Below are positions 1-60,357 of a DNA stretch of 60,357 bases, one piece after another. This stretch comes from a virus (taxonomy: Duplodnaviria; Caudoviricetes): positions 1 to 60,357 of IMG/VR virus record IMGVR_UViG_3300035211_000039. The stretch is one strand, 5' to 3'. The notes beneath the pieces were generated by a model. The model did no database searches, was not told the DNA's origin, and saw only the letters and a program-made list of their open reading frames with translations. The first letter of the stretch is position 1. Each line of letters starts with the position of its first letter. The translations under genes were made by a program, and so were the position numbers.

Positions 1-8
1 TCCGATCT
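1..8. other. Illumina adapter remnant (artefact)
   Basis: TCCGATCT equals the 3' end of the adapter GCTCTTCCGATCT; it is absent in front of the second repeat copy (..TCTTCAG at 60225-60231). Confidence 0.85.
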
Positions 9-134
9 GTACTGCAGGAACTGCGGAGGCGCCCCCAGCGCGCCGAGCTTTTTAAGCAGATCTCCCAATGGGCCCATGGCCAATCTCTTGGTAAGGTTCT
101 TTCTGTCGGGCCACTCAAGGCGCTTTAATAGCTC
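9..134. repeat. 126-bp terminal overlap, left copy (circular assembly)
   Basis: Identical to 60232-60357; joining the ends restores the portal ORF in frame; unit length 60223 bp. Confidence 0.95.
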
Positions 135-1817
135 CTCTCCGTCGATGGCGCCGAGCTTGAATAGCGCTATGGCTTCTTCGCGCTCCTGGATCTTCGCCCG
201 GGGCATTGTCGAACCAGACACGACCGTCATTTTTGCAGGAGCTAGCAGGATGGAGGATGTTACCGCCATGGTCTGATCGGCACCGTCCTCCTCGTAGGTG
301 ATCCATCGCTCCTCGGTGTACCAGTTCTGAGCAAGACTGACGAACATCCGGCCGCGTTCCCTGATCATCTTCGAGTAGTTCCGGATCTTGCCCTTGAGCA
401 TTGTAGATGCGCGCTCGAGAAGTGCGGCGATCGCTTTATAGGCGATAACCTCCCGGCCAGGCTTCTGTGCTTGCTCGATCTCGAACGAACCCGAAACGGT
501 ATAGAACAGGTCCTTGTAGATATCCATTACCGTGACGAGTTCTGCCGGTATGTTCGGAAGGTCCATGTACCTGATCGCGTTGGCGACCATGGCGTTTGCG
601 GGACGGATGATCCCAGGGCGGTTGGTAAAGGCGGTGTTCGGAACCCCAGAGTCTTTCGGGTTGATGATTTTCAGCCGGCTGGCCTTGTCCTTCATCATTG
701 TGATCTGGGAAAGGGACTTGTTGACTTCCACGTTGAGCTGTTCGAGCTGCTCATAGTCGGACATCCCCCAGGCACTGACATCGTTGTTTATGCTGGATGT
801 GATAGAAAACGGGAATTTATCGTAAAGATAGCAGTTTACGACCTTATCAAGGGGTATGTTGGGGTTAATCGATGGGTTGCTCATGTCGCTGAGAACGACC
901 TTGCCGGCACAACAGGTTTGAATCCTTCTGATGTTGCCGGTGTATTTCGATACCATGACTTCTTCAACGGCATTTCCATCGGCGTCGAGCTTAGGTGGTC
1001 CCGGAACCTTTGTGTAATCCTTGACCCATGCTTCAACGACCAGAACCTCGTCACCCTCCTCGCCTCCGTCGCCAGCAGAGTTGACAACGTTTTTGATGGC
1101 AGAAACAAAGGTTGATAGATAGCCCTTGTCCTTGCCGGATGCGCTCGCGGCTATCTCGCGGCGTAGATCGCCTATTTCTTTGAGGATCTCACTGTCGGCA
1201 ACAATGTGCTCTGCCATTTCAGGCCATCGCCTTCTGGCCTCTCTGATAGACATTGGATAATAATGCAAAGCGGCTTCGGCCTTTCGGATATCCGTGCATT
1301 TGACAGGATAGATACCGAAATTGAAAAGCGGAACCACCTGAGTCTCGACCTCGCCGATCAACTCTATCTCGTCGTTGAACACGCACTTTTCGACAACGGC
1401 GCCCTGTTCCTCTGCGCTTCCTACAGACATTTCGAGAACGTGCTGCTGCTCCTGGTCTCTCCACCAGTGCTCGCACGTTCTCAGCATGGCGTCATAGGCG
1501 TCCTCATTCCCATCGGCCGAACCAAGCTTAGACACATTGAACGTCGGGTTGTTGTCGGTCAGCATGTTGACCGTGCGCTGGCGGTGGCTGAAAAGGAGGT
1601 TTGCAGTAACAAGCCCTGGTTTGCCTGCTTTTTGCTTCCAGTGCTTGTTTCGCGTGAGTTCCGACGCTCGATTCCACTTTTCCGGAAGCCCCATCTCGTT
1701 TTTGTCCTCAAGGATCTCGACAAGGATGTCGAAAGCAGTGTAGCCTACGTTTTCATGCCCCTCCGGAGGTATAAGCTCGCTTTGCTGGTGATTTATTGTC
1801 GGTACGTTATCGTCCAT
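9..1817 (-). CDS. Portal protein, N-terminal part (continues at 60231..59821; 739 aa joined)
   Basis: Missing from the ORF track because it runs off the edge; ATG at 1817 overlaps the upstream TGA; MDDNVPTINHQQSELIPPEGH.. is open to the edge; size and position between terminase and scaffold/capsid fit a P22-like portal. Confidence 0.85.
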
Positions 1818-2350
1818 CAGTCACCCTTCTTGCAAAACCTTACATGGTTGACGAAACCGGATTTGCTTTTGAATTCAGTCTCAAGCTTTCCGCACTTCGG
1901 GCACTTATCGGCCACCTCTTTACCGGGAATACCTGACATCTCGGATTCTGCAACGACCATCTCTTTCTGGCCGTCCTCATCAATATCATCGGGAGCAACG
2001 TACCAGACTGTATCATCATCCGTGTCGGGGTAGTCTTCTCGAACATATAGGCGTTTCCAGCCTTCGTCGGTGAAGATCTTGTCGGGACCACCCTGCTTGT
2101 TGTATCGATCCAGGTCCTCCGGAAGGAACATAAACGGAACGCGCCGGCATCGTGGGCAAATCATATCCTTCCAGTCCTGTGCTGATGGAAACGGCGCCGG
2201 CACACCTCTCTCTGGGTTTGGAGACCCGAACATGGCCCCCTTGAGCGGAAGGTAAACCCCGTTAGCGGTGGCCATAACCGAATGATCACCCGGGCGCATG
2301 AAGTCTGTTACCGGATCCCTGATGGCGCATATCTCACAATGGATTTTCAC
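1817..2350 (-). CDS. Hypothetical Zn-binding protein
   Basis: CEIC, CPRC and C-terminal CPKC..H..C motifs; overlaps both neighbours. Confidence 0.7.
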   Translation of the reverse strand: MKIHCEICAIRDPVTDFMRPGDHSVMATANGVYLPLKGAMFGSPNPERGVPAPFPSAQDWKDMICPRCRRVPFMFLPEDLDRYNKQGGPDKIFTDEGWKRLYVREDYPDTDDDTVWYVAPDDIDEDGQKEMVVAESEMSGIPGKEVADKCPKCGKLETEFKSKSGFVNHVRFCKKGD

Positions 2351-2586
2351 TTATCGGCCTCCATGATTTTATTTCTAGCGATTTCCAGCTCTTTTTCGTT
2401 GTTGGCGACGCACACGAAGCGAGGACGGCCCATGGCCTTGCTGATGTTGATACCGGCCAATCCTTCACCGAGAAGGCGATTTGTATCGATTATGTGCGCC
2501 GTTCCTTCCGCGCAAAGATCGTTCACCATAAATAGAATTTGATCATTGCCGAAATTTCCAATCATGCCGTTAAGTATGTTGCTCAT
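2347..2586 (-). CDS. Hypothetical protein
   Basis: ATGA overlaps at both ends. Confidence 0.6.
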   Translation of the reverse strand: MSNILNGMIGNFGNDQILFMVNDLCAEGTAHIIDTNRLLGEGLAGINISKAMGRPRFVCVANNEKELEIARNKIMEADK

Positions 2587-2846
2587 TGTATTTTTACCCA
2601 TCGGCCCTCTTTCCTGGAAAAATAACTGCACTGGAAGCTGGTTTGTGTTTTAGTTTCTGGTTTACCACTATAGGTATCAATTACCAGTGGTTTAATGTTC
2701 AAGGATTTGTCTTTATATCCACACAATTCTACTGATTTTACCTCATGGAGCATATCAGGGTATGTGTCGTCACATACAGCAACTGGCAAGTCTCCATGGA
2801 TAGATAGACGTTCAATTAGTTTTTTAATAAGTTCGGATACTATCAT
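2583..2846 (-). CDS. Hypothetical protein
   Basis: MIVSELIKKL..GDLPV N-terminus common in small phage proteins; coupled to neighbours. Confidence 0.7.
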   Translation of the reverse strand: MIVSELIKKLIERLSIHGDLPVAVCDDTYPDMLHEVKSVELCGYKDKSLNIKPLVIDTYSGKPETKTQTSFQCSYFSRKEGRWVKIQ

Positions 2847-3085
2847 GCCGTCGCAATCCTTTTCTCGTTTTCCTCATCATCAAGCATGGCCTCATCGAAC
2901 GGACTCAATGATAGATCGTCATATACCTGGTCATCGATGATCGGCCGCGGCCGGCGAACAGCAACAACTGGCCGGTCTGCTGAGTTTCTGCCGAGAACAT
3001 ACCCCAGCAGAAGGAAGAATGTCACGATCCCAAGCTGGAAAAGCAGCAGGATGGCTTCTTTATATTGTCCGAACAAGGTCTCCAT
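2843..3085 (-). CDS. Small membrane protein
   Basis: One hydrophobic helix, acidic tail, GGAGG RBS. Confidence 0.7.
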   Translation of the reverse strand: METLFGQYKEAILLLFQLGIVTFFLLLGYVLGRNSADRPVVAVRRPRPIIDDQVYDDLSLSPFDEAMLDDEENEKRIATA

Positions 3086-5513
3086 CGTCGTATTCCTCCG
3101 CGTCTATGTCGCTTTCGCCAGCGCCCAGGTATCTCATGGCCCATTCCTGCTCGTATGCAGCGTTCTCCTCGTAATCGTCCTGGTCGCCGCGGTAAAGATT
3201 CTCGATTCGTTTGTCGTATGATGATTTTTTGGGTTTGGCATTAGGCATATTTATTGGCCTGGCCATGCAGATATGACACGCCTCGTCGTAAATATGATCT
3301 TCTTGGTCTGTATTTGTTGCCAGCAATCCATTAGCATAAAACAGGTGTGCTTGCCTTACGGTGATATTATAAACTGTTTTTTCTTCTGAGCTCCCAACCA
3401 CACTTGTAACTACAGGTTTTGACCTGTTTTGTGTTATGCTTTTTAGCTCTGAAGGTTTTTCCGCAGACGGGACAGGAGACCTCCAACATCCCGGCGAGCT
3501 CTCGGCATCTTTCAGAACAGTATTTTGCTGTTGGGTGCCGCGTTTCAGCAAATTTGCCACAATAAGCGCACGCAAATTTTCGTTGGGGAGTGTTCTCACG
3601 GCATTTTTTAATATTCCCCCTAAGAACCCTTTTTCCTCGCTGACTCCGACGCCAGGAATCAAGCGAGGCTCGAAGATCCCCACCGGCAGCAATGCGTTCT
3701 TGGTAATGGTGTCGAGCATGGACCGCCTTATCAACGAGTTCAAGGTTTTCAATGCTGTTGTTGGAGGCGTTGTGGTCTTTATGGTGGATATGTTGTCCAT
3801 CCGGGATTGGTCCATTCTCATCTTTCCATATAGCCCGATGGAGTAGCGTAGTGCCAAATCTATCCGCATGATATGGATGACACTCAAAATATCTTCGGTT
3901 TTTACGCTTAGTGAATTTGATTCCTCGGTAAACAACGCTGTCAGCCATTTTGTATCCTCCTGTGTCGTGATTTCATCGTTTGATGATACCATGCACAAAG
4001 GAAGAAGTCCAACGTCTTTTATGAATATTTTATGGGCGTTAGTCCCCTCAATAGACATCCCGTTCGACAGGGTTATTTTTGTTGTGAAAGCGGCACCGGA
4101 AGCATATGCTTTTGTTACTTCACGGGGGCCGATTGGAGTGCAAACCAACTGTCCTGGTGAAATGTCCTCAATCTTTATCTTTCCACCAGGTGTATCAATC
4201 AACGTACCAGCCACAAAACAATCAATATCCTCCGGGTTCATCTCGTCCATACAAAGTGCCGATATCGTCCGAATGAAGGCTGTGCACGTTGAGTAAACCC
4301 TAAGCATGGGAGCATCTATAACGGCTCCATCTGAGTCGGTTGGGACTTTCAGGCGCTCTCGAAACTGCCTTATTTTTAATTCCCTGGACGGATCCCCAGG
4401 AGAAAGGTAAAGGCCGTGCTGAGCGAACACCTCTGCCGTGGGAGGGCCCTGGCCGCCGCCTTTGTAGTCTGGTTTTTTGCTGAAACAGTCTGGTCCGGCA
4501 AGCCTGGAAACTACGTCTCGCTTGCTGATGCCAAGCTTTCTTTCTCTCTCGTTGATCTCCTCTGCAACTTGAGAGTCGGTAAGCCTCAATCCCTGATCCG
4601 GAACTCCGTCTTCACACCCATACCACTCAGCAAAACGGTATGCGCGCCCGTCGTTGTCAATCCACCACCACCCCCATGAGAATGGCTTGCCGAACCCCCA
4701 ATCGAATGTGGTGTATATCGGGGCGCCCTCCGGTACAGGAATTGGCTTTATGATGTGATACTGCTTGGTGAGATTAAATGCCTGCCCGATGAAAACATCC
4801 CAATCTCCCTGCAGCCACGCCCTTCTTAGGGCCGGATCGGATATAGATTTTAGCCTGGCAACATAGAGAGGATCATTGTAACAGAGGATTTTGTTGTCAT
4901 CCAGGAAGCTTGGAATAAATATCCTGCTTTCCCTCATTCCATCGCCAAGTTCGGTGTAAATTATCGTTTCAGGCGGCACACCGGCAGACCCGAGCTTGAA
5001 ATATTCCTTCACAGCATTGTGACCAGGACCTCCAGGGTTTCCGGTGCCGAACATCCTGCAGGGAACTCCGTGGGGAGATCGATTCGACCCCTTAAGCTTG
5101 TCGACCATCTGAACGAAAAATGGGAACGTTGTGCATTCGTCGATACTTATTTCGGTGTACTGGTGGCCAACGAAGTCGTTGACTTGCTGAAGTTGATTGA
5201 TGGCCGGCATGGTGACAATAGCGCCATCCTTGAAGTTGATATAGTTGGTTTGGTTTTCTCCACCGGTTCTCTCTGCAGGAAGCCCCTCTGATATGAGCTC
5301 GTCCCAGCGCCTTCTAAGCTCCCTGAAGTCTTTGTATTTGCGACGTATAATTAAACCGTTCCAATGCTTTGTGTATTTTTCGGCTCCGTTCAACTGCCTG
5401 CCGATAAGACAATCTGACTTTCCACCACCCCTTGACCCGCCAAAGAAAACGAAATCAACAGGGCATGTTACAGCCTTTAATTGGGGACCTAGTTGTGGCT
5501 CCCAGAAAGACAT
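3060..5513 (-). CDS. terL: Terminase large subunit containing an intein (817 aa precursor, ~514 aa spliced)
   Basis: Walker A GGSRGGGKS, Walker B ISIDE, TGNPGGPGH, nuclease FDWG and EDID/TDQEDHIYDE. Confidence 0.95.
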   Translation of the reverse strand: MSFWEPQLGPQLKAVTCPVDFVFFGGSRGGGKSDCLIGRQLNGAEKYTKHWNGLIIRRKYKDFRELRRRWDELISEGLPAERTGGENQTNYINFKDGAIVTMPAINQLQQVNDFVGHQYTEISIDECTTFPFFVQMVDKLKGSNRSPHGVPCRMFGTGNPGGPGHNAVKEYFKLGSAGVPPETIIYTELGDGMRESRIFIPSFLDDNKILCYNDPLYVARLKSISDPALRRAWLQGDWDVFIGQAFNLTKQYHIIKPIPVPEGAPIYTTFDWGFGKPFSWGWWWIDNDGRAYRFAEWYGCEDGVPDQGLRLTDSQVAEEINERERKLGISKRDVVSRLAGPDCFSKKPDYKGGGQGPPTAEVFAQHGLYLSPGDPSRELKIRQFRERLKVPTDSDGAVIDAPMLRVYSTCTAFIRTISALCMDEMNPEDIDCFVAGTLIDTPGGKIKIEDISPGQLVCTPIGPREVTKAYASGAAFTTKITLSNGMSIEGTNAHKIFIKDVGLLPLCMVSSNDEITTQEDTKWLTALFTEESNSLSVKTEDILSVIHIMRIDLALRYSIGLYGKMRMDQSRMDNISTIKTTTPPTTALKTLNSLIRRSMLDTITKNALLPVGIFEPRLIPGVGVSEEKGFLGGILKNAVRTLPNENLRALIVANLLKRGTQQQNTVLKDAESSPGCWRSPVPSAEKPSELKSITQNRSKPVVTSVVGSSEEKTVYNITVRQAHLFYANGLLATNTDQEDHIYDEACHICMARPINMPNAKPKKSSYDKRIENLYRGDQDDYEENAAYEQEWAMRYLGAGESDIDAEEYDDGDLVRTI
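3312..4220 (-). mobile_element. Intein (303 aa) in the TerL nuclease domain
   Basis: Block A CFVAGTLIDTPGG, block B GTNAHKIF (TxxH), block F VYNITV, block G HLFYANGLLATN followed by Thr+1; removal gives PEDID-TDQEDH. Confidence 0.92.
3367..3948 (-). CDS. HNH homing endonuclease with Zn-finger repeats, nested out of frame inside the intein
   Basis: LHRAIW..GPIPDGQHIHHKDHNASNNSIENLELV HNH motif; CAYC, CSERC, CPVC, CSYKC; own RBS AGGAGG-7nt-ATG. Confidence 0.9.
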   Translation of the reverse strand: MADSVVYRGIKFTKRKNRRYFECHPYHADRFGTTLLHRAIWKDENGPIPDGQHIHHKDHNASNNSIENLELVDKAVHARHHYQERIAAGGDLRASLDSWRRSQRGKRVLRGNIKKCRENTPQRKFACAYCGKFAETRHPTAKYCSERCRELAGMLEVSCPVCGKTFRAKKHNTKQVKTCSYKCGWELRRKNSL

Positions 5514-5520
5514 AAAACCC

Positions 5521-6042
5521 TTACCCCTGCTCTCTTTCCTGTTTGTCCTTGGATTTTTTCCATGCCTCCCACTCCTCGATCGAATTAAATGCGGGTGGCA
5601 TGTTTACCATGGGGATGGGGCCTCCATCCTTTCCACTGTGCTCATGCTCTTTCTTGTCACTCAAGCCGAGATCCCTGGCGATTATGTTGGGGTTGAGAAG
5701 TTCAGCGGCTGCCCCTTCAAACTTCTGTGTCTTGATAATAAGCTCTACTCGCGATGTGACATAGGAAAAATCTTCCTTGTGGCAATAATCTTTCCAGGTT
5801 GACATGTCGATGTCCAGAAAAATACAAAGCCCCCCTATTGTCATCGCTCTCATTTTGTTGACGTTCTTGACCTTGGCTTTTCCCTTGTATTTTACGAGCT
5901 CAGCGGCCTTGAGAGGAGTCCTTGCGACCTCATCAAAATATTCGAGACACGCCGACCACAACTTGTCAGGTGTCTCGAATATTGGCCTTCTGCCGTGTGA
6001 GCTGCGAAGCCTCCAAAAAGAATTGTATTTCGGCGCTGCCAT
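5521..6042 (-). CDS. terS: Terminase small subunit (P22 gp3-like)
   Basis: GRRPIFETP, MTIGGLCIFL, QKFEGAAAELLNPNIIARDLGL; directly upstream of terL. Confidence 0.9.
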   Translation of the reverse strand: MAAPKYNSFWRLRSSHGRRPIFETPDKLWSACLEYFDEVARTPLKAAELVKYKGKAKVKNVNKMRAMTIGGLCIFLDIDMSTWKDYCHKEDFSYVTSRVELIIKTQKFEGAAAELLNPNIIARDLGLSDKKEHEHSGKDGGPIPMVNMPPAFNSIEEWEAWKKSKDKQEREQG

Positions 6043-6092
6043 TATGACAAGCCCCCCAAATTAAACCTAAGACTGTCTGTTTCGTTATCCAC
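6042..6092 (-). CDS. Putative 16-aa leader ORF coupled to terS
   Basis: AGGAG RBS, GTG start, TAATG stop/start overlap. Confidence 0.35.
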   Translation of the reverse strand: MDNETDSLRFNLGGLS

Positions 6093-6103
6093 TCTCAACT
6101 CCT

Positions 6104-6141
6104 AAAAAAAGGCCTCCCGGCCTATGTAGGTCCGAGAGGCC
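6104..6141 (-). terminator. Intrinsic terminator just downstream of the putative late promoter
   Basis: GGCCTCTCGG..CCGGGAGGCC followed by T7. Confidence 0.8.
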
Positions 6142-6168
6142 GAAACCAGGGATGAAGGAATAGCCTAT

Positions 6169-6197
6169 ATATTAAATGCGATTTTTTATTATATCAA
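6169..6197 (-). promoter_or_regulatory. Putative sigma70 promoter for packaging genes
   Basis: TTGATA-17-TAATAT in an AT-rich gap. Confidence 0.6.
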
Positions 6198-6784
6198 GTG
6201 TTTTTTTCTAACGATGTATACCAAGTTCCGTCCGGAAGCTGGATGCGTGGTACAGTTTCAATCCGAGCAATAGTCGGGTTTCCATCATCATCAAAACCGG
6301 TGAATAGACCTCGTTGGCTTGAGTTTATGTATACCGGTGTGAGCATATCGATTTTCGGTGGTATTGGTTTTAGTCGCCGGCAGAATCTGCACTTTACAGT
6401 ACCGTAATTGTATGTATCTAAAACAAAATACCCAATTTCGTGATCGAATCCACAGAATCTTCCGGTGTATTCTGTATATTGTGTTGTTTCACCAGGATAT
6501 ACCCCTTTTTCATTGTAACCCTCTAAAACATCTCCGAAATTAACACGTTCCATTTTCCTTTCGTCACCGAGCGGGACCATTGCGTAGGGTTTTTCAGGGA
6601 TAGGTTTGTCTGGGTAGTACCACTTCCATAATCCGCATTTGGAGCACTTTGTCGATCCCTCCCAATTAGCTGTGCCACCCCTTGTTAGGTATGCCCTTTG
6701 TTCATCATTACACCCACAAAACACCTCATACCGCTTCCCATCAATGGTGACTGTCTCTTTTGGTTTTTCTGTTTTGTCTGTCAT
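6194..6784 (-). CDS. Hypothetical protein
   Basis: 196-aa ORF with GAGG RBS. Confidence 0.7.
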   Translation of the reverse strand: MTDKTEKPKETVTIDGKRYEVFCGCNDEQRAYLTRGGTANWEGSTKCSKCGLWKWYYPDKPIPEKPYAMVPLGDERKMERVNFGDVLEGYNEKGVYPGETTQYTEYTGRFCGFDHEIGYFVLDTYNYGTVKCRFCRRLKPIPPKIDMLTPVYINSSQRGLFTGFDDDGNPTIARIETVPRIQLPDGTWYTSLEKNT

Positions 6785-6787
6785 GGT

Positions 6788-7039
6788 CTACCTCTCCTTG
6801 CGGCTACTCCAGAATAAACAGCATTTTTTGTATGACCATTGGCCGGCCATTATTGCTGGTATCATACAAAATGAAAAAATAAACACACATACTACTACAA
6901 AGCTCACTGTCTCACCAATTTTATCTGCAATCCAACAAAACAAAACAGAAATTGCCACCATAAAACCAAAAAAAGCGCACGCGGCCGCAGCGCCAACAAG
7001 TACTGAACCAACAATACACAATAACCTTTTTGCGTTCAT
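6788..7039 (-). CDS. Small 2-TM membrane protein
   Basis: Two hydrophobic stretches; GGAGG RBS. Confidence 0.65.
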   Translation of the reverse strand: MNAKRLLCIVGSVLVGAAAACAFFGFMVAISVLFCWIADKIGETVSFVVVCVFIFSFCMIPAIMAGQWSYKKCCLFWSSRKER

Positions 7040-7338
7040 GGTCTGCCTCCATTGATAACAAAGTTAAACTTATCCAAATCGACAACCATTTTTTTAAGAT
7101 CGAACCTCCAGAAATACAACATCATCTTATTAAATGACATAATGGAACCGAAAAGTTCATCATATCCATACAATACAAGAGTTTTGTAATCTCTTCGGCC
7201 GATTAGTGCACTCCTCATATCGTAAACTTTTTGATTCCACTCAATCTGAAGATCATACACCCAATGAGCCCTTGCGATCATAAAAAAGCAAAACCCTATA
7301 AACACAAAAAATAATGACATTATAATAATTAATTCCAT
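7036..7338 (-). CDS. Membrane-anchored hypothetical protein
   Basis: N-terminal TM; GGAGG RBS. Confidence 0.7.
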   Translation of the reverse strand: MELIIIMSLFFVFIGFCFFMIARAHWVYDLQIEWNQKVYDMRSALIGRRDYKTLVLYGYDELFGSIMSFNKMMLYFWRFDLKKMVVDLDKFNFVINGGRP

Positions 7339-7371
7339 GGTTAATCCTCCAATATTTTGTCAGTTCATAGA

Positions 7372-8247
7372 TCACCTCAAATCAAAACCAACACCGATAT
7401 CGTTCAAGCTCCCATTATCTGACCATTCCCCGTTGTCGAGTCTCATATACTTGACAACGTTTCCGGAAGATCCGATATCGAATTTAACCTGAGCATCATT
7501 CGCATTTCTTTCGATATTGCCACCAATAACTATGTTTCCCCTGGCGTCATCGCCGAACCTGATACCATATCCGCCGTTTGCTGATGAATTGACAGATTGG
7601 AATATATTACCCGTGCAGATTCCAAGGCGAACTCCATCAACCGCGTTATCTCTCGATATCAACAGAGTTGCGACACCACAATTTGCATTTCTGTAGTCTG
7701 AGTGAATATGTATCCCGTGCTGGAGATTTGCGACAGTATAAACATTGTCTAATCTCCAATAATTGCAGTTATTTTCAACGTCGCCTATTCTTAGGCCGTC
7801 TTTTCCCATGTGTGATATGGTCATATTTCGAGCCGTGAATCTTGATGCATTAACCCTTATTCCGCAATCAATGTTCCCCGGTTCTCCCCTCAAATAAAAG
7901 TTTTCAACAACAACCCCGTCAATAACTACTATGAACGCCGGCCCTGAACAGTATTCTGTTTTGTATGCGATGGTTGCCGCACCTCCGGAAAGTGACATTG
8001 TGTGACCCTCTCCACGAATCGTTACCCTCTTGTCGACAAGTATCGGCTCGTTTATGTATGATACTGGCGGAAGGTTCACAATACCACCATCTGCGACGAT
8101 AGATATTGCCTCATAAATTGCCTCATCATCATTTCCATAGTCAGCTACATTTACCTCAGCTGGTGATGAGCAAGCAAAAAGAATGCTGATTGATAAGGCT
8201 GCTGCAAAAAAAATAATCGTATTCTTAATGTTATTTAATTTGAACAT
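7372..8247 (-). CDS. Right-handed parallel beta-helix (pectin-lyase-like) lipoprotein
   Basis: Lipobox LFAC; VNVADYG..DDEAI..AI..GGIVNLPP cap; repeated N..GI/GV rungs; AGGAGG RBS before 8247. Confidence 0.7.
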   Translation of the reverse strand: MFKLNNIKNTIIFFAAALSISILFACSSPAEVNVADYGNDDEAIYEAISIVADGGIVNLPPVSYINEPILVDKRVTIRGEGHTMSLSGGAATIAYKTEYCSGPAFIVVIDGVVVENFYLRGEPGNIDCGIRVNASRFTARNMTISHMGKDGLRIGDVENNCNYWRLDNVYTVANLQHGIHIHSDYRNANCGVATLLISRDNAVDGVRLGICTGNIFQSVNSSANGGYGIRFGDDARGNIVIGGNIERNANDAQVKFDIGSSGNVVKYMRLDNGEWSDNGSLNDIGVGFDLR

Positions 8248-8455
8248 CTTTTTCCTCCTGTTTTGTATGGTTTTCAATTACATGGTCCTCGAAAATTTTC
8301 TCAAGCCGGTAAACTATAGAGGCCATGTCTTGAGAATGCTTTTCCAAAGCCTCGCTTATCTGGTTTGCCGCTCTTTGCATTCGGTCTGCTGCCGCCGATA
8401 TACTGTTTCCAGCGCGCTGTACATCTTCTGAGCCCATAAGTTGAATGTAATCCAT
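8231..8455 (-). CDS. Hypothetical coiled-coil protein
   Basis: GGAG RBS, heptad pattern. Confidence 0.7.
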   Translation of the reverse strand: MDYIQLMGSEDVQRAGNSISAAADRMQRAANQISEALEKHSQDMASIVYRLEKIFEDHVIENHTKQEEKDVQIK

Positions 8456-8480
8456 GGTCGTACTCCTTCCTCCCGACTAA

Positions 8481-9050
8481 CTATTGCAGTGATTTGATTA
8501 AAAGATACAGGGCCTCTTTTTTCACAGACCTTAGATCATTTTTTGCGTGTTCTTCGAGTATCTTATAAAAGTCCTGGTGGTCTATGAAGTCGATTTCGAT
8601 TTTGAACTTGCCTGTTTTATGGGCCGGCCGCGCTCGCCTTATTTTGCACTGACACTCTTTGCATATGTTCATGAACCCGTCTTTGGTGGTGGCATGCCGG
8701 CTGAACTCTGATATTGGTTTCGGATCTCCTCCGCACTTTGCGCACACCTTACTCCTGATAGCTGAATCAGGCGCCGGTTCCGGAGGTTTGGTAGGATCGA
8801 TCTTATCGTTGATGATCATAGGCTTTTTCACGGGGGTTGGCTTTTTTGCGCGCCGGTCCCCATATGGTTCAGGATTTTTTGGTGGAGGTGCGCTTTCAAG
8901 ACAGTGATTGAGGGATTCCGGAATTTTCATAACCCTTCCCTCTGCGTAGTCGGCGTAATCACTCCTCAGATTGCAGGCCCTGCAGGCCGCGCTCCTCTTG
9001 TCGATTTCGTGGCCGGCTTCTTCCTCACATACATTGCATGGGTGTCTCAT
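8481..9050 (-). CDS. Hypothetical Zn-binding, possibly DNA-binding protein
   Basis: CxxC pairs, KVCAKC..KPISEF..CKEC; GGAGG RBS. Confidence 0.7.
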   Translation of the reverse strand: MRHPCNVCEEEAGHEIDKRSAACRACNLRSDYADYAEGRVMKIPESLNHCLESAPPPKNPEPYGDRRAKKPTPVKKPMIINDKIDPTKPPEPAPDSAIRSKVCAKCGGDPKPISEFSRHATTKDGFMNICKECQCKIRRARPAHKTGKFKIEIDFIDHQDFYKILEEHAKNDLRSVKKEALYLLIKSLQ

Positions 9051-9073
9051 TAGTTAACCTCCATTTTGTCCTA

Positions 9074-9454
9074 TCAGAACTCCTCTATTTTCCAACCACC
9101 GCCTTTGCTATTAGGTAATTTTTGGGCAGCTATAAACCTAAAGATCGGGAACTGCTCAGCAGACACTTTTATTTTTACCCTGGCGTCGTCTTCCCAGAAT
9201 CCACCCTTGACCTCATGGGCCTCAAGCTCTCTGTCCTTGTTCATCACAAAAAAGTCTACTGTAAAAAATGTTCTGTTGGCCAGCTTCAGCTTTATCTTTT
9301 CGTATCCGTACCACAAAACCAAACCACACATTCGCATCTGCTCAAGCCTATCGGCGTATTCCTGCTCTGTTTTGTTGGGGCCGTTTTTCGGTTGCCTGGT
9401 CCTTCCTCTCGCTATTGGATATCTCATGGATAAATCCCTTTTTTTAATTCGCAC
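9074..9454 (-). CDS. PD-(D/E)XK nuclease (DUF1064-like, possible resolvase)
   Basis: NKTEQEY..YE..TVDFFV..HEVKG. Confidence 0.75.
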   Translation of the reverse strand: MRIKKRDLSMRYPIARGRTRQPKNGPNKTEQEYADRLEQMRMCGLVLWYGYEKIKLKLANRTFFTVDFFVMNKDRELEAHEVKGGFWEDDARVKIKVSAEQFPIFRFIAAQKLPNSKGGGWKIEEF

Positions 9455-9460
9455 CCATGG

Positions 9461-9751
9461 TCACTGCGGGCCTTTTCTAAATGCCTCACACGGGCTGCCC
9501 TTGCATCCACAGTCGATACTCAATCCGTAATAATCTTCTGTTTCTAAATTGGGACACCTGACCAACTCGGCCACTGGTCGCCACAAGCCTATCTCGAATA
9601 TTGGGTTTGATTTACTGCGTATTGTAGATGTCCACGCACCTGCCGACCTCTGATGCCTGCCTGCACCTGTCCTTCTTGTGTAGGCATCATCCGGTATATT
9701 CAAACCAAGTTCATTACGTAATCGTTGAAAGAATTTTTGCGCCCTGGTCAT
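9461..9751 (-). CDS. Hypothetical protein
   Basis: RRTGAGRHQRSAGAW motif; GGAGG RBS. Confidence 0.7.
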   Translation of the reverse strand: MTRAQKFFQRLRNELGLNIPDDAYTRRTGAGRHQRSAGAWTSTIRSKSNPIFEIGLWRPVAELVRCPNLETEDYYGLSIDCGCKGSPCEAFRKGPQ

Positions 9752-9777
9752 AGTTGGTAGCCTCCATCACTGCATTT

Positions 9778-10140
9778 TCATCGGTTCATATCAAATTTTC
9801 GGGCAAGCCTTTTCTTGACAGACTCGATACCCTTTCGGTTGATCTCCAATTGTTCTTCCGGAATATTTTCGGGCATTGGAAGCTGGGCCGCTTCCTTGGC
9901 GGCCGACTCGCTTTTTATAAGGCGGTATTTTGACATCACGTCATGGGGAGTCGGAAAGTATGGTGACGATTGCCGGCACCGTTTGACGCTCTCCCTGAAG
10001 TCTTCAGCGCTCATATGAGAGCAATCGTTGAAAAGCACCCTTGCCTGAATAATCAGCTCGTCAGGTGTTTTCCTGGCCGTCAGGGCAATGTTCAATGCAC
10101 TCATCTCGGCCTGAACTATCTGTTCCGTCAATTTCGACAT
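9778..10140 (-). CDS. Putative helicase loader-like protein
   Basis: Follows the initiator; S.YFPTP motif typical of this position. Confidence 0.55.
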   Translation of the reverse strand: MSKLTEQIVQAEMSALNIALTARKTPDELIIQARVLFNDCSHMSAEDFRESVKRCRQSSPYFPTPHDVMSKYRLIKSESAAKEAAQLPMPENIPEEQLEINRKGIESVKKRLARKFDMNR

Positions 10141-10999
10141 CGTTACATCCCTCCAAATAATCGAGCGTTGCCCTGGCCATCTGCCTGCGTTCTAAATCCT
10201 GGCATTGGGCGTAAGTGGTTGGGTGTGGTGTGTTCGGCTTTTTCATTTTGACAACGAGCTGATCATACTGATCTCTGAGTTTTGATGCGGAAAGGATGTT
10301 AGATTGCCAAAATGAATCGTTTTGTGAAAACTCGATCACGGCCTTAAGTTTTTCAACTGTCCTTCCGTCCAATCGTATCGCCTTGTTGAAATCGTGAGCC
10401 CATTTTTGATAGTTTGGATTTTTTGCCTCTGGATTGTTTCTCTTTATGTAGGCGAACAAGTATGAGGCTAACCTCATCTCGTCGGAATCCGACGAGTATT
10501 CTTTCCTTCTTTCTTTCTTACCATTCTTACCATTCTTGTCTATGGTGTCGGGGGTCTGTGGAAGGTTGTAGGCTTCATTGTGGTCACCGTTGTGGTCACA
10601 GTTATGGCTTTCGTAGTTTTTAGGATTCTGATAATAGTCATAATTAATGATAGTTATAATAAGGCCGCGTGTGGTTCTCCTTGTGGTCACCATTGACCCG
10701 TTTCGTCTCGGCTTTCGTAAAAATTTCATAGCCGTTTCGCATTGGTCCTTTGAATAGCGCTGTTTTCGCCACCCAACCATCCAGTGTAGATCTTCCCTAA
10801 TATCCTCATATGACTTTAAAACCTGTCCTCTATCGAGAACTTCACCATACTTTTTTTTGCCCTGGTGGTTGGCTTCCCTGATCAGGTAATGCCAAATTTC
10901 TCTGACATGCGGAGGTGCATGGGCAATATCAGAGTCCTTTGCCTGTCTCGCCATAATATAATAACCACCAGGGATTTTTTTAGCTTGCCCCTTTGGCAT
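10061..10999 (-). CDS. Replication initiator (lambda O-like)
   Basis: GYYIMAR..REANH..RGQ..ITIINYDYYQ N-domain; DSFWQSNILSASKLRDQYDQL C-domain; alternative start 11011. Confidence 0.85.
   Translation of the reverse strand: MPKGQAKKIPGGYYIMARQAKDSDIAHAPPHVREIWHYLIREANHQGKKKYGEVLDRGQVLKSYEDIREDLHWMVGWRKQRYSKDQCETAMKFLRKPRRNGSMVTTRRTTRGLIITIINYDYYQNPKNYESHNCDHNGDHNEAYNLPQTPDTIDKNGKNGKKERRKEYSSDSDEMRLASYLFAYIKRNNPEAKNPNYQKWAHDFNKAIRLDGRTVEKLKAVIEFSQNDSFWQSNILSASKLRDQYDQLVVKMKKPNTPHPTTYAQCQDLERRQMARATLDYLEGCNDVEIDGTDSSGRDECIEHCPDGQENT
10566..10690. repeat. Iteron-like repeats, putative origin
   Basis: TTGTGGTCAC at 10578, 10590, 10681; degenerate copies at 10566 and 10602 (12-bp period). Confidence 0.5.
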
Positions 11000-11024
11000 G
11001 GCAACCCCCATTCGATCCGGATGG

Positions 11025-11225
11025 TTATTTTATGGGAACCGGCGTTCTGATTTCCTGGGCCTTCACCTTTCCGCTTGTGAGCGCCTCTATCCTGATGGCG
11101 TTCTCAATGCTTGGTATCCTGCGGCCCGATACCCAAAAAAAGACAGTTGTGATGTTCCATCCACCCATGAGAGCAAACTTTTTGTAAGTGATTTTACGCT
11201 TTTTGAGATATTCTTTTAGTGTCAT
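11025..11225 (-). CDS. Cro/YdaS-like HTH regulator (66 aa)
   Basis: MTLKEYL..FA..TV..W.SGRRIPS..A..IE..T.GKV. Confidence 0.85.
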   Translation of the reverse strand: MTLKEYLKKRKITYKKFALMGGWNITTVFFWVSGRRIPSIENAIRIEALTSGKVKAQEIRTPVPIK

Positions 11226-11232
11226 GGTTACA

Positions 11233-11322
11233 CGGTTACATTGAGTAATGTTTAAAGTCAACAAAAATTTATTACGCAATATCAAAAAAACAGCTTGACA
11301 TACAAATTACTACCTGTAATAT
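11233..11322. promoter_or_regulatory. Divergent promoters with two TTAC-N5-GTAA operators
   Basis: Plus TTGACA(11295)-16-TAATAT; minus TTGACT(11261) with weak -10; palindromes at 11235-11249 and 11306-11320. Confidence 0.7.
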
Positions 11323-11363
11323 TATAACCACAACAGATTTTAAACCAACCAAGGATCACGTCC

Positions 11364-11672
11364 ATGCAGCCAAAACAAGAGAAGTTTCTGAATCACATAA
11401 AAAGCCTTGGCCGCCTTATGACAGATGATGAGGCCCTTGAATACTATGTAGAGAACCATATGCGCGTAGATGTAAGCTGCAAATTCAACTATTACGCTCA
11501 CTATTACGACAGGTCGGATGGCATCAAAAAAGATCGATCGACATACTATGAAGACTACTCTTTAAACGAACTAAGATTAAAGGCGATTGATTGGCATCGC
11601 AGAATGATCGGGCAGCTTGTTATGAGAGGTTTCATAAAAACGGAAATTTGGAACCCCGACATCTGCCGTTAG
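11364..11672 (+). CDS. Hypothetical protein
   Basis: First gene of the plus arm; AAGGA RBS. Confidence 0.7.
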   Translation: MQPKQEKFLNHIKSLGRLMTDDEALEYYVENHMRVDVSCKFNYYAHYYDRSDGIKKDRSTYYEDYSLNELRLKAIDWHRRMIGQLVMRGFIKTEIWNPDICR

Positions 11673-11705
11673 CGGAGTTTAAACCAACCAAGGAGGTATC
11701 AAATC

Positions 11706-11978
11706 ATGGCAGAAAATTTTATCAATCTCGGAGATGAAGTAGAGGACACGGTATCTGGATTTAAGGGAATAGCGATTTCGCGCCACATCTATTTGCAGGG
11801 ATGTGACCGGATCGGAATTCAGCCACCGATGAAAAAGGATGGAACGCTGCCCGATGCGATTTCCTTTGATGAGCCCCAACTAAAGGTCACCAAGCCTAAA
11901 AAGGTGGAGCGCAAGGCCGCCCAAAAAAATCCGGGAGGACCTGAAAAGTACAAGGATCATGGTAGGTTTTCGGGGTAG
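11706..11978 (+). CDS. Conserved phage hypothetical protein
   Basis: LGDEVEDTVSGFKGIA..YLQGC..QP..FDE motif; AGGAGG RBS. Confidence 0.8.
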   Translation: MAENFINLGDEVEDTVSGFKGIAISRHIYLQGCDRIGIQPPMKKDGTLPDAISFDEPQLKVTKPKKVERKAAQKNPGGPEKYKDHGRFSG

Positions 11979-12051
11979 TTCTTACCTGCTTTCTGCCCAT
12001 CTATTGCGGGTGGGCAGACGGGAGTTAATAACCAACCAAGGAGGATTAGAT

Positions 12052-12258
12052 ATGAAAACAACAGATTTTAACGATCTCCAAAGAGGAGATATCGTGAAAC
12101 ACAAAAGCGATTATCACCTTTATGTTGTGACGGGAAATTACGGTGGGCGCGCAACTGCTGTAAGGTCTGTTGATATGACAAACCCAATCGAATGGGTTTT
12201 AGTGCGAAAATCAACCACCAAAACAGACGGCGGCATCCCAACCGATGCCGGTAGATAG
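12052..12258 (+). CDS. Hypothetical protein
   Basis: AGGAGG RBS; LQRGDIVKH. Confidence 0.75.
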   Translation: MKTTDFNDLQRGDIVKHKSDYHLYVVTGNYGGRATAVRSVDMTNPIEWVLVRKSTTKTDGGIPTDAGR

Positions 12259-12394
12259 CTGGCTGTGCCGGAAATGGTAGACGGACTTGGGTGGATGAAG
12301 GAACGAGATGGCGTTTCCTTATACTCGTAGGCACCCATCTATGCCAAGCGGGTAACTTCATCATGCGGGGTTCGAATCCACGCCAGCCAGCTCA
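12258..12394 (+). ncRNA. tRNA-like RNA with expanded anticodon arm
   Basis: Acceptor GCTGGCTG/CAGCCAGC; D arm CCG-GAAATGGTAGA-CGG; CTTGG/CCAAG enclosing 53 nt; T loop GTTCGAATC. Confidence 0.7.
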
Positions 12395-12425
12395 ACAAAA
12401 ACATAACATTTCAAGGAGATCAAAA

Positions 12426-12794
12426 ATGGAATCATCAGAAGGACAAGGTAATGGTTTGAGCGTTTCTGAAATTGCAAGGGTGTGCCATGAGGCAAATAGG
12501 GCATACTGTGATGTGATCGGAGACGATACGCAACCGGAATGGAGTCGTGCACCAAAATGGCAAACCGATAGTGCGATCAACGGAGTACGGTTTCACATGG
12601 AACACCCGGAAGCAGGAGATGCGGCAAGCCATAATAATTGGCTGGATGAAAAGAGGGCCGATGGGTGGAAATACGGGCCTGTAAAAGATGCCGACAAAAA
12701 AGAGCATCCTTGCATGGTGGCGTTCGAAGATCTTCCGCGCTTTCAACAGGTCAAGGATCGGTTATTCCGGTCCATCGTTCATGCGTTCATGTAG
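12426..12794 (+). CDS. RyR-domain protein
   Basis: CHEANRAYC..SHNNW..K..DGWKYGPVKD..KKEHPCMV.F..LP. Confidence 0.85.
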   Translation: MESSEGQGNGLSVSEIARVCHEANRAYCDVIGDDTQPEWSRAPKWQTDSAINGVRFHMEHPEAGDAASHNNWLDEKRADGWKYGPVKDADKKEHPCMVAFEDLPRFQQVKDRLFRSIVHAFM

Positions 12795-12957
12795 CAATCT
12801 CAGTCGCCGCCCCGCTTGGCAACACATATCATCATCGGCCAATTGGCGGCAGAAACAAAATACGGGGCCAAGGTTCACATAGGCGTTCTTTGGATGGGGT
12901 TCCCGGTAGCCGGATAAACCTGACTCCGGCATTTTCCAACATAAAGGAATACAGAAA

Positions 12958-13206
12958 ATGGGTGTAGACTTCGAAATAATCAACAAAATATCTGAGTATC
13001 TTTTCGATTGCCACTTAGAATATCCAAAAATCGTCACCATAAATGATCTGATTGGATTTCAACAACAGAATTGTGAAATGCCTGAATTCGATTGTGAGTG
13101 GATTGATCAATCACCTGGTGGTGGTATTACCGGAGACTCATTTTCCGGCAAAATGGCTTTTGAATTGGGAGATGGAAAGTTCCTTTTGGTTGAATACTGT
13201 TGTTAG
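12958..13206 (+). CDS. Hypothetical protein
   Basis: AAGGA RBS. Confidence 0.65.
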   Translation: MGVDFEIINKISEYLFDCHLEYPKIVTINDLIGFQQQNCEMPEFDCEWIDQSPGGGITGDSFSGKMAFELGDGKFLLVEYCC

Positions 13207-13248
13207 TTTACTTGCGTATACACTCCAGCATTTAAACGATAAAGGAGA

Positions 13249-13668
13249 TTGACGATGAATGTTTTAGAAGGCAAAAAAGTTGTTTCTGTTGAAATAGCGT
13301 CGGACCAGAAGGCACTACGATTTTTTATCGATGACGGTAGCGATATTGTAGCGCGCGCTGACGGAGATTGCTGCTCATCTACGTGGATAGAGCATGTAGA
13401 GCTTCCCGTTAATGGTTTTCCGGCAACGGTTGTAAGTGTTTCTGACGTTGAAATGCCGGACCTTGGAACACCAGACGGATTCGAGTGTGTAGCATATTAC
13501 GGCTGTAAGATAGAAACGGACAAGGGTACGCTATTGATAGATTACCGGAACGAATCAAATGGATATTACGGCGGTAATTTATCTTGGCCGGGAGAATACT
13601 TTTACGGCGGAGTTTACGGACAAAACGAATCGTCGAAAGAATGGAAACCCGTTAAATCTGACATATAA
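13249..13668 (+). CDS. Conserved phage hypothetical protein
   Basis: GDCCS.TWIE..SNGYYGG motif; start may be ATG 13255. Confidence 0.8.
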   Translation: MTMNVLEGKKVVSVEIASDQKALRFFIDDGSDIVARADGDCCSSTWIEHVELPVNGFPATVVSVSDVEMPDLGTPDGFECVAYYGCKIETDKGTLLIDYRNESNGYYGGNLSWPGEYFYGGVYGQNESSKEWKPVKSDI

Positions 13669-13720
13669 ATAGCCGTCTCCCGCCCCGCTACCACAGGTAG
13701 CGATAAACAAGGAGGGTAAA

Positions 13721-13948
13721 TTGAGCCCAGACACACAAAAGGTAATTGATGCCATAGAGACCTCCATCCACCAGATGTACAGCCTTACCGTAGAAGTTGA
13801 CGAATTTGAAAAGGTTTTTTTGGAACTTCTCGGTACAGACTATGCTCCTGATTGGCCTACTTCGGCGAATAAACCGCATGGCTATTTTTATGTAAATCAC
13901 CGCCTGGCCGGGATACACAGAGTAACCGTGACCAGGAAATCCAGTTAG
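13721..13948 (+). CDS. Hypothetical protein
   Basis: AGGAGG RBS, TTG start. Confidence 0.6.
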   Translation: MSPDTQKVIDAIETSIHQMYSLTVEVDEFEKVFLELLGTDYAPDWPTSANKPHGYFYVNHRLAGIHRVTVTRKSS

Positions 13949-13974
13949 GATAATTAAAACCAGGGAGTAAAAAA

Positions 13975-14637
13975 ATGGCTGACTTAAAAACCGTCAATGC
14001 ATTCAGACGGTTTCGACTCAGAATAGCCGAGCAGAAAGAGATAATCCGAGAAGGTGAAAGGAATCAAGCCTACTGGTGTATAGCCTTCCTTGTATCTGTG
14101 AGTTTGCTGGTCATTTCCGTTTGGTTTATGGCATATTTCCACGAAGAACTAAGAATTGCACAGATAGATAGCAATTGGAGGCCGCTGGCCGTAGGCGCCA
14201 CAAACGTGACCGACACTGACACAACATCAGCGTCTTCAGGTGGTGCAATTTTCTATTTCGAAGATTCAGATGATGAGGAAATCATAGCAGAGGGTAACTG
14301 CGTCGATAAGGCACTGAACATCATTACCATACTCGAACGAGATCTGAAGATAGAAAACGCCTTTGTAGCGGTAAGCGGTAGCACTGTAACTGGTTTTCAT
14401 GTTCAAGCAATGATTATTGACGGAGACGAAAAGACATATCTAAAGCTGAACGACGATTTTAATGTGGTGACTTCCGATTCCGAGTTTCCATGGACAACGC
14501 TCGGGGATGAATATCTTTATGTTCCTGCAGGCCTTTTCAGGGAATCCGCAATGCGGTTCGTACCTGAGTTTAGTTACACTGACATGAGGGACTTTTTGTA
14601 CGAAAAACAACTATTAACCAAAGGAGACCACCAATGA
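13975..14637 (+). CDS. Membrane-anchored protein, possible transglutaminase/papain-like domain
   Basis: TM near residues 33-54; GNCVDKA..GFHVQA. Confidence 0.55.
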   Translation: MADLKTVNAFRRFRLRIAEQKEIIREGERNQAYWCIAFLVSVSLLVISVWFMAYFHEELRIAQIDSNWRPLAVGATNVTDTDTTSASSGGAIFYFEDSDDEEIIAEGNCVDKALNIITILERDLKIENAFVAVSGSTVTGFHVQAMIIDGDEKTYLKLNDDFNVVTSDSEFPWTTLGDEYLYVPAGLFRESAMRFVPEFSYTDMRDFLYEKQLLTKGDHQ

Positions 14638-15068
14638 ACTACACTTTTTTCAAAATCAAATTTATGACCGGAATCATCCTTTTGATCGCCATGCTTATGC
14701 TGGTCGTGGCATCGACGCCGGCCGTAGCCACTGAAGGCTTCACCCAGGCCAAGAGCGGGATGTACGAATACATGGTGAGGGGAAACGAGATGATCGTGAA
14801 CACCCTTGAGCCCATGACAATCAGAAAATCAGATGTCGTTCGCAACAAGGGTGATTTGAAGCTGGCCCTGCCAAAGGCGCAGACCATCTGGCACAAAATA
14901 TACGATCGTGACGACGAAATCTCAAACGTTGTCATCGGTATAAGGCAGATGAGGATATATTCCCACCCATTCCCTGGGATATTGAAGCAGAAGCAGGTGG
15001 AGCATATCCTGAGCGTCTTGGATGAATACCTTAAGCCAACCAAGAAGCTGAGAGAGCAGGAAGAATAG
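14634..15068 (+). CDS. Exported hypothetical protein
   Basis: Hydrophobic leader ending AVA; AGGAG RBS. Confidence 0.7.
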   Translation: MNYTFFKIKFMTGIILLIAMLMLVVASTPAVATEGFTQAKSGMYEYMVRGNEMIVNTLEPMTIRKSDVVRNKGDLKLALPKAQTIWHKIYDRDDEISNVVIGIRQMRIYSHPFPGILKQKQVEHILSVLDEYLKPTKKLREQEE

Positions 15069-15088
15069 GGTGCACTGGTAGTTGATTG

Positions 15089-15122
15089 AAACCCGTCCCA
15101 TGAGGCGGGGGCGGGTTTTTTT
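15089..15122 (+). terminator. Intrinsic terminator
   Basis: AAACCCGTCCC..GGGGCGGG followed by T7. Confidence 0.7.
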
Positions 15123-15148
15123 AAATTACCAGAAAAAGGAGGAAACAA

Positions 15149-15319
15149 ATGCAGAATATAAAAATACTTGATGAAGCAATCCCGCTTATCCTGTCAGACG
15201 AATACGAGGCAAAAGATCTTCTCGAATTTATAAGGACGGGGAGACGATTTGTCGGGCTTAAGTCCATAGAGGATCAGCTTGAGGCCTTAATATATTCGTT
15301 TGGAGGTAACGAGTCATGA
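15149..15319 (+). CDS. Hypothetical protein (56 aa)
   Basis: AGGAGG RBS; ATGA overlap with next gene. Confidence 0.7.
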   Translation: MQNIKILDEAIPLILSDEYEAKDLLEFIRTGRRFVGLKSIEDQLEALIYSFGGNES

Positions 15320-15696
15320 TTGAGATAACGTTTTTCACAATCGCGTGCATCGGGGTAGCTGTTGCACTCATGACCTGGTTTTTCAGATCGTCTTTGAGAG
15401 ACGACAACGAAGAGATCAGGCGGGTGAAAGCCAGAAGGCAGAAGGAAGCCGTCTGGATAGCAAACCACGCTTTCGTATCGATCAACAAGTGGCACCTGAT
15501 ATTGATCGCAATTCTTTTCGTCGCCGGAGTTGTTTTAGCCCTATTACCCAACATGCCGGTGGTAAACAGGGATATTACAACACTGGCGGCGTTCAAAGGG
15601 GGTGATGCTGATGGGCAATTAGCCAAAAGCGAGGGTTTAACGGAGAGCGGGGCCTACAACGGGTGGGCCCCGCTAATCACCCCGATAGATTATTGA
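15316..15696 (+). CDS. 2-TM membrane protein
   Basis: Two hydrophobic helices; GGAGG RBS. Confidence 0.7.
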   Translation: MIEITFFTIACIGVAVALMTWFFRSSLRDDNEEIRRVKARRQKEAVWIANHAFVSINKWHLILIAILFVAGVVLALLPNMPVVNRDITTLAAFKGGDADGQLAKSEGLTESGAYNGWAPLITPIDY

Positions 15697-15753
15697 TCTC
15701 ATAAAGCTGAAACCCAACACGGATATACCCGTCAGAGCAAGGAGGAAACCAGG

Positions 15754-17802
15754 ATGAAGGAAATCAAATTAAAGAGTCTGTATGCTCGAAACTTCAAGGG
15801 CGGCAACATAGATATGGTTGCCGATGGAAATGACTTGGACGTATTCGGAGACAACAAAAGTGGAAAGACACGCCTTGCCGACGCTTTCTACTGGCTCCTT
15901 TTCAACAAAGACTCTCTCGACCAGGCGAACTTTCAGATAAAAACGGTCGATGAAAACGGTGAGGTGGTATCTGGTGACCAGGAGCACATGGTTGAGGCCG
16001 TCCTGGTTATCGATGGAGCTGAAAAATCCCTCAAAAAGGTCCACACCGAATCATGGGTGCGCCACCGGGGAGACGCCCATGACACCTTCACCGGCAACAA
16101 AAATGATTATTACGTTGACGGGGTGCCGCTGCAGGAGAAGGAATTCAAAAAGGTTGTCGATGATATCTGCCCCGAATTGACGTTTAAGCTGTTGACCAAC
16201 CCGCGCTTTTTCAACGAGGTGCTGACAACCTACAACGGCAAGAAATGCACCCATCAAGAGGCCAGGCGAAAGCTGCTTTTCGAGGTGTGTGGAGTTGATC
16301 TGAGTGACGAAGATGTCATTCGCCGGATGTTTCCTGACGGTGAACTGGACCCGGACTATGCCGCCATGATCGAAATCATCAAAGAGAGATCGTTCGACGA
16401 TCATCGCAAGATAGCCAAGGAGCGCCAAACCAAAATAAACAAGGAGCTGGACAAGATACCGGCCAGGATTGACGAGCGCACCCGCGACAAGGATGATTCT
16501 CTCAGGGATTACGATACGGTCATCGAGGAGATCAAGTCGGCCGACAAGGTTCTCAGGAAGAAAAAAGAGGCCCTTAGCGCGATCGAAAACGACGGCGCCA
16601 TATCGGACCTGAAAAAGAAGCTGGCCGAGGCCGAGGCCTCCGTCATAGATCGTGAGAACGCCCTTGCAAAGGATCGCCAAAAGCTTGTGGCTGAACACAC
16701 AAAGGCGCATCAGAAAAGGGTGGATGAAGCCACAAAAAACCTCGAAGCGGTATCGAAGAAAGTTTCAGACCAGAAGGTCAAACAGCGCGAGGTCGCAGAC
16801 AAAAACGCCGAGCTGGAAAAGGACATAGCCTCATTAGAGAAGAACCTGGCAGAGCTGCGCGAAAAGTTCGTTAAGGAGACCGAAAAGACTTTCGTTCCTG
16901 ACGTTGAGGGTGTGTGCTCGCGCTGCGACCAACCGATACCGGAGGAGGATCAAAAGGCAGCCAGTGAAAAAGCGCTTGCCGAGTTCAACGAGGCCCAGGC
17001 AGACACCTTCAAGGCAATAAACGAGGAGGGGGTTGAGAAAAAATCAATCCTTGAATTGCGCCAGGCGTCTCTTAAGAAGGGCCTCGAGGAGTTGGAAAAG
17101 ATCAACGAAAAACTCGTTTCCCTCGAAAGCCAGAAATCGGACCTTTCCAAAACCCTTACGGAAATAATTGGGGAAGATCCGGGCATTCCGAAGCAGGCCC
17201 CCGACAAGACGCTGAACGATCTGAAGCGCGCTGTTGAAACGATAAAGGGAAAGATCGATCACATAAAAGAGGTCGATTCACCAGACACAACAGAGGCACA
17301 GGCCGAAGTGGACGAGGCTGAAAAGGTACTCGACGATCTCAAGGCCGAAAAGCTGAAAATAGAGGCCGCGGCCACTTCCGAAAAGCGCGTAGAGGAACTG
17401 CGCGACGAGGAAAAGAATCTCGCCATGGAGTTTGAGCGCCTGGAACATGAGCTTTACCTGATTGGAGAGTTCGAACAGGCCAAGACCCGCATGATCGAGG
17501 ATTCAATCAACGACAAGTTCCTTATCACCAGGTTCAAGCTGTTCGAAAAGCAGATCAACGGAGGTATTGAACCGGTATGCGTGGCCACCCATGATGGCGT
17601 ACAGTACAATACGATGAACAACGCCTCGCGCCTGAACGTCGGAATCGATATCCAAAACGTCCTATCGTCTTTCTACGGCATCAGCATGGTCAAGTTCGTC
17701 GACAATGCCGAGTCTGTCACCCAGCTGCTTGAGTCTGGCTCCCAGACCATCAGGCTTATTGTCAGCGAAAAAGATAAAGAACTCAGATTTGAAGGGAGGT
17801 AA
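15754..17802 (+). CDS. SMC/Rad50-like AAA ATPase
   Basis: Walker A GDNKSGKT, long coiled coil, central CSRCDQ hook, Walker B FVDNAE. Confidence 0.9.
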   Translation: MKEIKLKSLYARNFKGGNIDMVADGNDLDVFGDNKSGKTRLADAFYWLLFNKDSLDQANFQIKTVDENGEVVSGDQEHMVEAVLVIDGAEKSLKKVHTESWVRHRGDAHDTFTGNKNDYYVDGVPLQEKEFKKVVDDICPELTFKLLTNPRFFNEVLTTYNGKKCTHQEARRKLLFEVCGVDLSDEDVIRRMFPDGELDPDYAAMIEIIKERSFDDHRKIAKERQTKINKELDKIPARIDERTRDKDDSLRDYDTVIEEIKSADKVLRKKKEALSAIENDGAISDLKKKLAEAEASVIDRENALAKDRQKLVAEHTKAHQKRVDEATKNLEAVSKKVSDQKVKQREVADKNAELEKDIASLEKNLAELREKFVKETEKTFVPDVEGVCSRCDQPIPEEDQKAASEKALAEFNEAQADTFKAINEEGVEKKSILELRQASLKKGLEELEKINEKLVSLESQKSDLSKTLTEIIGEDPGIPKQAPDKTLNDLKRAVETIKGKIDHIKEVDSPDTTEAQAEVDEAEKVLDDLKAEKLKIEAAATSEKRVEELRDEEKNLAMEFERLEHELYLIGEFEQAKTRMIEDSINDKFLITRFKLFEKQINGGIEPVCVATHDGVQYNTMNNASRLNVGIDIQNVLSSFYGISMVKFVDNAESVTQLLESGSQTIRLIVSEKDKELRFEGR

Positions 17803-17809
17803 AACAGAG

Positions 17810-18778
17810 ATGGCAACCAAAAAAGATGCAAAAAAACAGGAAAATGGTGGAACCAACGCGCTAATCGAGATAAAAAAGGAGACCGCCGACATCGTTCTTT
17901 CTAAGGTTCAGGTGTTCCACAAAAATGGAGAGCTTGACCTTCCTCCGAACTATTCTCCGTCAAATGCGCTTAAATCTGCATGGCTTATGCTTCAAGGCGT
18001 TAAAGACCGAGACGATAACCCTGCGCTTCAGGTATGCACCCGCACATCAATAGCCAATGCATTGCTTAACATGGTAATCCAAGGCCTTAACCCGGCGAAG
18101 GATCAGTGCTATTTCATCGTCTACGGAACAACCCTTACGCTTCAAAGGTCATACCACGGAGCAAGGGCTGTCGCGCTTCGGGTAGATGACCGCCTCGACG
18201 ATATATACGCCGAGGTGATCTATAAAGGAGACGAGCTGGATTTCGATATCAATCTTGGTCAGCGATACCCAGGAACCCATCACCAGAAATTTCAGAATAT
18301 CGATGACAACAACATTGTCGGCGCCTACGCCGTTGCCATCGGCAAGGACGGAAAAGTAAGACGGTGCGAGCTGATGACCATCAAGCAGATCCACCAGTCA
18401 TGGAAACAGAGCCCTATGAAGCCGGTCAACGATGACGGCACCATCAAACCAAACTCTGTACATGCGAAATTTCCGGTGGAGCAGTGCCGGAAAACGGTTG
18501 TCAATAAAATCTCCAAGCACATCATCAACGCTTCTTCCGACTCAGGCCTCGATATTTTGATCGGATCAATTCGCAGGACCGACGAGGAGGCCTACGAGGC
18601 AGAGACCCGTCAGGAGATCGAGGATTTCGCCAACAGTGGTGAAGTCATCGATATCGGAGATCACAAGAGCGCCTCAGAGGCCGAAAATGGGACGATCTCG
18701 GAAAGTGATGAGGTGGACCAGCCCGAGGACGATAGCGGCAAGGAGGCAGTGCAGGGGAAGCCCAAGCCAGCATTTTAA
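17810..18778 (+). CDS. recT: RecT-family ssDNA annealing recombinase
   Basis: CTRTSIANALL.MV.QGLNP.K.QCYFIVYG..QRSY.G; GGAGG RBS before 17810. Confidence 0.9.
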   Translation: MATKKDAKKQENGGTNALIEIKKETADIVLSKVQVFHKNGELDLPPNYSPSNALKSAWLMLQGVKDRDDNPALQVCTRTSIANALLNMVIQGLNPAKDQCYFIVYGTTLTLQRSYHGARAVALRVDDRLDDIYAEVIYKGDELDFDINLGQRYPGTHHQKFQNIDDNNIVGAYAVAIGKDGKVRRCELMTIKQIHQSWKQSPMKPVNDDGTIKPNSVHAKFPVEQCRKTVVNKISKHIINASSDSGLDILIGSIRRTDEEAYEAETRQEIEDFANSGEVIDIGDHKSASEAENGTISESDEVDQPEDDSGKEAVQGKPKPAF

Positions 18779-18788
18779 CAGAATTCCA

Positions 18789-18961
18789 TAGCCGTGGGGG
18801 AGGCTGCGAGGGAACAGTGGGTCATGTTGCGGGTAGCGGTTCCGGCCTATGATCCTGTAAGGGAATTTATCCCGGTGAAGATTTAACGGCCTGCCGGGAC
18901 AAACTCAATGATATGGGTATGCACGGCCGGACGGGTAATGGTGGGTGGTACCCCATGGCCA
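18789..18961 (+). ncRNA. Putative structured intergenic RNA
   Basis: Closing stem GCCGTGGGG/CCCCATGGC; inner stems GGGTCAT/ATGATCC and TCCCGG/CCGGGA. Confidence 0.45.
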
Positions 18962-19006
18962 ACGACGTAGGGATAGGGTGTGCGAACCTAAAAGGAGGTG
19001 TTTAAA

Positions 19007-19606
19007 ATGCCAACAGGATTCACAAAATGCATTTCCGATGATGTTTCTTTTGAAAAGTTTGTTATGGGATGCGCCCGTGCGTTTGGTGCGCTCATTACCA
19101 TGCGAGACGATCCATTGGATGCTGAAATACCGGACGAGTTTCAGCCGACAGACTATCACACAAAACAGCTTTCTGATCTGGAGGCCAAGCTTGCCGTACT
19201 GCGTACAATGTCAATTTTTGACGCTGAAATAGAGGCAGACAAGGAATACCTAAACCGCTGCGCTCAAAAAGAAGACGGAATCCGTAAGGACAGAGAATTG
19301 CGTGGGAAATATAAAGCGATGCTGGCTAAAGTCGATGCTTGGGAGCCACCAACCGACGAGCACACAGAAATTAAAAAGTTTATGATGGAGCAAATACGAG
19401 AGTCGATAGAGTTCGATTGTTCCGAGTCGTATTACCTGGAAAAGAAAATTGAAAAGCTTTCAGGCGAAGATTGGTTGGCTAACAAAATCGAATCTACGGT
19501 CAACAGTATTGGATACCACAAAATAGAGCACCAAAAAGAGGTTGACAGATGCGCCGTCCGTAGCAAGTGGGTGCGCGAGCTGCGGCAAAGTTTAGCAACA
19601 CAGTGA
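19007..19606 (+). CDS. Conserved phage hypothetical protein
   Basis: MPTGFT..F..F.M.CARAFGA; AGGAGG RBS. Confidence 0.85.
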   Translation: MPTGFTKCISDDVSFEKFVMGCARAFGALITMRDDPLDAEIPDEFQPTDYHTKQLSDLEAKLAVLRTMSIFDAEIEADKEYLNRCAQKEDGIRKDRELRGKYKAMLAKVDAWEPPTDEHTEIKKFMMEQIRESIEFDCSESYYLEKKIEKLSGEDWLANKIESTVNSIGYHKIEHQKEVDRCAVRSKWVRELRQSLATQ

Positions 19607-19644
19607 CCAGGAGTGCGCATGCAATTCAAAAGCTATTATAGTTG

Positions 19645-19673
19645 TTGACAAACTTACTCATAGGGGGTACTTT
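19645..19673 (+). promoter_or_regulatory. Sigma70-type promoter
   Basis: TTGACA-17-TACTTT, 5 nt before an ATG. Confidence 0.7.
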
Positions 19674-19678
19674 AAGGG

Positions 19679-19804
19679 ATGAAGTTAAAACTCAAAAAAC
19701 TTAAATGCAAAAGGTGCGGCCACAAATGGACTCCAAGAAAAGAGATCATCACGATATGCCCGAAATGCAAAAGCCCCTATTGGAATAGAAAGAAATCGAA
19801 ATGA
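19679..19804 (+). CDS. 41-aa Zn-ribbon protein
   Basis: CKRCGHKWTPR..CPKCKSPYW; ATGA overlap with next gene. Confidence 0.8.
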   Translation: MKLKLKKLKCKRCGHKWTPRKEIITICPKCKSPYWNRKKSK

Positions 19805-20491
19805 AAATGATGTCACTCGCCAGCGGCAGCTCGGGAAACTGCTACATCATAGAGGACTCAGGACATAAACTGATGATCGAGTGTGGAATACCCATCAAAA
19901 AGATATCTGAGAAAGGAGGTTTTAAAGTTCATGAGATGCAAGGCTGTCTTGTTTCTCATGAACACTGACCGAAAGGACCATTGTAAGGCAATCAAAGATA
20001 TCATGAAAAAGTCGGTCGATGTTTATGCATCAAAAGGAACCCTCGAAAGTCTCGGTGTAAGTGGACACAAAGCCCATCCGGTAGAGGCCATGAAACTATT
20101 TAGTGTAGGAAATTTCAAAGCAGTTCCATTCAATACTCAGCACGACGCTGCAGAACCTTTCGGGTTTTTCATAACTGGTCCATCAGGAGAAAAGCTTCTC
20201 TATATCACCGACTCTTTCTACATCAAGAACAGGTTCGCCGGCATCAACATCCTGGCCATTGAGTGCAACTATTCAGACGAGACATGGATGCCCGGGATTA
20301 AGCCGTACCTTAAAAAGCGGATCCAGAGATCTCACTTTTCCCTGCAGAACGTGAAAGACTTCATCAAGGCAAACGATATGTCAGGATGCAGGGAGATCCA
20401 CCTCATCCATATTTCAAAATCGAATGGGGATCCCGATATGTTCGTCAAGGAGATCCAGAGATTAACCGGGATACCTACTTACGCGCATTGA
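19801..20491 (+). pseudogene. MBL-fold metallo-hydrolase (YycJ-like) interrupted by a 7-nt insert; pseudogene or recoded
   Basis: LASGSSGNCY..IECG..SHEH-stop; KDH..HDAAEP.GF..YITD..IECNY..SHFS..LIHIS in the +1 frame. Confidence 0.85.
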
Positions 20492-20501
20492 TAGGAATGA
20501 A

Positions 20502-21851
20502 ATGGATAAATTCAAGCTGCACATAGGCGATGCACTCACGATCTTGAAGACCATGCCGGATCAGTCAGTTCATTGCTGCGTGACTTCTCCACCGTATTGG
20601 GGGCTAAGGGATTATGGCGTTGAGGGACGCGTCTGGGGAGGTATTGAAGATTGTGATCATGAATGGGGAGACAACATAAATATTCACAAGGGCGGTCCTA
20701 CTGGAAATGGCGATCTAAAACAAGGCAACCGTCGTGTTTGCGACGAGCACGATAAAATGAAATACATAATAGCTGGAAAATTCTGCCAAAAGTGTGGCGC
20801 ATGGTTCGGATGCCTTGGTTTGGAACCGACACCGGAACTTTATGTCGACCACATCGCAATTATTTTCGCGGAGGTCCTCCGCGTTCTGCGTGACGATGGA
20901 ACGCTTTGGTTGAATTTGGGGGATAGTTACGCAACGGGCGCGGGAAAAGTTGGAAATTGTCCTGGTGGTGGAGACCAGGGAGAACGATTTAAAAAGTACG
21001 GACCTGCAAGGGCACAGGTTCCTGATGGTAAAAATCCTATGAGCGGTATTCCGACATACCAGCCAAACAGAATGCCTATTGATGGTTTAAAGCCAAAAGA
21101 CCTTGTTGGCATACCCTGGATGGTGGCCTTTTCCCTCCGCTCATACGGGTGGTTTTTGCGCCAAGATATCATCTGGCACAAACCAAATCCTATGCCGGAA
21201 AGTGTCAGAGATCGATGCACCAAGGCGCATGAGTATATATTTCTATTCTCAAAAAGCGGGAAAAAAATATTATGGCGTAATTCCAAGACAAATGCGTGGG
21301 TATACGAAAAACCTGATCCAGAATACAAATGGTTTGACAAAATAGGGAATGAAGTTTGGAACTCATCAAAAACAGCCCCGCACTACATCATGGATGAGTG
21401 TAAGCGCCGAAATAGATGGTCTGGTTACGATTACTATTACGACCAGGAATCTATAAAAGAATCGGCAGACCCCCAAAACCATAGAGATTGCCCAACAGGT
21501 AGGCGAGATACGCCGCCCGGTACAGAATCAGATAAAGGCTTTCTAAATGGTCGATACTATACTGATAGAAACAAAAGATCAGTATGGTCGATTACAACTA
21601 AACCGTTCACTGGAGCACACTTCGCCGTATTCCCACCAGACCTTATAGATCCCTGTATCTTGGCGGGATGTCCCGAGGGCGGAACGGTATTTGATCCGTT
21701 CACCGGATCCGGAACTACGGGAGAGGTGGCGCTTAAACACTTCCGCAAGTTCATCGGCATAGAGCTTAACACGACCTATGCCAAAGAGATAGCGATGCCC
21801 AGGATGGAGAAAGAGGCTGTTAAATTTAAACAGGTCAACATTTTCGAATAA
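20502..21851 (+). CDS. DNA amino-methyltransferase (beta class, N4-C/N6-A)
   Basis: TSPPY, WHKPNPMPES, HFAVFP, DPFTGSGTT. Confidence 0.95.
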   Translation: MDKFKLHIGDALTILKTMPDQSVHCCVTSPPYWGLRDYGVEGRVWGGIEDCDHEWGDNINIHKGGPTGNGDLKQGNRRVCDEHDKMKYIIAGKFCQKCGAWFGCLGLEPTPELYVDHIAIIFAEVLRVLRDDGTLWLNLGDSYATGAGKVGNCPGGGDQGERFKKYGPARAQVPDGKNPMSGIPTYQPNRMPIDGLKPKDLVGIPWMVAFSLRSYGWFLRQDIIWHKPNPMPESVRDRCTKAHEYIFLFSKSGKKILWRNSKTNAWVYEKPDPEYKWFDKIGNEVWNSSKTAPHYIMDECKRRNRWSGYDYYYDQESIKESADPQNHRDCPTGRRDTPPGTESDKGFLNGRYYTDRNKRSVWSITTKPFTGAHFAVFPPDLIDPCILAGCPEGGTVFDPFTGSGTTGEVALKHFRKFIGIELNTTYAKEIAMPRMEKEAVKFKQVNIFE

Positions 21852-21861
21852 AGGAGGAATC

Positions 21862-22578
21862 ATGTCAAAACCATTAGACATCACCATTTCGGCAAAGAAC
21901 CTGGGGGCCATGATGCTTGAGGATGCCTGCGAACGGTGTTTTTGGATCAAGAACAAGCTCAAGGTGCCGTGGCAGATTTTCCCCGGTATTTTCTCCAGCA
22001 TCGACAGCTATACAAAGAAGGCCGTCCATGCATGGTTCGACCACTTCAAGGAGCCGCCCCCCTGGATACCGGCGCTGAAAAACGCGGTTGATTATCTTCC
22101 GACGCCTCACTGGAAGAAATATTTTCGCACAGACCCGCTCACCGGAATAACAGTCCGGACGGTTGCCGATGATATCATGCGGGATAAAGACGGGTGTATC
22201 ATCATCCCGGACTACAAAACGGCCAAATGGACCAAGAACCAGGACAAGCTGTTACCCATGTACGAGGTTCAACAGAACGCCTCTGCTTGGATACAGCAGG
22301 GTTTCGGCGATCGCGTCGTTGCAATTCCGCTGGTGTACTGTGAGCCTCAAACATCGCCGGATGTGTGGGGACACCTGTTGTCGGCCGAGGGATTCAGTAT
22401 GGAGTTTAAAACCCATCAGCTGGATATCGAAATCAACCCAAGGAAGTTTGCCGAGGTTCTGTCCAGGGCGAAAGGCATCCTATCCCTCAATGAGCCGCCT
22501 CCCAAGGGGAAGGGGTGCAAGGACTGCGCGCAGCTGGGAGATATCATCGAAGCACTGAATTGGGCCATTGATAGATGA
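21862..22578 (+). CDS. PD-(D/E)XK nuclease (Cas4/AddB-like)
   Basis: CERCFW, ADD..PDYKT, Q...A, C-terminal CKDC. Confidence 0.8.
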   Translation: MSKPLDITISAKNLGAMMLEDACERCFWIKNKLKVPWQIFPGIFSSIDSYTKKAVHAWFDHFKEPPPWIPALKNAVDYLPTPHWKKYFRTDPLTGITVRTVADDIMRDKDGCIIIPDYKTAKWTKNQDKLLPMYEVQQNASAWIQQGFGDRVVAIPLVYCEPQTSPDVWGHLLSAEGFSMEFKTHQLDIEINPRKFAEVLSRAKGILSLNEPPPKGKGCKDCAQLGDIIEALNWAIDR

Positions 22579-23045
22579 TCGACATCCTACTCACAAGAAA
22601 AGGCGGCATCTGGCAACCATGGTCTGAATATGACCGCATGGAGGGCTACAAGTACCAGGAGGGAAAGGTGGTCCGTTTCCGCGGTACGGGTGTCGGCGCC
22701 GAGAAGATGAGATCCTACAGGGAGCTGTGCGCCTACAAGGGATCTGTGGACTACATCAGCAGTCAAGCCTTTGAAGATGATAACCTGAACCACCCTATCA
22801 AGGTCGATGAGTTGACAAAGTGCAAGTTCGGTTTCCTTCGCGGTGATCCGATCGTGAGACCTGACGGCGGAATTCAGTTTCCTACCGACTCTTTGAAATA
22901 TGAGAATTGCCACCAGGACCGTAGTCACCGGTTTATCACCCAGGCACTCGAATTCCATGCCGGCTTGGTAGGCATCGAACCTAACTTCAAAACAGGTCAG
23001 TCTTCAGTTGACCGTTACCTGCAGCTTTTGAGGGATTTGAAATGA
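22575..23045 (+). CDS. Hypothetical protein (weakly NinB-like)
   Basis: Coupled ORF; resemblance only tentative. Confidence 0.6.
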   Translation: MIDILLTRKGGIWQPWSEYDRMEGYKYQEGKVVRFRGTGVGAEKMRSYRELCAYKGSVDYISSQAFEDDNLNHPIKVDELTKCKFGFLRGDPIVRPDGGIQFPTDSLKYENCHQDRSHRFITQALEFHAGLVGIEPNFKTGQSSVDRYLQLLRDLK

Positions 23046-23398
23046 AACCAGAGATACCTGCAAACATTGAAAAGCTTAGGGTGCGCAATGGCCAGTTAGG
23101 TTCAGACCCATCTTATGGAAGAAACGGGGTTTTTATAATTCCGTACTGTCATAAGAAACTGAGGGTGATCGTTTCCGATGGCGCCGGCTGGGACCATGTA
23201 AGCGTGAGCCTTCCGAACAGGTGCCCGAACTGGAAAGAGATGTGCTTTATCAAAAACCTGTTCTTTGAAAGGGATGAGACCGTTATCCAGTTTCACCCGA
23301 AAGAAAGCGAATATGTCAATCGATGCCCGAACTGTCTTCACCTTTGGAAAAGACAGGGGCAAGAGCATGAACTTCCTCCAACATGGATGGTGGGATGA
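23042..23398 (+). CDS. Conserved phage protein
   Basis: GWDHVSVS..RCPNW.EMC.IK.LFF..QFHP..CLHLW. Confidence 0.85.
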   Translation: MKPEIPANIEKLRVRNGQLGSDPSYGRNGVFIIPYCHKKLRVIVSDGAGWDHVSVSLPNRCPNWKEMCFIKNLFFERDETVIQFHPKESEYVNRCPNCLHLWKRQGQEHELPPTWMVG

Positions 23399-23610
23399 TG
23401 ATCTTCCAACCCATAAAAGGCCAGAGAGTGAGCATCCACTATCGAAAATCGGCCATGCGCAAAATGCCATGTGAAGGCATGAAGGGTGTTGTCGAAACCG
23501 TATCGAAAGGGCCAGGCCCGAGGAACGTTCTGGTCAAGTTTGAGCTGTGGCCTGATTCTGGCGATCACTTCTTTGAGGTCATTGCGAGAGGAAATCTGGT
23601 GGCGATATGA
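23395..23610 (+). CDS. Hypothetical protein
   Basis: ATGA overlaps at both ends. Confidence 0.65.
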   Translation: MMIFQPIKGQRVSIHYRKSAMRKMPCEGMKGVVETVSKGPGPRNVLVKFELWPDSGDHFFEVIARGNLVAI

Positions 23611-24038
23611 AAGCATTGAGTATCAAGCAACCATGGGCATGGGCTTTTCTGCACGGAAAAGATGTTGAAAATCGTGAATGGCGTTATCTGCCGAAATACA
23701 AAGGCCCTATTCTAATCCATGCATCGAAAACATTCGACAGAGAAGGTTATGTGTGGCTCTCCGAACACTGTAATTTACTCGACATTCCTGAAATGTCATT
23801 TCCCGACGAACAGGATTTTTTTCTGAAAATGAACGGATTCGGAACCGGTGGTGTCGTTGCGATGGGTTATATGACAGGCGCCGTCAGGCGGTCTGAATCT
23901 CCATGGTTCTTCGGTCCGGTCGGATTGCTGATCAACCAGGTTCGCAAGATTGACTTTATCCCATGGCGCGGCCAGCTTGGATTGTTCGATATCGATTCTC
24001 CTGAGCTGCACAAAATAGATTTCAAGTCGTTTCATTAG
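23607..24038 (+). CDS. ASCH domain protein
   Basis: MKALSIKQPWA..GKDVENR.W..IHAS..RGQLGLF. Confidence 0.92.
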   Translation: MKALSIKQPWAWAFLHGKDVENREWRYLPKYKGPILIHASKTFDREGYVWLSEHCNLLDIPEMSFPDEQDFFLKMNGFGTGGVVAMGYMTGAVRRSESPWFFGPVGLLINQVRKIDFIPWRGQLGLFDIDSPELHKIDFKSFH

Positions 24039-24051
24039 GAGGGCTTTATCC

Positions 24052-24408
24052 ATGAGTAGACGAGCCAGAGAGAGAAGGGGCCACCTTAAGGAATATTATG
24101 CCAATGCTCCATTCCCAAAGATAGGCGCCGTTCGTGTCAGTAAATATAAGCGCCGTCAACTTGAGGCATATGTTCACGAAAGGGACGGGCACCAATGCAA
24201 AAATCCAAACTGCCAATTCGTGGGCGCACCATGGCCAGCATCATATCTCACAATTCATCATGTGCAAAGATTGTCGCAATCTGGATCGGATACTAAAAAC
24301 AACACGATCACTATCTGCATGGGCTGCCATGATCTTATTGAGCGTCGGATTATAAGCGACGACTTCGCTAAGAAGTATCTAAACAAGCTCTATCCACAAC
24401 GTAAATAG
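24052..24408 (+). CDS. HNH endonuclease
   Basis: RDGHQC..C..HH..S.SGSD..N.ITICMGCH. Confidence 0.9.
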   Translation: MSRRARERRGHLKEYYANAPFPKIGAVRVSKYKRRQLEAYVHERDGHQCKNPNCQFVGAPWPASYLTIHHVQRLSQSGSDTKNNTITICMGCHDLIERRIISDDFAKKYLNKLYPQRK

Positions 24409-24453
24409 GGATAACCAACAACCATTAACCCACAACAAAAAGGAGTTATCAAG

Positions 24454-24726
24454 ATGGAAACATTAGGAAACGAAGTGCAACGTATCGGCCAGATAGATGC
24501 AGAGCTCAACAAATTGGCAGATATTATAGACAGGTGCGCATCACAGCAATAAGTTCTGGTCACAAGGCTTGAGGGGGTCATGAAAGATCCGGATGCACCA
24601 GGTCCACCACAGGATGGTAAAGCAGAGGAGCTGGTTCCTATGGCATCAAGAATACGATCGCTGCGTTACGATGTCGACCGGATATCTAAGTCAATCGTAG
24701 ACGTCATGGAAAGGCTGGAACTGTAA
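24454..24726 (+). pseudogene. Coiled-coil gene with one in-frame TAA
   Basis: AGGAG RBS; 90 codons with TAA at 24550-24552 and continuous helical pattern on both sides. Confidence 0.6.
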
Positions 24727-24823
24727 GGCAAGTGGGTTAGCGTTCAACTGAACCCCATCCTACGGGGTGGGGTTTGGTGGGGGGGGCTAAACGATATTAA
24801 CCAGCAGGGATAGTAGGTGCGTT

Positions 24824-25057
24824 TTGATAATAAATTGGTCGTTCATAGGTGAATTTCCGGTTAGAACATATGTTGCAACGAGTCACGTCCCGAAATCTGG
24901 AGATTACGTCAGATTATTGGATTCACTCGGATGGATTGAACGAATTGAAGATGGGTCGTGGAATTGTTTTGTAGCAAATCCGTTTAAATACATCGGGAAT
25001 GAACTATCAAAAGATACGGCGAAAACACTGTGCGAGAGAGAAATAAAAGCAACGTAG
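24824..25057 (+). CDS. Hypothetical protein
   Basis: 77-aa ORF, AGGTG RBS, TTG start. Confidence 0.5.
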   Translation: MIINWSFIGEFPVRTYVATSHVPKSGDYVRLLDSLGWIERIEDGSWNCFVANPFKYIGNELSKDTAKTLCEREIKAT

Positions 25058-25163
25058 TGACATGGCCCAGGAGATCGCCCACATGAACAACAGCGACGAT
25101 CCACCGGCTGATTGGCAAGAAACCGTTGAACGCCTGAAATCAATAGGCATGGAGGTTTAACAG

Positions 25164-25946
25164 ATGTCAACCAAGATAGAATGGTGTCAGGAAACGTGGA
25201 ATGCGATCACTGGATGCACACCAATCAGTGATGGGTGCCGAAACTGCTTTGCAGAACGGATGTCTCTGCGCCTCGCCGGAAGATATGGGTATCCGAAAGA
25301 TGATCCTTTTAGACCAGGGGTATGCCACCAAAACCAGCTTGAAAAGCCGGTTAAGTGGAAAAAACCCAGAATGATTTTCGTTTGCAGTATGGGCGACCTG
25401 TTCCACGAAAAGGTGAACATCATAAATGGGTGCAGGGTTTTGTCTTATGCGGAGATGGCACAGCAACACACATACCTGTTCTTGACAAAGCGCCCTGCTA
25501 TAATGAGGGACGCTTTTGAGTTCTTTTTGAGCGGCAGGAAGATGCCAAAAAACTGGTGGATCGGAGTCACCGCCGAGAACCAGAAAATGGCTGACGAGCG
25601 AATCCCCATCCTTTTGCAGATACCGGCATCAGTTCGATTCGTATCCGTTGAGCCTATGCTTTCAAGTATCAACTTGTCTCCATGGTTGGGAATTTCCAGG
25701 TTCGATGATGAAGCTGCATGGTCGAGGGATACCGGAAGTGATATTGATTGGGTAATCTGCGGTGGAGAGACAGGCCCTGGGGCGCGTATAATTTCAAGGG
25801 ATTGGGTGATATCTCTCAGAAACCAGTGCGTTTCCGCAAAAGTTCCGTTCTTTTTCAAGAAGTGGGGAAGCGTACTGTTCGGAAAAACGAATAACCCCAA
25901 AAACCACATGATAGACGGAGAGATTTGGGAGGAATACCCGCGATGA
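25164..25946 (+). CDS. Phage Gp37/Gp68 (DUF5131) three-Cys motif protein
   Basis: TKIEW..WN.ITGC..S.GC.NC.A, SMGDLFH, LTKRP, WVICGGETG, FFFKKWG. Confidence 0.92.
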   Translation: MSTKIEWCQETWNAITGCTPISDGCRNCFAERMSLRLAGRYGYPKDDPFRPGVCHQNQLEKPVKWKKPRMIFVCSMGDLFHEKVNIINGCRVLSYAEMAQQHTYLFLTKRPAIMRDAFEFFLSGRKMPKNWWIGVTAENQKMADERIPILLQIPASVRFVSVEPMLSSINLSPWLGISRFDDEAAWSRDTGSDIDWVICGGETGPGARIISRDWVISLRNQCVSAKVPFFFKKWGSVLFGKTNNPKNHMIDGEIWEEYPR

Positions 25947-26128
25947 ACCAAAAGCAAAAAGACCGAGCTGAGTGCTGCTTTAAGCTGATGGAATACGATC
26001 AGTTAACAGATCCGCAACATGACCTTATCATCAAGTACGAAAAGCAGTTCGAGGAAAAAGGATGGCTTTCAGATCGCCAAATGGAGGTACTTGAGGACAT
26101 ATTTAAACAGGCAGCGGAGAAGGCTTAG
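25943..26128 (+). CDS. Hypothetical protein
   Basis: GGAGG RBS, ATGA overlap. Confidence 0.7.
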   Translation: MNQKQKDRAECCFKLMEYDQLTDPQHDLIIKYEKQFEEKGWLSDRQMEVLEDIFKQAAEKA

Positions 26129-26605
26129 ATGATGGAAAAGGGCGCCATATTTTCACCGGGAAGAAAGTACAGGTACTTGCTCAGCAGAATATGGAAGCCG
26201 TCAAAAGGTGTTGCTCTGTTCGTGTGTCTGAACCCTTCAACGGCAGATGCAAACTTCGACGATCCAACCATAAGGCGATGCATCCGGTTTTCTGATTCTT
26301 GGGGTTACGGAGGTATGAAAATGGTCAACCTGTTTGCCCTCCGATCAACAGACCCAAAGGCCCTGTATGATTGTGAAGATCCAATCGGTCCAGAGAACGA
26401 CGAATACATTGGATACGAATCTGAAATAGCGGCCATTACCATAATTGCCTGGGGCGTTCATGGTGCATTTATGAATCGTGGTGAAGAAACATTGAACAGC
26501 AACCTGTTCGACCCTCACTTTCTTGCACTCACAAAAGATGGTCATCCAAGGCATCCACTGTATTTAAAAAAGGATCTTCGGCCGATTCCATGGGGGAAAT
26601 CTTAG
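26129..26605 (+). CDS. DUF1643 protein
   Basis: YRY.L.R.W..LNPSTAD..DDPTIRRC..NLFA.RSTDP..P.HPLY. Confidence 0.92.
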   Translation: MMEKGAIFSPGRKYRYLLSRIWKPSKGVALFVCLNPSTADANFDDPTIRRCIRFSDSWGYGGMKMVNLFALRSTDPKALYDCEDPIGPENDEYIGYESEIAAITIIAWGVHGAFMNRGEETLNSNLFDPHFLALTKDGHPRHPLYLKKDLRPIPWGKS

Positions 26606-26892
26606 ATGATTTTACCGGTACCGAAATACTGGAGGATGAAATGAGGGGATCAATGGCTGAGTGCCCAGTCCACTGTCCGCACCTAATAGATTGGGACGTT
26701 ATCAATGAGATGCTTTTCAGGATTGATCAACAAAAAGATTTCCAGCTCGTTCAGACATACATGGAATACCGTTATCGCCTGATAATATCGTTACTGGTGG
26801 CCACCTACTCGGCCAGGTACTGGCGCCGTCAGCCGCCGTCAAAATCAGGCTTTCTCGGGGTGGCCGGGAAGCGAAAAAAGGGGAAGGTGTAA
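26590..26892 (+). CDS. Hypothetical protein
   Basis: Fills operon; start uncertain (26590 or 26641). Confidence 0.55.
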   Translation: MGEILDDFTGTEILEDEMRGSMAECPVHCPHLIDWDVINEMLFRIDQQKDFQLVQTYMEYRYRLIISLLVATYSARYWRRQPPSKSGFLGVAGKRKKGKV

Positions 26893-26894
26893 TC

Positions 26895-27101
26895 ATGGCT
26901 TTTAATCCATCACCAAAGGTTGGAGACGCCGCACGGATTGCAAAAAAGTACGGCAAAAACAAGGTCATAATTCTTATGCTGGACGATGAAACAATCGAGT
27001 ACGCCAGTTATGGGAAAGATGGTTCAATGTGCGATGAGGCAAAGGAGATCGCAAACGTCGCCTATGATGCCGTCATGCAGCACATGGTTGATAAAATATA
27101 A
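26895..27101 (+). CDS. Hypothetical protein
   Basis: RBS-led ORF. Confidence 0.7.
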   Translation: MAFNPSPKVGDAARIAKKYGKNKVIILMLDDETIEYASYGKDGSMCDEAKEIANVAYDAVMQHMVDKI

Positions 27102-27122
27102 CTCCCCGTATGCGGGGGTAAT

Positions 27123-27422
27123 GTGGGGATAGGGAGGTGCGTAATGTATGATATGGACATGCCAACGATGTGCGACCAATGTGGAGAAATAAAAGATTTC
27201 GCGGAATTCCGACATGATCCAAATGGATCGGGGCATATGTTTTGCCCAGAATGTTGCAATGAAAATGAGGGTGATGTTTTGGATTACAGGGGGCTTCCAA
27301 AGTGTTGCCTTGAATGCAGCGCTTTCAACGATGGGTGGAACGAAGTTACCGGTAGCGAATACTATTGTTCGCTTGGGTTGAAATTGCCGGTAAAAAAGGG
27401 GTCATGCAAGCGGCAATGTTGA
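27123..27422 (+). CDS. Cys-rich Zn-binding hypothetical protein
   Basis: CDQC, CPEC, CLEC; start may be 27144. Confidence 0.65.
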   Translation: MGIGRCVMYDMDMPTMCDQCGEIKDFAEFRHDPNGSGHMFCPECCNENEGDVLDYRGLPKCCLECSAFNDGWNEVTGSEYYCSLGLKLPVKKGSCKRQC

Positions 27423-27476
27423 TAAACGCAGTAACCACCATCACGCATCAACCGCGCACCGCGCAAAGGAGGGGTT

Positions 27477-27668
27477 GTGCTTAAAAAATTCATTGGTGCC
27501 ATGTTTATATCCTATATGGGGGGATTTGTAACCTGCATGAACCTAACCAAGCTTCTTGACGCTGGAGACAGCTACGAAGCAGCATGGTGGAAGGTGTCTT
27601 TTTCTGTTTTTATAGCAGCAGCTTCTGGAATTATGTGGTGGAGCGCTCATCGCCATATGTGGGAATAG
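27477..27668 (+). CDS. 2-TM small membrane protein (AAWWKV paralog 1)
   Basis: AGGAGG RBS; similar to 28570-28767. Confidence 0.7.
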   Translation: MLKKFIGAMFISYMGGFVTCMNLTKLLDAGDSYEAAWWKVSFSVFIAAASGIMWWSAHRHMWE

Positions 27669-27676
27669 GGGGGCTT

Positions 27677-27877
27677 ATGAAAACAAAAGCATTTGTGTCT
27701 GTAAAGCTGGAAATACTTTCCTCTGGTGGATGGCAGAAAGGGTGTTCACTTGACCAGGTTAAAAAACAAGCCATTGAATCGGCGCTTATTTATTTGAGAG
27801 ACACTATTAGAAACGAGGACATAAGCATTATTGAAGCTAAAACAGAGAGAATTGTTATTGAAGAAGTAAGCAAATAA
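27677..27877 (+). CDS. Hypothetical protein
   Basis: G-rich RBS; flanked by a 16-bp direct repeat. Confidence 0.65.
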   Translation: MKTKAFVSVKLEILSSGGWQKGCSLDQVKKQAIESALIYLRDTIRNEDISIIEAKTERIVIEEVSK

Positions 27878-27911
27878 GATGTTTCGTCATATGTGGGAAT
27901 AGGAGGTTGCT

Positions 27912-28199
27912 GTGGCCGCAATCAAATTATATTTACAGGCAAGGGAGCAACAAAGCAGCTTGGATAGAAGCACGTGCCTAAAACTTGAAGATAACTATGT
28001 TGGTATGGCACTGCATCCAATAGATAACCCATCTCCAAGCGCTGATGGCATCTCCCAACTTTTTTGTACTCCTGTAAAAGTAAGACTTAGTGTGATTGGT
28101 GATAGAAAGAAACTTAAAAAAGAAATTATGGAGTTTGTAGAGTCAGAGGTTGACTATTGGCTAAACTCTATGGACACAGAAATGGGGTATGACAGATAG
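27912..28199 (+). CDS. Hypothetical protein
   Basis: AGGAGG RBS, GTG start. Confidence 0.65.
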   Translation: MAAIKLYLQAREQQSSLDRSTCLKLEDNYVGMALHPIDNPSPSADGISQLFCTPVKVRLSVIGDRKKLKKEIMEFVESEVDYWLNSMDTEMGYDR

Positions 28200-28210
28200 G
28201 AGGCCCGACC

Positions 28211-28573
28211 ATGAAAGAATTTAGGGAGTTCTTAGAATACATTGTCAAAGGTAAAGTATATGACGAACACCCTGACGGATTTAACAATGAAGAAATGGGG
28301 AGAGATGTTTGGCCCGCCCGAATGGAAGCCATAGAATCAATGGCCTCCGATATACTCAAAAAGTGGAACACCCGCCCATCCGATCCGGTGAGGGTGGAGA
28401 ATCGTAAACTGAGAGAATTACTGTGGCTGTTTCACAACAGAACACATACACTTTACGGAGATGATGGTGAAATGCAATGCTCCGCTTGTTGGATAGACTT
28501 CAAAAGAGATTCTGTGGAATCTATTTACGCTAAACTTTTACCACCAATGCCACCAGCGCCGGAGGAGGGATGA
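28211..28573 (+). CDS. Hypothetical protein
   Basis: LRELLWL.H..LYGDDGEMQC..C.IDFKRD; AGGAGG RBS. Confidence 0.75.
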   Translation: MKEFREFLEYIVKGKVYDEHPDGFNNEEMGRDVWPARMEAIESMASDILKKWNTRPSDPVRVENRKLRELLWLFHNRTHTLYGDDGEMQCSACWIDFKRDSVESIYAKLLPPMPPAPEEG

Positions 28574-28767
28574 TGAGACACTTCATATGGGCAACGATAG
28601 TTTCTTTCTTTTCTGGAGTTGCAGTTAGTTCTAATCTATCAATATTAATCCCTATAAATGAATCGTTTAGCGCGGCATGGTGGAAAGTAGGGCTTTTAAT
28701 AACGATTGCTATATTTGTAGGGGCTGTTTGTTGGAATAAAATTAAAGATGGTTTCAACGAGGAGTAG
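28570..28767 (+). CDS. 2-TM small membrane protein (AAWWKV paralog 2)
   Basis: GGAGG RBS; two hydrophobic helices. Confidence 0.7.
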   Translation: MMRHFIWATIVSFFSGVAVSSNLSILIPINESFSAAWWKVGLLITIAIFVGAVCWNKIKDGFNEE

Positions 28768-28802
28768 CCAACATCAACCGCACAGCGGGAAGGGAAAACA
28801 AA

Positions 28803-29015
28803 ATGCTTAAAAAAGGAACGGCAGTAAGAATTATCGGACCGGATGGTATTCCAAGTATCGGCAGGTATGGCAATATTGTGGGGCCGTGTTCAGAAAAGGG
28901 TGTTTTCAATGTTCACCTATCCGGGAATAGCCCAAAAACAATATATCAGTTTCACGAGAACTTCCTGGAAGAAATTATTGGCGGCAATCAAAGCCAGAAA
29001 AGATCTAACGATTAA
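28803..29015 (+). CDS. Hypothetical SH3/KOW-like small protein
   Basis: KGTAVRIIG..G.YG.IV. Confidence 0.65.
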   Translation: MLKKGTAVRIIGPDGIPSIGRYGNIVGPCSEKGVFNVHLSGNSPKTIYQFHENFLEEIIGGNQSQKRSND

Positions 29016-29038
29016 CCGCACAGCGGGGGAGGGGAATA

Positions 29039-29257
29039 GTGGACTTTGAAAAAAAGATAGTAGAGGTTTGTGATGAGTGTTTATGCGCTTCATGCTGGCA
29101 CGGCGAGTTTATGTGCTATGAAAGCCAAAACGCAGGGACAACAAAGAAGACGGTTTCCGAACTTAGGAAACTTAATTTAGAGCATTCAGATCATTGGAGC
29201 GACAATAAAATGAAGGCCGTATATGGTGATCCGGCACCACATGGGTATTCTGATTAA
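29039..29257 (+). CDS. Hypothetical Cys-rich protein
   Basis: VCDECLCASCWHGEFMC; GGAGG RBS. Confidence 0.7.
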   Translation: MDFEKKIVEVCDECLCASCWHGEFMCYESQNAGTTKKTVSELRKLNLEHSDHWSDNKMKAVYGDPAPHGYSD

Positions 29258-29283
29258 CCGTGCACAGCGGTAAGGGGGGAAGC

Positions 29284-29398
29284 GTGAAAGATCCAGATAG
29301 ATGATGCTGCTATCGGGTGCCCCCTGATTCACCCAAAAGACAGAAGGCCGTATGTTGATTGGGCTGAAGTTAGAAAGATCCTTGGTCTGGACGAATAA
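29284..29398 (+). pseudogene. C-terminal remnant of a HAD-like phosphatase gene
   Basis: IDDAAIGCPL..RPYVDW reads out of frame with the RBS-led GTG. Confidence 0.45.
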
Positions 29399-29436
29399 AC
29401 CACAACCGCGCAATAGCGCAGAGGATGGGGGGGGCA

Positions 29437-29742
29437 ATGGACAACGAAAAGTGGTTTGACGAAAAAATTGCACCGATGCTTCTTTATATAGCAAAGGAAT
29501 GCCAGCACCAAGGTATACCGTTTGTTTCTGTTGCTGAGTATTCACCAGGGGAAAGGTGTAGGACCGCCACAATCCCCAAAAATGCTGGTTTGGCTATGGT
29601 TATGCTAAACCTTTTGGCCCAGGTCGGAGAGAACGTAGATGGGTTTATCATTGGCATGAAAAGATACGCAGCTAAAAACAACATAGATACTTCGGCAAGT
29701 ATATACCTCAGTGACAATTTTGGGCCTCCGTTGCCGAAATAG
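29437..29742 (+). CDS. Hypothetical protein
   Basis: G-rich RBS. Confidence 0.7.
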   Translation: MDNEKWFDEKIAPMLLYIAKECQHQGIPFVSVAEYSPGERCRTATIPKNAGLAMVMLNLLAQVGENVDGFIIGMKRYAAKNNIDTSASIYLSDNFGPPLPK

Positions 29743-29772
29743 ACCCGCCGAATGGTGGGATAGGAGGATTAA

Positions 29773-30054
29773 ATGAAAGGTAGTGGTTACGATAATTTAT
29801 GGGGTTGGTTTGGTCTTAGTTATTCGAGTTTTTTAACAATGCCAAGGGTTTTAATGCATGAAATGCCGGATGAGTGGCAAAGCAAGATGGCCGGTCTCCT
29901 TGAAGAATACGACGAGACTTTTCGACACTGGCCGTCAGGCATGGGAACCAGGGTTCAGGTAACGATAAACGGAAAGATGGTCAAGACGCCTGAGTGGCTT
30001 ATCAACTACAGGCATCCAAACTTTGAAAAAATAAGGGAGCTTAAAGGCGAATAG
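29773..30054 (+). CDS. Conserved phage hypothetical protein
   Basis: WFGLSY.SFLTMPRVLM.EMPDEWQ; AGGAGG RBS; last plus-arm gene. Confidence 0.8.
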   Translation: MKGSGYDNLWGWFGLSYSSFLTMPRVLMHEMPDEWQSKMAGLLEEYDETFRHWPSGMGTRVQVTINGKMVKTPEWLINYRHPNFEKIRELKGE

Positions 30055-30115
30055 TACCGTTTCATTTTGATACAAATCACAATCGAACGGCATTCCGCAA
30101 GTAGACTTGCACTAA

Positions 30116-30355
30116 TTAAGACACTGCTTTCAACCGATTAAGTAGTTCGGTTTCGATCCCATTAAGAACCTTCCCGGAATACTCGATCGAGTCCCGGTAT
30201 TCACACCATATGTCGCTGTCCCTGCAGTGGTCTAGGTGCGATTTTAGGCGTTTCTTTTCTTTGCGTACCTCGACCACTTGCAGACGAAGCTTAGAAGCGA
30301 GACGGGCCTTTGCCTTGTCCCGCTTCCATCTTCTCAACCTAACTACAGGATTCAT
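30116..30355 (-). CDS. Hypothetical basic coiled-coil protein
   Basis: Last gene of the minus arm. Confidence 0.55.
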   Translation of the reverse strand: MNPVVRLRRWKRDKAKARLASKLRLQVVEVRKEKKRLKSHLDHCRDSDIWCEYRDSIEYSGKVLNGIETELLNRLKAVS

Positions 30356-30356
30356 T

Positions 30357-30965
30357 TCATTCGGGACCCATCCCCTCGATGAAAGCTACGGCAATATCTT
30401 TGATGTCTCCCACTGCAAACTTTTCCAGGTACTCGGCATCGATCATGCCAGTGTCGGGAACATCCAGGCCGAACACGGCAAGCAGGTCAGCTGCTGATTT
30501 TGCGAGTCGTTCCGATCCGGCCACACCCTCGGCGGCCAGCATCTGCTGAAGGCCATTTGCGAAAAGGGCCCTGAATTCATCGCCATCTTCATCCTTGATC
30601 ATGTTGTAACCGAGTCGAACGGCTGTGGCCATCTCAGGGTTATTCATGGCAACGAGGTTTCCGGCCTCCCGAGCGATGATCTTTGCGCCGGCAATGTATT
30701 GGGCCTTTGTCGGCTTTGTAGCGCATCCTCCCAGGCAAAGTCCGAGTAGCGCGAGACCACCAAGAGTTGCGGCCAGAACGGCAGGGATAGCCCATATGGT
30801 TTCACCGGTCTTTCCTTTGCCCTTAAGCGCGCCGAAAAACCGCCTCAGTGCGCCTATGTACGGGACGTACTTGTCAGGAATTTTACCGACAATGAAGTCC
30901 AGAGCTACGCCGGCAGCGATAAACAGTGGCCAATACTCGTTGATAATCCCCATAATGTAGTCCAT
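30357..30965 (-). CDS. Membrane protein with holin-like N-terminus and internal lipobox-like motif
   Basis: TM1, amphipathic segment, TM2 ending CLGGC; GGAGG RBS. Confidence 0.65.
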   Translation of the reverse strand: MDYIMGIINEYWPLFIAAGVALDFIVGKIPDKYVPYIGALRRFFGALKGKGKTGETIWAIPAVLAATLGGLALLGLCLGGCATKPTKAQYIAGAKIIAREAGNLVAMNNPEMATAVRLGYNMIKDEDGDEFRALFANGLQQMLAAEGVAGSERLAKSAADLLAVFGLDVPDTGMIDAEYLEKFAVGDIKDIAVAFIEGMGPE

Positions 30966-31001
30966 GATCTAAACCTCCCTTTCCAAGCGATACTAAAGTA
31001 T

Positions 31002-31307
31002 CTATTTAACTGAAAGTTTACCGTTATTTTGCACTATTGTGGCTTCATCCCCCACTTTGACAAATCCCCATTCATCTTGATCGATACGATACATTGATCC
31101 TGTTTCGAAACTCACGAAACATGCCTCATCGTAGCAGTGAACAGCGTCAACTTTTCCAGTGTGAACGACTTGATCTTCTTCCATGTCGTCATCTGTCATA
31201 ACTTCAACAACTGCCCATCCGGTCACCGCACCAATCAATAGGGCCTCCTTGACACACCCAACCAAACAAAACGAAAAAATCAAAAATGATGCGATCGCTA
31301 ATTTCAT
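31002..31307 (-). CDS. Putative lipoprotein
   Basis: MK-hydrophobic-LVGC; GGAGG RBS. Confidence 0.7.
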   Translation of the reverse strand: MKLAIASFLIFSFCLVGCVKEALLIGAVTGWAVVEVMTDDDMEEDQVVHTGKVDAVHCYDEACFVSFETGSMYRIDQDEWGFVKVGDEATIVQNNGKLSVK

Positions 31308-31320
31308 GGAAACCTCCCTT

Positions 31321-31902
31321 TTAGTAAATTCGCACCCTCGGAAGAGTGACGCCAAATTTAAAAAAATCTCCAGGCCGCGGGGCTATCTTTCTCCCCTTTT
31401 TATTGAGTGGTAACGTTATGACGCCTGAGCTGTCAAGGGAGAACGCCTTTCCTTCTGAACAGAAAAACTGCCTGGCGTTCATTGATACCCGGCCAAACAT
31501 ATTTGAAAACAGGCCTCCAAAGTCATACGGGATTCCTACCATATCAAGCTCACAACGGACTATTGATCGACGATAGTTGTCGAGACCAGGTGACTTTAGG
31601 GGGAGGACATAAACGCGGCCCTTATACCCTTCCAGCGCCCTGGAAAGATAGTTGATACAAAACCCCTTCTCGGTAGCCTCGGTTGTCATGATTCGATCGC
31701 CAGGCTCGTTCTCGAACTCCTTCATGCGAATGACGCCACCGGTATGATTGACATCCTTTTTGGTGAACATTCTGATCATGCGACCGATAATCTTGTCGGA
31801 TCCCCATTCGAGGATATCGCCGTCTCGAAGATAGCGACGATATATTTTATACCTCTCGATACCGGTTATTGATTCGTCTACACTTGGCCATTTCGGTATC
31901 AT
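31321..31902 (-). CDS. Permuted papain-like (YiiX/YebB, NlpC/P60) amidase
   Basis: GDIL..IR.FT..VNHTG..EA..PYDF..FFCSE (His before Cys). Confidence 0.8.
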   Translation of the reverse strand: MIPKWPSVDESITGIERYKIYRRYLRDGDILEWGSDKIIGRMIRMFTKKDVNHTGGVIRMKEFENEPGDRIMTTEATEKGFCINYLSRALEGYKGRVYVLPLKSPGLDNYRRSIVRCELDMVGIPYDFGGLFSNMFGRVSMNARQFFCSEGKAFSLDSSGVITLPLNKKGRKIAPRPGDFFKFGVTLPRVRIY

Positions 31903-31914
31903 TGACTTGCCCCC

Positions 31915-32160
31915 CTATTTTTTAGGATCGTGAATATCATTGAACTCTTTCTTGGTTAGACACGGCTTGATTTGATCAATGCAATCCTTTAATTTTTTTC
32001 CTGTCGTCAATTTTTCAAAAACTTCACAATAAGATTCATTCATTACGGGGCATCCCTTGCAAGCATTTCCGGGCGGCACATGCTCACATAGCCAGAAATT
32101 CCATGATTGGTCATACCCTGGCGGGAACTTTTTCATCAGCTCGTCAAGTTTCCCCCCCAT
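31915..32160 (-). CDS. Cys-rich hypothetical protein
   Basis: C..CKGCP..C; GAGG RBS. Confidence 0.6.
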   Translation of the reverse strand: MGGKLDELMKKFPPGYDQSWNFWLCEHVPPGNACKGCPVMNESYCEVFEKLTTGKKLKDCIDQIKPCLTKKEFNDIHDPKK

Positions 32161-32311
32161 GTTTAATTTCCGCCTCTTTTATTTCGGCTATTCTGCGTAA
32201 CTCCTTCACAGATAGTTTTAAATACGCATCGCCGCACACTTCACACCAGATGTCTATACTAACACAGCCGCAACCGATACATATTTTGCTGAGTGGTTTT
32301 TCCTTATTCAT
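32144..32311 (-). CDS. 55-aa Zn-ribbon protein
   Basis: CIGC..CEVC; GAGGTG RBS. Confidence 0.55.
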   Translation of the reverse strand: MNKEKPLSKICIGCGCVSIDIWCEVCGDAYLKLSVKELRRIAEIKEAEIKHGGET

Positions 32312-32320
32312 ACCGTCACC

Positions 32321-32599
32321 TCAATTTTGATGTTTTCGAAGCTCCGATAAAATCTCCTTCTGCGAAGTTTTAATTTCATCAAGCTGTTTCTGCATCGACT
32401 TCAGGGTATTATTGGCTACGGCCACATCGGTATTGAGTTTGGCTATTGCTGCTGTGTTCGAATTTGCCTTGGTTTTGCAGTCTTGATCATTGTTTGCCAG
32501 TGTGTTCATGACGAACCCGCCAGAAAGGAGGGTGAGAGCCCAAAGGGAGGCCATAATTGCCCAGATCAGCTTAGTACTTGTAGACCTACCGTTTGCCAT
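32321..32599 (-). CDS. TM plus coiled-coil protein (holin/spanin-like)
   Basis: One N-terminal TM, then heptads. Confidence 0.6.
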   Translation of the reverse strand: MANGRSTSTKLIWAIMASLWALTLLSGGFVMNTLANNDQDCKTKANSNTAAIAKLNTDVAVANNTLKSMQKQLDEIKTSQKEILSELRKHQN

Positions 32600-32621
32600 A
32601 TTTACTACCGCCTTCGTTTTT

Positions 32622-33001
32622 CTATTGCAGTTTTCTGATGATCAGCTCGTATCGCCTAACTTCATCGTTGATCCCAGGCAGTGGAGGAAGTTCGGTGATT
32701 TCGCTCGGCACCAAATACTCAACCTCGTTAGAATATCCGCTTTCCATGCCGTTGAAATAGTGTTTTGACGCGAAATAATAGGTCTCTCCAGGGACAGATT
32801 GGAAATGGTGAACTGAACGGTCCCTGATCCGGCGTCTGAGCTGAAATTATACTGTCCAGGAGATGTACCGATATAGAGCCTTGTTCCCCACTCGGCGTTT
32901 CCCGGGGCATCCCATTCGAGCGTTACCTCTGCTGCGCTGGCGATATAAACTAAAGAAAAAATACAGAAAATTGTTGCTGCAAAAATAAATAATTTCTTCA
33001 T
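32622..33001 (-). pseudogene. Signal peptide + fibronectin type III protein with a 1-nt frameshift near 32793
   Basis: AEVTLEWD..ISNL continues as PGETYYF..ESGYSNEV in the -1 frame. Confidence 0.8.
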
Positions 33002-33010
33002 TTCTACCCC

Positions 33011-34480
33011 CTATCTTATTAATGCTGTTCCAAATATTCGGACAGTTCCTCTTTGCTGACGAGGCGTTGCTGATGCCGCTACACTGTAATCTATATCTGA
33101 AGAAAAGCTGTTGGAGTTTCCGGCTCCGTCGATGCATCGAACATAGTATGTGTAGCTGTCACCACATGCGTTACTGACGCTTTGGCTGTGGGAGGTTCCT
33201 CCGGTTGCCGAAAAGGTGCTTCCCATCGATGAATAATCTACATCAGAAGTGCTATATCGGCAAGTTGCGGACTCGTCTGTCGTTACCTGCAATGTGTTTG
33301 GGTCCGGGTCCTCATCGCAGGCCTGAGAACCCGAAGGCAGAGGGGAGCTAATTACAGGTGGGTCTAAGTCCTCCGTATAGCTCACCGTTATTTGGTCAGT
33401 ACCGGTGTTGTTTGATGAGTCAGTCGCTGTTACGATGATCACGTTCTCGCCGTCTGAGAGGCCGATATCAGTGATCGTCCAGTTAGTGGTACCAGAGGCA
33501 GACCCCGAGGTCGGTTCGCACTTTGAGCAAGCCCACGTTACCGATGACACGGACACATTGTCAGATGACGTACCTCCGAGAGATACTGTGCTATCGTACC
33601 CGTTATCGTATGTCGCGCTTGAGGTAGGGGTTGTGATTGTTGCCGTTGGATCTGTGGTGTCTTCTCCGGTTACGAATCCAGTGGGTGGGCCTATAAGGGT
33701 CGCGGACGTTGTGATAATCAGATTATCAACCCACATCTCAGCATTTGTTTGGCTCGACAACCTGTGGTTGTAATAATTGCCGAGTTCTATCGACGTGTAC
33801 CCGCCACCAATATCTATATAATACTGTTTTAGCAACCCCGACACTGCTCCATCCATGGTCCAAACGTACACGCTGGATAGCCCGGTTGACGCGGAATCAA
33901 TTATGTACTCTAAACACACCCATTCTCCAACGTAGTCGCCCCAGTTGAATGTCTGGGTTCCCTCAGGCCACCAGTTCCCGTCATCGGGATCAGATCCCTC
34001 ACCATTTTCGTACTTGCAAGTTGAGTTGTTGCACACAGAGAGTCCATACTCGCCATCTCCGGTTTTTACTGATGAAATAAATCTTGTTGCCGTACCTGTT
34101 GCCTCAATGTGTTTGAGATCAAACCCAGCACAACCGCTGCTCGTAGAGTTCGCCCAATAGGACGTACCGAGTTTTATAAGATAACGAAAATGTATATAAC
34201 CGGTTGATGAGAATCCTACCGTAATGTTAGCGTCTTGACCATTTCCACCGGTGCACACTGTCGGGCCAAGTAGCAATAGCGCGTCACTTCCGCCCCAACC
34301 CCCCCCCTCGGAAAGTGAAGCTGAAGCACCATTATCAACGTAGTGATTTGATGCTATCCACGCGGACGCACCACCCCCATCGAAATCCTGGCTATACGGT
34401 AGTATTTCAGCGAGCACAACGCCCGGAAAAAACAACACCGCAACGATAAAAACCAAAAGTTTTTTTTTAGTATGTGTCAT
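33011..34480 (-). CDS. Signal peptide + lectin/lyase-like and Ig-like domain protein (accessory tail/adhesin)
   Basis: KKK-hydrophobic-VLA/E; W.C.EY..WVDNL; DTTDPT..ITTP..SDNVSV..G.N.I.VTATD.S.N Ig repeats. Confidence 0.75.
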   Translation of the reverse strand: MTHTKKKLLVFIVAVLFFPGVVLAEILPYSQDFDGGGASAWIASNHYVDNGASASLSEGGGWGGSDALLLLGPTVCTGGNGQDANITVGFSSTGYIHFRYLIKLGTSYWANSTSSGCAGFDLKHIEATGTATRFISSVKTGDGEYGLSVCNNSTCKYENGEGSDPDDGNWWPEGTQTFNWGDYVGEWVCLEYIIDSASTGLSSVYVWTMDGAVSGLLKQYYIDIGGGYTSIELGNYYNHRLSSQTNAEMWVDNLIITTSATLIGPPTGFVTGEDTTDPTATITTPTSSATYDNGYDSTVSLGGTSSDNVSVSSVTWACSKCEPTSGSASGTTNWTITDIGLSDGENVIIVTATDSSNNTGTDQITVSYTEDLDPPVISSPLPSGSQACDEDPDPNTLQVTTDESATCRYSTSDVDYSSMGSTFSATGGTSHSQSVSNACGDSYTYYVRCIDGAGNSNSFSSDIDYSVAASATPRQQRGTVRIFGTALIR

Positions 34481-35258
34481 AAATCGCCTCAGCAACAGTA
34501 GAAGTTAACGCTGTACCGTTGTACCAATAGAAATCGTCTATTTGACCATAAAACGGGTAGTCATCAACGCCATCATCAGATCGACCGATCATAAACTGTG
34601 CGGTGTTGTCTGGAATTGCGTCATCAAGATTGAATTGAGTTCCATTAACCTGATCTCCAAACGTTCCTCCAATTGATGAGATCCATACCGTAACCTCATT
34701 TGGTTCAGAGGCGTTAATTGATATGACGACATGGTAAAGAGTATCTATCGTTGGCGACCAGCCAACGTCAATTTCGGTCGAACTGTAGTCATTGGTGTGT
34801 ATAGCTAAATACAATGCGCTTGAATCAGACACTTCCGTTCTGAGAGAAAACCCGCTTCGACCCTCATCCCACACATACTTCCCCACTATAGCCAAATCAG
34901 ATCCAACCAAATATGTTGCTCGGAACACTACAGATAGGGACCAATCTCCGGCTCCCGGCTCGAACGCTGCATTATCGGCATGGTATGCGTAGATATTATT
35001 ATCAAAAATAGCAGCATGAGATCCCTCTGCCTTGTTCGTCGCATCGTATGTCACGGTTCCCGAGTTAGTTAGGTTGTAGGTCGATCCAGTATCGTTGAGG
35101 TTGTTGTTAAACTGCCACCTGGCGGTTGGGGTGGGTATTTCTGTACCTCCGCCAGAATTAGCTATTTTAGACGCTATAACCCTTAAATAAGACTGCTGTA
35201 GAGGGCTTGCGCAAACAACAAACGGTATTAAAAGTAGAAATAATATCAGCTTTTTCAT
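34467..35258 (-). CDS. Signal peptide + LamG/ConA-like protein
   Basis: MKKLILFLLL..VCA/S; YHVVI..F.GQIDD; TAATG coupling. Confidence 0.8.
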   Translation of the reverse strand: MKKLILFLLLIPFVVCASPLQQSYLRVIASKIANSGGGTEIPTPTARWQFNNNLNDTGSTYNLTNSGTVTYDATNKAEGSHAAIFDNNIYAYHADNAAFEPGAGDWSLSVVFRATYLVGSDLAIVGKYVWDEGRSGFSLRTEVSDSSALYLAIHTNDYSSTEIDVGWSPTIDTLYHVVISINASEPNEVTVWISSIGGTFGDQVNGTQFNLDDAIPDNTAQFMIGRSDDGVDDYPFYGQIDDFYWYNGTALTSTVAEAIYDTY

Positions 35259-38200
35259 TAGTCTGTTGCTCCATCCCAAAGGCCGTCACCAGTACAAGAC
35301 CAAGCATTAGCGCTTCTATATTGACAGGCGATAACGGCACCACTGGTTCCGTCCGTGGTAATGTTTTCGTCTTGGGTTTCCGCTGCGCCATCAAGATAAA
35401 TCGTATCGGCAGCGTTCGGGTCAAGAATGACTGTATTAGCACCCTCAACTATAACAGTGAAGTGCATACCTGCGGTTACGGCCGGAAGACCACCTGTTCC
35501 GGCAGCGTTTGCTATCCATGTGCCGCCGTACATGTTTTTCCCGCTCATTGTCCACGTATCGGGATCGGCAACCGTCGGAGTGAGCGCCCTTGCTGCTATG
35601 GCTATTCCGCTTGCATAAATCGTGTCAACACCTGTATCTGTCGATACGTCTATCTGGTTTGCTCCTCCGTCTGCGAGGGTTATCGTTTCATCGGAAAGGT
35701 CAAGGTGAATTGCGATATCCGCGGCAACTTGTACTATGCCGTCAGCACCCATGTCGATAAACACCGCCGAATCAACACCCTCAAGCTTATCAACCGATGT
35801 GATGTCGTAGTCGGCCATATCGGAATTAGCACCAGCGGTAAAGCCGCCATCTACAACGAACGTACCACCATCTGAAACAAAGGTGTGATCGGTTATATCG
35901 GCGCTTCCATAGTCCATATCGACAGCGCCGACGCCGTCCAATCCTACGGAGGTGTTAATAACGCCGGTAACGGTCAAAACGCCAATGGCTGCGGTCCCAG
36001 AGGTGGAGATGTTTCCCGTGGTAAAGTCGGAGTAGTCTATTTGGCCAGCGCCGGACCCTTTGTTTAGATGTGCATCGTCAATAGAGGCGTCAACATACTG
36101 AGACGAATCCACCGAATCGGCAGGTAGGGTTATCGAATAGGTTCCAGCGAAAGTTAAGGCAGAACCGGAAAACTTAGCATAGTTCGAACCGCCGTCTCCG
36201 ATTCTAAGGTCATCGACATTCAGCTCGGTAACGTATGCACCAAAATCAATCTCGTCGTTTGCATCAGGATTGGTTATATCGTCCCAGGCAACTGAGCCAC
36301 CACCACCGCCGGCTGCCATGTAAAACTTATTGGCGTCCGCATCGTAGGAGACAACATAATCATCCTCTCCGGTAGAGGGGATGTCTGCTTCGGCGAGCGA
36401 AATTACTATGTAATCCGTTGTCCCGTCAGAGTAAACCAAAAGATCGTGCGCGAGATCTGTAATACCGTCAGTGTCAACCATCACCTGCGAGGCGGCAAGA
36501 CTGGTGTGAACCGTTCCAGCAGCAACGCCCCTAAATTGTGTGTCGATTGAGGTTATCGAGGTCACATCAAAGTATGTCGTGTCGAGTCCGGCAAACGTTA
36601 TATCAGAGATGTCAGATGACGGCACCCCGAACACCATGAACTGATTTGCAGCTGTCGGGACCGCGTTCGGGAATCGGAAGTCGAGCGATGCCGTGAAGTT
36701 GTCCTGGGCAAGCCAGCCCCTATATTCTGTTTGATAGGCTGGATCTTCGTAAATCCTAACCGCTCCGGTAGTTCCTGAGGCTCCCGAAATTTGCAGCGTT
36801 TTGACAACCGTGTCTCCGTCACCGTCAACGGTCATACCGCCACCACCGACTGAAAGCTGATCTGCGGTTAATACCGCGTCATAGGTTCCATCTGAATTTG
36901 TTACCGTGAAAACAGAGTTTGCAGCGTTGTCGTTCAAATCCCAATATACGTCGGCACCGGGTCCAGCGGTATGCGTGTACTCCAATCTGTCGTCAGTGGT
37001 TTCGTCATAGGCCAATTCCCAATCATTATCGTTACCGAAAGACATGGCTATTCCGTCTTGCCACTCCCAATCTGCTCCAATGGTATCGGCGGTATCAGCC
37101 CTTACTATTTCGGCGTCAACGGCTTCGTATGTGGAGGAAATATCCGGTATATCTCCAGCTTCAAGCCCAAAAGTAATGGTCATAGAGGACATATCCCACG
37201 ATCCAGTGGTGGGCAAATCCCCGGAAGTCAACCCGAACGTCACCGTCTTGCCGGAAATATCTAAACTCGCGGCCAGGTCATCCGTTCCAACCTCTCCGTT
37301 TTTTATATCCGCTGATACGATAACGCTGTTGGGAAGGCCACCTTCAGCGATACCGGTGATGGTTCCATCCCCAGCAAGGGTAATGGTCCCATCGGTTACG
37401 GTTCCACCTGTCACGGCGCCGCTGGCCGTGATGCCGGCCGCACCGGTCAGGTTGTTCGAATCATCTATGCTGATTCCGGTAGCCTGCAGGAGGTTCCCTG
37501 TTCCATTGGTTTTTATAAGGATATTATCAGTACCGAATCCATGTGGGCCTACCAAAATGTCGCCTGCTTCTGCGGGGATGTAAACCGCAACGTCAGCCCC
37601 GGGGTTTCTTCCGGCAAGGGCGATTTCGAAATCGTTTGCCGTGGTTCCTTCAAAATACATGGTGTTACCACCACCATCTGCGGTGAAGGCCGAACCCGAT
37701 GCAGCATCTCCGACCGCCGTGATATCACCAGATCCAGCAGGGTCATCCCATGATGGGTTGGCCGCCGCACCTCCGGTCTTAAGATATTGGCCGGACAGCC
37801 CCGGCCCGAGATTGACCCAATCCGTTCCGTCAAAATAGATAATGTCTCCCTGTGCAGCCGTTATTCCGGCAATGTCCACCAGATAGGCATGAACCCCAAT
37901 GGTGACATAATCACCACCATCGGTATAGGTGACAACGGTTCCATCGGTTCTCAAAACCCCATCGCTGTTGGCTGCCCCAAGATAACCTGCGGTAGCACCG
38001 GCATCCACCTTGACCGTGAAGGCGTCGGCACCGCCCGCCTCGATAGCGGTCTCAAGCTCCTGGATAGCGGCCTTGACCGTTTGGTTGTCGGTAATCGTTG
38101 ATCCTGTGAACTCACCGAGATGAGTCGCTCCCGTTGAAATTCCCAATGCGGTTTGAATGTCATCGATCTCAAGGGCGGCAATCTCAGCATCGGTGGCCGC

Positions 38201-38659
38201 TGTTGAGGCATCCTGCTTGGACGCGAACAGGGCGTCAAGCTCTGCCTCTGTGTCGTATGCCGCGCCGAGCGTAGTGGTGAGCTCTGCGGGAGTAAGGTAG
38301 GCCGTCAGCCATGCCTCATCGGCAAACGATCCATCATCGTCGGTATCGAACAGGTGCATCCGGTCATAGAAATCATCCTGCGATACGGCATGAGTAGCGT
38401 CGGCGTTGAAGTTTCCGGCCGTAAATGCCTCGTCCTGGACCTCTACCGATCCGGCGCCGGCATTGGCTACCGCAATGTCATAGATATCATCCGGAGTCAC
38501 GATAACTCTCGTTGTGTCTCCGCTCGGGCTTGCCTTCTGGGCGGCCGTCATCTGCTGGGGCATTGGAAACGGTGGCGCTCCAGCAGCCTCCGTATATATG
38601 AAAGTGGAATACCCGGCAAGTAATATGATCGCAAGTGCCAGTATAGTAATTTTTTTCAT
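35258..38659 (-). CDS. Tail fibre/spike-like protein with N-terminal signal peptide (1133 aa)
   Basis: G/D/T/A-rich fibre motifs (GDIIYFDGTDW, GQYLKTGG.AANPSW); MKKITILALAIILLA; TAATG coupling at 38659. Confidence 0.75.
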   Translation of the reverse strand: MKKITILALAIILLAGYSTFIYTEAAGAPPFPMPQQMTAAQKASPSGDTTRVIVTPDDIYDIAVANAGAGSVEVQDEAFTAGNFNADATHAVSQDDFYDRMHLFDTDDDGSFADEAWLTAYLTPAELTTTLGAAYDTEAELDALFASKQDASTAATDAEIAALEIDDIQTALGISTGATHLGEFTGSTITDNQTVKAAIQELETAIEAGGADAFTVKVDAGATAGYLGAANSDGVLRTDGTVVTYTDGGDYVTIGVHAYLVDIAGITAAQGDIIYFDGTDWVNLGPGLSGQYLKTGGAAANPSWDDPAGSGDITAVGDAASGSAFTADGGGNTMYFEGTTANDFEIALAGRNPGADVAVYIPAEAGDILVGPHGFGTDNILIKTNGTGNLLQATGISIDDSNNLTGAAGITASGAVTGGTVTDGTITLAGDGTITGIAEGGLPNSVIVSADIKNGEVGTDDLAASLDISGKTVTFGLTSGDLPTTGSWDMSSMTITFGLEAGDIPDISSTYEAVDAEIVRADTADTIGADWEWQDGIAMSFGNDNDWELAYDETTDDRLEYTHTAGPGADVYWDLNDNAANSVFTVTNSDGTYDAVLTADQLSVGGGGMTVDGDGDTVVKTLQISGASGTTGAVRIYEDPAYQTEYRGWLAQDNFTASLDFRFPNAVPTAANQFMVFGVPSSDISDITFAGLDTTYFDVTSITSIDTQFRGVAAGTVHTSLAASQVMVDTDGITDLAHDLLVYSDGTTDYIVISLAEADIPSTGEDDYVVSYDADANKFYMAAGGGGGSVAWDDITNPDANDEIDFGAYVTELNVDDLRIGDGGSNYAKFSGSALTFAGTYSITLPADSVDSSQYVDASIDDAHLNKGSGAGQIDYSDFTTGNISTSGTAAIGVLTVTGVINTSVGLDGVGAVDMDYGSADITDHTFVSDGGTFVVDGGFTAGANSDMADYDITSVDKLEGVDSAVFIDMGADGIVQVAADIAIHLDLSDETITLADGGANQIDVSTDTGVDTIYASGIAIAARALTPTVADPDTWTMSGKNMYGGTWIANAAGTGGLPAVTAGMHFTVIVEGANTVILDPNAADTIYLDGAAETQDENITTDGTSGAVIACQYRSANAWSCTGDGLWDGATD

Positions 38660-38769
38660 TATCCGAATCCTATGATCTTGGGTTTGTTTGAATCGATAGA
38701 CCATATGTTCACGCCAACGGTTAGATCGCAAAACAAAATCTTCTTCCATATTTCGTCTGACGTAATCAT
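38659..38769 (-). CDS. 36-aa ORF coupled at both ends
   Basis: TAATG overlaps upstream and downstream. Confidence 0.55.
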   Translation of the reverse strand: MITSDEIWKKILFCDLTVGVNIWSIDSNKPKIIGFG

Positions 38770-39131
38770 TAGAAAGGTGTCTTCTCGGCTACGATTTCAA
38801 CCGTGAATGTTCCGCTTCCGATACCGGATACCGTAATGGTCGGCACCCTGGCGCAGTATCTGTTTTCTGCACCTCCTGCAGCAAGCGGGATAAATGATCC
38901 TCCGGTATAATTATCACTTGCAAGAGCCCCAATCTCACCTCCAAGACCGGTGTTGAGCGCTACCGCAACGGATGTATCAGCCGAAGCTATGACCTCTGCC
39001 TGTGCCAACCAGTAACCGACAAGGCGTTCATCCAGTTCATATGCCGCCTCATCTCCGCTGAATACGATTGTTTGAACAACGGCGTGTTGCCTTGAAATGG
39101 GTGTGCTGAAAGTGTTGCTATCGACGGTCAT
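38769..39131 (-). CDS. Hypothetical virion-module protein
   Basis: GGAGG RBS; beta-rich. Confidence 0.75.
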   Translation of the reverse strand: MTVDSNTFSTPISRQHAVVQTIVFSGDEAAYELDERLVGYWLAQAEVIASADTSVAVALNTGLGGEIGALASDNYTGGSFIPLAAGGAENRYCARVPTITVSGIGSGTFTVEIVAEKTPF

Positions 39132-39153
39132 TTGATTTTCCTCCGTTCTGTGG

Positions 39154-39249
39154 AGGCAACAAAAAAACCCGCCAACGGCTTAAGCCGCAAGCGGGTTGCG
39201 AGAGTCCATCATTTCGTCGATGGTCGGGCAAGGCCCTTATTTGTTGCCT
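39154..39249 (-). terminator. Attenuator-like leader with intrinsic terminator
   Basis: AACCCGC..TTAA..GCGGG followed by T8; two upstream hairpins; 5' AGGCAACAAA complementary to TTTGTTGCCT. Confidence 0.75.
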
Positions 39250-39251
39250 AT

Positions 39252-39281
39252 AATTTATATCAAATCAAACTATTGTGTAAA
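39252..39281 (-). promoter_or_regulatory. Putative promoter
   Basis: TTTACA-16-TATAAA with TGn extension. Confidence 0.5.
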
Positions 39282-39283
39282 CA

Positions 39284-42200
39284 CTATTTATCTCTGGCGT
39301 TGAACTTTTTGTTGAAACGCCTCATAATTCGTTCGATCCTGTTGTCGATTCTCCTTATCCTATCAGATGATTTCGGAGTCTCGCCGCGCCTTTCAAGTTC
39401 TGATCTTTGCCGCCTGAGTTCCGATACCTCTTTCGATGCGTCCCGGGCAAGCTCTCCGAGTCTTAACTCGGACTTGTTGTCCTTGATGATCTTTTTGATC
39501 ATTTCCTTGTCGTCTTCATAGTGCTTATACTGTCTTTCAGCGACCCTTACCGTGTCGATGTTATCATAAAAATCACTTGATAGGGTAGACGCCCCCGGCT
39601 TTCCGAATACTTGACGAACGAATGGGATCTCATACGACTCAATATCCTCGCCCTTTGAGTATTTCCTGGCCGCCGATGCGCTCCTTGCAAAGAACTTGGC
39701 CATACCACCACCAACGGCGTCAACAACATGGTCGATCGATTCTGGGCTGATATCAAGCCATTCAACGCCAACCTTAGCCTCATTGCCACCGCCGATCTGA
39801 TTCAATAATCTGGCGACATCCCTTGACGGCTCCCTTACTGACGACCAGTAAAGCTCTGACATCGGTTTCGGGTTATAGATATCGTTCTCCGGGTGAATTC
39901 TTTTTCCGGTCCAATCCTTGTTTTCAACCACCTGAACAATTGGAATTAGGGGTGCCGGCGCCAGCGTTTGAAGGAAACTGATATCGTTCCCAACAGGATT
40001 GAAAGCGTCGATCGTCGCCCGGGCAAGCCTCAATCCTCCGTCGACCGGCTTGAAGTTCTTTTTCGTGGTAAGTTCTCCAAGGGTTTGCCCAATCACATGA
40101 AGCACGTTGTACCCCCACGGCAACGGAAGCGAAAAGTATTCTCCTTCACCGCCGCCGATCTGTTTTGGGAGCATAACGATCAATTTTCTGTCCTTAACCC
40201 AATCCGGTATTTTATCGTAATAGGGTTCACCGTCCTCATCATCCCCGCCGACTGACCGGTTTATGGCGTCAAGGGCCCAGGCGAAGGCGATTGTCGGATA
40301 TATGAAACGCCTTCTAACCTTCTGGTTCTTGGTGGCCATCAGCACACGGGCGGTTCCCTGGATGGACGCATTATAGAAAAGCTTCCATGCGTTTATTGCT
40401 GGGCCCATGTTTCCCTTGCGGTTGAAGTTGACGGTAAGCTCTTTGGCCACCCGGGCGGCCTTGGCTTCCGTAGCGCCTTTTTCGACCAGGTTTTTGAAAA
40501 CTGAAAGCCTGATTCCATTTTCAACGACCGTATTCATGTCGTTGACCCAATCCCCAACAGCTTTCATTCCCCTCAAGGTGGTGTGGAAATTATCGGGCTT
40601 CATGCGCCTTATCTGACGCTCAAGGCTTCTTCTCCTGGCGTTGATATCGGAATAGCTTTCTACCCATCCGGTCTGGCCGCCTGCCTTCCTAAAACGTTCG
40701 TACCATGATCCCCACTCGGTATCCTTGATGCCTTTCCGGCGCCCCTGGTATATCCCCTTCAGTGCTGCGGGAACGTCCTTCAGGGCCTTCATCTTGATAT
40801 CGTGGGCCTCTGAATCGTTCATATTGTAAATGGCGGTCTGAATATCCCTGCCAAAGTTTGTGATAATAAACTCAGGGTTGAGGCCGGTATTTACCATGGC
40901 AAGCCATCTTGTTACTTTGGAAAGGGACTTAACCAATATTCCATTCGTTTCTGCATCCAAGTTCTTAAGCGCCGAAACGATCCTCATCGCTTCAGGGTCT
41001 CCTTCGTCGAACGTGATATGATGCTCCTCGCCGTTTATTCGAACAGCCATCACGTTGTCCATAAGGCGATCTTGGGGATCTGGGCGATAAACAACGAGAC
41101 CATCAGAATTAAAACTCGGCGCGTATTCTACCTGATCAACCTTCCACGGGCCCTCGTTGGCTTTTGCAAATTCAAGAAATGCCCTCCCAACCTTAGCCTT
41201 TTCGGATCTCACGATGGTTGTTTGGTACTGGCTTACAATTTGTGGAAGGATTCTGCCAAAATCTATTTCCCTCGTAGATCCGGCGCGCCGTTTCTGACCT
41301 CCCCTTGTGTCGAAACCGCGGCCTTTTTTGGGCAAAGAAGCGTCCTTTCCCTCCCTGAAAAGGGGAACGTAGTGGCGATAAACAGCTTCCCATGCGTCGA
41401 TTGTTTCGTCCTTCTCGAGACCGGACTTTCTCAAAAGGTCTCTTTGGGCCTGGGTAATGGCGTCCACTCGCCGACCGATCTCGTCAAGAACTCTCGCGTT
41501 TTTCGACATGGATGCCTCTGAAAGTATTTCGTCTGCCCTTTCGTCGGTCATACCCGATAAGGCCGTGTTATCCTCTACGGGTGTGTAATTGTCGAGTCGT
41601 GCGATAGCTGCGTGAGTGGCCATCATGGCCTTTTCGGTCTGCTTATATCGCTTATCGATTGGGTACTTATCTGGTTTTGCCTTTCTGATATTGGCGCGAT
41701 CTGATTTGATTTTCTCAAGCCTGTCGACCAACTCTGATCTTTGTTGTTCAACTTCGTCTTTGGTGATGTTCATTTTCTTAAGCTGGGCGTTGGCCTCTTT
41801 CGCATGACGAGCGACGAGGTACTCTCCGGCCATTTCCGAATCAATTCCGTTCTTGCTCATCAGGTCAATGAGCGGAGACACATGATCATTTTCAGAATCG
41901 TCTATCTCGGCGCCGACCATGCCGTGATAGCGAAGCTCTGCAAGGTATGCGTCCATGTATTCGGGAAGGTCCGACCCTTTTTTTCTGGCAGCCCTCATCT
42001 GCGCCTTGTTCAGATAATTGAACTTGTCCTGGGCTTGGTATATGAATTCGTCCCAGATCCTTTTTGAAGTTTCGGGTTCAGGAGATTCCTTTAATGACGG
42101 ATCGTCGGACTTCTTCTCTTTAATGGCGTTAATATTATTCTTGAAATTTTCAAGGAACGGGTTGATGGGAGTCTTTGTGCTGTACCTTATGTCTGGGTTG

Positions 42201-45200
42201 GTGGGGTCGAATGTTCCTATGTTTCCGGTTGCTGATTTTATTTGCTCTGGATAAAAAGCAATGTAGTTGTCTTCTTCAAGCTCTTCTGCGCGTATGATAT
42301 TGTATTGCCCGGGATTATAATCTTCTGAATCAATAACTATACCATCGTGACCGAGTTCAATCGCTTCTTGCTTTAGCGTCCTCCACCCTTCTTTATCCAA
42401 ACCCCAATCCAATTCTGAGTCCCTAATATCTTGACCTAATACATCCGTCAATTCTTCAAGATACTCCATTGCTTCATCAGATAGTTTTTCCTCTTCTATC
42501 GGATATAATTGACCGTCTTTATTGCTTTGGTAATGTGGGTAATCATTTTCAATATAAAGTTTATCTCCGTAATCTTCTGATATGTCTTCAACAAGGGCAT
42601 CAATTTTTTCATTTCTGGCGTTCTCTCCAAATAGATATTCCTGGAAATCAGTCGCAGAAATGTGCATTGGGTTTTGGATTGACAGATAGGCTGGTACGGT
42701 GTTTGATCCTTCTGAATATCTTCCGTAGATCTGCGCCCCACCAAACAAATTTGAAACCATTTTACCAGAGAAGAAGAATCCAAGAGATTTGGCAGAGGAT
42801 GCCCCCGTTTTATCACCTGTTTTTTCAAAATCAAACCTGTCAAAGACCCTATCGGTACCGTGATAAACAACCAGCGGAGCACCATCATCATCAACAACCT
42901 TGCTATCTCCGAACCATTTCTTAAAGGCTTCTGACTCTGTTTGGTCGCGGGTGGAAAGTTCCTCGCCAACCACCTCCCCAAGATACGACTCGCGCTTGAG
43001 GAACTTGCCAGACTCGGCTCCCCTCAAAATAGAACGCTGAGTAGCGTGAAACACCGAAATTAGGGCGTCAATGAAATCCGCGATACTTTGTATGGCTCTC
43101 TTTACGATCCCCTTATTTTGGGCTCTGTCGCGTAGTTTTGATTCTATCCATCGGGCCTGCTCCTCCTCGTCCTTTCCGGCAGCTCTTTCGATGGCCCTGA
43201 GTTCGAGTGGCTTCAGGACGCCAGCCTTTTTAATGAAGTGCCAAAGTTCATGCTCAAGGGTGCCTTGGTCTGCGAGGGAGCGCTTCAGCTTGATTAAGCT
43301 CATGCCGTCAAGGTTTTCGAACGATCCTGCGACTTTCTCCCCTAGCTCGGCGCTTCTGCCGTACCCCATCTGGATTGCCACTTCGTTTTTATCGACAACA
43401 GATTCGGCAACGTCGATATAGATGTATTTCGATGGGGTTTTGACACGAACGAGATTGCCAACCTGTTCGGTATCCATGCCCTTGGACTTGAAAGCCTTTA
43501 CGACTTGGCGTGGGGTTATGCCGGGGCCTTCGGTTTTTGTAGACTGCCTGATTCTTGGGTCTGTTTCGCTGAACTCACCCGTGTTGGATATGGCAGACTT
43601 TATTTGCTCCGGTTTGAAAGCAATATAGTGGACGGTATCATAGTTCATACCCTCCATTTGTTTTCCAACCCTGCGCTGTGAACCAAACTTTACGTCAACA
43701 GTATTGTCTATGATGCCGTCGAATCCGGCGCCCTCAAATGCTCGTCTTATTATCTCTGAAGATGCCATGTCACCGCCGTTATCATAATCAGCGGCATACA
43801 CAATGCCTTCACTCTTTTTTAGTGCGTCAATAAGTTCTGATGCGGTTATAGACTCATAATTTGCAGCCTCCATGACATCAGAAACTACCATTCCTGGGTC
43901 TGAGTCATCATAATACGATGCGGCGTTTTTAAGCGATTCTATAAAATCAACGAGCGTACCGACTTCCTCCGTGTCGTAGCCGTTTTCATCGTAAATTTCT
44001 TCGGCACGTTGTTCTATTTCGTCAGAATAGTCGTCCCTGTCGGAATCCTCAAGCTCTTGATCTTCTTTAATTTCTTCCCACGCATCGTTTCTGAAATCCA
44101 CCATATCATCTTCGTTGCGGGTATACTCATAAGTGAATACAGTTTCATCTCTACCGCCTATAATGACCGGATTTTGGAAAGATAAATACGCAGGGATAAT
44201 GTTTGGAGCGCCCCCAGAAAGCTCGCTTCTCGCTATTTTCTTGGCTTCCTCTTCAATGTCGATTTCATCTATGTCTTCAAATCCGAAAGATTCTGGATCT
44301 TCTGATATTTCATACTCAAGCTGCTCGGCTCGCCTTTCTATTCTGGCCGTCAGGTCTGGACCCTCACCGGCATAGTTGACACTCGCGTCTTCTTCCGTAT
44401 TTGTGAAATAAAACCCTGCCCCCATGTCGTTTTCAATGTTTGCTTTGTCCCTATTGAATGCGTCTATGTCATGGGTTGTCGCATGGTAAACAACAAGTGG
44501 TTCGCCATTACTATCAGCCACTAGGCTTTTTTTGAACCACCGCTTGAAATTTTTAGACTTGGTGTCTACGGGCTTGTATTCGGTTTTGGTGGAGAGATTC
44601 TTGTTCTGGTTGGTATCGGGCTTATCTTCGGTGGCCAGCTTATCTTCCTGTTTTTCTTTTGATTCAACCTTTTCGGTGGCGGGTTTGGTGGCCGCTTCTT
44701 CAGGCCAAGAAACGATATCCTTTTCATCAACCATCCGGCGTTTTCCGGGCTTGATATTCCCGTCAGCGTCACGACCAGCCGTCAATTGAACGTAATATTT
44801 ACCCTTGTTTTTTCCTCGCTTTATATGGCGTGGATTAATGAATGGTCTGCGCTGGTCCCCTATCCAAGCTGATCCGGGTGTTTCTTGTGGTCGTGTTCGT
44901 CCCACCGCTTCAGTGCGCTCAACAGATGACTCTTGGATTGGTTTTCGTTCTGGCGCTCGTTTTCTGAAGGGGCGCTCCTTATCAAACTCGGACTGTTTTG
45001 CCACCATCTCATTGAACTTGGCGGTCACAGATTCGGAGGTAGGTGTCTCAACACTGAACGATCTACCGCGCATAGGACCGGATTGAGGCGTGAACCCGTA
45101 AAGAGGGGGCTTGTTTATCGCAGATCTATCCTGTTCGCCGTCGAACTTCAGGTCGTTTCCGGGGGTTGATTCGTTGAATTGGGTGGCGGCTATGGATGGA

Positions 45201-47305
45201 GCAGGGGATTCTTTTTTTATCGGAATGATTTCATAATCACCATCCGTAAACGCTCCAAGCCGTTTATAAATCGCCGGGACTTGTTTTTTATTTACCCTGT
45301 TTGGGGTGTAGCTAATAATACCATCTATATCATCCGGGGCGTGTTTTATTAACTCCCGATACATCTGCTTGCCAAGCCCAAGACCCCTATGCTCTTTATC
45401 TATCTCTATTTCTGAAATTGATAAATATTTACCTATTTTACCATTTATCTTTTTAGTTTTCTCGTTTGTTTGAAGCGCACCAATCTTCCTCTTGTATGTT
45501 CTTCCTTTTACATCTTGGTCGGTCCACAGAACAACCCTATTGGCATTCCCGGGCTTGTTTACACTTATCCTATACCCGTCTTTGTCATACACGATTGCGT
45601 TTTCGTCATCATCATAATAAAGAGGCCCTGTTTCTTTCTTTGTTTTAGGGAATACGTATTGGTTACGATATTCGTTAATGAAATCATTTTTGGCTATTTT
45701 TGTAGCAGGAGCCTGCTCAACCGATTCGGTAAGCTGAACAGGCTCCGCGCCCTGCTCTGTGGTGGCAGGGGTGGGTTGAGCCTGCCCAGGCCCTGGGAAA
45801 CCTTGGGCAGGCTCTCCCGTCACTTCCCGAGGGAGGTTGCCCGCTGGTGGTTGCGGCTCGGGAGTGTAGGGCATCTGTATTGTTTTGGATGGAACAACAT
45901 CGAACCCGCCCTGTTCAGGGCTCTCTACAATTCCTGTTCTCCGTGTCGTCTCGTACCTTTGTCGAGTCTGGTCAACGGCTTGACCAGGCACTTCTCCGGT
46001 CTTTCTAAGCGCCTGAGCGTTGGGAACTCCGCGCTGACGGATGATCTCTCTCTCCATCGCATCCTGCTCCTGCGGAGTTTGTTTGGGGAACTCGAAAGCA
46101 TCCTGCTTGGTTTCGATATCGGATTTGTTTATCCTTCCGGATTCGAAATCGTTTACCGCGGCCTCGATCGATGGTCGATATTCATCAGGAACCTGATCAA
46201 GGCCTTCGAGAATGTTTTCGACCGTGTATTCGCCCTTAACGAGGTCATTTAGTGTCTTTTCGAGGATCTCGTCAACAACCGGCGCTTTGGTTTCTATTTC
46301 AGGTGATTCAATGGGTGGTTCTGCTGTCTCCTGCATTTGGGAAACAGCCCCGGCGCCACCGGCGGCAGCACCAAGCGGAGCTGCAACGGCTCCCTGATAA
46401 ATTCCTTCCTTGGTGGCCTCCGCAAATCCTTCTGTGAATTCGTCAAGAAGTTTGCCGAAATCCTTACCCTCACCCTGCGCCCAAATCCTTGCAGCAAGCT
46501 CAGGGTATTGCTGGGCCCACTCTGTCAAGAATTCTGTGCCGCCAGATTCGACCATGGCGCGTAACGCCTTTGAAGCGGTCTTTCCAGGCTTCCAGAACTT
46601 GAGAGCCTTTCCGATACCGAGCTGCTCCATGGGTGCTTGGGAGAACGCATTCGCAAGGGCGGCCTTCCATGCCCTTTCTGGATCGACGCCCTGTTTTTCG
46701 AGGTTATCAACTGTTTGGCCGGCTATCTGCGTTCCCATGAACATGCCACCGGCCACCGGCCCCCCGGCGAGCGAAACGCCAATTTGAGACGCAACCTGTG
46801 GCGTCATCCGAACAACATCGTAGACGTAGCCCTTAAAGCCTTCCGGTCTCTTGAATGTACCGTCCGGTTTGAGCCATTTCTCGTCAAGCTGACGGTAAAG
46901 AACATCTGTCGCGCCCTGCCTGCGGATCTCGTCAGCAAGATCCTTGTTGCCGGATGCCTCTATATTCCTTGCCTTGGCCTCATTGGCTGCATTAAGGAAG
47001 TTCAGTGACCCCCTGACAACATCCTTTCCGCCTTCAACCAGGGCGTTCATCGGTCGTATTCTGTTCGGATCGGTTGCAAGGCTTGTTTGCTGCTCCATCA
47101 TTCCGGGGATGGACGCGGCTGAAACTGATCTGTCGCTTACCGGGTTTGGCCTCACCGAACTGCGGTCATAGGCGGGTTGATCAAGACGAGCCGGCTCGGG
47201 CGTCTCTCCGTAAATATCACGACGAATAATGCTCGATATTTCTTCCTGATCCATATCATCAGGAAATTCTACGGTAAGACCTTTATCGGGTATGGATACG
47301 ATCAT
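39284..47305 (-). CDS. Large polyvalent ejection protein (GNAT-like, 2x ART-PolyVal-like, HExxH peptidase, LPD38-like); 2673 aa
   Basis: RGLGLGKQMY; two F..WF..S.V.D..G.PLVVYH.T..G.DGI..YIAF.PEQIKSA..N.G.F units; HELWH; VNFNRKG..LPLPWGY..N.DW.G..I; ATGA overlap at 47305. Confidence 0.85.
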   Translation of the reverse strand: MIVSIPDKGLTVEFPDDMDQEEISSIIRRDIYGETPEPARLDQPAYDRSSVRPNPVSDRSVSAASIPGMMEQQTSLATDPNRIRPMNALVEGGKDVVRGSLNFLNAANEAKARNIEASGNKDLADEIRRQGATDVLYRQLDEKWLKPDGTFKRPEGFKGYVYDVVRMTPQVASQIGVSLAGGPVAGGMFMGTQIAGQTVDNLEKQGVDPERAWKAALANAFSQAPMEQLGIGKALKFWKPGKTASKALRAMVESGGTEFLTEWAQQYPELAARIWAQGEGKDFGKLLDEFTEGFAEATKEGIYQGAVAAPLGAAAGGAGAVSQMQETAEPPIESPEIETKAPVVDEILEKTLNDLVKGEYTVENILEGLDQVPDEYRPSIEAAVNDFESGRINKSDIETKQDAFEFPKQTPQEQDAMEREIIRQRGVPNAQALRKTGEVPGQAVDQTRQRYETTRRTGIVESPEQGGFDVVPSKTIQMPYTPEPQPPAGNLPREVTGEPAQGFPGPGQAQPTPATTEQGAEPVQLTESVEQAPATKIAKNDFINEYRNQYVFPKTKKETGPLYYDDDENAIVYDKDGYRISVNKPGNANRVVLWTDQDVKGRTYKRKIGALQTNEKTKKINGKIGKYLSISEIEIDKEHRGLGLGKQMYRELIKHAPDDIDGIISYTPNRVNKKQVPAIYKRLGAFTDGDYEIIPIKKESPAPSIAATQFNESTPGNDLKFDGEQDRSAINKPPLYGFTPQSGPMRGRSFSVETPTSESVTAKFNEMVAKQSEFDKERPFRKRAPERKPIQESSVERTEAVGRTRPQETPGSAWIGDQRRPFINPRHIKRGKNKGKYYVQLTAGRDADGNIKPGKRRMVDEKDIVSWPEEAATKPATEKVESKEKQEDKLATEDKPDTNQNKNLSTKTEYKPVDTKSKNFKRWFKKSLVADSNGEPLVVYHATTHDIDAFNRDKANIENDMGAGFYFTNTEEDASVNYAGEGPDLTARIERRAEQLEYEISEDPESFGFEDIDEIDIEEEAKKIARSELSGGAPNIIPAYLSFQNPVIIGGRDETVFTYEYTRNEDDMVDFRNDAWEEIKEDQELEDSDRDDYSDEIEQRAEEIYDENGYDTEEVGTLVDFIESLKNAASYYDDSDPGMVVSDVMEAANYESITASELIDALKKSEGIVYAADYDNGGDMASSEIIRRAFEGAGFDGIIDNTVDVKFGSQRRVGKQMEGMNYDTVHYIAFKPEQIKSAISNTGEFSETDPRIRQSTKTEGPGITPRQVVKAFKSKGMDTEQVGNLVRVKTPSKYIYIDVAESVVDKNEVAIQMGYGRSAELGEKVAGSFENLDGMSLIKLKRSLADQGTLEHELWHFIKKAGVLKPLELRAIERAAGKDEEEQARWIESKLRDRAQNKGIVKRAIQSIADFIDALISVFHATQRSILRGAESGKFLKRESYLGEVVGEELSTRDQTESEAFKKWFGDSKVVDDDGAPLVVYHGTDRVFDRFDFEKTGDKTGASSAKSLGFFFSGKMVSNLFGGAQIYGRYSEGSNTVPAYLSIQNPMHISATDFQEYLFGENARNEKIDALVEDISEDYGDKLYIENDYPHYQSNKDGQLYPIEEEKLSDEAMEYLEELTDVLGQDIRDSELDWGLDKEGWRTLKQEAIELGHDGIVIDSEDYNPGQYNIIRAEELEEDNYIAFYPEQIKSATGNIGTFDPTNPDIRYSTKTPINPFLENFKNNINAIKEKKSDDPSLKESPEPETSKRIWDEFIYQAQDKFNYLNKAQMRAARKKGSDLPEYMDAYLAELRYHGMVGAEIDDSENDHVSPLIDLMSKNGIDSEMAGEYLVARHAKEANAQLKKMNITKDEVEQQRSELVDRLEKIKSDRANIRKAKPDKYPIDKRYKQTEKAMMATHAAIARLDNYTPVEDNTALSGMTDERADEILSEASMSKNARVLDEIGRRVDAITQAQRDLLRKSGLEKDETIDAWEAVYRHYVPLFREGKDASLPKKGRGFDTRGGQKRRAGSTREIDFGRILPQIVSQYQTTIVRSEKAKVGRAFLEFAKANEGPWKVDQVEYAPSFNSDGLVVYRPDPQDRLMDNVMAVRINGEEHHITFDEGDPEAMRIVSALKNLDAETNGILVKSLSKVTRWLAMVNTGLNPEFIITNFGRDIQTAIYNMNDSEAHDIKMKALKDVPAALKGIYQGRRKGIKDTEWGSWYERFRKAGGQTGWVESYSDINARRRSLERQIRRMKPDNFHTTLRGMKAVGDWVNDMNTVVENGIRLSVFKNLVEKGATEAKAARVAKELTVNFNRKGNMGPAINAWKLFYNASIQGTARVLMATKNQKVRRRFIYPTIAFAWALDAINRSVGGDDEDGEPYYDKIPDWVKDRKLIVMLPKQIGGGEGEYFSLPLPWGYNVLHVIGQTLGELTTKKNFKPVDGGLRLARATIDAFNPVGNDISFLQTLAPAPLIPIVQVVENKDWTGKRIHPENDIYNPKPMSELYWSSVREPSRDVARLLNQIGGGNEAKVGVEWLDISPESIDHVVDAVGGGMAKFFARSASAARKYSKGEDIESYEIPFVRQVFGKPGASTLSSDFYDNIDTVRVAERQYKHYEDDKEMIKKIIKDNKSELRLGELARDASKEVSELRRQRSELERRGETPKSSDRIRRIDNRIERIMRRFNKKFNARDK

Positions 47306-48042
47306 TTGGCCGGCACCAGTTTCATTTGTTTGCTGTCCCAAACGAGATTGACAGTCGGTTTCTGTGGAGTCTGAACCTGTTGTTCCTGAGGTTTGTTCAT
47401 CAGTTCGTCGATACCAAAAGCCTGCTGAAGGTGTTTTAGTTTCTGATCCTTCTCATCTTCATTCAGGAACTTGTCGAGGTTTTCGACGGCATTGTTGTAG
47501 AGCCTGATGCGCTCTCCAAGGTTCTTGTCTTTCTGATAGCGCTCATAGGCCTGCTTGCGGTCTATCCCATAAATTCTGGAAATAGCATCGACATCCTTTT
47601 CCATAGTTGACCGGTTATCCTTGGAGGTTGCTGCCCGTTGTGCGGTGATTTTCTCGTTGCTCCTTCGATTGAGCATGTTCTGCTTGGCCTTTCCATAGGC
47701 CTCGAATATTTTCGACCTGGGGGCTACTGTTCCAAGCAATTCCTTGGGGAGACCCTGAAGCAGCTTATGTTTCGTTTCCGGGCTCAGCTTTGATTCAGTG
47801 ATGGCGGTCTGAATGTCAACAGGTTCGGCGAGAAACTTCTGGCGCTTCTGCTGCTCCAGGGCAATCCTGTGTTGACCTGCCAGGGTTTGTCGATCAGCAT
47901 CGTCTTTGGCAGACTGAAGGTCGAGTACGGGCATTGCCTCATCGTGGCGATATTTATCGTTGGTTCCCTGTCTGAGCATGTCTGCCAAGCGGAATATGCT
48001 TCTTGATGTCATTCCGTAATCTGGTGTCAAGCCGCCTGCCAT
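47302..48042 (-). CDS. Putative ejection/internal virion protein
   Basis: Helical, Q/K-rich; position. Confidence 0.6.
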   Translation of the reverse strand: MAGGLTPDYGMTSRSIFRLADMLRQGTNDKYRHDEAMPVLDLQSAKDDADRQTLAGQHRIALEQQKRQKFLAEPVDIQTAITESKLSPETKHKLLQGLPKELLGTVAPRSKIFEAYGKAKQNMLNRRSNEKITAQRAATSKDNRSTMEKDVDAISRIYGIDRKQAYERYQKDKNLGERIRLYNNAVENLDKFLNEDEKDQKLKHLQQAFGIDELMNKPQEQQVQTPQKPTVNLVWDSKQMKLVPAK

Positions 48043-48054
48043 GGCAACCCCCTT

Positions 48055-49434
48055 CTATTCTTGTGGAATTTGCTCGTATAGTTCAGGAGCATACTCTTTT
48101 GTTAGTGCGATGCAATGATCAATATATAGATCAAGACCTTCATCAAGCATTTTGTCCTTCAAGTGGTTTACGACCGGAATAAGCATGCTCTTTTTGATCT
48201 CAGCGTAGAATGATTTTGTATCCTCTACGGAGGCCGTCATGATACGGACAAGCTCCTGGCCGTGCTTCATGTAGAACTTGGCTCTCGGAGACTCTTTTTC
48301 CAAGGCATATGCGTACATTCTGTTGAGAAGGGCAAGGTCTCTGCGGTCCATTCCAACGTGATTTGCGGTTGCTCCGCAAATGTAGGAGTCTTCACCGATG
48401 TCGGCAACTTCGTCAGTAATAGCGCCGATCGGGTTTATCAAGGCCTCTGAGGCCGCCTGCCAATCCTCATTGACGCCGTTTTTGCCAAGAATGCCGGAAA
48501 GGGTATCGCCAACAAACGTACCGGCAGGATCTATCCACTGGCTTACAAGGTCAGGGGTTCTGACGAAAGTTTTTTTCCAATCCTCGCTTCCGTTCTCGTT
48601 GTGAATCGCATTCCATATTGAGGCGTCCCACTTTTCGCCGGCAGATGGCTCGATATCGATAAGATCTCTCCAATATCCCTGCCATGGGTCATTCCCTACT
48701 CTAGGCTCATACGGTATGTCTCCCTCTCCGCTGAAATCAAAAGCCGTTGAGGTTGGTTGCCCCTCAAATGTCGTATCGGTGTTTTCACCAAGAAGGCTTT
48801 CTATCGCTATGCCAAGAGAAACCCAATCAAATCCGCTCATGTTGTCCAGGAATGATCCGGCAAGGTCTGCCCCACCGCCAGCGGCATCGGCCGCACCAGC
48901 TGCGTCGGCGGCGTCCAGTCCGGCCGTGAACTCTCCTCCGGAAGCCGCTCCACTGATATCAACAGCACCACCGCCACCACTGGCAATCGGCGCTATATCT
49001 GCCCCACCCTCTGCGTATATTAGGTCTGGAACTGCGGGGGCCGCATCTCCGATTCCGGATGTGATCTCGGCTCCCTCCATGGCCCCGCTAACTGCTGGGT
49101 CGGTTGACGGAAACAGAGACTTGTAAAGGTTACCAGCCCCTTCAACAAGAGAGCTGCCCGTATCTTTCACATAGGGGTATGTTTCAAGAGCCAATGACGC
49201 CCCAGCGGAAAGGTTGGACATATTTCCCTGGTCTGCCATGTCATCATTGTACTGTTGCTGAAGATCGATCTGCTCCTGAAACTGATCTTGTTGCTGTTTG
49301 AGCGCTTCTGCCTCAAGCTCTCTTTGCAAATTATTGAAATACGCCTGCTTAGCGATAGGTGCTTCTGCATCAACTATGTCAGCATAGCTGAATGTCGGCC
49401 GTCTACCTGTCAATGCTGAAAGTTGGGTATTCAT
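48055..49434 (-). CDS. Putative ejection protein with C-terminal CFI-box-like domain
   Basis: Q-rich helix, G/A-rich linker, SYICGAT..FY..HG.ELV. Confidence 0.6.
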   Translation of the reverse strand: MNTQLSALTGRRPTFSYADIVDAEAPIAKQAYFNNLQRELEAEALKQQQDQFQEQIDLQQQYNDDMADQGNMSNLSAGASLALETYPYVKDTGSSLVEGAGNLYKSLFPSTDPAVSGAMEGAEITSGIGDAAPAVPDLIYAEGGADIAPIASGGGGAVDISGAASGGEFTAGLDAADAAGAADAAGGGADLAGSFLDNMSGFDWVSLGIAIESLLGENTDTTFEGQPTSTAFDFSGEGDIPYEPRVGNDPWQGYWRDLIDIEPSAGEKWDASIWNAIHNENGSEDWKKTFVRTPDLVSQWIDPAGTFVGDTLSGILGKNGVNEDWQAASEALINPIGAITDEVADIGEDSYICGATANHVGMDRRDLALLNRMYAYALEKESPRAKFYMKHGQELVRIMTASVEDTKSFYAEIKKSMLIPVVNHLKDKMLDEGLDLYIDHCIALTKEYAPELYEQIPQE

Positions 49435-49445
49435 GGGTCCCCCTA

Positions 49446-49883
49446 TTATTGTAATGCGGATATGAAATCAGATATGAACATATCTGTTTCATAACCATAA
49501 CGCTTTGTGTTTTTTATCATTTCGTTTATTTTGTTTTGCCTTTGCAAAGATCTTTGGCGATTCTGGTAAGAGTTTACTGCTGACAAACCAAGTCCTGCTC
49601 CCGATATAATATTCGAAATGTCGGAAAGCTTTTTATTGGTGTTCAGGGTGTCCCTTTGCATCTGCATCGTTTTACCGAACTGATCCGCATTCTGGGAGAG
49701 CCTTTTCTTTTGCAGTGCCAAACCTCGGCCGGCATCCTCCATAGCCGTTCTGTCTGCCGCCTGTTGGGCGGCATGCCTTGCCAAAACTGGAGTCGTATCG
49801 ATCACGGCAGGACCGCTCTCTCTTGAACGGGATGCGTTGGCAAGTATCATGTCGTCTGTAAGCTTGGGCGTTCTTCTCAGCAT
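49446..49883 (-). CDS. Putative ejection protein
   Basis: A/Q-rich helical, GAGLGL segment. Confidence 0.55.
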   Translation of the reverse strand: MLRRTPKLTDDMILANASRSRESGPAVIDTTPVLARHAAQQAADRTAMEDAGRGLALQKKRLSQNADQFGKTMQMQRDTLNTNKKLSDISNIISGAGLGLSAVNSYQNRQRSLQRQNKINEMIKNTKRYGYETDMFISDFISALQ

Positions 49884-49885
49884 TT

Positions 49886-52800
49886 TCAGTCCTCCCTAAT
49901 CGCGTGTCCCTGGAATCCCCAATAAAGAAGGTTCCATTTTTCTGAAGATGTTGTCGCGCTGAAGTCTATCTGATGAGTATATCCATCAAGGGGTATATAC
50001 GTTCCTCCAGATGACGTATCTTCCCTGCTGTTTCTTGAAATATTTCCACCGCTATTGAGTGGCACGGTTATTGTTTTTGCGGAAACAGATCCGTTCGGAT
50101 AGGCGCTTATGGTAATATCGCGGTCTTCTGTTATCGACTCTGAAACGATCTTTACTTTTGATATATGGCTTACTCCCCATATTCCCATCTCGTCAATGAA
50201 CGGAGGGGAGAACTCTCCTGTCCTTACCTGCTGGGCAATGGCCGTGCCGTCCCACGTTGTTCCATTGTCGAGCCTAACCATGGTTCCGTCATTCAACAGA
50301 CCATAATTATAGACTCCTCCGTTGGCGTCCCTTACCGGGAATGTCGAAACCGGATAGGCTGCCGGCACTTTCTCATACCACTTTCCTATTTTATAATTAT
50401 AAACGAGCCAGGCGTTATTGACCGTTGAATCTCCGGATGGGAATAATAGGTTGTATTCATTGTTAATAGTATCAACATATGCGGTTGATTTATAAATATA
50501 ACTGTAATTGACGCACTCTGATTCTGACGGATCAAAATAGTTTTCTATGCCCTCTTTCCGGTGAACAGGAACTGTTCCTTCAAATATTACAGGACCTGCA
50601 GAATCGAGCCACATTAATGCGTTTCTCAGTATGCCGCCATCTTCTCCGACCGTCAGGTTTGTTTCTCTCATCGTCATTGGAGCTGGACAACCTATGTTAG
50701 AAGACACCTTTTTTTTTACAAAATAATCGTTGTATGAAATATAGGGTTGAGACCCAGACAAGAGGAACGTTTCGTTTGGTTTGCAAACTGCAAGGGATTG
50801 GATAATATTTGATCCGTACCTGTTGTGAAGCGTTCCGATTGCCGTAATTTTTTTATCATCTCCGATATAGATCGAAAGTTTTCCATCCCTGGAGGAGTCT
50901 ATTCCGTTAAACACCCATGGCGTGTCGGTCTGCGAGTAGTCGATCCTGTTTCCGTCTATCAAAAGTACCCTTCCGCCATATGATGCAACCGAGTCATACC
51001 CGGTTATGTTTTTCGGAGACGTTATGCCGCCGACATAATCGATAGTTGTTTCGTCTGGGTTTCCATCGCTCGTCAGCGTTCCGTTTATTGTGATTTTGTA
51101 AATATATCCCCTTACTCCGAAAATTTCTATTGGTTGCTCTGCGCGATATTCAGGCGGAGACCAACTAATAACGCCAGATTTTGCAAACGTGGAGTCATCG
51201 TCATCGTCGTATGTGCCATCGTAAAATTCTCCTACACTAACATATTCAGTACCGTTCCAATACTTTATGCTTGCTATCTGAACAGTTGCAGAATTAACAT
51301 TTTCTGATGTCATTGTGACGTTGATACCCATTATTTTTTCATCGAACATCATAAAAATGGCATCACCGGCGTCATCAAGGCCACCTATTTCTGCAGCGTA
51401 AACAGAATTTTTCGTGCTATCAACAGACTCGACGAAGAAGGTATAATCTTTGTAAACGGTATCCATTAAAACCATGAATTTCGTGCATTTTCTCTCGGAC
51501 CCGTTCCAAACATCTCCTATTGGCTGTATTGGTATTCCAACGTTGAGCTTATATATTCCGGCCGTACCGGAACTCAACAGAACGCGATACCAGTATAAAA
51601 CACTTCCGTTAATGTACCTTTGTTTCGCATAGTTGGAAAGATCCCATGAAACCGTTCCGTTTTGTGCGAACGATACGCCTCCGTTGGTTGTTCCGTCTGT
51701 GACTGTAAGGTCAGACCAAACAGATCCTGAAAGTTCAGATACGGTCAGAGAACTTGATGCGATGTTCGTGCTTGAAAAATACGGAGTAAAGCTGTTGATT
51801 CTGAGCGGCGAACCTATAAAAAAGTATGTCTGAGCAGCCTCTTGATCTGGTGTTGTCGGAACTGAAAAGTTACCAGCCCACCGAGAAGATCCCTTTGTGA
51901 TCCTCAACTCATCAATATAGCCATCCATATAGGAGGCCGTTTCTGATCCATATCCTATTGTGATAATAGAAGACAGATCTGGAAGAGCTCCTGCATAGGT
52001 GTCGGTTCCCACGGATGTTCCGTTTAGATAAAGCGTAAATGTATTGCCGCTCCTGGTAGCGGCAATGTGTTTCCATCCGGTGGTTGTTGTTTCATGGGAT
52101 ATGGATACATGCTCTGTCCCGGAAGACACGACTTCAAAACTTATGGTTGTGTTCGTTCCAACAGTTAGATAGATCCCATAATAATTATCTGAATCATCAT
52201 ACTGCTCGTAAAGGGCGACCTTGTCTCCACCGGTTGGAAACAGAGCCGGCCAATTCCTAAACCACAAATCTATTGCAAAATTGGAACTTCCCATATTCCA
52301 ATCAGCGCTATCGGCAGAACTCAAAGACGAATTCCCAACACTCCCAAGGCCATCAAACTCTGCAGATGTCGTTCCGAATTTCACAAAATCAGAGCTTGTA
52401 TTCACACCACCATTAGCGGATATTGTATGGCTGCTGCCGCTCGAATCCGTGAATGTACTGGCTTCATCAACGCCTTCCATGTGAAGCAAAAGAACAACGC
52501 TTGAAAATAGGTTGTCGACTTCTAACGCTTCTGATTCGATTTCGTTGGAAAGCTCAGATGAGTAATCGATAGCGTCATCTCCATCGCTATCTTCGCTCGT
52601 GAAAACGACTGCAGCGCGTATTTCATCTCCACCCCACACCAATGCGTTTTGGTCATCAACATAGAACATGGTCCCTGCGGGGCCATCTGTGAAATAACCT
52701 TCTGCGTCAGATACCTGGTAAAGGCTCGACACTGAAAAGTCACCCGTACCAGGTATGGCGGTTGTGTTCTCATAAAGATAGTAAGACCCTGAATTGTTTA

Positions 52801-53104
52801 CCTTTGCAACTACATGAGATTCGCCTTCCTTGTAAAAATGAAAACCGCTTACCGGGGTGTCTATCTGAGTGCTGTTAATTTCAGAATAGCCGTCAACGGT
52901 TTCAAGTCCCTGATCTTCATATCTGAGATTTTTGAGGGTTACATAATTTTTTGCGCCAACACTGAACGGGTTTACACTGGGCATCCATCGTCCGTCGAAC
53001 CTGAATGAGAATATCTGGTCTGCCTTGTCAAATCCCGAAAAAACAAAAAAGCCACCTAATGACAGAGCAATTGCAATGCAAATTATGAAAAGCTTTTTTA
53101 TCAT
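49886..53104 (-). CDS. Tail nozzle / DNA-stabilisation-like protein with LamG insertion and signal peptide
   Basis: Propeller-type motifs (NIGC.AP.T, WL...G...FEG, LVYNY..W); LamG VLLLHMEG..WKHIA..GYIDELRITKG; MIKK-hydrophobic N-terminus. Confidence 0.75.
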   Translation of the reverse strand: MIKKLFIICIAIALSLGGFFVFSGFDKADQIFSFRFDGRWMPSVNPFSVGAKNYVTLKNLRYEDQGLETVDGYSEINSTQIDTPVSGFHFYKEGESHVVAKVNNSGSYYLYENTTAIPGTGDFSVSSLYQVSDAEGYFTDGPAGTMFYVDDQNALVWGGDEIRAAVVFTSEDSDGDDAIDYSSELSNEIESEALEVDNLFSSVVLLLHMEGVDEASTFTDSSGSSHTISANGGVNTSSDFVKFGTTSAEFDGLGSVGNSSLSSADSADWNMGSSNFAIDLWFRNWPALFPTGGDKVALYEQYDDSDNYYGIYLTVGTNTTISFEVVSSGTEHVSISHETTTTGWKHIAATRSGNTFTLYLNGTSVGTDTYAGALPDLSSIITIGYGSETASYMDGYIDELRITKGSSRWAGNFSVPTTPDQEAAQTYFFIGSPLRINSFTPYFSSTNIASSSLTVSELSGSVWSDLTVTDGTTNGGVSFAQNGTVSWDLSNYAKQRYINGSVLYWYRVLLSSGTAGIYKLNVGIPIQPIGDVWNGSERKCTKFMVLMDTVYKDYTFFVESVDSTKNSVYAAEIGGLDDAGDAIFMMFDEKIMGINVTMTSENVNSATVQIASIKYWNGTEYVSVGEFYDGTYDDDDDSTFAKSGVISWSPPEYRAEQPIEIFGVRGYIYKITINGTLTSDGNPDETTIDYVGGITSPKNITGYDSVASYGGRVLLIDGNRIDYSQTDTPWVFNGIDSSRDGKLSIYIGDDKKITAIGTLHNRYGSNIIQSLAVCKPNETFLLSGSQPYISYNDYFVKKKVSSNIGCPAPMTMRETNLTVGEDGGILRNALMWLDSAGPVIFEGTVPVHRKEGIENYFDPSESECVNYSYIYKSTAYVDTINNEYNLLFPSGDSTVNNAWLVYNYKIGKWYEKVPAAYPVSTFPVRDANGGVYNYGLLNDGTMVRLDNGTTWDGTAIAQQVRTGEFSPPFIDEMGIWGVSHISKVKIVSESITEDRDITISAYPNGSVSAKTITVPLNSGGNISRNSREDTSSGGTYIPLDGYTHQIDFSATTSSEKWNLLYWGFQGHAIRED

Positions 53105-53772
53105 TTTGTTTTTTCCTGAAGATCCTGGCGGTAAAATCCAAGTTCTGAACTGTACTGGCTCATTACAGCTTGGTACATCTCAACATTTCTGTCTTTAAGG
53201 GCCATCCTGCCGAGCATGTAGAGCTTGAGAGCGGTCTCGTAAATAGACGGGATGGTGATAGCCGCATTGGACGCGATATCTACAGGCCTTTTGACAAGGT
53301 AAACGGTGCAGGTTTCTGTCGTAACAGATGAAAGTGCTGGATAAATGCCGACCTTGCCTTCGAATTCGTACCAGAACTGAGGACCATCGATATCCCCCTC
53401 GTCAGACTTAAGGCCGACCATGGATGGATCACCTTTTTTCAACCCATAAACGGCCCCGCCCGCGTCATTGTACTGAACCGCCAAAACCTCAATGAAAGCT
53501 GTCGAAAGTGTGTATTCGATCGTGTCGGCAATAAGGTTGACCGATTCTGTGTCCTCAAGGCAATGAGACTTGTTTACTAGGTCTACCATTCCCTCGTTGA
53601 GGTATTCGAGCATCTCGGCGGCCGAAAAGTTGTTCAGGGTGGCGTCACCATAGTCTGAGCGGACATCGGATATGATTGTCGATGCAAGGGTGGATGATGT
53701 CTGTTGTGATCCGGACATGGCCAGTGAAACAGACACGAAGATTGCCATTGCGGCAAAGAATATTTTTTTCAT
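53101..53772 (-). CDS. Head-tail adaptor-like protein 2, with signal peptide
   Basis: II.DVR..S..EML.YLNEG..IYP..VY..RP..IP..Y..AL..Y; ATGA overlap at 53772. Confidence 0.7.
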   Translation of the reverse strand: MKKIFFAAMAIFVSVSLAMSGSQQTSSTLASTIISDVRSDYGDATLNNFSAAEMLEYLNEGMVDLVNKSHCLEDTESVNLIADTIEYTLSTAFIEVLAVQYNDAGGAVYGLKKGDPSMVGLKSDEGDIDGPQFWYEFEGKVGIYPALSSVTTETCTVYLVKRPVDIASNAAITIPSIYETALKLYMLGRMALKDRNVEMYQAVMSQYSSELGFYRQDLQEKTK

Positions 53773-54602
53773 ATGATATCCCAATGTTCCAGGTCGGTGA
53801 TCTCGTCGGCCTCGTTCGATGCGAGAAGCGTTGACCGTATTGATTCGACCGAACTTGCAAAAAGCGCCTGGTGGACCTTGTAGGAAAGAGATAGGTCGGC
53901 ATAGTCTGGTGCGTCCGGCATCGGGACCTTCAACAGCATCATCACGTTCCATCCGACCAAACCCATATGGTACTCAGAAGGAATATCTGTAACCGCGTCA
54001 GGCCTTTGGGAATAATCGACAATGAGGTCATAGGAAAAGTCGATGTAATCGACAACGACGGTCTTTCCTTCCGGATACCATCGGCCCCTATCTCTCAATG
54101 ATTGGGCCTCGGCGTTCTTTTTGACCAGCTTCCTGAAAGAGTTTTGATCCCACTTAATGATATAGCCGCCAGATGTGTATGCGGCGTTCCCGGTGGATCC
54201 GTTCAAAGTCACGTTGTCATCGTCGACGTTAGTTACCTTGAAAAGACCGTTGGCCGCCGTGTTGCCGCCAACATCGCAGATGAATGCAATGTCATCATCA
54301 ACAAGCCCATGGTCTGCAGCCTCGATATTGATAGGGCTGGCGTTGGTGGCATCGGTGATTGCAGTGGCGTTCGTCCTGGAATCGAACACGTTGAGGACCG
54401 TCTGACAGTCATCCGGCCAGTTAAAAACGTTGGTGTAAGAGGTAAGGATCTTGCGCCCCCTGAAGAACGAGGGGGCACAAGTCTTGATCTCATTACCGAG
54501 CGTTAGAACGCCCTGAAGGGTCATCGCCTCAATATCTGTAGACGAGAACCGAGGGTTTCTAAGGCCCCTCCTGGTAAGTTCGGTAATCGTCGCCTGGTCC
54601 AT
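53769..54602 (-). CDS. Head-tail adaptor-like protein 1 with inserted beta domain (E1-FCCH-like)
   Basis: ITDATNASP..HGL..V.GNT.ANG..YTSGG; DY..RP..DIP.EYH..LV. Confidence 0.7.
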   Translation of the reverse strand: MDQATITELTRRGLRNPRFSSTDIEAMTLQGVLTLGNEIKTCAPSFFRGRKILTSYTNVFNWPDDCQTVLNVFDSRTNATAITDATNASPINIEAADHGLVDDDIAFICDVGGNTAANGLFKVTNVDDDNVTLNGSTGNAAYTSGGYIIKWDQNSFRKLVKKNAEAQSLRDRGRWYPEGKTVVVDYIDFSYDLIVDYSQRPDAVTDIPSEYHMGLVGWNVMMLLKVPMPDAPDYADLSLSYKVHQALFASSVESIRSTLLASNEADEITDLEHWDII

Positions 54603-54871
54603 CAGTAACCAATGGCCCACCAGATGCCATCCTCATCGTCGGACGTCACCACGGTAACGGCGCTTCCGTCGACCGGAAAGTCTTCGTTGATTACCGGTGC
54701 GGTGGCGATAACAGCAGAACCGCAGGGCTGAAGGAATAAATTCTCACACATCCGGAGGCCGGTGTCGATGTTTCCACCAGTGTCACCGCTTCCGTTTGTG
54801 TAGGTTCCCCACGCCCAGCGCCTGTTACCAACCGCTATTGGACGTTGTGTGATTGCTGATTCAAATGCCAT
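54602..54871 (-). CDS. Small virion-module protein
   Basis: AGGAG RBS; position. Confidence 0.7.
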   Translation of the reverse strand: MAFESAITQRPIAVGNRRWAWGTYTNGSGDTGGNIDTGLRMCENLFLQPCGSAVIATAPVINEDFPVDGSAVTVVTSDDEDGIWWAIGY

Positions 54872-54899
54872 AATATTTTCTCCTGCCGGCTATGTTGGA

Positions 54900-55673
54900 T
54901 TAATACCCGATACGGATGTTCACCAAGACAGCCTCGTTATCGGTGATATCGGCCTCGTCAATGATATATCCGAGGATATGGCGATAGCCAGCAAGTACCG
55001 CAGCTGCATCCGGAGTGCCGTCGATGTATCCGTAACCGGCGTGGTTCAAGGAAGGATTGATGATCTTTTCGTCCAGCTCGAGACCGGCCGCGGCGGCGGC
55101 GACATCGATCAGCATGGCACCATCACCAAGGACCTGACCCCAGAAATAATAGCTCGCGGTGATCGTTCGCTGGGGAACGCATACCGGGAGCTGTTGGCCG
55201 TCAGTCGGGTTGACGACAACGCCATTGTACTTGTTTTTGTAGAGCGTGACATCGGTGTCGGAAGTGCTCCAGGCAGTTGCGAGTCCAGGCTCGATCTGGC
55301 AGGTGAATGTCGCGCCTGCCGTTGCGGCGGTATTGCTCACAATGTCGTAGGATTCACCAATTCCGGTGCCGGCCGTTACGACCAGGCGGCCACCAGCGTA
55401 TGCATTGGCGGCGGTTCCAGAACCGCTGTCGGTGATCGTGACCTGTTCGGTGCCGATGGCATGAGCCACGGTAACGGTCTGCTCATTCATTCCGGAGGTG
55501 ATGACGGATGCACATACGGCCCCCGGGGCCAGTGCAACAGCTCCGTTTTTGCAATAAACAAAAACTCGGCCGTCCCTCATTCTTCGAATGGTACCCAACT
55601 CCTCTTTCTGGGTCGCAGATTCGGCATACAGACCTTGAAGGAATCGGGTTGCTTTTAGAGGCTTGAAATCCAT
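54900..55673 (-). CDS. Capsid cement/decoration-like protein
   Basis: LGT..DGRVFVYCK..YFWGQV.G; follows MCP. Confidence 0.7.
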   Translation of the reverse strand: MDFKPLKATRFLQGLYAESATQKEELGTIRRMRDGRVFVYCKNGAVALAPGAVCASVITSGMNEQTVTVAHAIGTEQVTITDSGSGTAANAYAGGRLVVTAGTGIGESYDIVSNTAATAGATFTCQIEPGLATAWSTSDTDVTLYKNKYNGVVVNPTDGQQLPVCVPQRTITASYYFWGQVLGDGAMLIDVAAAAAGLELDEKIINPSLNHAGYGYIDGTPDAAAVLAGYRHILGYIIDEADITDNEAVLVNIRIGY

Positions 55674-55763
55674 GATTTTGCTCTCCTTTTTCGTGTTGCT
55701 TGGCTAATTTGGTAATCTATCCCTGGTTTCAATTATATCCTATGTCAGGCCGGTACCGATAGC

Positions 55764-56738
55764 CTAACTGATGGAGCTGTACCCCTGATGGGCCTTGCGG
55801 TTGTTGCAAACCATGTTCCCGTCGAAATAGATCTTCATGGTCTTATCATCGGGACTGTCGGGAACGACGCGCCACTTGGAACGCATGAACATGCCGGTCT
55901 TGTAAACCGCAAATCCGATGTGCTTGGAGTTCAGCCAGAACATATGGGATTCAGGGCAGTAATCGTCGGGGAAGATCTCCATCCCCTCGAACCACAATCC
56001 GGTGAAGCCGGCCTTGACAGTTTCCTTGCCGTCGGTGAATCGCTGTTGAGCCTGGAGGATATCGGCAACTACGTTGTAATTGGCCTCGGTGGTGACAACC
56101 AGGTTTGGTTTGCCGTACATTCCGTCGCGCAGCTTGGCCGCACTTCGACCGGTTCTCAGGGTATTGAGTTGGATCGTGGTTGCGGTTGAGGTCATCTTAC
56201 CTTCCCACGGCTTTGTTCCATCGGCCGCGGCAAGATCGTTTTCGGCAATGCCGCCATAGGCTGTCGTTGCGGTCTCGTTGCACAGGGCCCGTAGACCGGT
56301 GAGGCGCTTGGAGCTTCCACCAGGTAGGTCATAGATGCTGGATGCCAGGAGCGAGGTGATGGACTTCTGGGCGCCGGCCACTTTGGACTGAGCCAGCTGA
56401 ACTTCGGCATACTCGCCATTGTTTTTCAGCTCATCGATGCGCAGGATGGTGGCGTTACCATAGGCATGCTTCGGCTCGAAGTAGGCCGCGTTGATGTTGT
56501 CGCGGAAATCCGAACTGATGGTGTCTCCACGGCCGTAGAACCCTGCTTCCTGGCCATCGTACTCGAGCGGGATGCGGAACTTCTCGCCTCCCGGGGGGCG
56601 TTCCATGATACCTTTTTTCTGTTTCAACAGATAGTTGAGCAGAAAAGAGGTGTAAAAGTACAGATCGACCGCCTTGCCGCCGTCTGCAGCGAAATAGTCG
56701 TTGGTGACTGATTCGAGTTCATCAAAAGTGAGTGTCAT
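55764..56738 (-). CDS. Major capsid protein
   Basis: 324 aa after scaffold; GG..RIPLEY, LTGL, GF.GL.F.G..I.PD..CP, M.C.NRK. Confidence 0.88.
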   Translation of the reverse strand: MTLTFDELESVTNDYFAADGGKAVDLYFYTSFLLNYLLKQKKGIMERPPGGEKFRIPLEYDGQEAGFYGRGDTISSDFRDNINAAYFEPKHAYGNATILRIDELKNNGEYAEVQLAQSKVAGAQKSITSLLASSIYDLPGGSSKRLTGLRALCNETATTAYGGIAENDLAAADGTKPWEGKMTSTATTIQLNTLRTGRSAAKLRDGMYGKPNLVVTTEANYNVVADILQAQQRFTDGKETVKAGFTGLWFEGMEIFPDDYCPESHMFWLNSKHIGFAVYKTGMFMRSKWRVVPDSPDDKTMKIYFDGNMVCNNRKAHQGYSSIS

Positions 56739-56751
56739 CTTTTAATTTCTC

Positions 56752-57687
56752 CTATGATGCCTTGCGCCTTCTCGCGGCTAATCGATCAGCGAGTACCGAC
56801 GTAAGCCCCCCACGCTTGGAGGTGTCGGAAAGCTCTGAGTCTTTAACCGTTGTCGGTGTCGGTCCCGCGTCTATGCTGCGGATATTGCGCTTGGCTTTAA
56901 TGTTTTGCTCAAACTCCTTGCGGAGTTTTTCGGTTGCCTCCTTAACGGCAGCCTCAATTTTTTGGTTGACGGACTCCTCGCGCCTCTCTTCTGTCAGTGC
57001 ATAGTAGGCAGAAAATGCGTTGTGCCACGGGTTCTCATCGATGAATTTCTTTAGCGAGCCATCCTTGATCATCGGCTCAAAATCTTCGTGATCCCCCTTG
57101 AAGGCCTCCAGGTTCTTGTTGAACTCCTTTTTAATGCCTTCTTGCTGCTGAGTCTGCTGAACCTTTGCGTTCTCTGACCGATAGGTCTCCATCGTTTCGT
57201 GCTGTATTTGTGCAGCGAGGTTTCCCATGAACCCGACCATATCGTCATCGAACCAATCCTGAAGTTCGTTTTTCGACATGGTGGCCATGTTCTTGTAATT
57301 AGGTTTTGCGCCGTCATTTGATTCTGTCGACGGCTTTGTGGCCTTGATGATCTCAAGTTGGCCCTCGAGGTTGGCGATTTTGGTCTCGAAACCCTGCCTG
57401 AGCTGGTCTACCTCAGACTTGTGCTGGTCGATCTTTTCCTTGAATCGACTGTACGGAATGTCTCCGTGCTCGTCCTCTTTCGGGGTTTCTTCGCCACCCT
57501 CTTTGCTTTTGCCTGGTTCAGCGCTGTCAGCTTTGGTTGCGGTTTCACCCTCTTTCGCGGGGCCCTCGGTTTCAGCACTTTCGCTTGGCGCCTCAAACTC
57601 TGCCGTGCTGAGAAACTCGCCTGACTCCATCGGAACTGACGGGGTTCCGGTATCGTTTAACGTCGCTTCCTGATCTTGCTCTGCCAT
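56752..57687 (-). CDS. Capsid scaffolding protein
   Basis: Acidic N-terminus, IPYSRFKE, coiled coil; directly upstream of MCP. Confidence 0.8.
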   Translation of the reverse strand: MAEQDQEATLNDTGTPSVPMESGEFLSTAEFEAPSESAETEGPAKEGETATKADSAEPGKSKEGGEETPKEDEHGDIPYSRFKEKIDQHKSEVDQLRQGFETKIANLEGQLEIIKATKPSTESNDGAKPNYKNMATMSKNELQDWFDDDMVGFMGNLAAQIQHETMETYRSENAKVQQTQQQEGIKKEFNKNLEAFKGDHEDFEPMIKDGSLKKFIDENPWHNAFSAYYALTEERREESVNQKIEAAVKEATEKLRKEFEQNIKAKRNIRSIDAGPTPTTVKDSELSDTSKRGGLTSVLADRLAARRRKAS

Positions 57688-57746
57688 CTTTAAATTCCTT
57701 TTGTTTGGGTTGGTGCCGGATGCGATCCCGGCTTACGTCGACCAAT

Positions 57747-57822
57747 AAAAAAACCCGAACCAGAGATTAATCTCCAATTCGGGTTTCCAAGACCTATATT
57801 AGGTTGGGTTAAGACCCTATGT
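57747..57822 (-). terminator. Attenuator-like element with intrinsic terminator before scaffold
   Basis: AAACCCGAA..TTAA..TTCGGG followed by T7; two upstream hairpins as at 39154-39249. Confidence 0.75.
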
Positions 57823-57824
57823 TT

Positions 57825-58103
57825 TTAACAAAAATTATTGCGTCGGACACCACTGTGCTTGTCTGCTAAAACATTGTTTATTGCGAACCAACCTGGTTCA
57901 TCTAAAGATGTAATCTCATGTAACTCATTGAGATGTCCGAATATATTAAAAATATACTCGCTTGGCGTCGAAACCATAAAGAGAACCGTCACTCCATTGT
58001 TTTCAATATTGGAAAGGCTTTCTGTTTCTTCTGCCTTATACGCCCTGTCCATGTCTCGGTAGTCATCCATCCTAAAACCCTGCCGATGGCCAAAGTTCTT
58101 CAC
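57825..58103 (-). CDS. Hypothetical protein
   Basis: AT-rich ORF; start uncertain. Confidence 0.5.
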   Translation of the reverse strand: MKNFGHRQGFRMDDYRDMDRAYKAEETESLSNIENNGVTVLFMVSTPSEYIFNIFGHLNELHEITSLDEPGWFAINNVLADKHSGVRRNNFC

Positions 58104-58395
58104 AAAGGCAATTGCGTAAATGTTCAGACATCATCTCGCCTTGCCGATTCATGTGGTCCATGAATTCTTGAGACGGCCTATAATGAGCTAGATCTGCACC
58201 AACATCTCGATACGCCAACTCTTGCAACTCTTTTAGATAATTAAGTGCATTAACGAACTCTATAGGGGCTGACAAAAGAAAATGAACAGGCACACCATTA
58301 GCTCGCCGTCTCTCGGCCTCGGCAATCATGTCGATTGTAATCTCGCGCCGGCCGCTTTCATTGACAACCTGTCTTATGTGTGGGTCGAGTATCAT
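58072..58395 (-). CDS. Hypothetical protein
   Basis: GAGGAG RBS. Confidence 0.65.
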   Translation of the reverse strand: MILDPHIRQVVNESGRREITIDMIAEAERRRANGVPVHFLLSAPIEFVNALNYLKELQELAYRDVGADLAHYRPSQEFMDHMNRQGEMMSEHLRNCLCEELWPSAGF

Positions 58396-58414
58396 GTTAC
58401 TCCTCTTGGTAGCC

Positions 58415-58613
58415 TGATGGAAGACAACCCTTGTCCTGGCAGCCCGTTAGACTCCGCTATAACCACCCCCGGCGTCCCGTTGGTCGGGCATTGGGCGGGG
58501 GGCGCACTTACCCTTAGCCGGTGTCTGTTGCAATGTCGGAGCCTTACCCCACAAGGGAACCACAGATATGCTCTCCGAATCCGGGCTCATTGCAACACAA
58601 GGGTTGTCTATCA
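58415..58613 (-). ncRNA. Putative structured intergenic RNA
   Basis: Perfect 13-bp closing stem 58422-58434/58597-58609; TGTTGCAATG/CATTGCAACA; further hairpins. Confidence 0.55.
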
Positions 58614-58754
58614 TTAAATCACCTTTTCCTTGAAGTCCACCCTGGTTATGCCGCCTTGGGATATATGGATCTCTATCCGGCCTGTCTTCTTGTCTTGTAG
58701 AATAACACGCTGAAGAAAGTCAATCAAATCTTTCAGTTTTCCCTTGGCATCCAT
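58614..58754 (-). CDS. 46-aa protein, DUF2292/YezD-like
   Basis: Helix then TGRIEIHISQGGITRV; TGATG coupling. Confidence 0.6.
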   Translation of the reverse strand: MDAKGKLKDLIDFLQRVILQDKKTGRIEIHISQGGITRVDFKEKVI

Positions 58755-59125
58755 CACTTGGCTTTTGCCTTACCCCCGGACTTCTTTTTGGCGGCCTTAT
58801 TCTTTGCCTTGGGTTTCGGTGCGGCCTCATCTCTGGCCTTGGCGAACTTTTCGGCCGGAACCTCCGGTTCTTCGTAAAGGTCCTCGTCGGCCATCATCTG
58901 ATCGATGAGCTTCTGGCGCTCTAACGCGGCGGCATGGACGATCTTGTCTGTTGAGGGGACTTCACCCTCCACGGTGGCCTCAATACCCATGCCGTTGCGC
59001 TGAGTGTCGACTACCCTGAAATATCCTCTCCCGGTGTTGTTGAGATGTTGCTGGGCAAGAAACCGGTCGCGCCCTACTGCCGATTCGATGATGGGAAAAT
59101 CCCCGTTGATTTGTATTTTTCTCAT
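58754..59125 (-). CDS. Hypothetical protein with K/A-rich tail
   Basis: Coupled at both ends. Confidence 0.7.
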   Translation of the reverse strand: MRKIQINGDFPIIESAVGRDRFLAQQHLNNTGRGYFRVVDTQRNGMGIEATVEGEVPSTDKIVHAAALERQKLIDQMMADEDLYEEPEVPAEKFAKARDEAAPKPKAKNKAAKKKSGGKAKAK

Positions 59126-59499
59126 ATCTCTATCCTGTGCCTTTCCTGAAATTTACGCCAAACCTCTTTGTTCACCCTCGACATATCGGGAGCTTGAGGC
59201 CTCATTGGTTCGTTATTTTCAAGTGGCCGGATACCTTCTGACTTCATCCAGGCCCTGTAGTTTGATCTGTTCGGGTTCTTGATGAATTCCTGGGTGGCAG
59301 GGCTCGGGTTGTCCTTGTCGACCACTTCCAGGACGGACTTTAGCCAATCAGCATCTTCGTTGCCGGTATAGCATTGTCCGCACGATATGATCCGGTTGGC
59401 CTGAGCGCCACACTCGCAAGGAACGGATATTTCATCAATTCCGGCGATAGCCTCGAATATCTTATCGCATTTTGGGCATTCATGATCGTAGATTGGCAA
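59122..59499 (-). CDS. FmdB-family Zn-ribbon protein
   Basis: MPIYDHECPKC..FE..CECG..RIIS. Confidence 0.85.
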   Translation of the reverse strand: MPIYDHECPKCDKIFEAIAGIDEISVPCECGAQANRIISCGQCYTGNEDADWLKSVLEVVDKDNPSPATQEFIKNPNRSNYRAWMKSEGIRPLENNEPMRPQAPDMSRVNKEVWRKFQERHRIEI

Positions 59500-59806
59500 C
59501 TTTCATTCCTCCAATATCGACAGCCTTCACAATCTTTGCTTCTTGGCCGTGGCTTCTCCCGGACTTCAAAAGATCTATAGCGGACTCAAGGCTGTCTGCC
59601 TCAATGAGTTCCCACCCCTCAACGGCACCATTGTTTACAGCAAGAAATACGGAGTCGCCTTCATCTTTTTTTTCTGGAGTGTAATATTCGCACACCCCAT
59701 TTTTACCGACCTTAACACTTTTTAGGTTGCAAAACCCTCCGCTTCTTAGCTTGCAATCAGCATCACACATGAGAACAGAGTTTATTCTTCTTCCAAGTGA
59801 ATCCAT
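59480..59806 (-). CDS. Hypothetical Cys-containing protein
   Basis: GGAGG RBS. Confidence 0.65.
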   Translation of the reverse strand: MDSLGRRINSVLMCDADCKLRSGGFCNLKSVKVGKNGVCEYYTPEKKDEGDSVFLAVNNGAVEGWELIEADSLESAIDLLKSGRSHGQEAKIVKAVDIGGMKVANLRS

Positions 59807-59820
59807 ATTAAGGTGCCTCC

Positions 59821-60357
59821 CTACACCTTGTTGTTCGACCCCATACCACTTTCGTTGTAAGGGCCCTTGTCGGATTTGACGCCCTGTGCCGCCTTCACCC
59901 CAGCATTGAAACCCCCGAGAAGCTGTTTTTCCCTGTTGTCGGAGATCATGGCGTCTATCTTGGTCCAGTTCTGCTGGACTATCTCGGCGTCGAACTGAAT
60001 ACCTGCTATCTGAACTATCTGCTTAACCTTCTCGGTCTTGGATCTTTCGATGTTAAGCATTATTTCGGACTGTTGCTTGTTAAGTTCGATCTGTTTTTGA
60101 GCGTTCTCCATCTCGGCAGCCGGATCCTTGCCGGTCATCATGGCCTGGAGCATCATCGGTATGGTGGGCATCTTGCCGGTTTTGAGGGCCTTTTCGATCT
60201 CCTTCATGTCGGCGTCGGCCACCATCTTCAGGTACTGCAGGAACTGCGGAGGCGCCCCCAGCGCGCCGAGCTTTTTAAGCAGATCTCCCAATGGGCCCAT
60301 GGCCAATCTCTTGGTAAGGTTCTTTCTGTCGGGCCACTCAAGGCGCTTTAATAGCTC
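59821..60357 (-). CDS. Portal protein, C-terminal part
   Basis: In frame with 1817..9 across the overlap; Q-rich helical tail. Confidence 0.85.
   Translation of the reverse strand, partial: ELLKRLEWPDRKNLTKRLAMGPLGDLLKKLGALGAPPQFLQYLKMVADADMKEIEKALKTGKMPTIPMMLQAMMTGKDPAAEMENAQKQIELNKQQSEIMLNIERSKTEKVKQIVQIAGIQFDAEIVQQNWTKIDAMISDNREKQLLGGFNAGVKAAQGVKSDKGPYNESGMGSNNKV
60232..60357. repeat. 126-bp terminal overlap, right copy
   Basis: Identical to 9-134. Confidence 0.95.

What the first reader, a model, noticed from the sequence alone, without database searches (positions are those of the whole stretch)
33001..53772. Sec-type signal peptides on six neck/tail-module proteins, including adaptor and nozzle
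Seen: basic-hydrophobic-small-residue N-termini at 53772 (MKKIFFAAMAIFVSVSLAMS), 53104 (MIKKLFIICIAIALSLGGFFVFS), 38659 (MKKITILALAIILLAGYSTFIYTEA), 35258 (MKKLILFLLLIPFVVCA), 34480 (MTHTKKKLLVFIVAVLFFPGVVLA) and 33001 (MKKLFIFAATIFCIFSLVYIASA). Four starts are fixed by ATGA/TAATG overlaps. Portal, scaffold, capsid, adaptor 1 and ejection proteins lack them. Established: tailed-phage virions assemble in the cytoplasm without export signals. Inference: the distal tail is exported or membrane-tethered and joins heads at the membrane or at lysis, a split-compartment assembly route that might also hide tail proteins from cytoplasmic defence sensors.
Basis: partly seen in the sequence, partly recalled or inferred. 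Interest (0 to 1): 0.85.

Follow-up and report, generated by a model that had tools for sequence, protein, structure and literature searches.

The report
Phage tail proteins carrying export signals
An uncultivated short-tailed phage, like many of its relatives, puts secretion-type signal peptides on every outer tail part but on no head part, which suggests that the tail is exported and joined to the head outside the cytoplasm, a route not described for tailed phages.

Summary
All six N-termini are at the stated coordinates, and each has an n-h-c signal-peptide layout and a Shine-Dalgarno-like site. Two of the six are core virion parts. 53772 is a tail adaptor (Pfam SU10_adaptor; fold matches solved podovirus adaptors). 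53104 is a nozzle (fold matches the SU10, cyanophage A4 and crAss001 nozzles).

The signal is conserved and modular:
- 96 of 150 adaptor representatives carry it.
- The alignment shows a textbook -3/-1 signal-peptidase site before a conserved GSQQTSS motif.
- Signal-less relatives start with Met at that site.

Across related viral contigs the signal is close to all-or-none for the module: tail adaptor, nozzle and fibre genes carry it together or lack it together. Head, neck-adaptor and ejection proteins lack it.

Some fibre homologues carry lipoprotein signals instead. Nine literature searches found no description of this.

My best reading (about 0.5) is that the distal tail is exported by Sec and joins cytoplasmic heads when the inner membrane is breached. 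Export, cleavage and host remain untested. The sixth gene is frameshifted. The virion role of the last three proteins is unknown.

The parts
53101..53772 (-). Tail adaptor (second adaptor ring), 223 aa. Signal peptide is about residues 1-20 (nt 53713-53772), with the predicted site ..LAMS|GSQQTSS.
   Evidence: Pfam PF24175 SU10_adaptor, E 2.4e-16, 61.2 bits (cut-off 27); the match starts at residue 30. AF2 pLDDT 89.5 with helix 2-18 ahead of the fold. Foldseek top hits are podovirus adaptors: 9k09_d 2.8e-10, 8jov, 7z47_B SU10. ATGA overlap.
49886..53104 (-). Nozzle protein, 1072 aa, with a LamG insert (about residues 195-425). Hydrophobic N-terminus is about residues 1-23 (nt 53036-53104). The h-region is long (18 residues) and the -3/-1 site weak (VFS|G), so it may be a signal anchor.
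   Evidence: AF2 pLDDT 79.8; residues 16-27 are below 50. Foldseek: SU10 nozzle 7z4b_DW 2.3e-16, cyanophage A4 9k09_U, crAss001 muzzle 7qok_A, P22 gp10, T7 gp12. Laminin_G_3 at residues 265-403. ATGA overlap.
35258..38659 (-). Fibre-like protein, 1133 aa. Signal is about residues 1-25 (nt 38585-38659), followed by a Pro-rich linker.
   Evidence: 39 of 52 homologues are signal-like, and several have a lipobox. The closest, P0271 (86% identity), has ..LLAGC where the window has ..LLAGY. One partial homologue is named 'tail fiber domain-containing protein' by its source. No Pfam or PHROG hit. AGGA at -12.
34467..35258 (-). LamG-domain protein, 263 aa. Signal is about residues 1-17 (..VVCA|SPL).
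   Evidence: Laminin_G_3, 27.7 bits against a cut-off of 27.6. TAATG overlap and GGAG upstream. Virion role not shown.
33011..34480 (-). Ig/PKD-like domain protein, 489 aa. Signal is about residues 1-24 (..VVLA|EIL).
   Evidence: Weak PKD/Big_13 hits below cut-off. P0330, 97% identical, keeps the same signal; the other homologues match only the Ig-like part. Virion role not shown.
32642..33001 (-). Small FN3-like protein with a signal of about residues 1-23 (..IASA|AEV). The reading frame is broken after about residue 72.
   Evidence: The FN3-like sequence continues in another frame after ..TISNLS, at a CCC run. Strong AGGGGG 6-11 nt upstream.
53769..54602 (-). Probable neck adaptor (first ring), with no signal. 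The likely start is the ATG at 54602 rather than the GTG at 54620.
   Evidence: Atlas: the record starts at residue 7. The nearest clusters are named 'SU10 adaptor protein domain-containing' (score 0.98; PF24175 on 83-84% of members in ranks 2-3). hhalign against the tail-adaptor alignment found nothing, so this is a lead only.
39284..49883 (-). Four signal-less proteins between nozzle and fibre (145, 459, 246 and 2685 aa); presumed ejection proteins.
   Evidence: The 2685-aa protein has LPD38 (1.3e-38) and ART-PolyVal (1e-34, 3 stretches). None has a hydrophobic N-terminus. Synteny with L001.
38769..39131 (-). 120-aa protein of unknown role. It is the only gene of the distal block without a signal.
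   Evidence: Atlas: nearest are unnamed viral clusters at 0.93-0.95.
30357..32599 (-). Probable lysis block: a 92-aa N-terminal TM protein (weak Rz-like spanin hits), an 81-aa ORF of no assigned role (31915..32160), a C92 amidase-like protein, a lipoprotein (..LVGC) and a 202-aa membrane protein.
   Evidence: PHROG Rz-like spanin, E 0.004-0.008. Peptidase_C92, E 4e-4, below cut-off. Lipobox seen. This hints at a two-membrane host.

Best explanation
The phage has a GP4/phi24B-type short tail: portal, neck adaptor, tail adaptor, nozzle and fibres.

Shown: every part from the tail adaptor outwards begins with a Sec-type signal sequence. Every part that is inside the head or sits on the portal has none.

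Inferred: the distal tail proteins are taken across the inner membrane by Sec. Most are cut by signal peptidase I, and some fibre homologues are lipidated instead. They fold and pre-assemble in the periplasm. They meet DNA-filled heads, already capped by the neck adaptor, only when the holin opens the inner membrane at the end of infection.

The advantage is unknown. Candidates are folding of LamG/Ig/FN3-type extracellular domains, action on envelope receptors before release, and keeping tail proteins away from cytoplasmic sensors.
For: (1) Identity. The adaptor HMM hit is above cut-off and the fold matches. The nozzle fold matches.

(2) Selection on a peptidase site. In 117 aligned adaptors, position -1 is Ala in 79. 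Position -3 is A/V/S/C/T in 86. Position -2 is bulky (F 30, Y 23, L 15, W 11). The rest of the N-terminus is not conserved in sequence.

(3) 96 of 150 adaptor representatives pass the strict rule.

(4) Of 32 full-length signal-less adaptors that I tallied by hand from the coordinates, 18 begin within a residue of the predicted site (MGSQ, MAGSQ, MSQ). Signal-less nozzles start M-Q.. where signal-bearing ones have A|Q.

(5) Module-wide pattern. In 19 distinct loci with a signal-bearing adaptor, 34 of 46 of the next three ORFs are signal-like against 7 of 129 upstream ORFs. In 5 signal-less loci the figure is 0 of 10.

(6) Natural experiment. The L055 nozzle is 78% identical to the L012 nozzle over the mature part and its adaptor about 60%. 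L055 lacks the signal on both.

(7) Fibre homologues switch between SPase I-type and lipobox signals. This implies that export matters, not the helix sequence.

(8) Charge distribution (K/R before the h-region, neutral or acidic after it) predicts an N-in, C-out topology (sequence).
Against: - No predictor, proteomic or experimental evidence of export or cleavage exists.
- The window's nozzle, and that of its closest relative L001, have a long h-region and a poor cleavage site.
- The 120-aa gene at 39131 in the distal block has no signal.
- Two loci are discordant or unclear. In L010 the nozzle ORF lacks its N-terminus. In L056 the ORF after the adaptor has no signal.
- Joining heads and tails in the short time between membrane breach and lysis is unprecedented.
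- Signal-less relatives show that the tail does not need export to fold.
- The signal rule picks the best of several starts per ORF, which inflates all the counts alike.
Confidence: 0.5

Rival explanations
1. The N-termini are uncleaved signal anchors or lipid anchors. They tether the distal tail to the periplasmic face of the inner membrane, and release needs a later event.
For: The window's nozzle and the L001 nozzle have 16-18-residue h-regions and weak -3/-1 sites. Several fibre homologues have lipoboxes (LAGC, LSGC, MFGC, FAGC) followed by Pro-rich linkers, the usual build of anchored surface proteins.
Against: The adaptor alignment shows a strong -3/-1 pattern. Signal-less homologues begin at that site. 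A virion carrying many transmembrane helices or acyl chains would be hard to keep soluble. The window's own fibre has lost the lipobox Cys.
Confidence: 0.15
2. The proteins have a dual use. A fraction is exported to act on the host envelope (receptor masking, superinfection exclusion, glycan binding). Virions are built from molecules that escape export.
For: LamG, Ig/PKD and FN3 domains are typical of secreted glycan binders. Prophage genes with secretion signals are known and were read this way for P. gingivalis phages (PMC10367356, passages). Signal-less relatives assemble without export.
Against: This gives no reason for an adaptor ring protein to be exported. Only 2 of 88 signal-bearing adaptors have a Met near the site that could give an internal start. 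The window's nozzle has no in-frame Met before residue 41, inside the conserved block. The all-or-none pattern includes the adaptor.
Confidence: 0.15
3. The hydrophobic helices stay on the mature virion and insert into the host membrane during infection, as part of the tail rearrangement seen in SU10-like phages.
For: SU10 tail proteins reorganise to penetrate the envelope (PMC9509320, abstract and passages). AF2 models show a free N-terminal helix.
Against: This does not explain the K/R n-region, the -3/-1 pattern, the swaps to lipoboxes, or signal-less relatives that start at the site. The helix sequence is not conserved. SU10 and crAss001 homologues lack it.
Confidence: 0.08
4. It is an artefact: wrong starts or chance hydrophobic N-termini.
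For: 38659 is not the first ATG of its ORF. The rule used is crude.
Against: There are ATGA/TAATG overlaps and SD-like sites. The signal is conserved in hundreds of independent gene calls and in my own ORF reading of 37 IMG/VR loci. The enrichment statistics argue against chance.
Confidence: 0.03

Closest known systems
GP4 / phi24B-type podovirus tails (two adaptor rings, hexameric nozzle, lateral fibres, large polyvalent ejection protein)
   Same: The gene order and parts match: a neck adaptor-like protein, a tail adaptor, a nozzle and a 2685-aa LPD38/ART-PolyVal protein. The phi24B preprint describes two adaptor rings and a 2811-aa LPD protein (10.64898/2026.04.10.717836, passages).
   Different: The passages I read mention no signal peptides on those phages' tail proteins. 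Here every part distal to the neck adaptor has one.
Escherichia phage SU10 adaptor gp11 and nozzle gp17
   Same: Same Pfam family for the adaptor and the best fold match for the nozzle.
   Different: The Pfam match starts at residue 30 of the window protein, so the first 28 or so residues are an add-on. SU10 has one adaptor ring (PMC9509320, passages).
Filamentous phage (Inoviridae) coat proteins
   Same: Virion proteins made with Sec signal peptides and assembled at or beyond the inner membrane (recalled; the abstract of PMC4823517 says filamentous phages use the host secretion machinery).
   Different: Those are non-tailed ssDNA phages extruded without lysis. Here the heads are HK97-type and DNA-filled, with terminase and portal.
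Phage-encoded secreted proteins and lipoproteins (spanins, exclusion lipoproteins, P. gingivalis prophage proteins with Q-rule signals)
   Same: Phage genes with SPase I or II signals in late regions (PMC10367356, passages). The window has such genes too (8247, 31307).
   Different: Those are not virion core parts. Here an adaptor ring and the nozzle carry the signal.
Membrane-associated head assembly of T4 (recalled, not checked here)
   Same: A morphogenetic step of a tailed phage is tied to the inner membrane.
   Different: That step is on the cytoplasmic face and uses no cleavable signal. Here the predicted topology puts the proteins outside.

Membership tests
Podovirus head-to-tail adaptor (Pfam PF24175 SU10_adaptor) | Profile match above the curated cut-off | tested here: met
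   61.2 bits against a cut-off of 27, E 2.4e-16; residues 30-212 match profile positions 3-179.
Podovirus head-to-tail adaptor (Pfam PF24175 SU10_adaptor) | Adaptor fold (helix bundle plus beta domain) | tested here: met
   AF2 pLDDT 89.5. Foldseek hits are adaptors of cyanophage A4, GP4, KHP30, VP1, SU10, N4 and crAss001, with TM 0.55-0.66.
Podovirus head-to-tail adaptor (Pfam PF24175 SU10_adaptor) | Forms a dodecameric ring between portal or neck adaptor and nozzle | not testable with these tools
   Position in the gene order only.
Podovirus nozzle (SU10 gp17 / T7 gp12 type) | Nozzle fold (beta-propeller core with platform) | tested here: met
   Foldseek: 7z4b_DW 2.3e-16, 9k09_U 8.2e-15, 7qok_A 3.3e-13, P22 gp10, T7 gp12. 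TM is only 0.24-0.38 because of the multi-domain build.
Podovirus nozzle (SU10 gp17 / T7 gp12 type) | Sequence profile match to a nozzle family | tested here: not met
   Pfam and PHROGs matched only the LamG insert. phmmer against PDB sequences matched only a LamG-like chain.
Sec / signal peptidase I signal peptide | Positive n-region, hydrophobic h-region of about 7-15 residues, small residues at -3 and -1 | tested here: met
   All six have the n- and h-regions. The adaptor family has Ala at -1 in 79 of 117 and A/V/S/C/T at -3 in 86 of 117. The nozzle h-region (18 residues) and site are atypical.
Sec / signal peptidase I signal peptide | Called by a trained predictor (SignalP, DeepTMHMM) | not tested
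Sec / signal peptidase I signal peptide | Actual translocation and cleavage | not testable with these tools
   Indirect only: signal-less homologues start at the predicted site.
Lipoprotein (signal peptidase II) signal | Lipobox with invariant Cys at +1 | tested here: not met
   The window's fibre has ..LLAGY. P0271 (86% identity) and at least seven other homologues have ..[AS]GC.
Tat signal | Twin-arginine motif in the n-region | tested here: not met
   The n-regions are MKK, MIKK and MTHTKKK.
Bacteroidetes Q-rule substrates | Gln at +1 after the SPase I site, in a Bacteroidota host | tested here: inconclusive
   None of the window's six has Q at +1. 14 of 18 signal-bearing nozzle rows in relatives do. 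Those loci use SD-like sites before 30-86% of genes against a background of about 9%, while the Bacteroides phage crAss001 control shows 7 of 42, which equals its background.

The most novel reading that the evidence does not exclude
A large, uncultivated group of short-tailed phages builds its virion in two compartments. Heads, sealed by a neck adaptor, are made in the cytoplasm. The whole distal tail (tail adaptor, nozzle, fibres) is secreted by Sec, matured by signal peptidases and pre-assembled in the periplasm. The two halves join only when the inner membrane is opened at lysis. The trait has been switched on or off at least about 15 times within the adaptor family, always for the module as a whole.
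Probability: 0.45. Interest if true: 0.9.

Novelty: new variant of a known kind. Interest (0 to 1): 0.8.

Why it matters
Textbook morphogenesis of tailed phages takes place entirely in the cytoplasm. If core tail parts are exported, head-tail joining must happen across or after a membrane breach. That would change how lysis timing, burst size, tail folding and recognition of phage proteins by cytoplasmic defence systems are thought about. It would also mean that automatic annotation pipelines mislabel such tail genes as secreted host-interaction factors. The claim can be tested directly with reporter fusions, N-terminal proteomics and tomography. Natural pairs of close relatives with and without the signals (L012 and L055) give ready controls.

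Tried and rejected
- Host identification failed. The genome-collection scan with the large terminase gave only distant hits in unrelated MAG bins. Cluster look-ups gave no organism names. The metagenome scan with the fibre gave only partial relatives, and the close relative's contig was not returned.
- No cultured relative was found. tblastn of the window adaptor and of the L007 adaptor against 50,697 phage records gave 1 and 2 weak hits, none signal-bearing.
- I first read the Gln at +1 of relatives' nozzles as the Bacteroidetes Q-rule and so took the host to be Bacteroidota. I dropped the host inference after the SD-usage control.
- A profile comparison of the 54620 protein with the tail-adaptor alignment found nothing. 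Its adaptor nature rests on the Atlas lead alone.
- An internal start that would make a signal-less adaptor is possible in the window (Met19) but has no SD-like site (sequence). It is not general: 2 of 88.
- Pfam scans of 27 other window proteins found no signal peptidase, Sec component or periplasmic chaperone.
Full report
**What the window is.** The window is the whole record held for this genome, one contig of 60,357 nt. Positions 9-134 are identical to the last 126 nt, so the contig closes on itself. It is a phage. It encodes a P22-like portal, small and large terminase subunits, RecT and a DNA methylase. It also encodes a major head protein (PHROG 9953, E 3e-28). The structural genes run on the minus strand from about 60,300 down to 32,600 and are followed by a probable lysis block.

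**The observation.**
- I applied a crude hydrophobicity-and-charge rule to 86 ORFs. It flagged nine: the six, two lipoprotein-like ORFs (starts 8247 and 31307) and one short doubtful ORF.
- That is 6 of the 7 genes of the distal tail block against 3 of 79 others. Fisher p is 3e-6 even when 4 of 79 is used.
- Starts 53772 and 53104 are ATGA overlaps. Start 35258 is a TAATG overlap. Start 34480 lies 14 nt inside the upstream gene. Start 33001 follows a 9-nt spacer.
- Start 38659 is the second ATG of its ORF. It has an AGGA at -12, the upstream ATG at 38749 has nothing comparable, and the 86%-identical homologue starts at the same Met.
- All six have an SD-like motif 6-13 nt upstream.
- Portal, scaffold, capsid, the 54620 protein and the four proteins between nozzle and fibre have no hydrophobic N-terminus.

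**What the proteins are.**
- The 53772 protein matches Pfam SU10_adaptor well above cut-off. The match begins at residue 30, so the hydrophobic stretch is an extension.
- Its AF2 model (pLDDT 89.5) has a helix at residues 2-18 ahead of the fold. It matches solved adaptors of cyanophage A4, GP4, KHP30, VP1, SU10, N4 and crAss001.
- The 53104 protein (AF2 pLDDT 79.8) matches the SU10 nozzle best (E 2.3e-16). Next come the cyanophage A4 chain 9k09_U, the crAss001 muzzle, P22 gp10 and T7 gp12. It carries a LamG insert.
- The protein upstream, 54620, is probably a neck adaptor, on a protein-atlas lead only. A profile comparison with the tail adaptors found nothing.
- The 2685-aa protein has LPD38 and ART-PolyVal domains.
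- This is the layout described for phi24B and GP4. [quoted passage not shown] They also have a roughly 2800-aa polyvalent ejection protein (preprint 10.64898/2026.04.10.717836, passages).
- The boundary between signal-less and signal-bearing proteins therefore falls between the neck adaptor and the tail adaptor.

**Conservation in the adaptor family.**
- An exhaustive HMMER search found 453 representatives at E <= 0.001. Of the best 150, 96 pass the strict rule, and several more fail it only because of a long n-region or one acidic residue.
- In an alignment of 117 of them (34 dropped for length <195 or >270), the hydrophobic stretch is not conserved in sequence.
- The three residues before the conserved GSQQTSS motif are conserved. 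Position -1 is Ala in 79. Position -3 is A 32, V 31, S 9, C 8, T 6. Position -2 is F 30, Y 23, L 15, W 11. This is the signal peptidase I pattern.
- From the coordinates I tallied 32 full-length signal-less members by hand. Of these, 18 begin within one residue of that site (MGSQ.., MAGSQ.., MSQ..). Another 12 have only a short non-hydrophobic leader.
- On a tree of the mature parts, the signal state needs at least 15 changes. The first five of 200 label shuffles printed needed 28-31. The trait is inherited but has flipped many times.

**Module-wide pattern in related loci.** Scans of the viral contig collection gave 31 and 9 loci. Three of the 9 (L050-L052) re-fetch contigs already held as L002, L008 and L003. 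I read their ORFs myself.
- In 19 distinct phages the tail adaptor and the gene in nozzle position both carry a signal. So, usually, do the one or two fibre-like genes after the nozzle.
- In three phages (L023, L029, L055) adaptor and nozzle both lack it.
- Two cases are discordant or unclear: L010 (nozzle ORF lacking its N-terminus) and L056.
- Tallies: in signal-bearing loci, 7 of 129 upstream ORFs are signal-like against 34 of 46 of the next three ORFs. In five signal-less loci the figure is 0 of 10.
- L029 has the head genes closest to the window (capsid 66%, portal 51%) yet a signal-less tail.
- The L055 nozzle is 78% identical to that of L012 over the mature part, and its adaptor about 60%. 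L055 lacks the signal on both.
- Signal-less nozzles begin M-Q.. where signal-bearing ones have ..A|Q...
- Of three full-length nozzle homologues from the protein search, two have a signal. The most distant one begins at the conserved block.

**Fibre and the last three genes.**
- 39 of 52 homologues of the 1133-aa protein are signal-like.
- At least eight have a lipobox, including the closest one (86% identity, ..LLAGC). The window has Tyr in place of that Cys and a possible SPase I site a few residues on.
- A Pro-rich linker and a conserved block follow the signal. So the kind of signal varies while export is kept.
- The 263-aa LamG protein and the 489-aa Ig/PKD-like protein are ordinary-looking secreted proteins. 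A 97%-identical homologue keeps the signal of the 489-aa protein.
- The 119-aa ORF is an FN3-like domain whose second half lies in another frame.
- Nothing shows that these three are virion parts.

**Host.**
- Weak Rz-like spanin hits and lipoproteins suggest a host with two membranes.
- 14 of 18 signal-bearing nozzle rows in relatives (13 of 17 distinct phages) have Gln at +1. This recalls the Bacteroidetes Q-rule (PMC5837995, title and abstract).
- Those loci, however, use SD-like sites before 30-86% of genes against a background of about 9%. The Bacteroides phage crAss001 control shows 7 of 42, which equals its background.
- I therefore do not assign a host. The conserved Gln remains unexplained. 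It is consistent with selection on the residue that becomes the new N-terminus.

**Mechanism.**
- Shown: a conserved, peptidase-shaped, modular N-terminal signal on all distal tail parts and on no head part.
- Inferred: Sec export, cleavage (lipidation in some fibres), periplasmic pre-assembly, and joining to neck-adaptor-capped heads when the holin opens the inner membrane.
- The charge distribution predicts N-in, C-out, so the bulk of each protein would be outside.
- Rivals are uncleaved anchors, dual use with an exported fraction, retained membrane-inserting helices, and artefact. Each is weighed in its own section.

**Literature.** Nine full-text searches found no paper describing signal peptides on adaptor or nozzle proteins, or an exported tail in tailed phages. 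The nearest is a note on P. gingivalis prophage genes of unknown function with Q-rule signals (PMC10367356, passages). Only open-access text was searched, and supplements were closed.

**Limits.**
- No trained signal-peptide predictor was available, and there are no proteomic or expression data.
- The host is unknown.
- The ORF rule is crude and chooses among alternative starts.
- Loci and representatives are related, so the Fisher values overstate independence.

Noticed in passing
window 1-134 and 60232-60357: Positions 9-134 are identical to the last 126 nt, so the contig is a closed circle or a terminal repeat, and the portal gene spans the junction. The first 8 nt are extra. From memory they look like the end of a sequencing adapter.
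   Followed up: partly
window 32642-33001 (-): The small signal-bearing gene is an FN3-like domain broken by a frameshift at a CCC run. The rest of the domain reads on in another frame. This could be a sequencing error, a pseudogene or a programmed shift.
   Followed up: partly
window 38585-38659 (-): The fibre's signal has Tyr where its 86%-identical relative has the lipobox Cys. This is an apparent recent switch from a lipoprotein signal to a plain signal.
   Followed up: partly
window 3060-5513 (-): The large terminase (817 aa) has weak Hint and intein-splicing matches at residues 432-733, both below the Pfam cut-offs. BLAST to the L001 terminase covers only residues 269-431. This is a probable intein.
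   Followed up: no
window 7372-8247 (-): A lipoprotein-like protein (..ILFAC) with a weak right-handed beta-helix match is encoded outside the structural module. It may be an exported glycan-degrading enzyme.
   Followed up: no
L003, L007, L009, L012-L017, L019, L022, L024, L028, L030, L053 (nozzle starts): Gln follows the predicted cleavage site in most relatives' nozzles, although these phages use SD-like sites, unlike a Bacteroides phage control. This is unexplained.
   Followed up: partly
L001:7878-9125; L023:2772-3827: Single signal-bearing genes also sit in the head region of some relatives: a 415-aa protein just before the neck adaptor in L001, and a 351-aa protein after the portal region in the otherwise signal-less L023.
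   Followed up: no
L003, L009, L012, L015, L017, L028: Several relatives have two tail-adaptor paralogues in tandem, or adaptors fused to extra C-terminal domains (348-450 aa). All carry signals.
   Followed up: no
window 39284-47341 (-): The 2685-aa virion-type polyvalent protein carries three ART-PolyVal stretches, LPD38 and a weak GNAT-like match.
   Followed up: no
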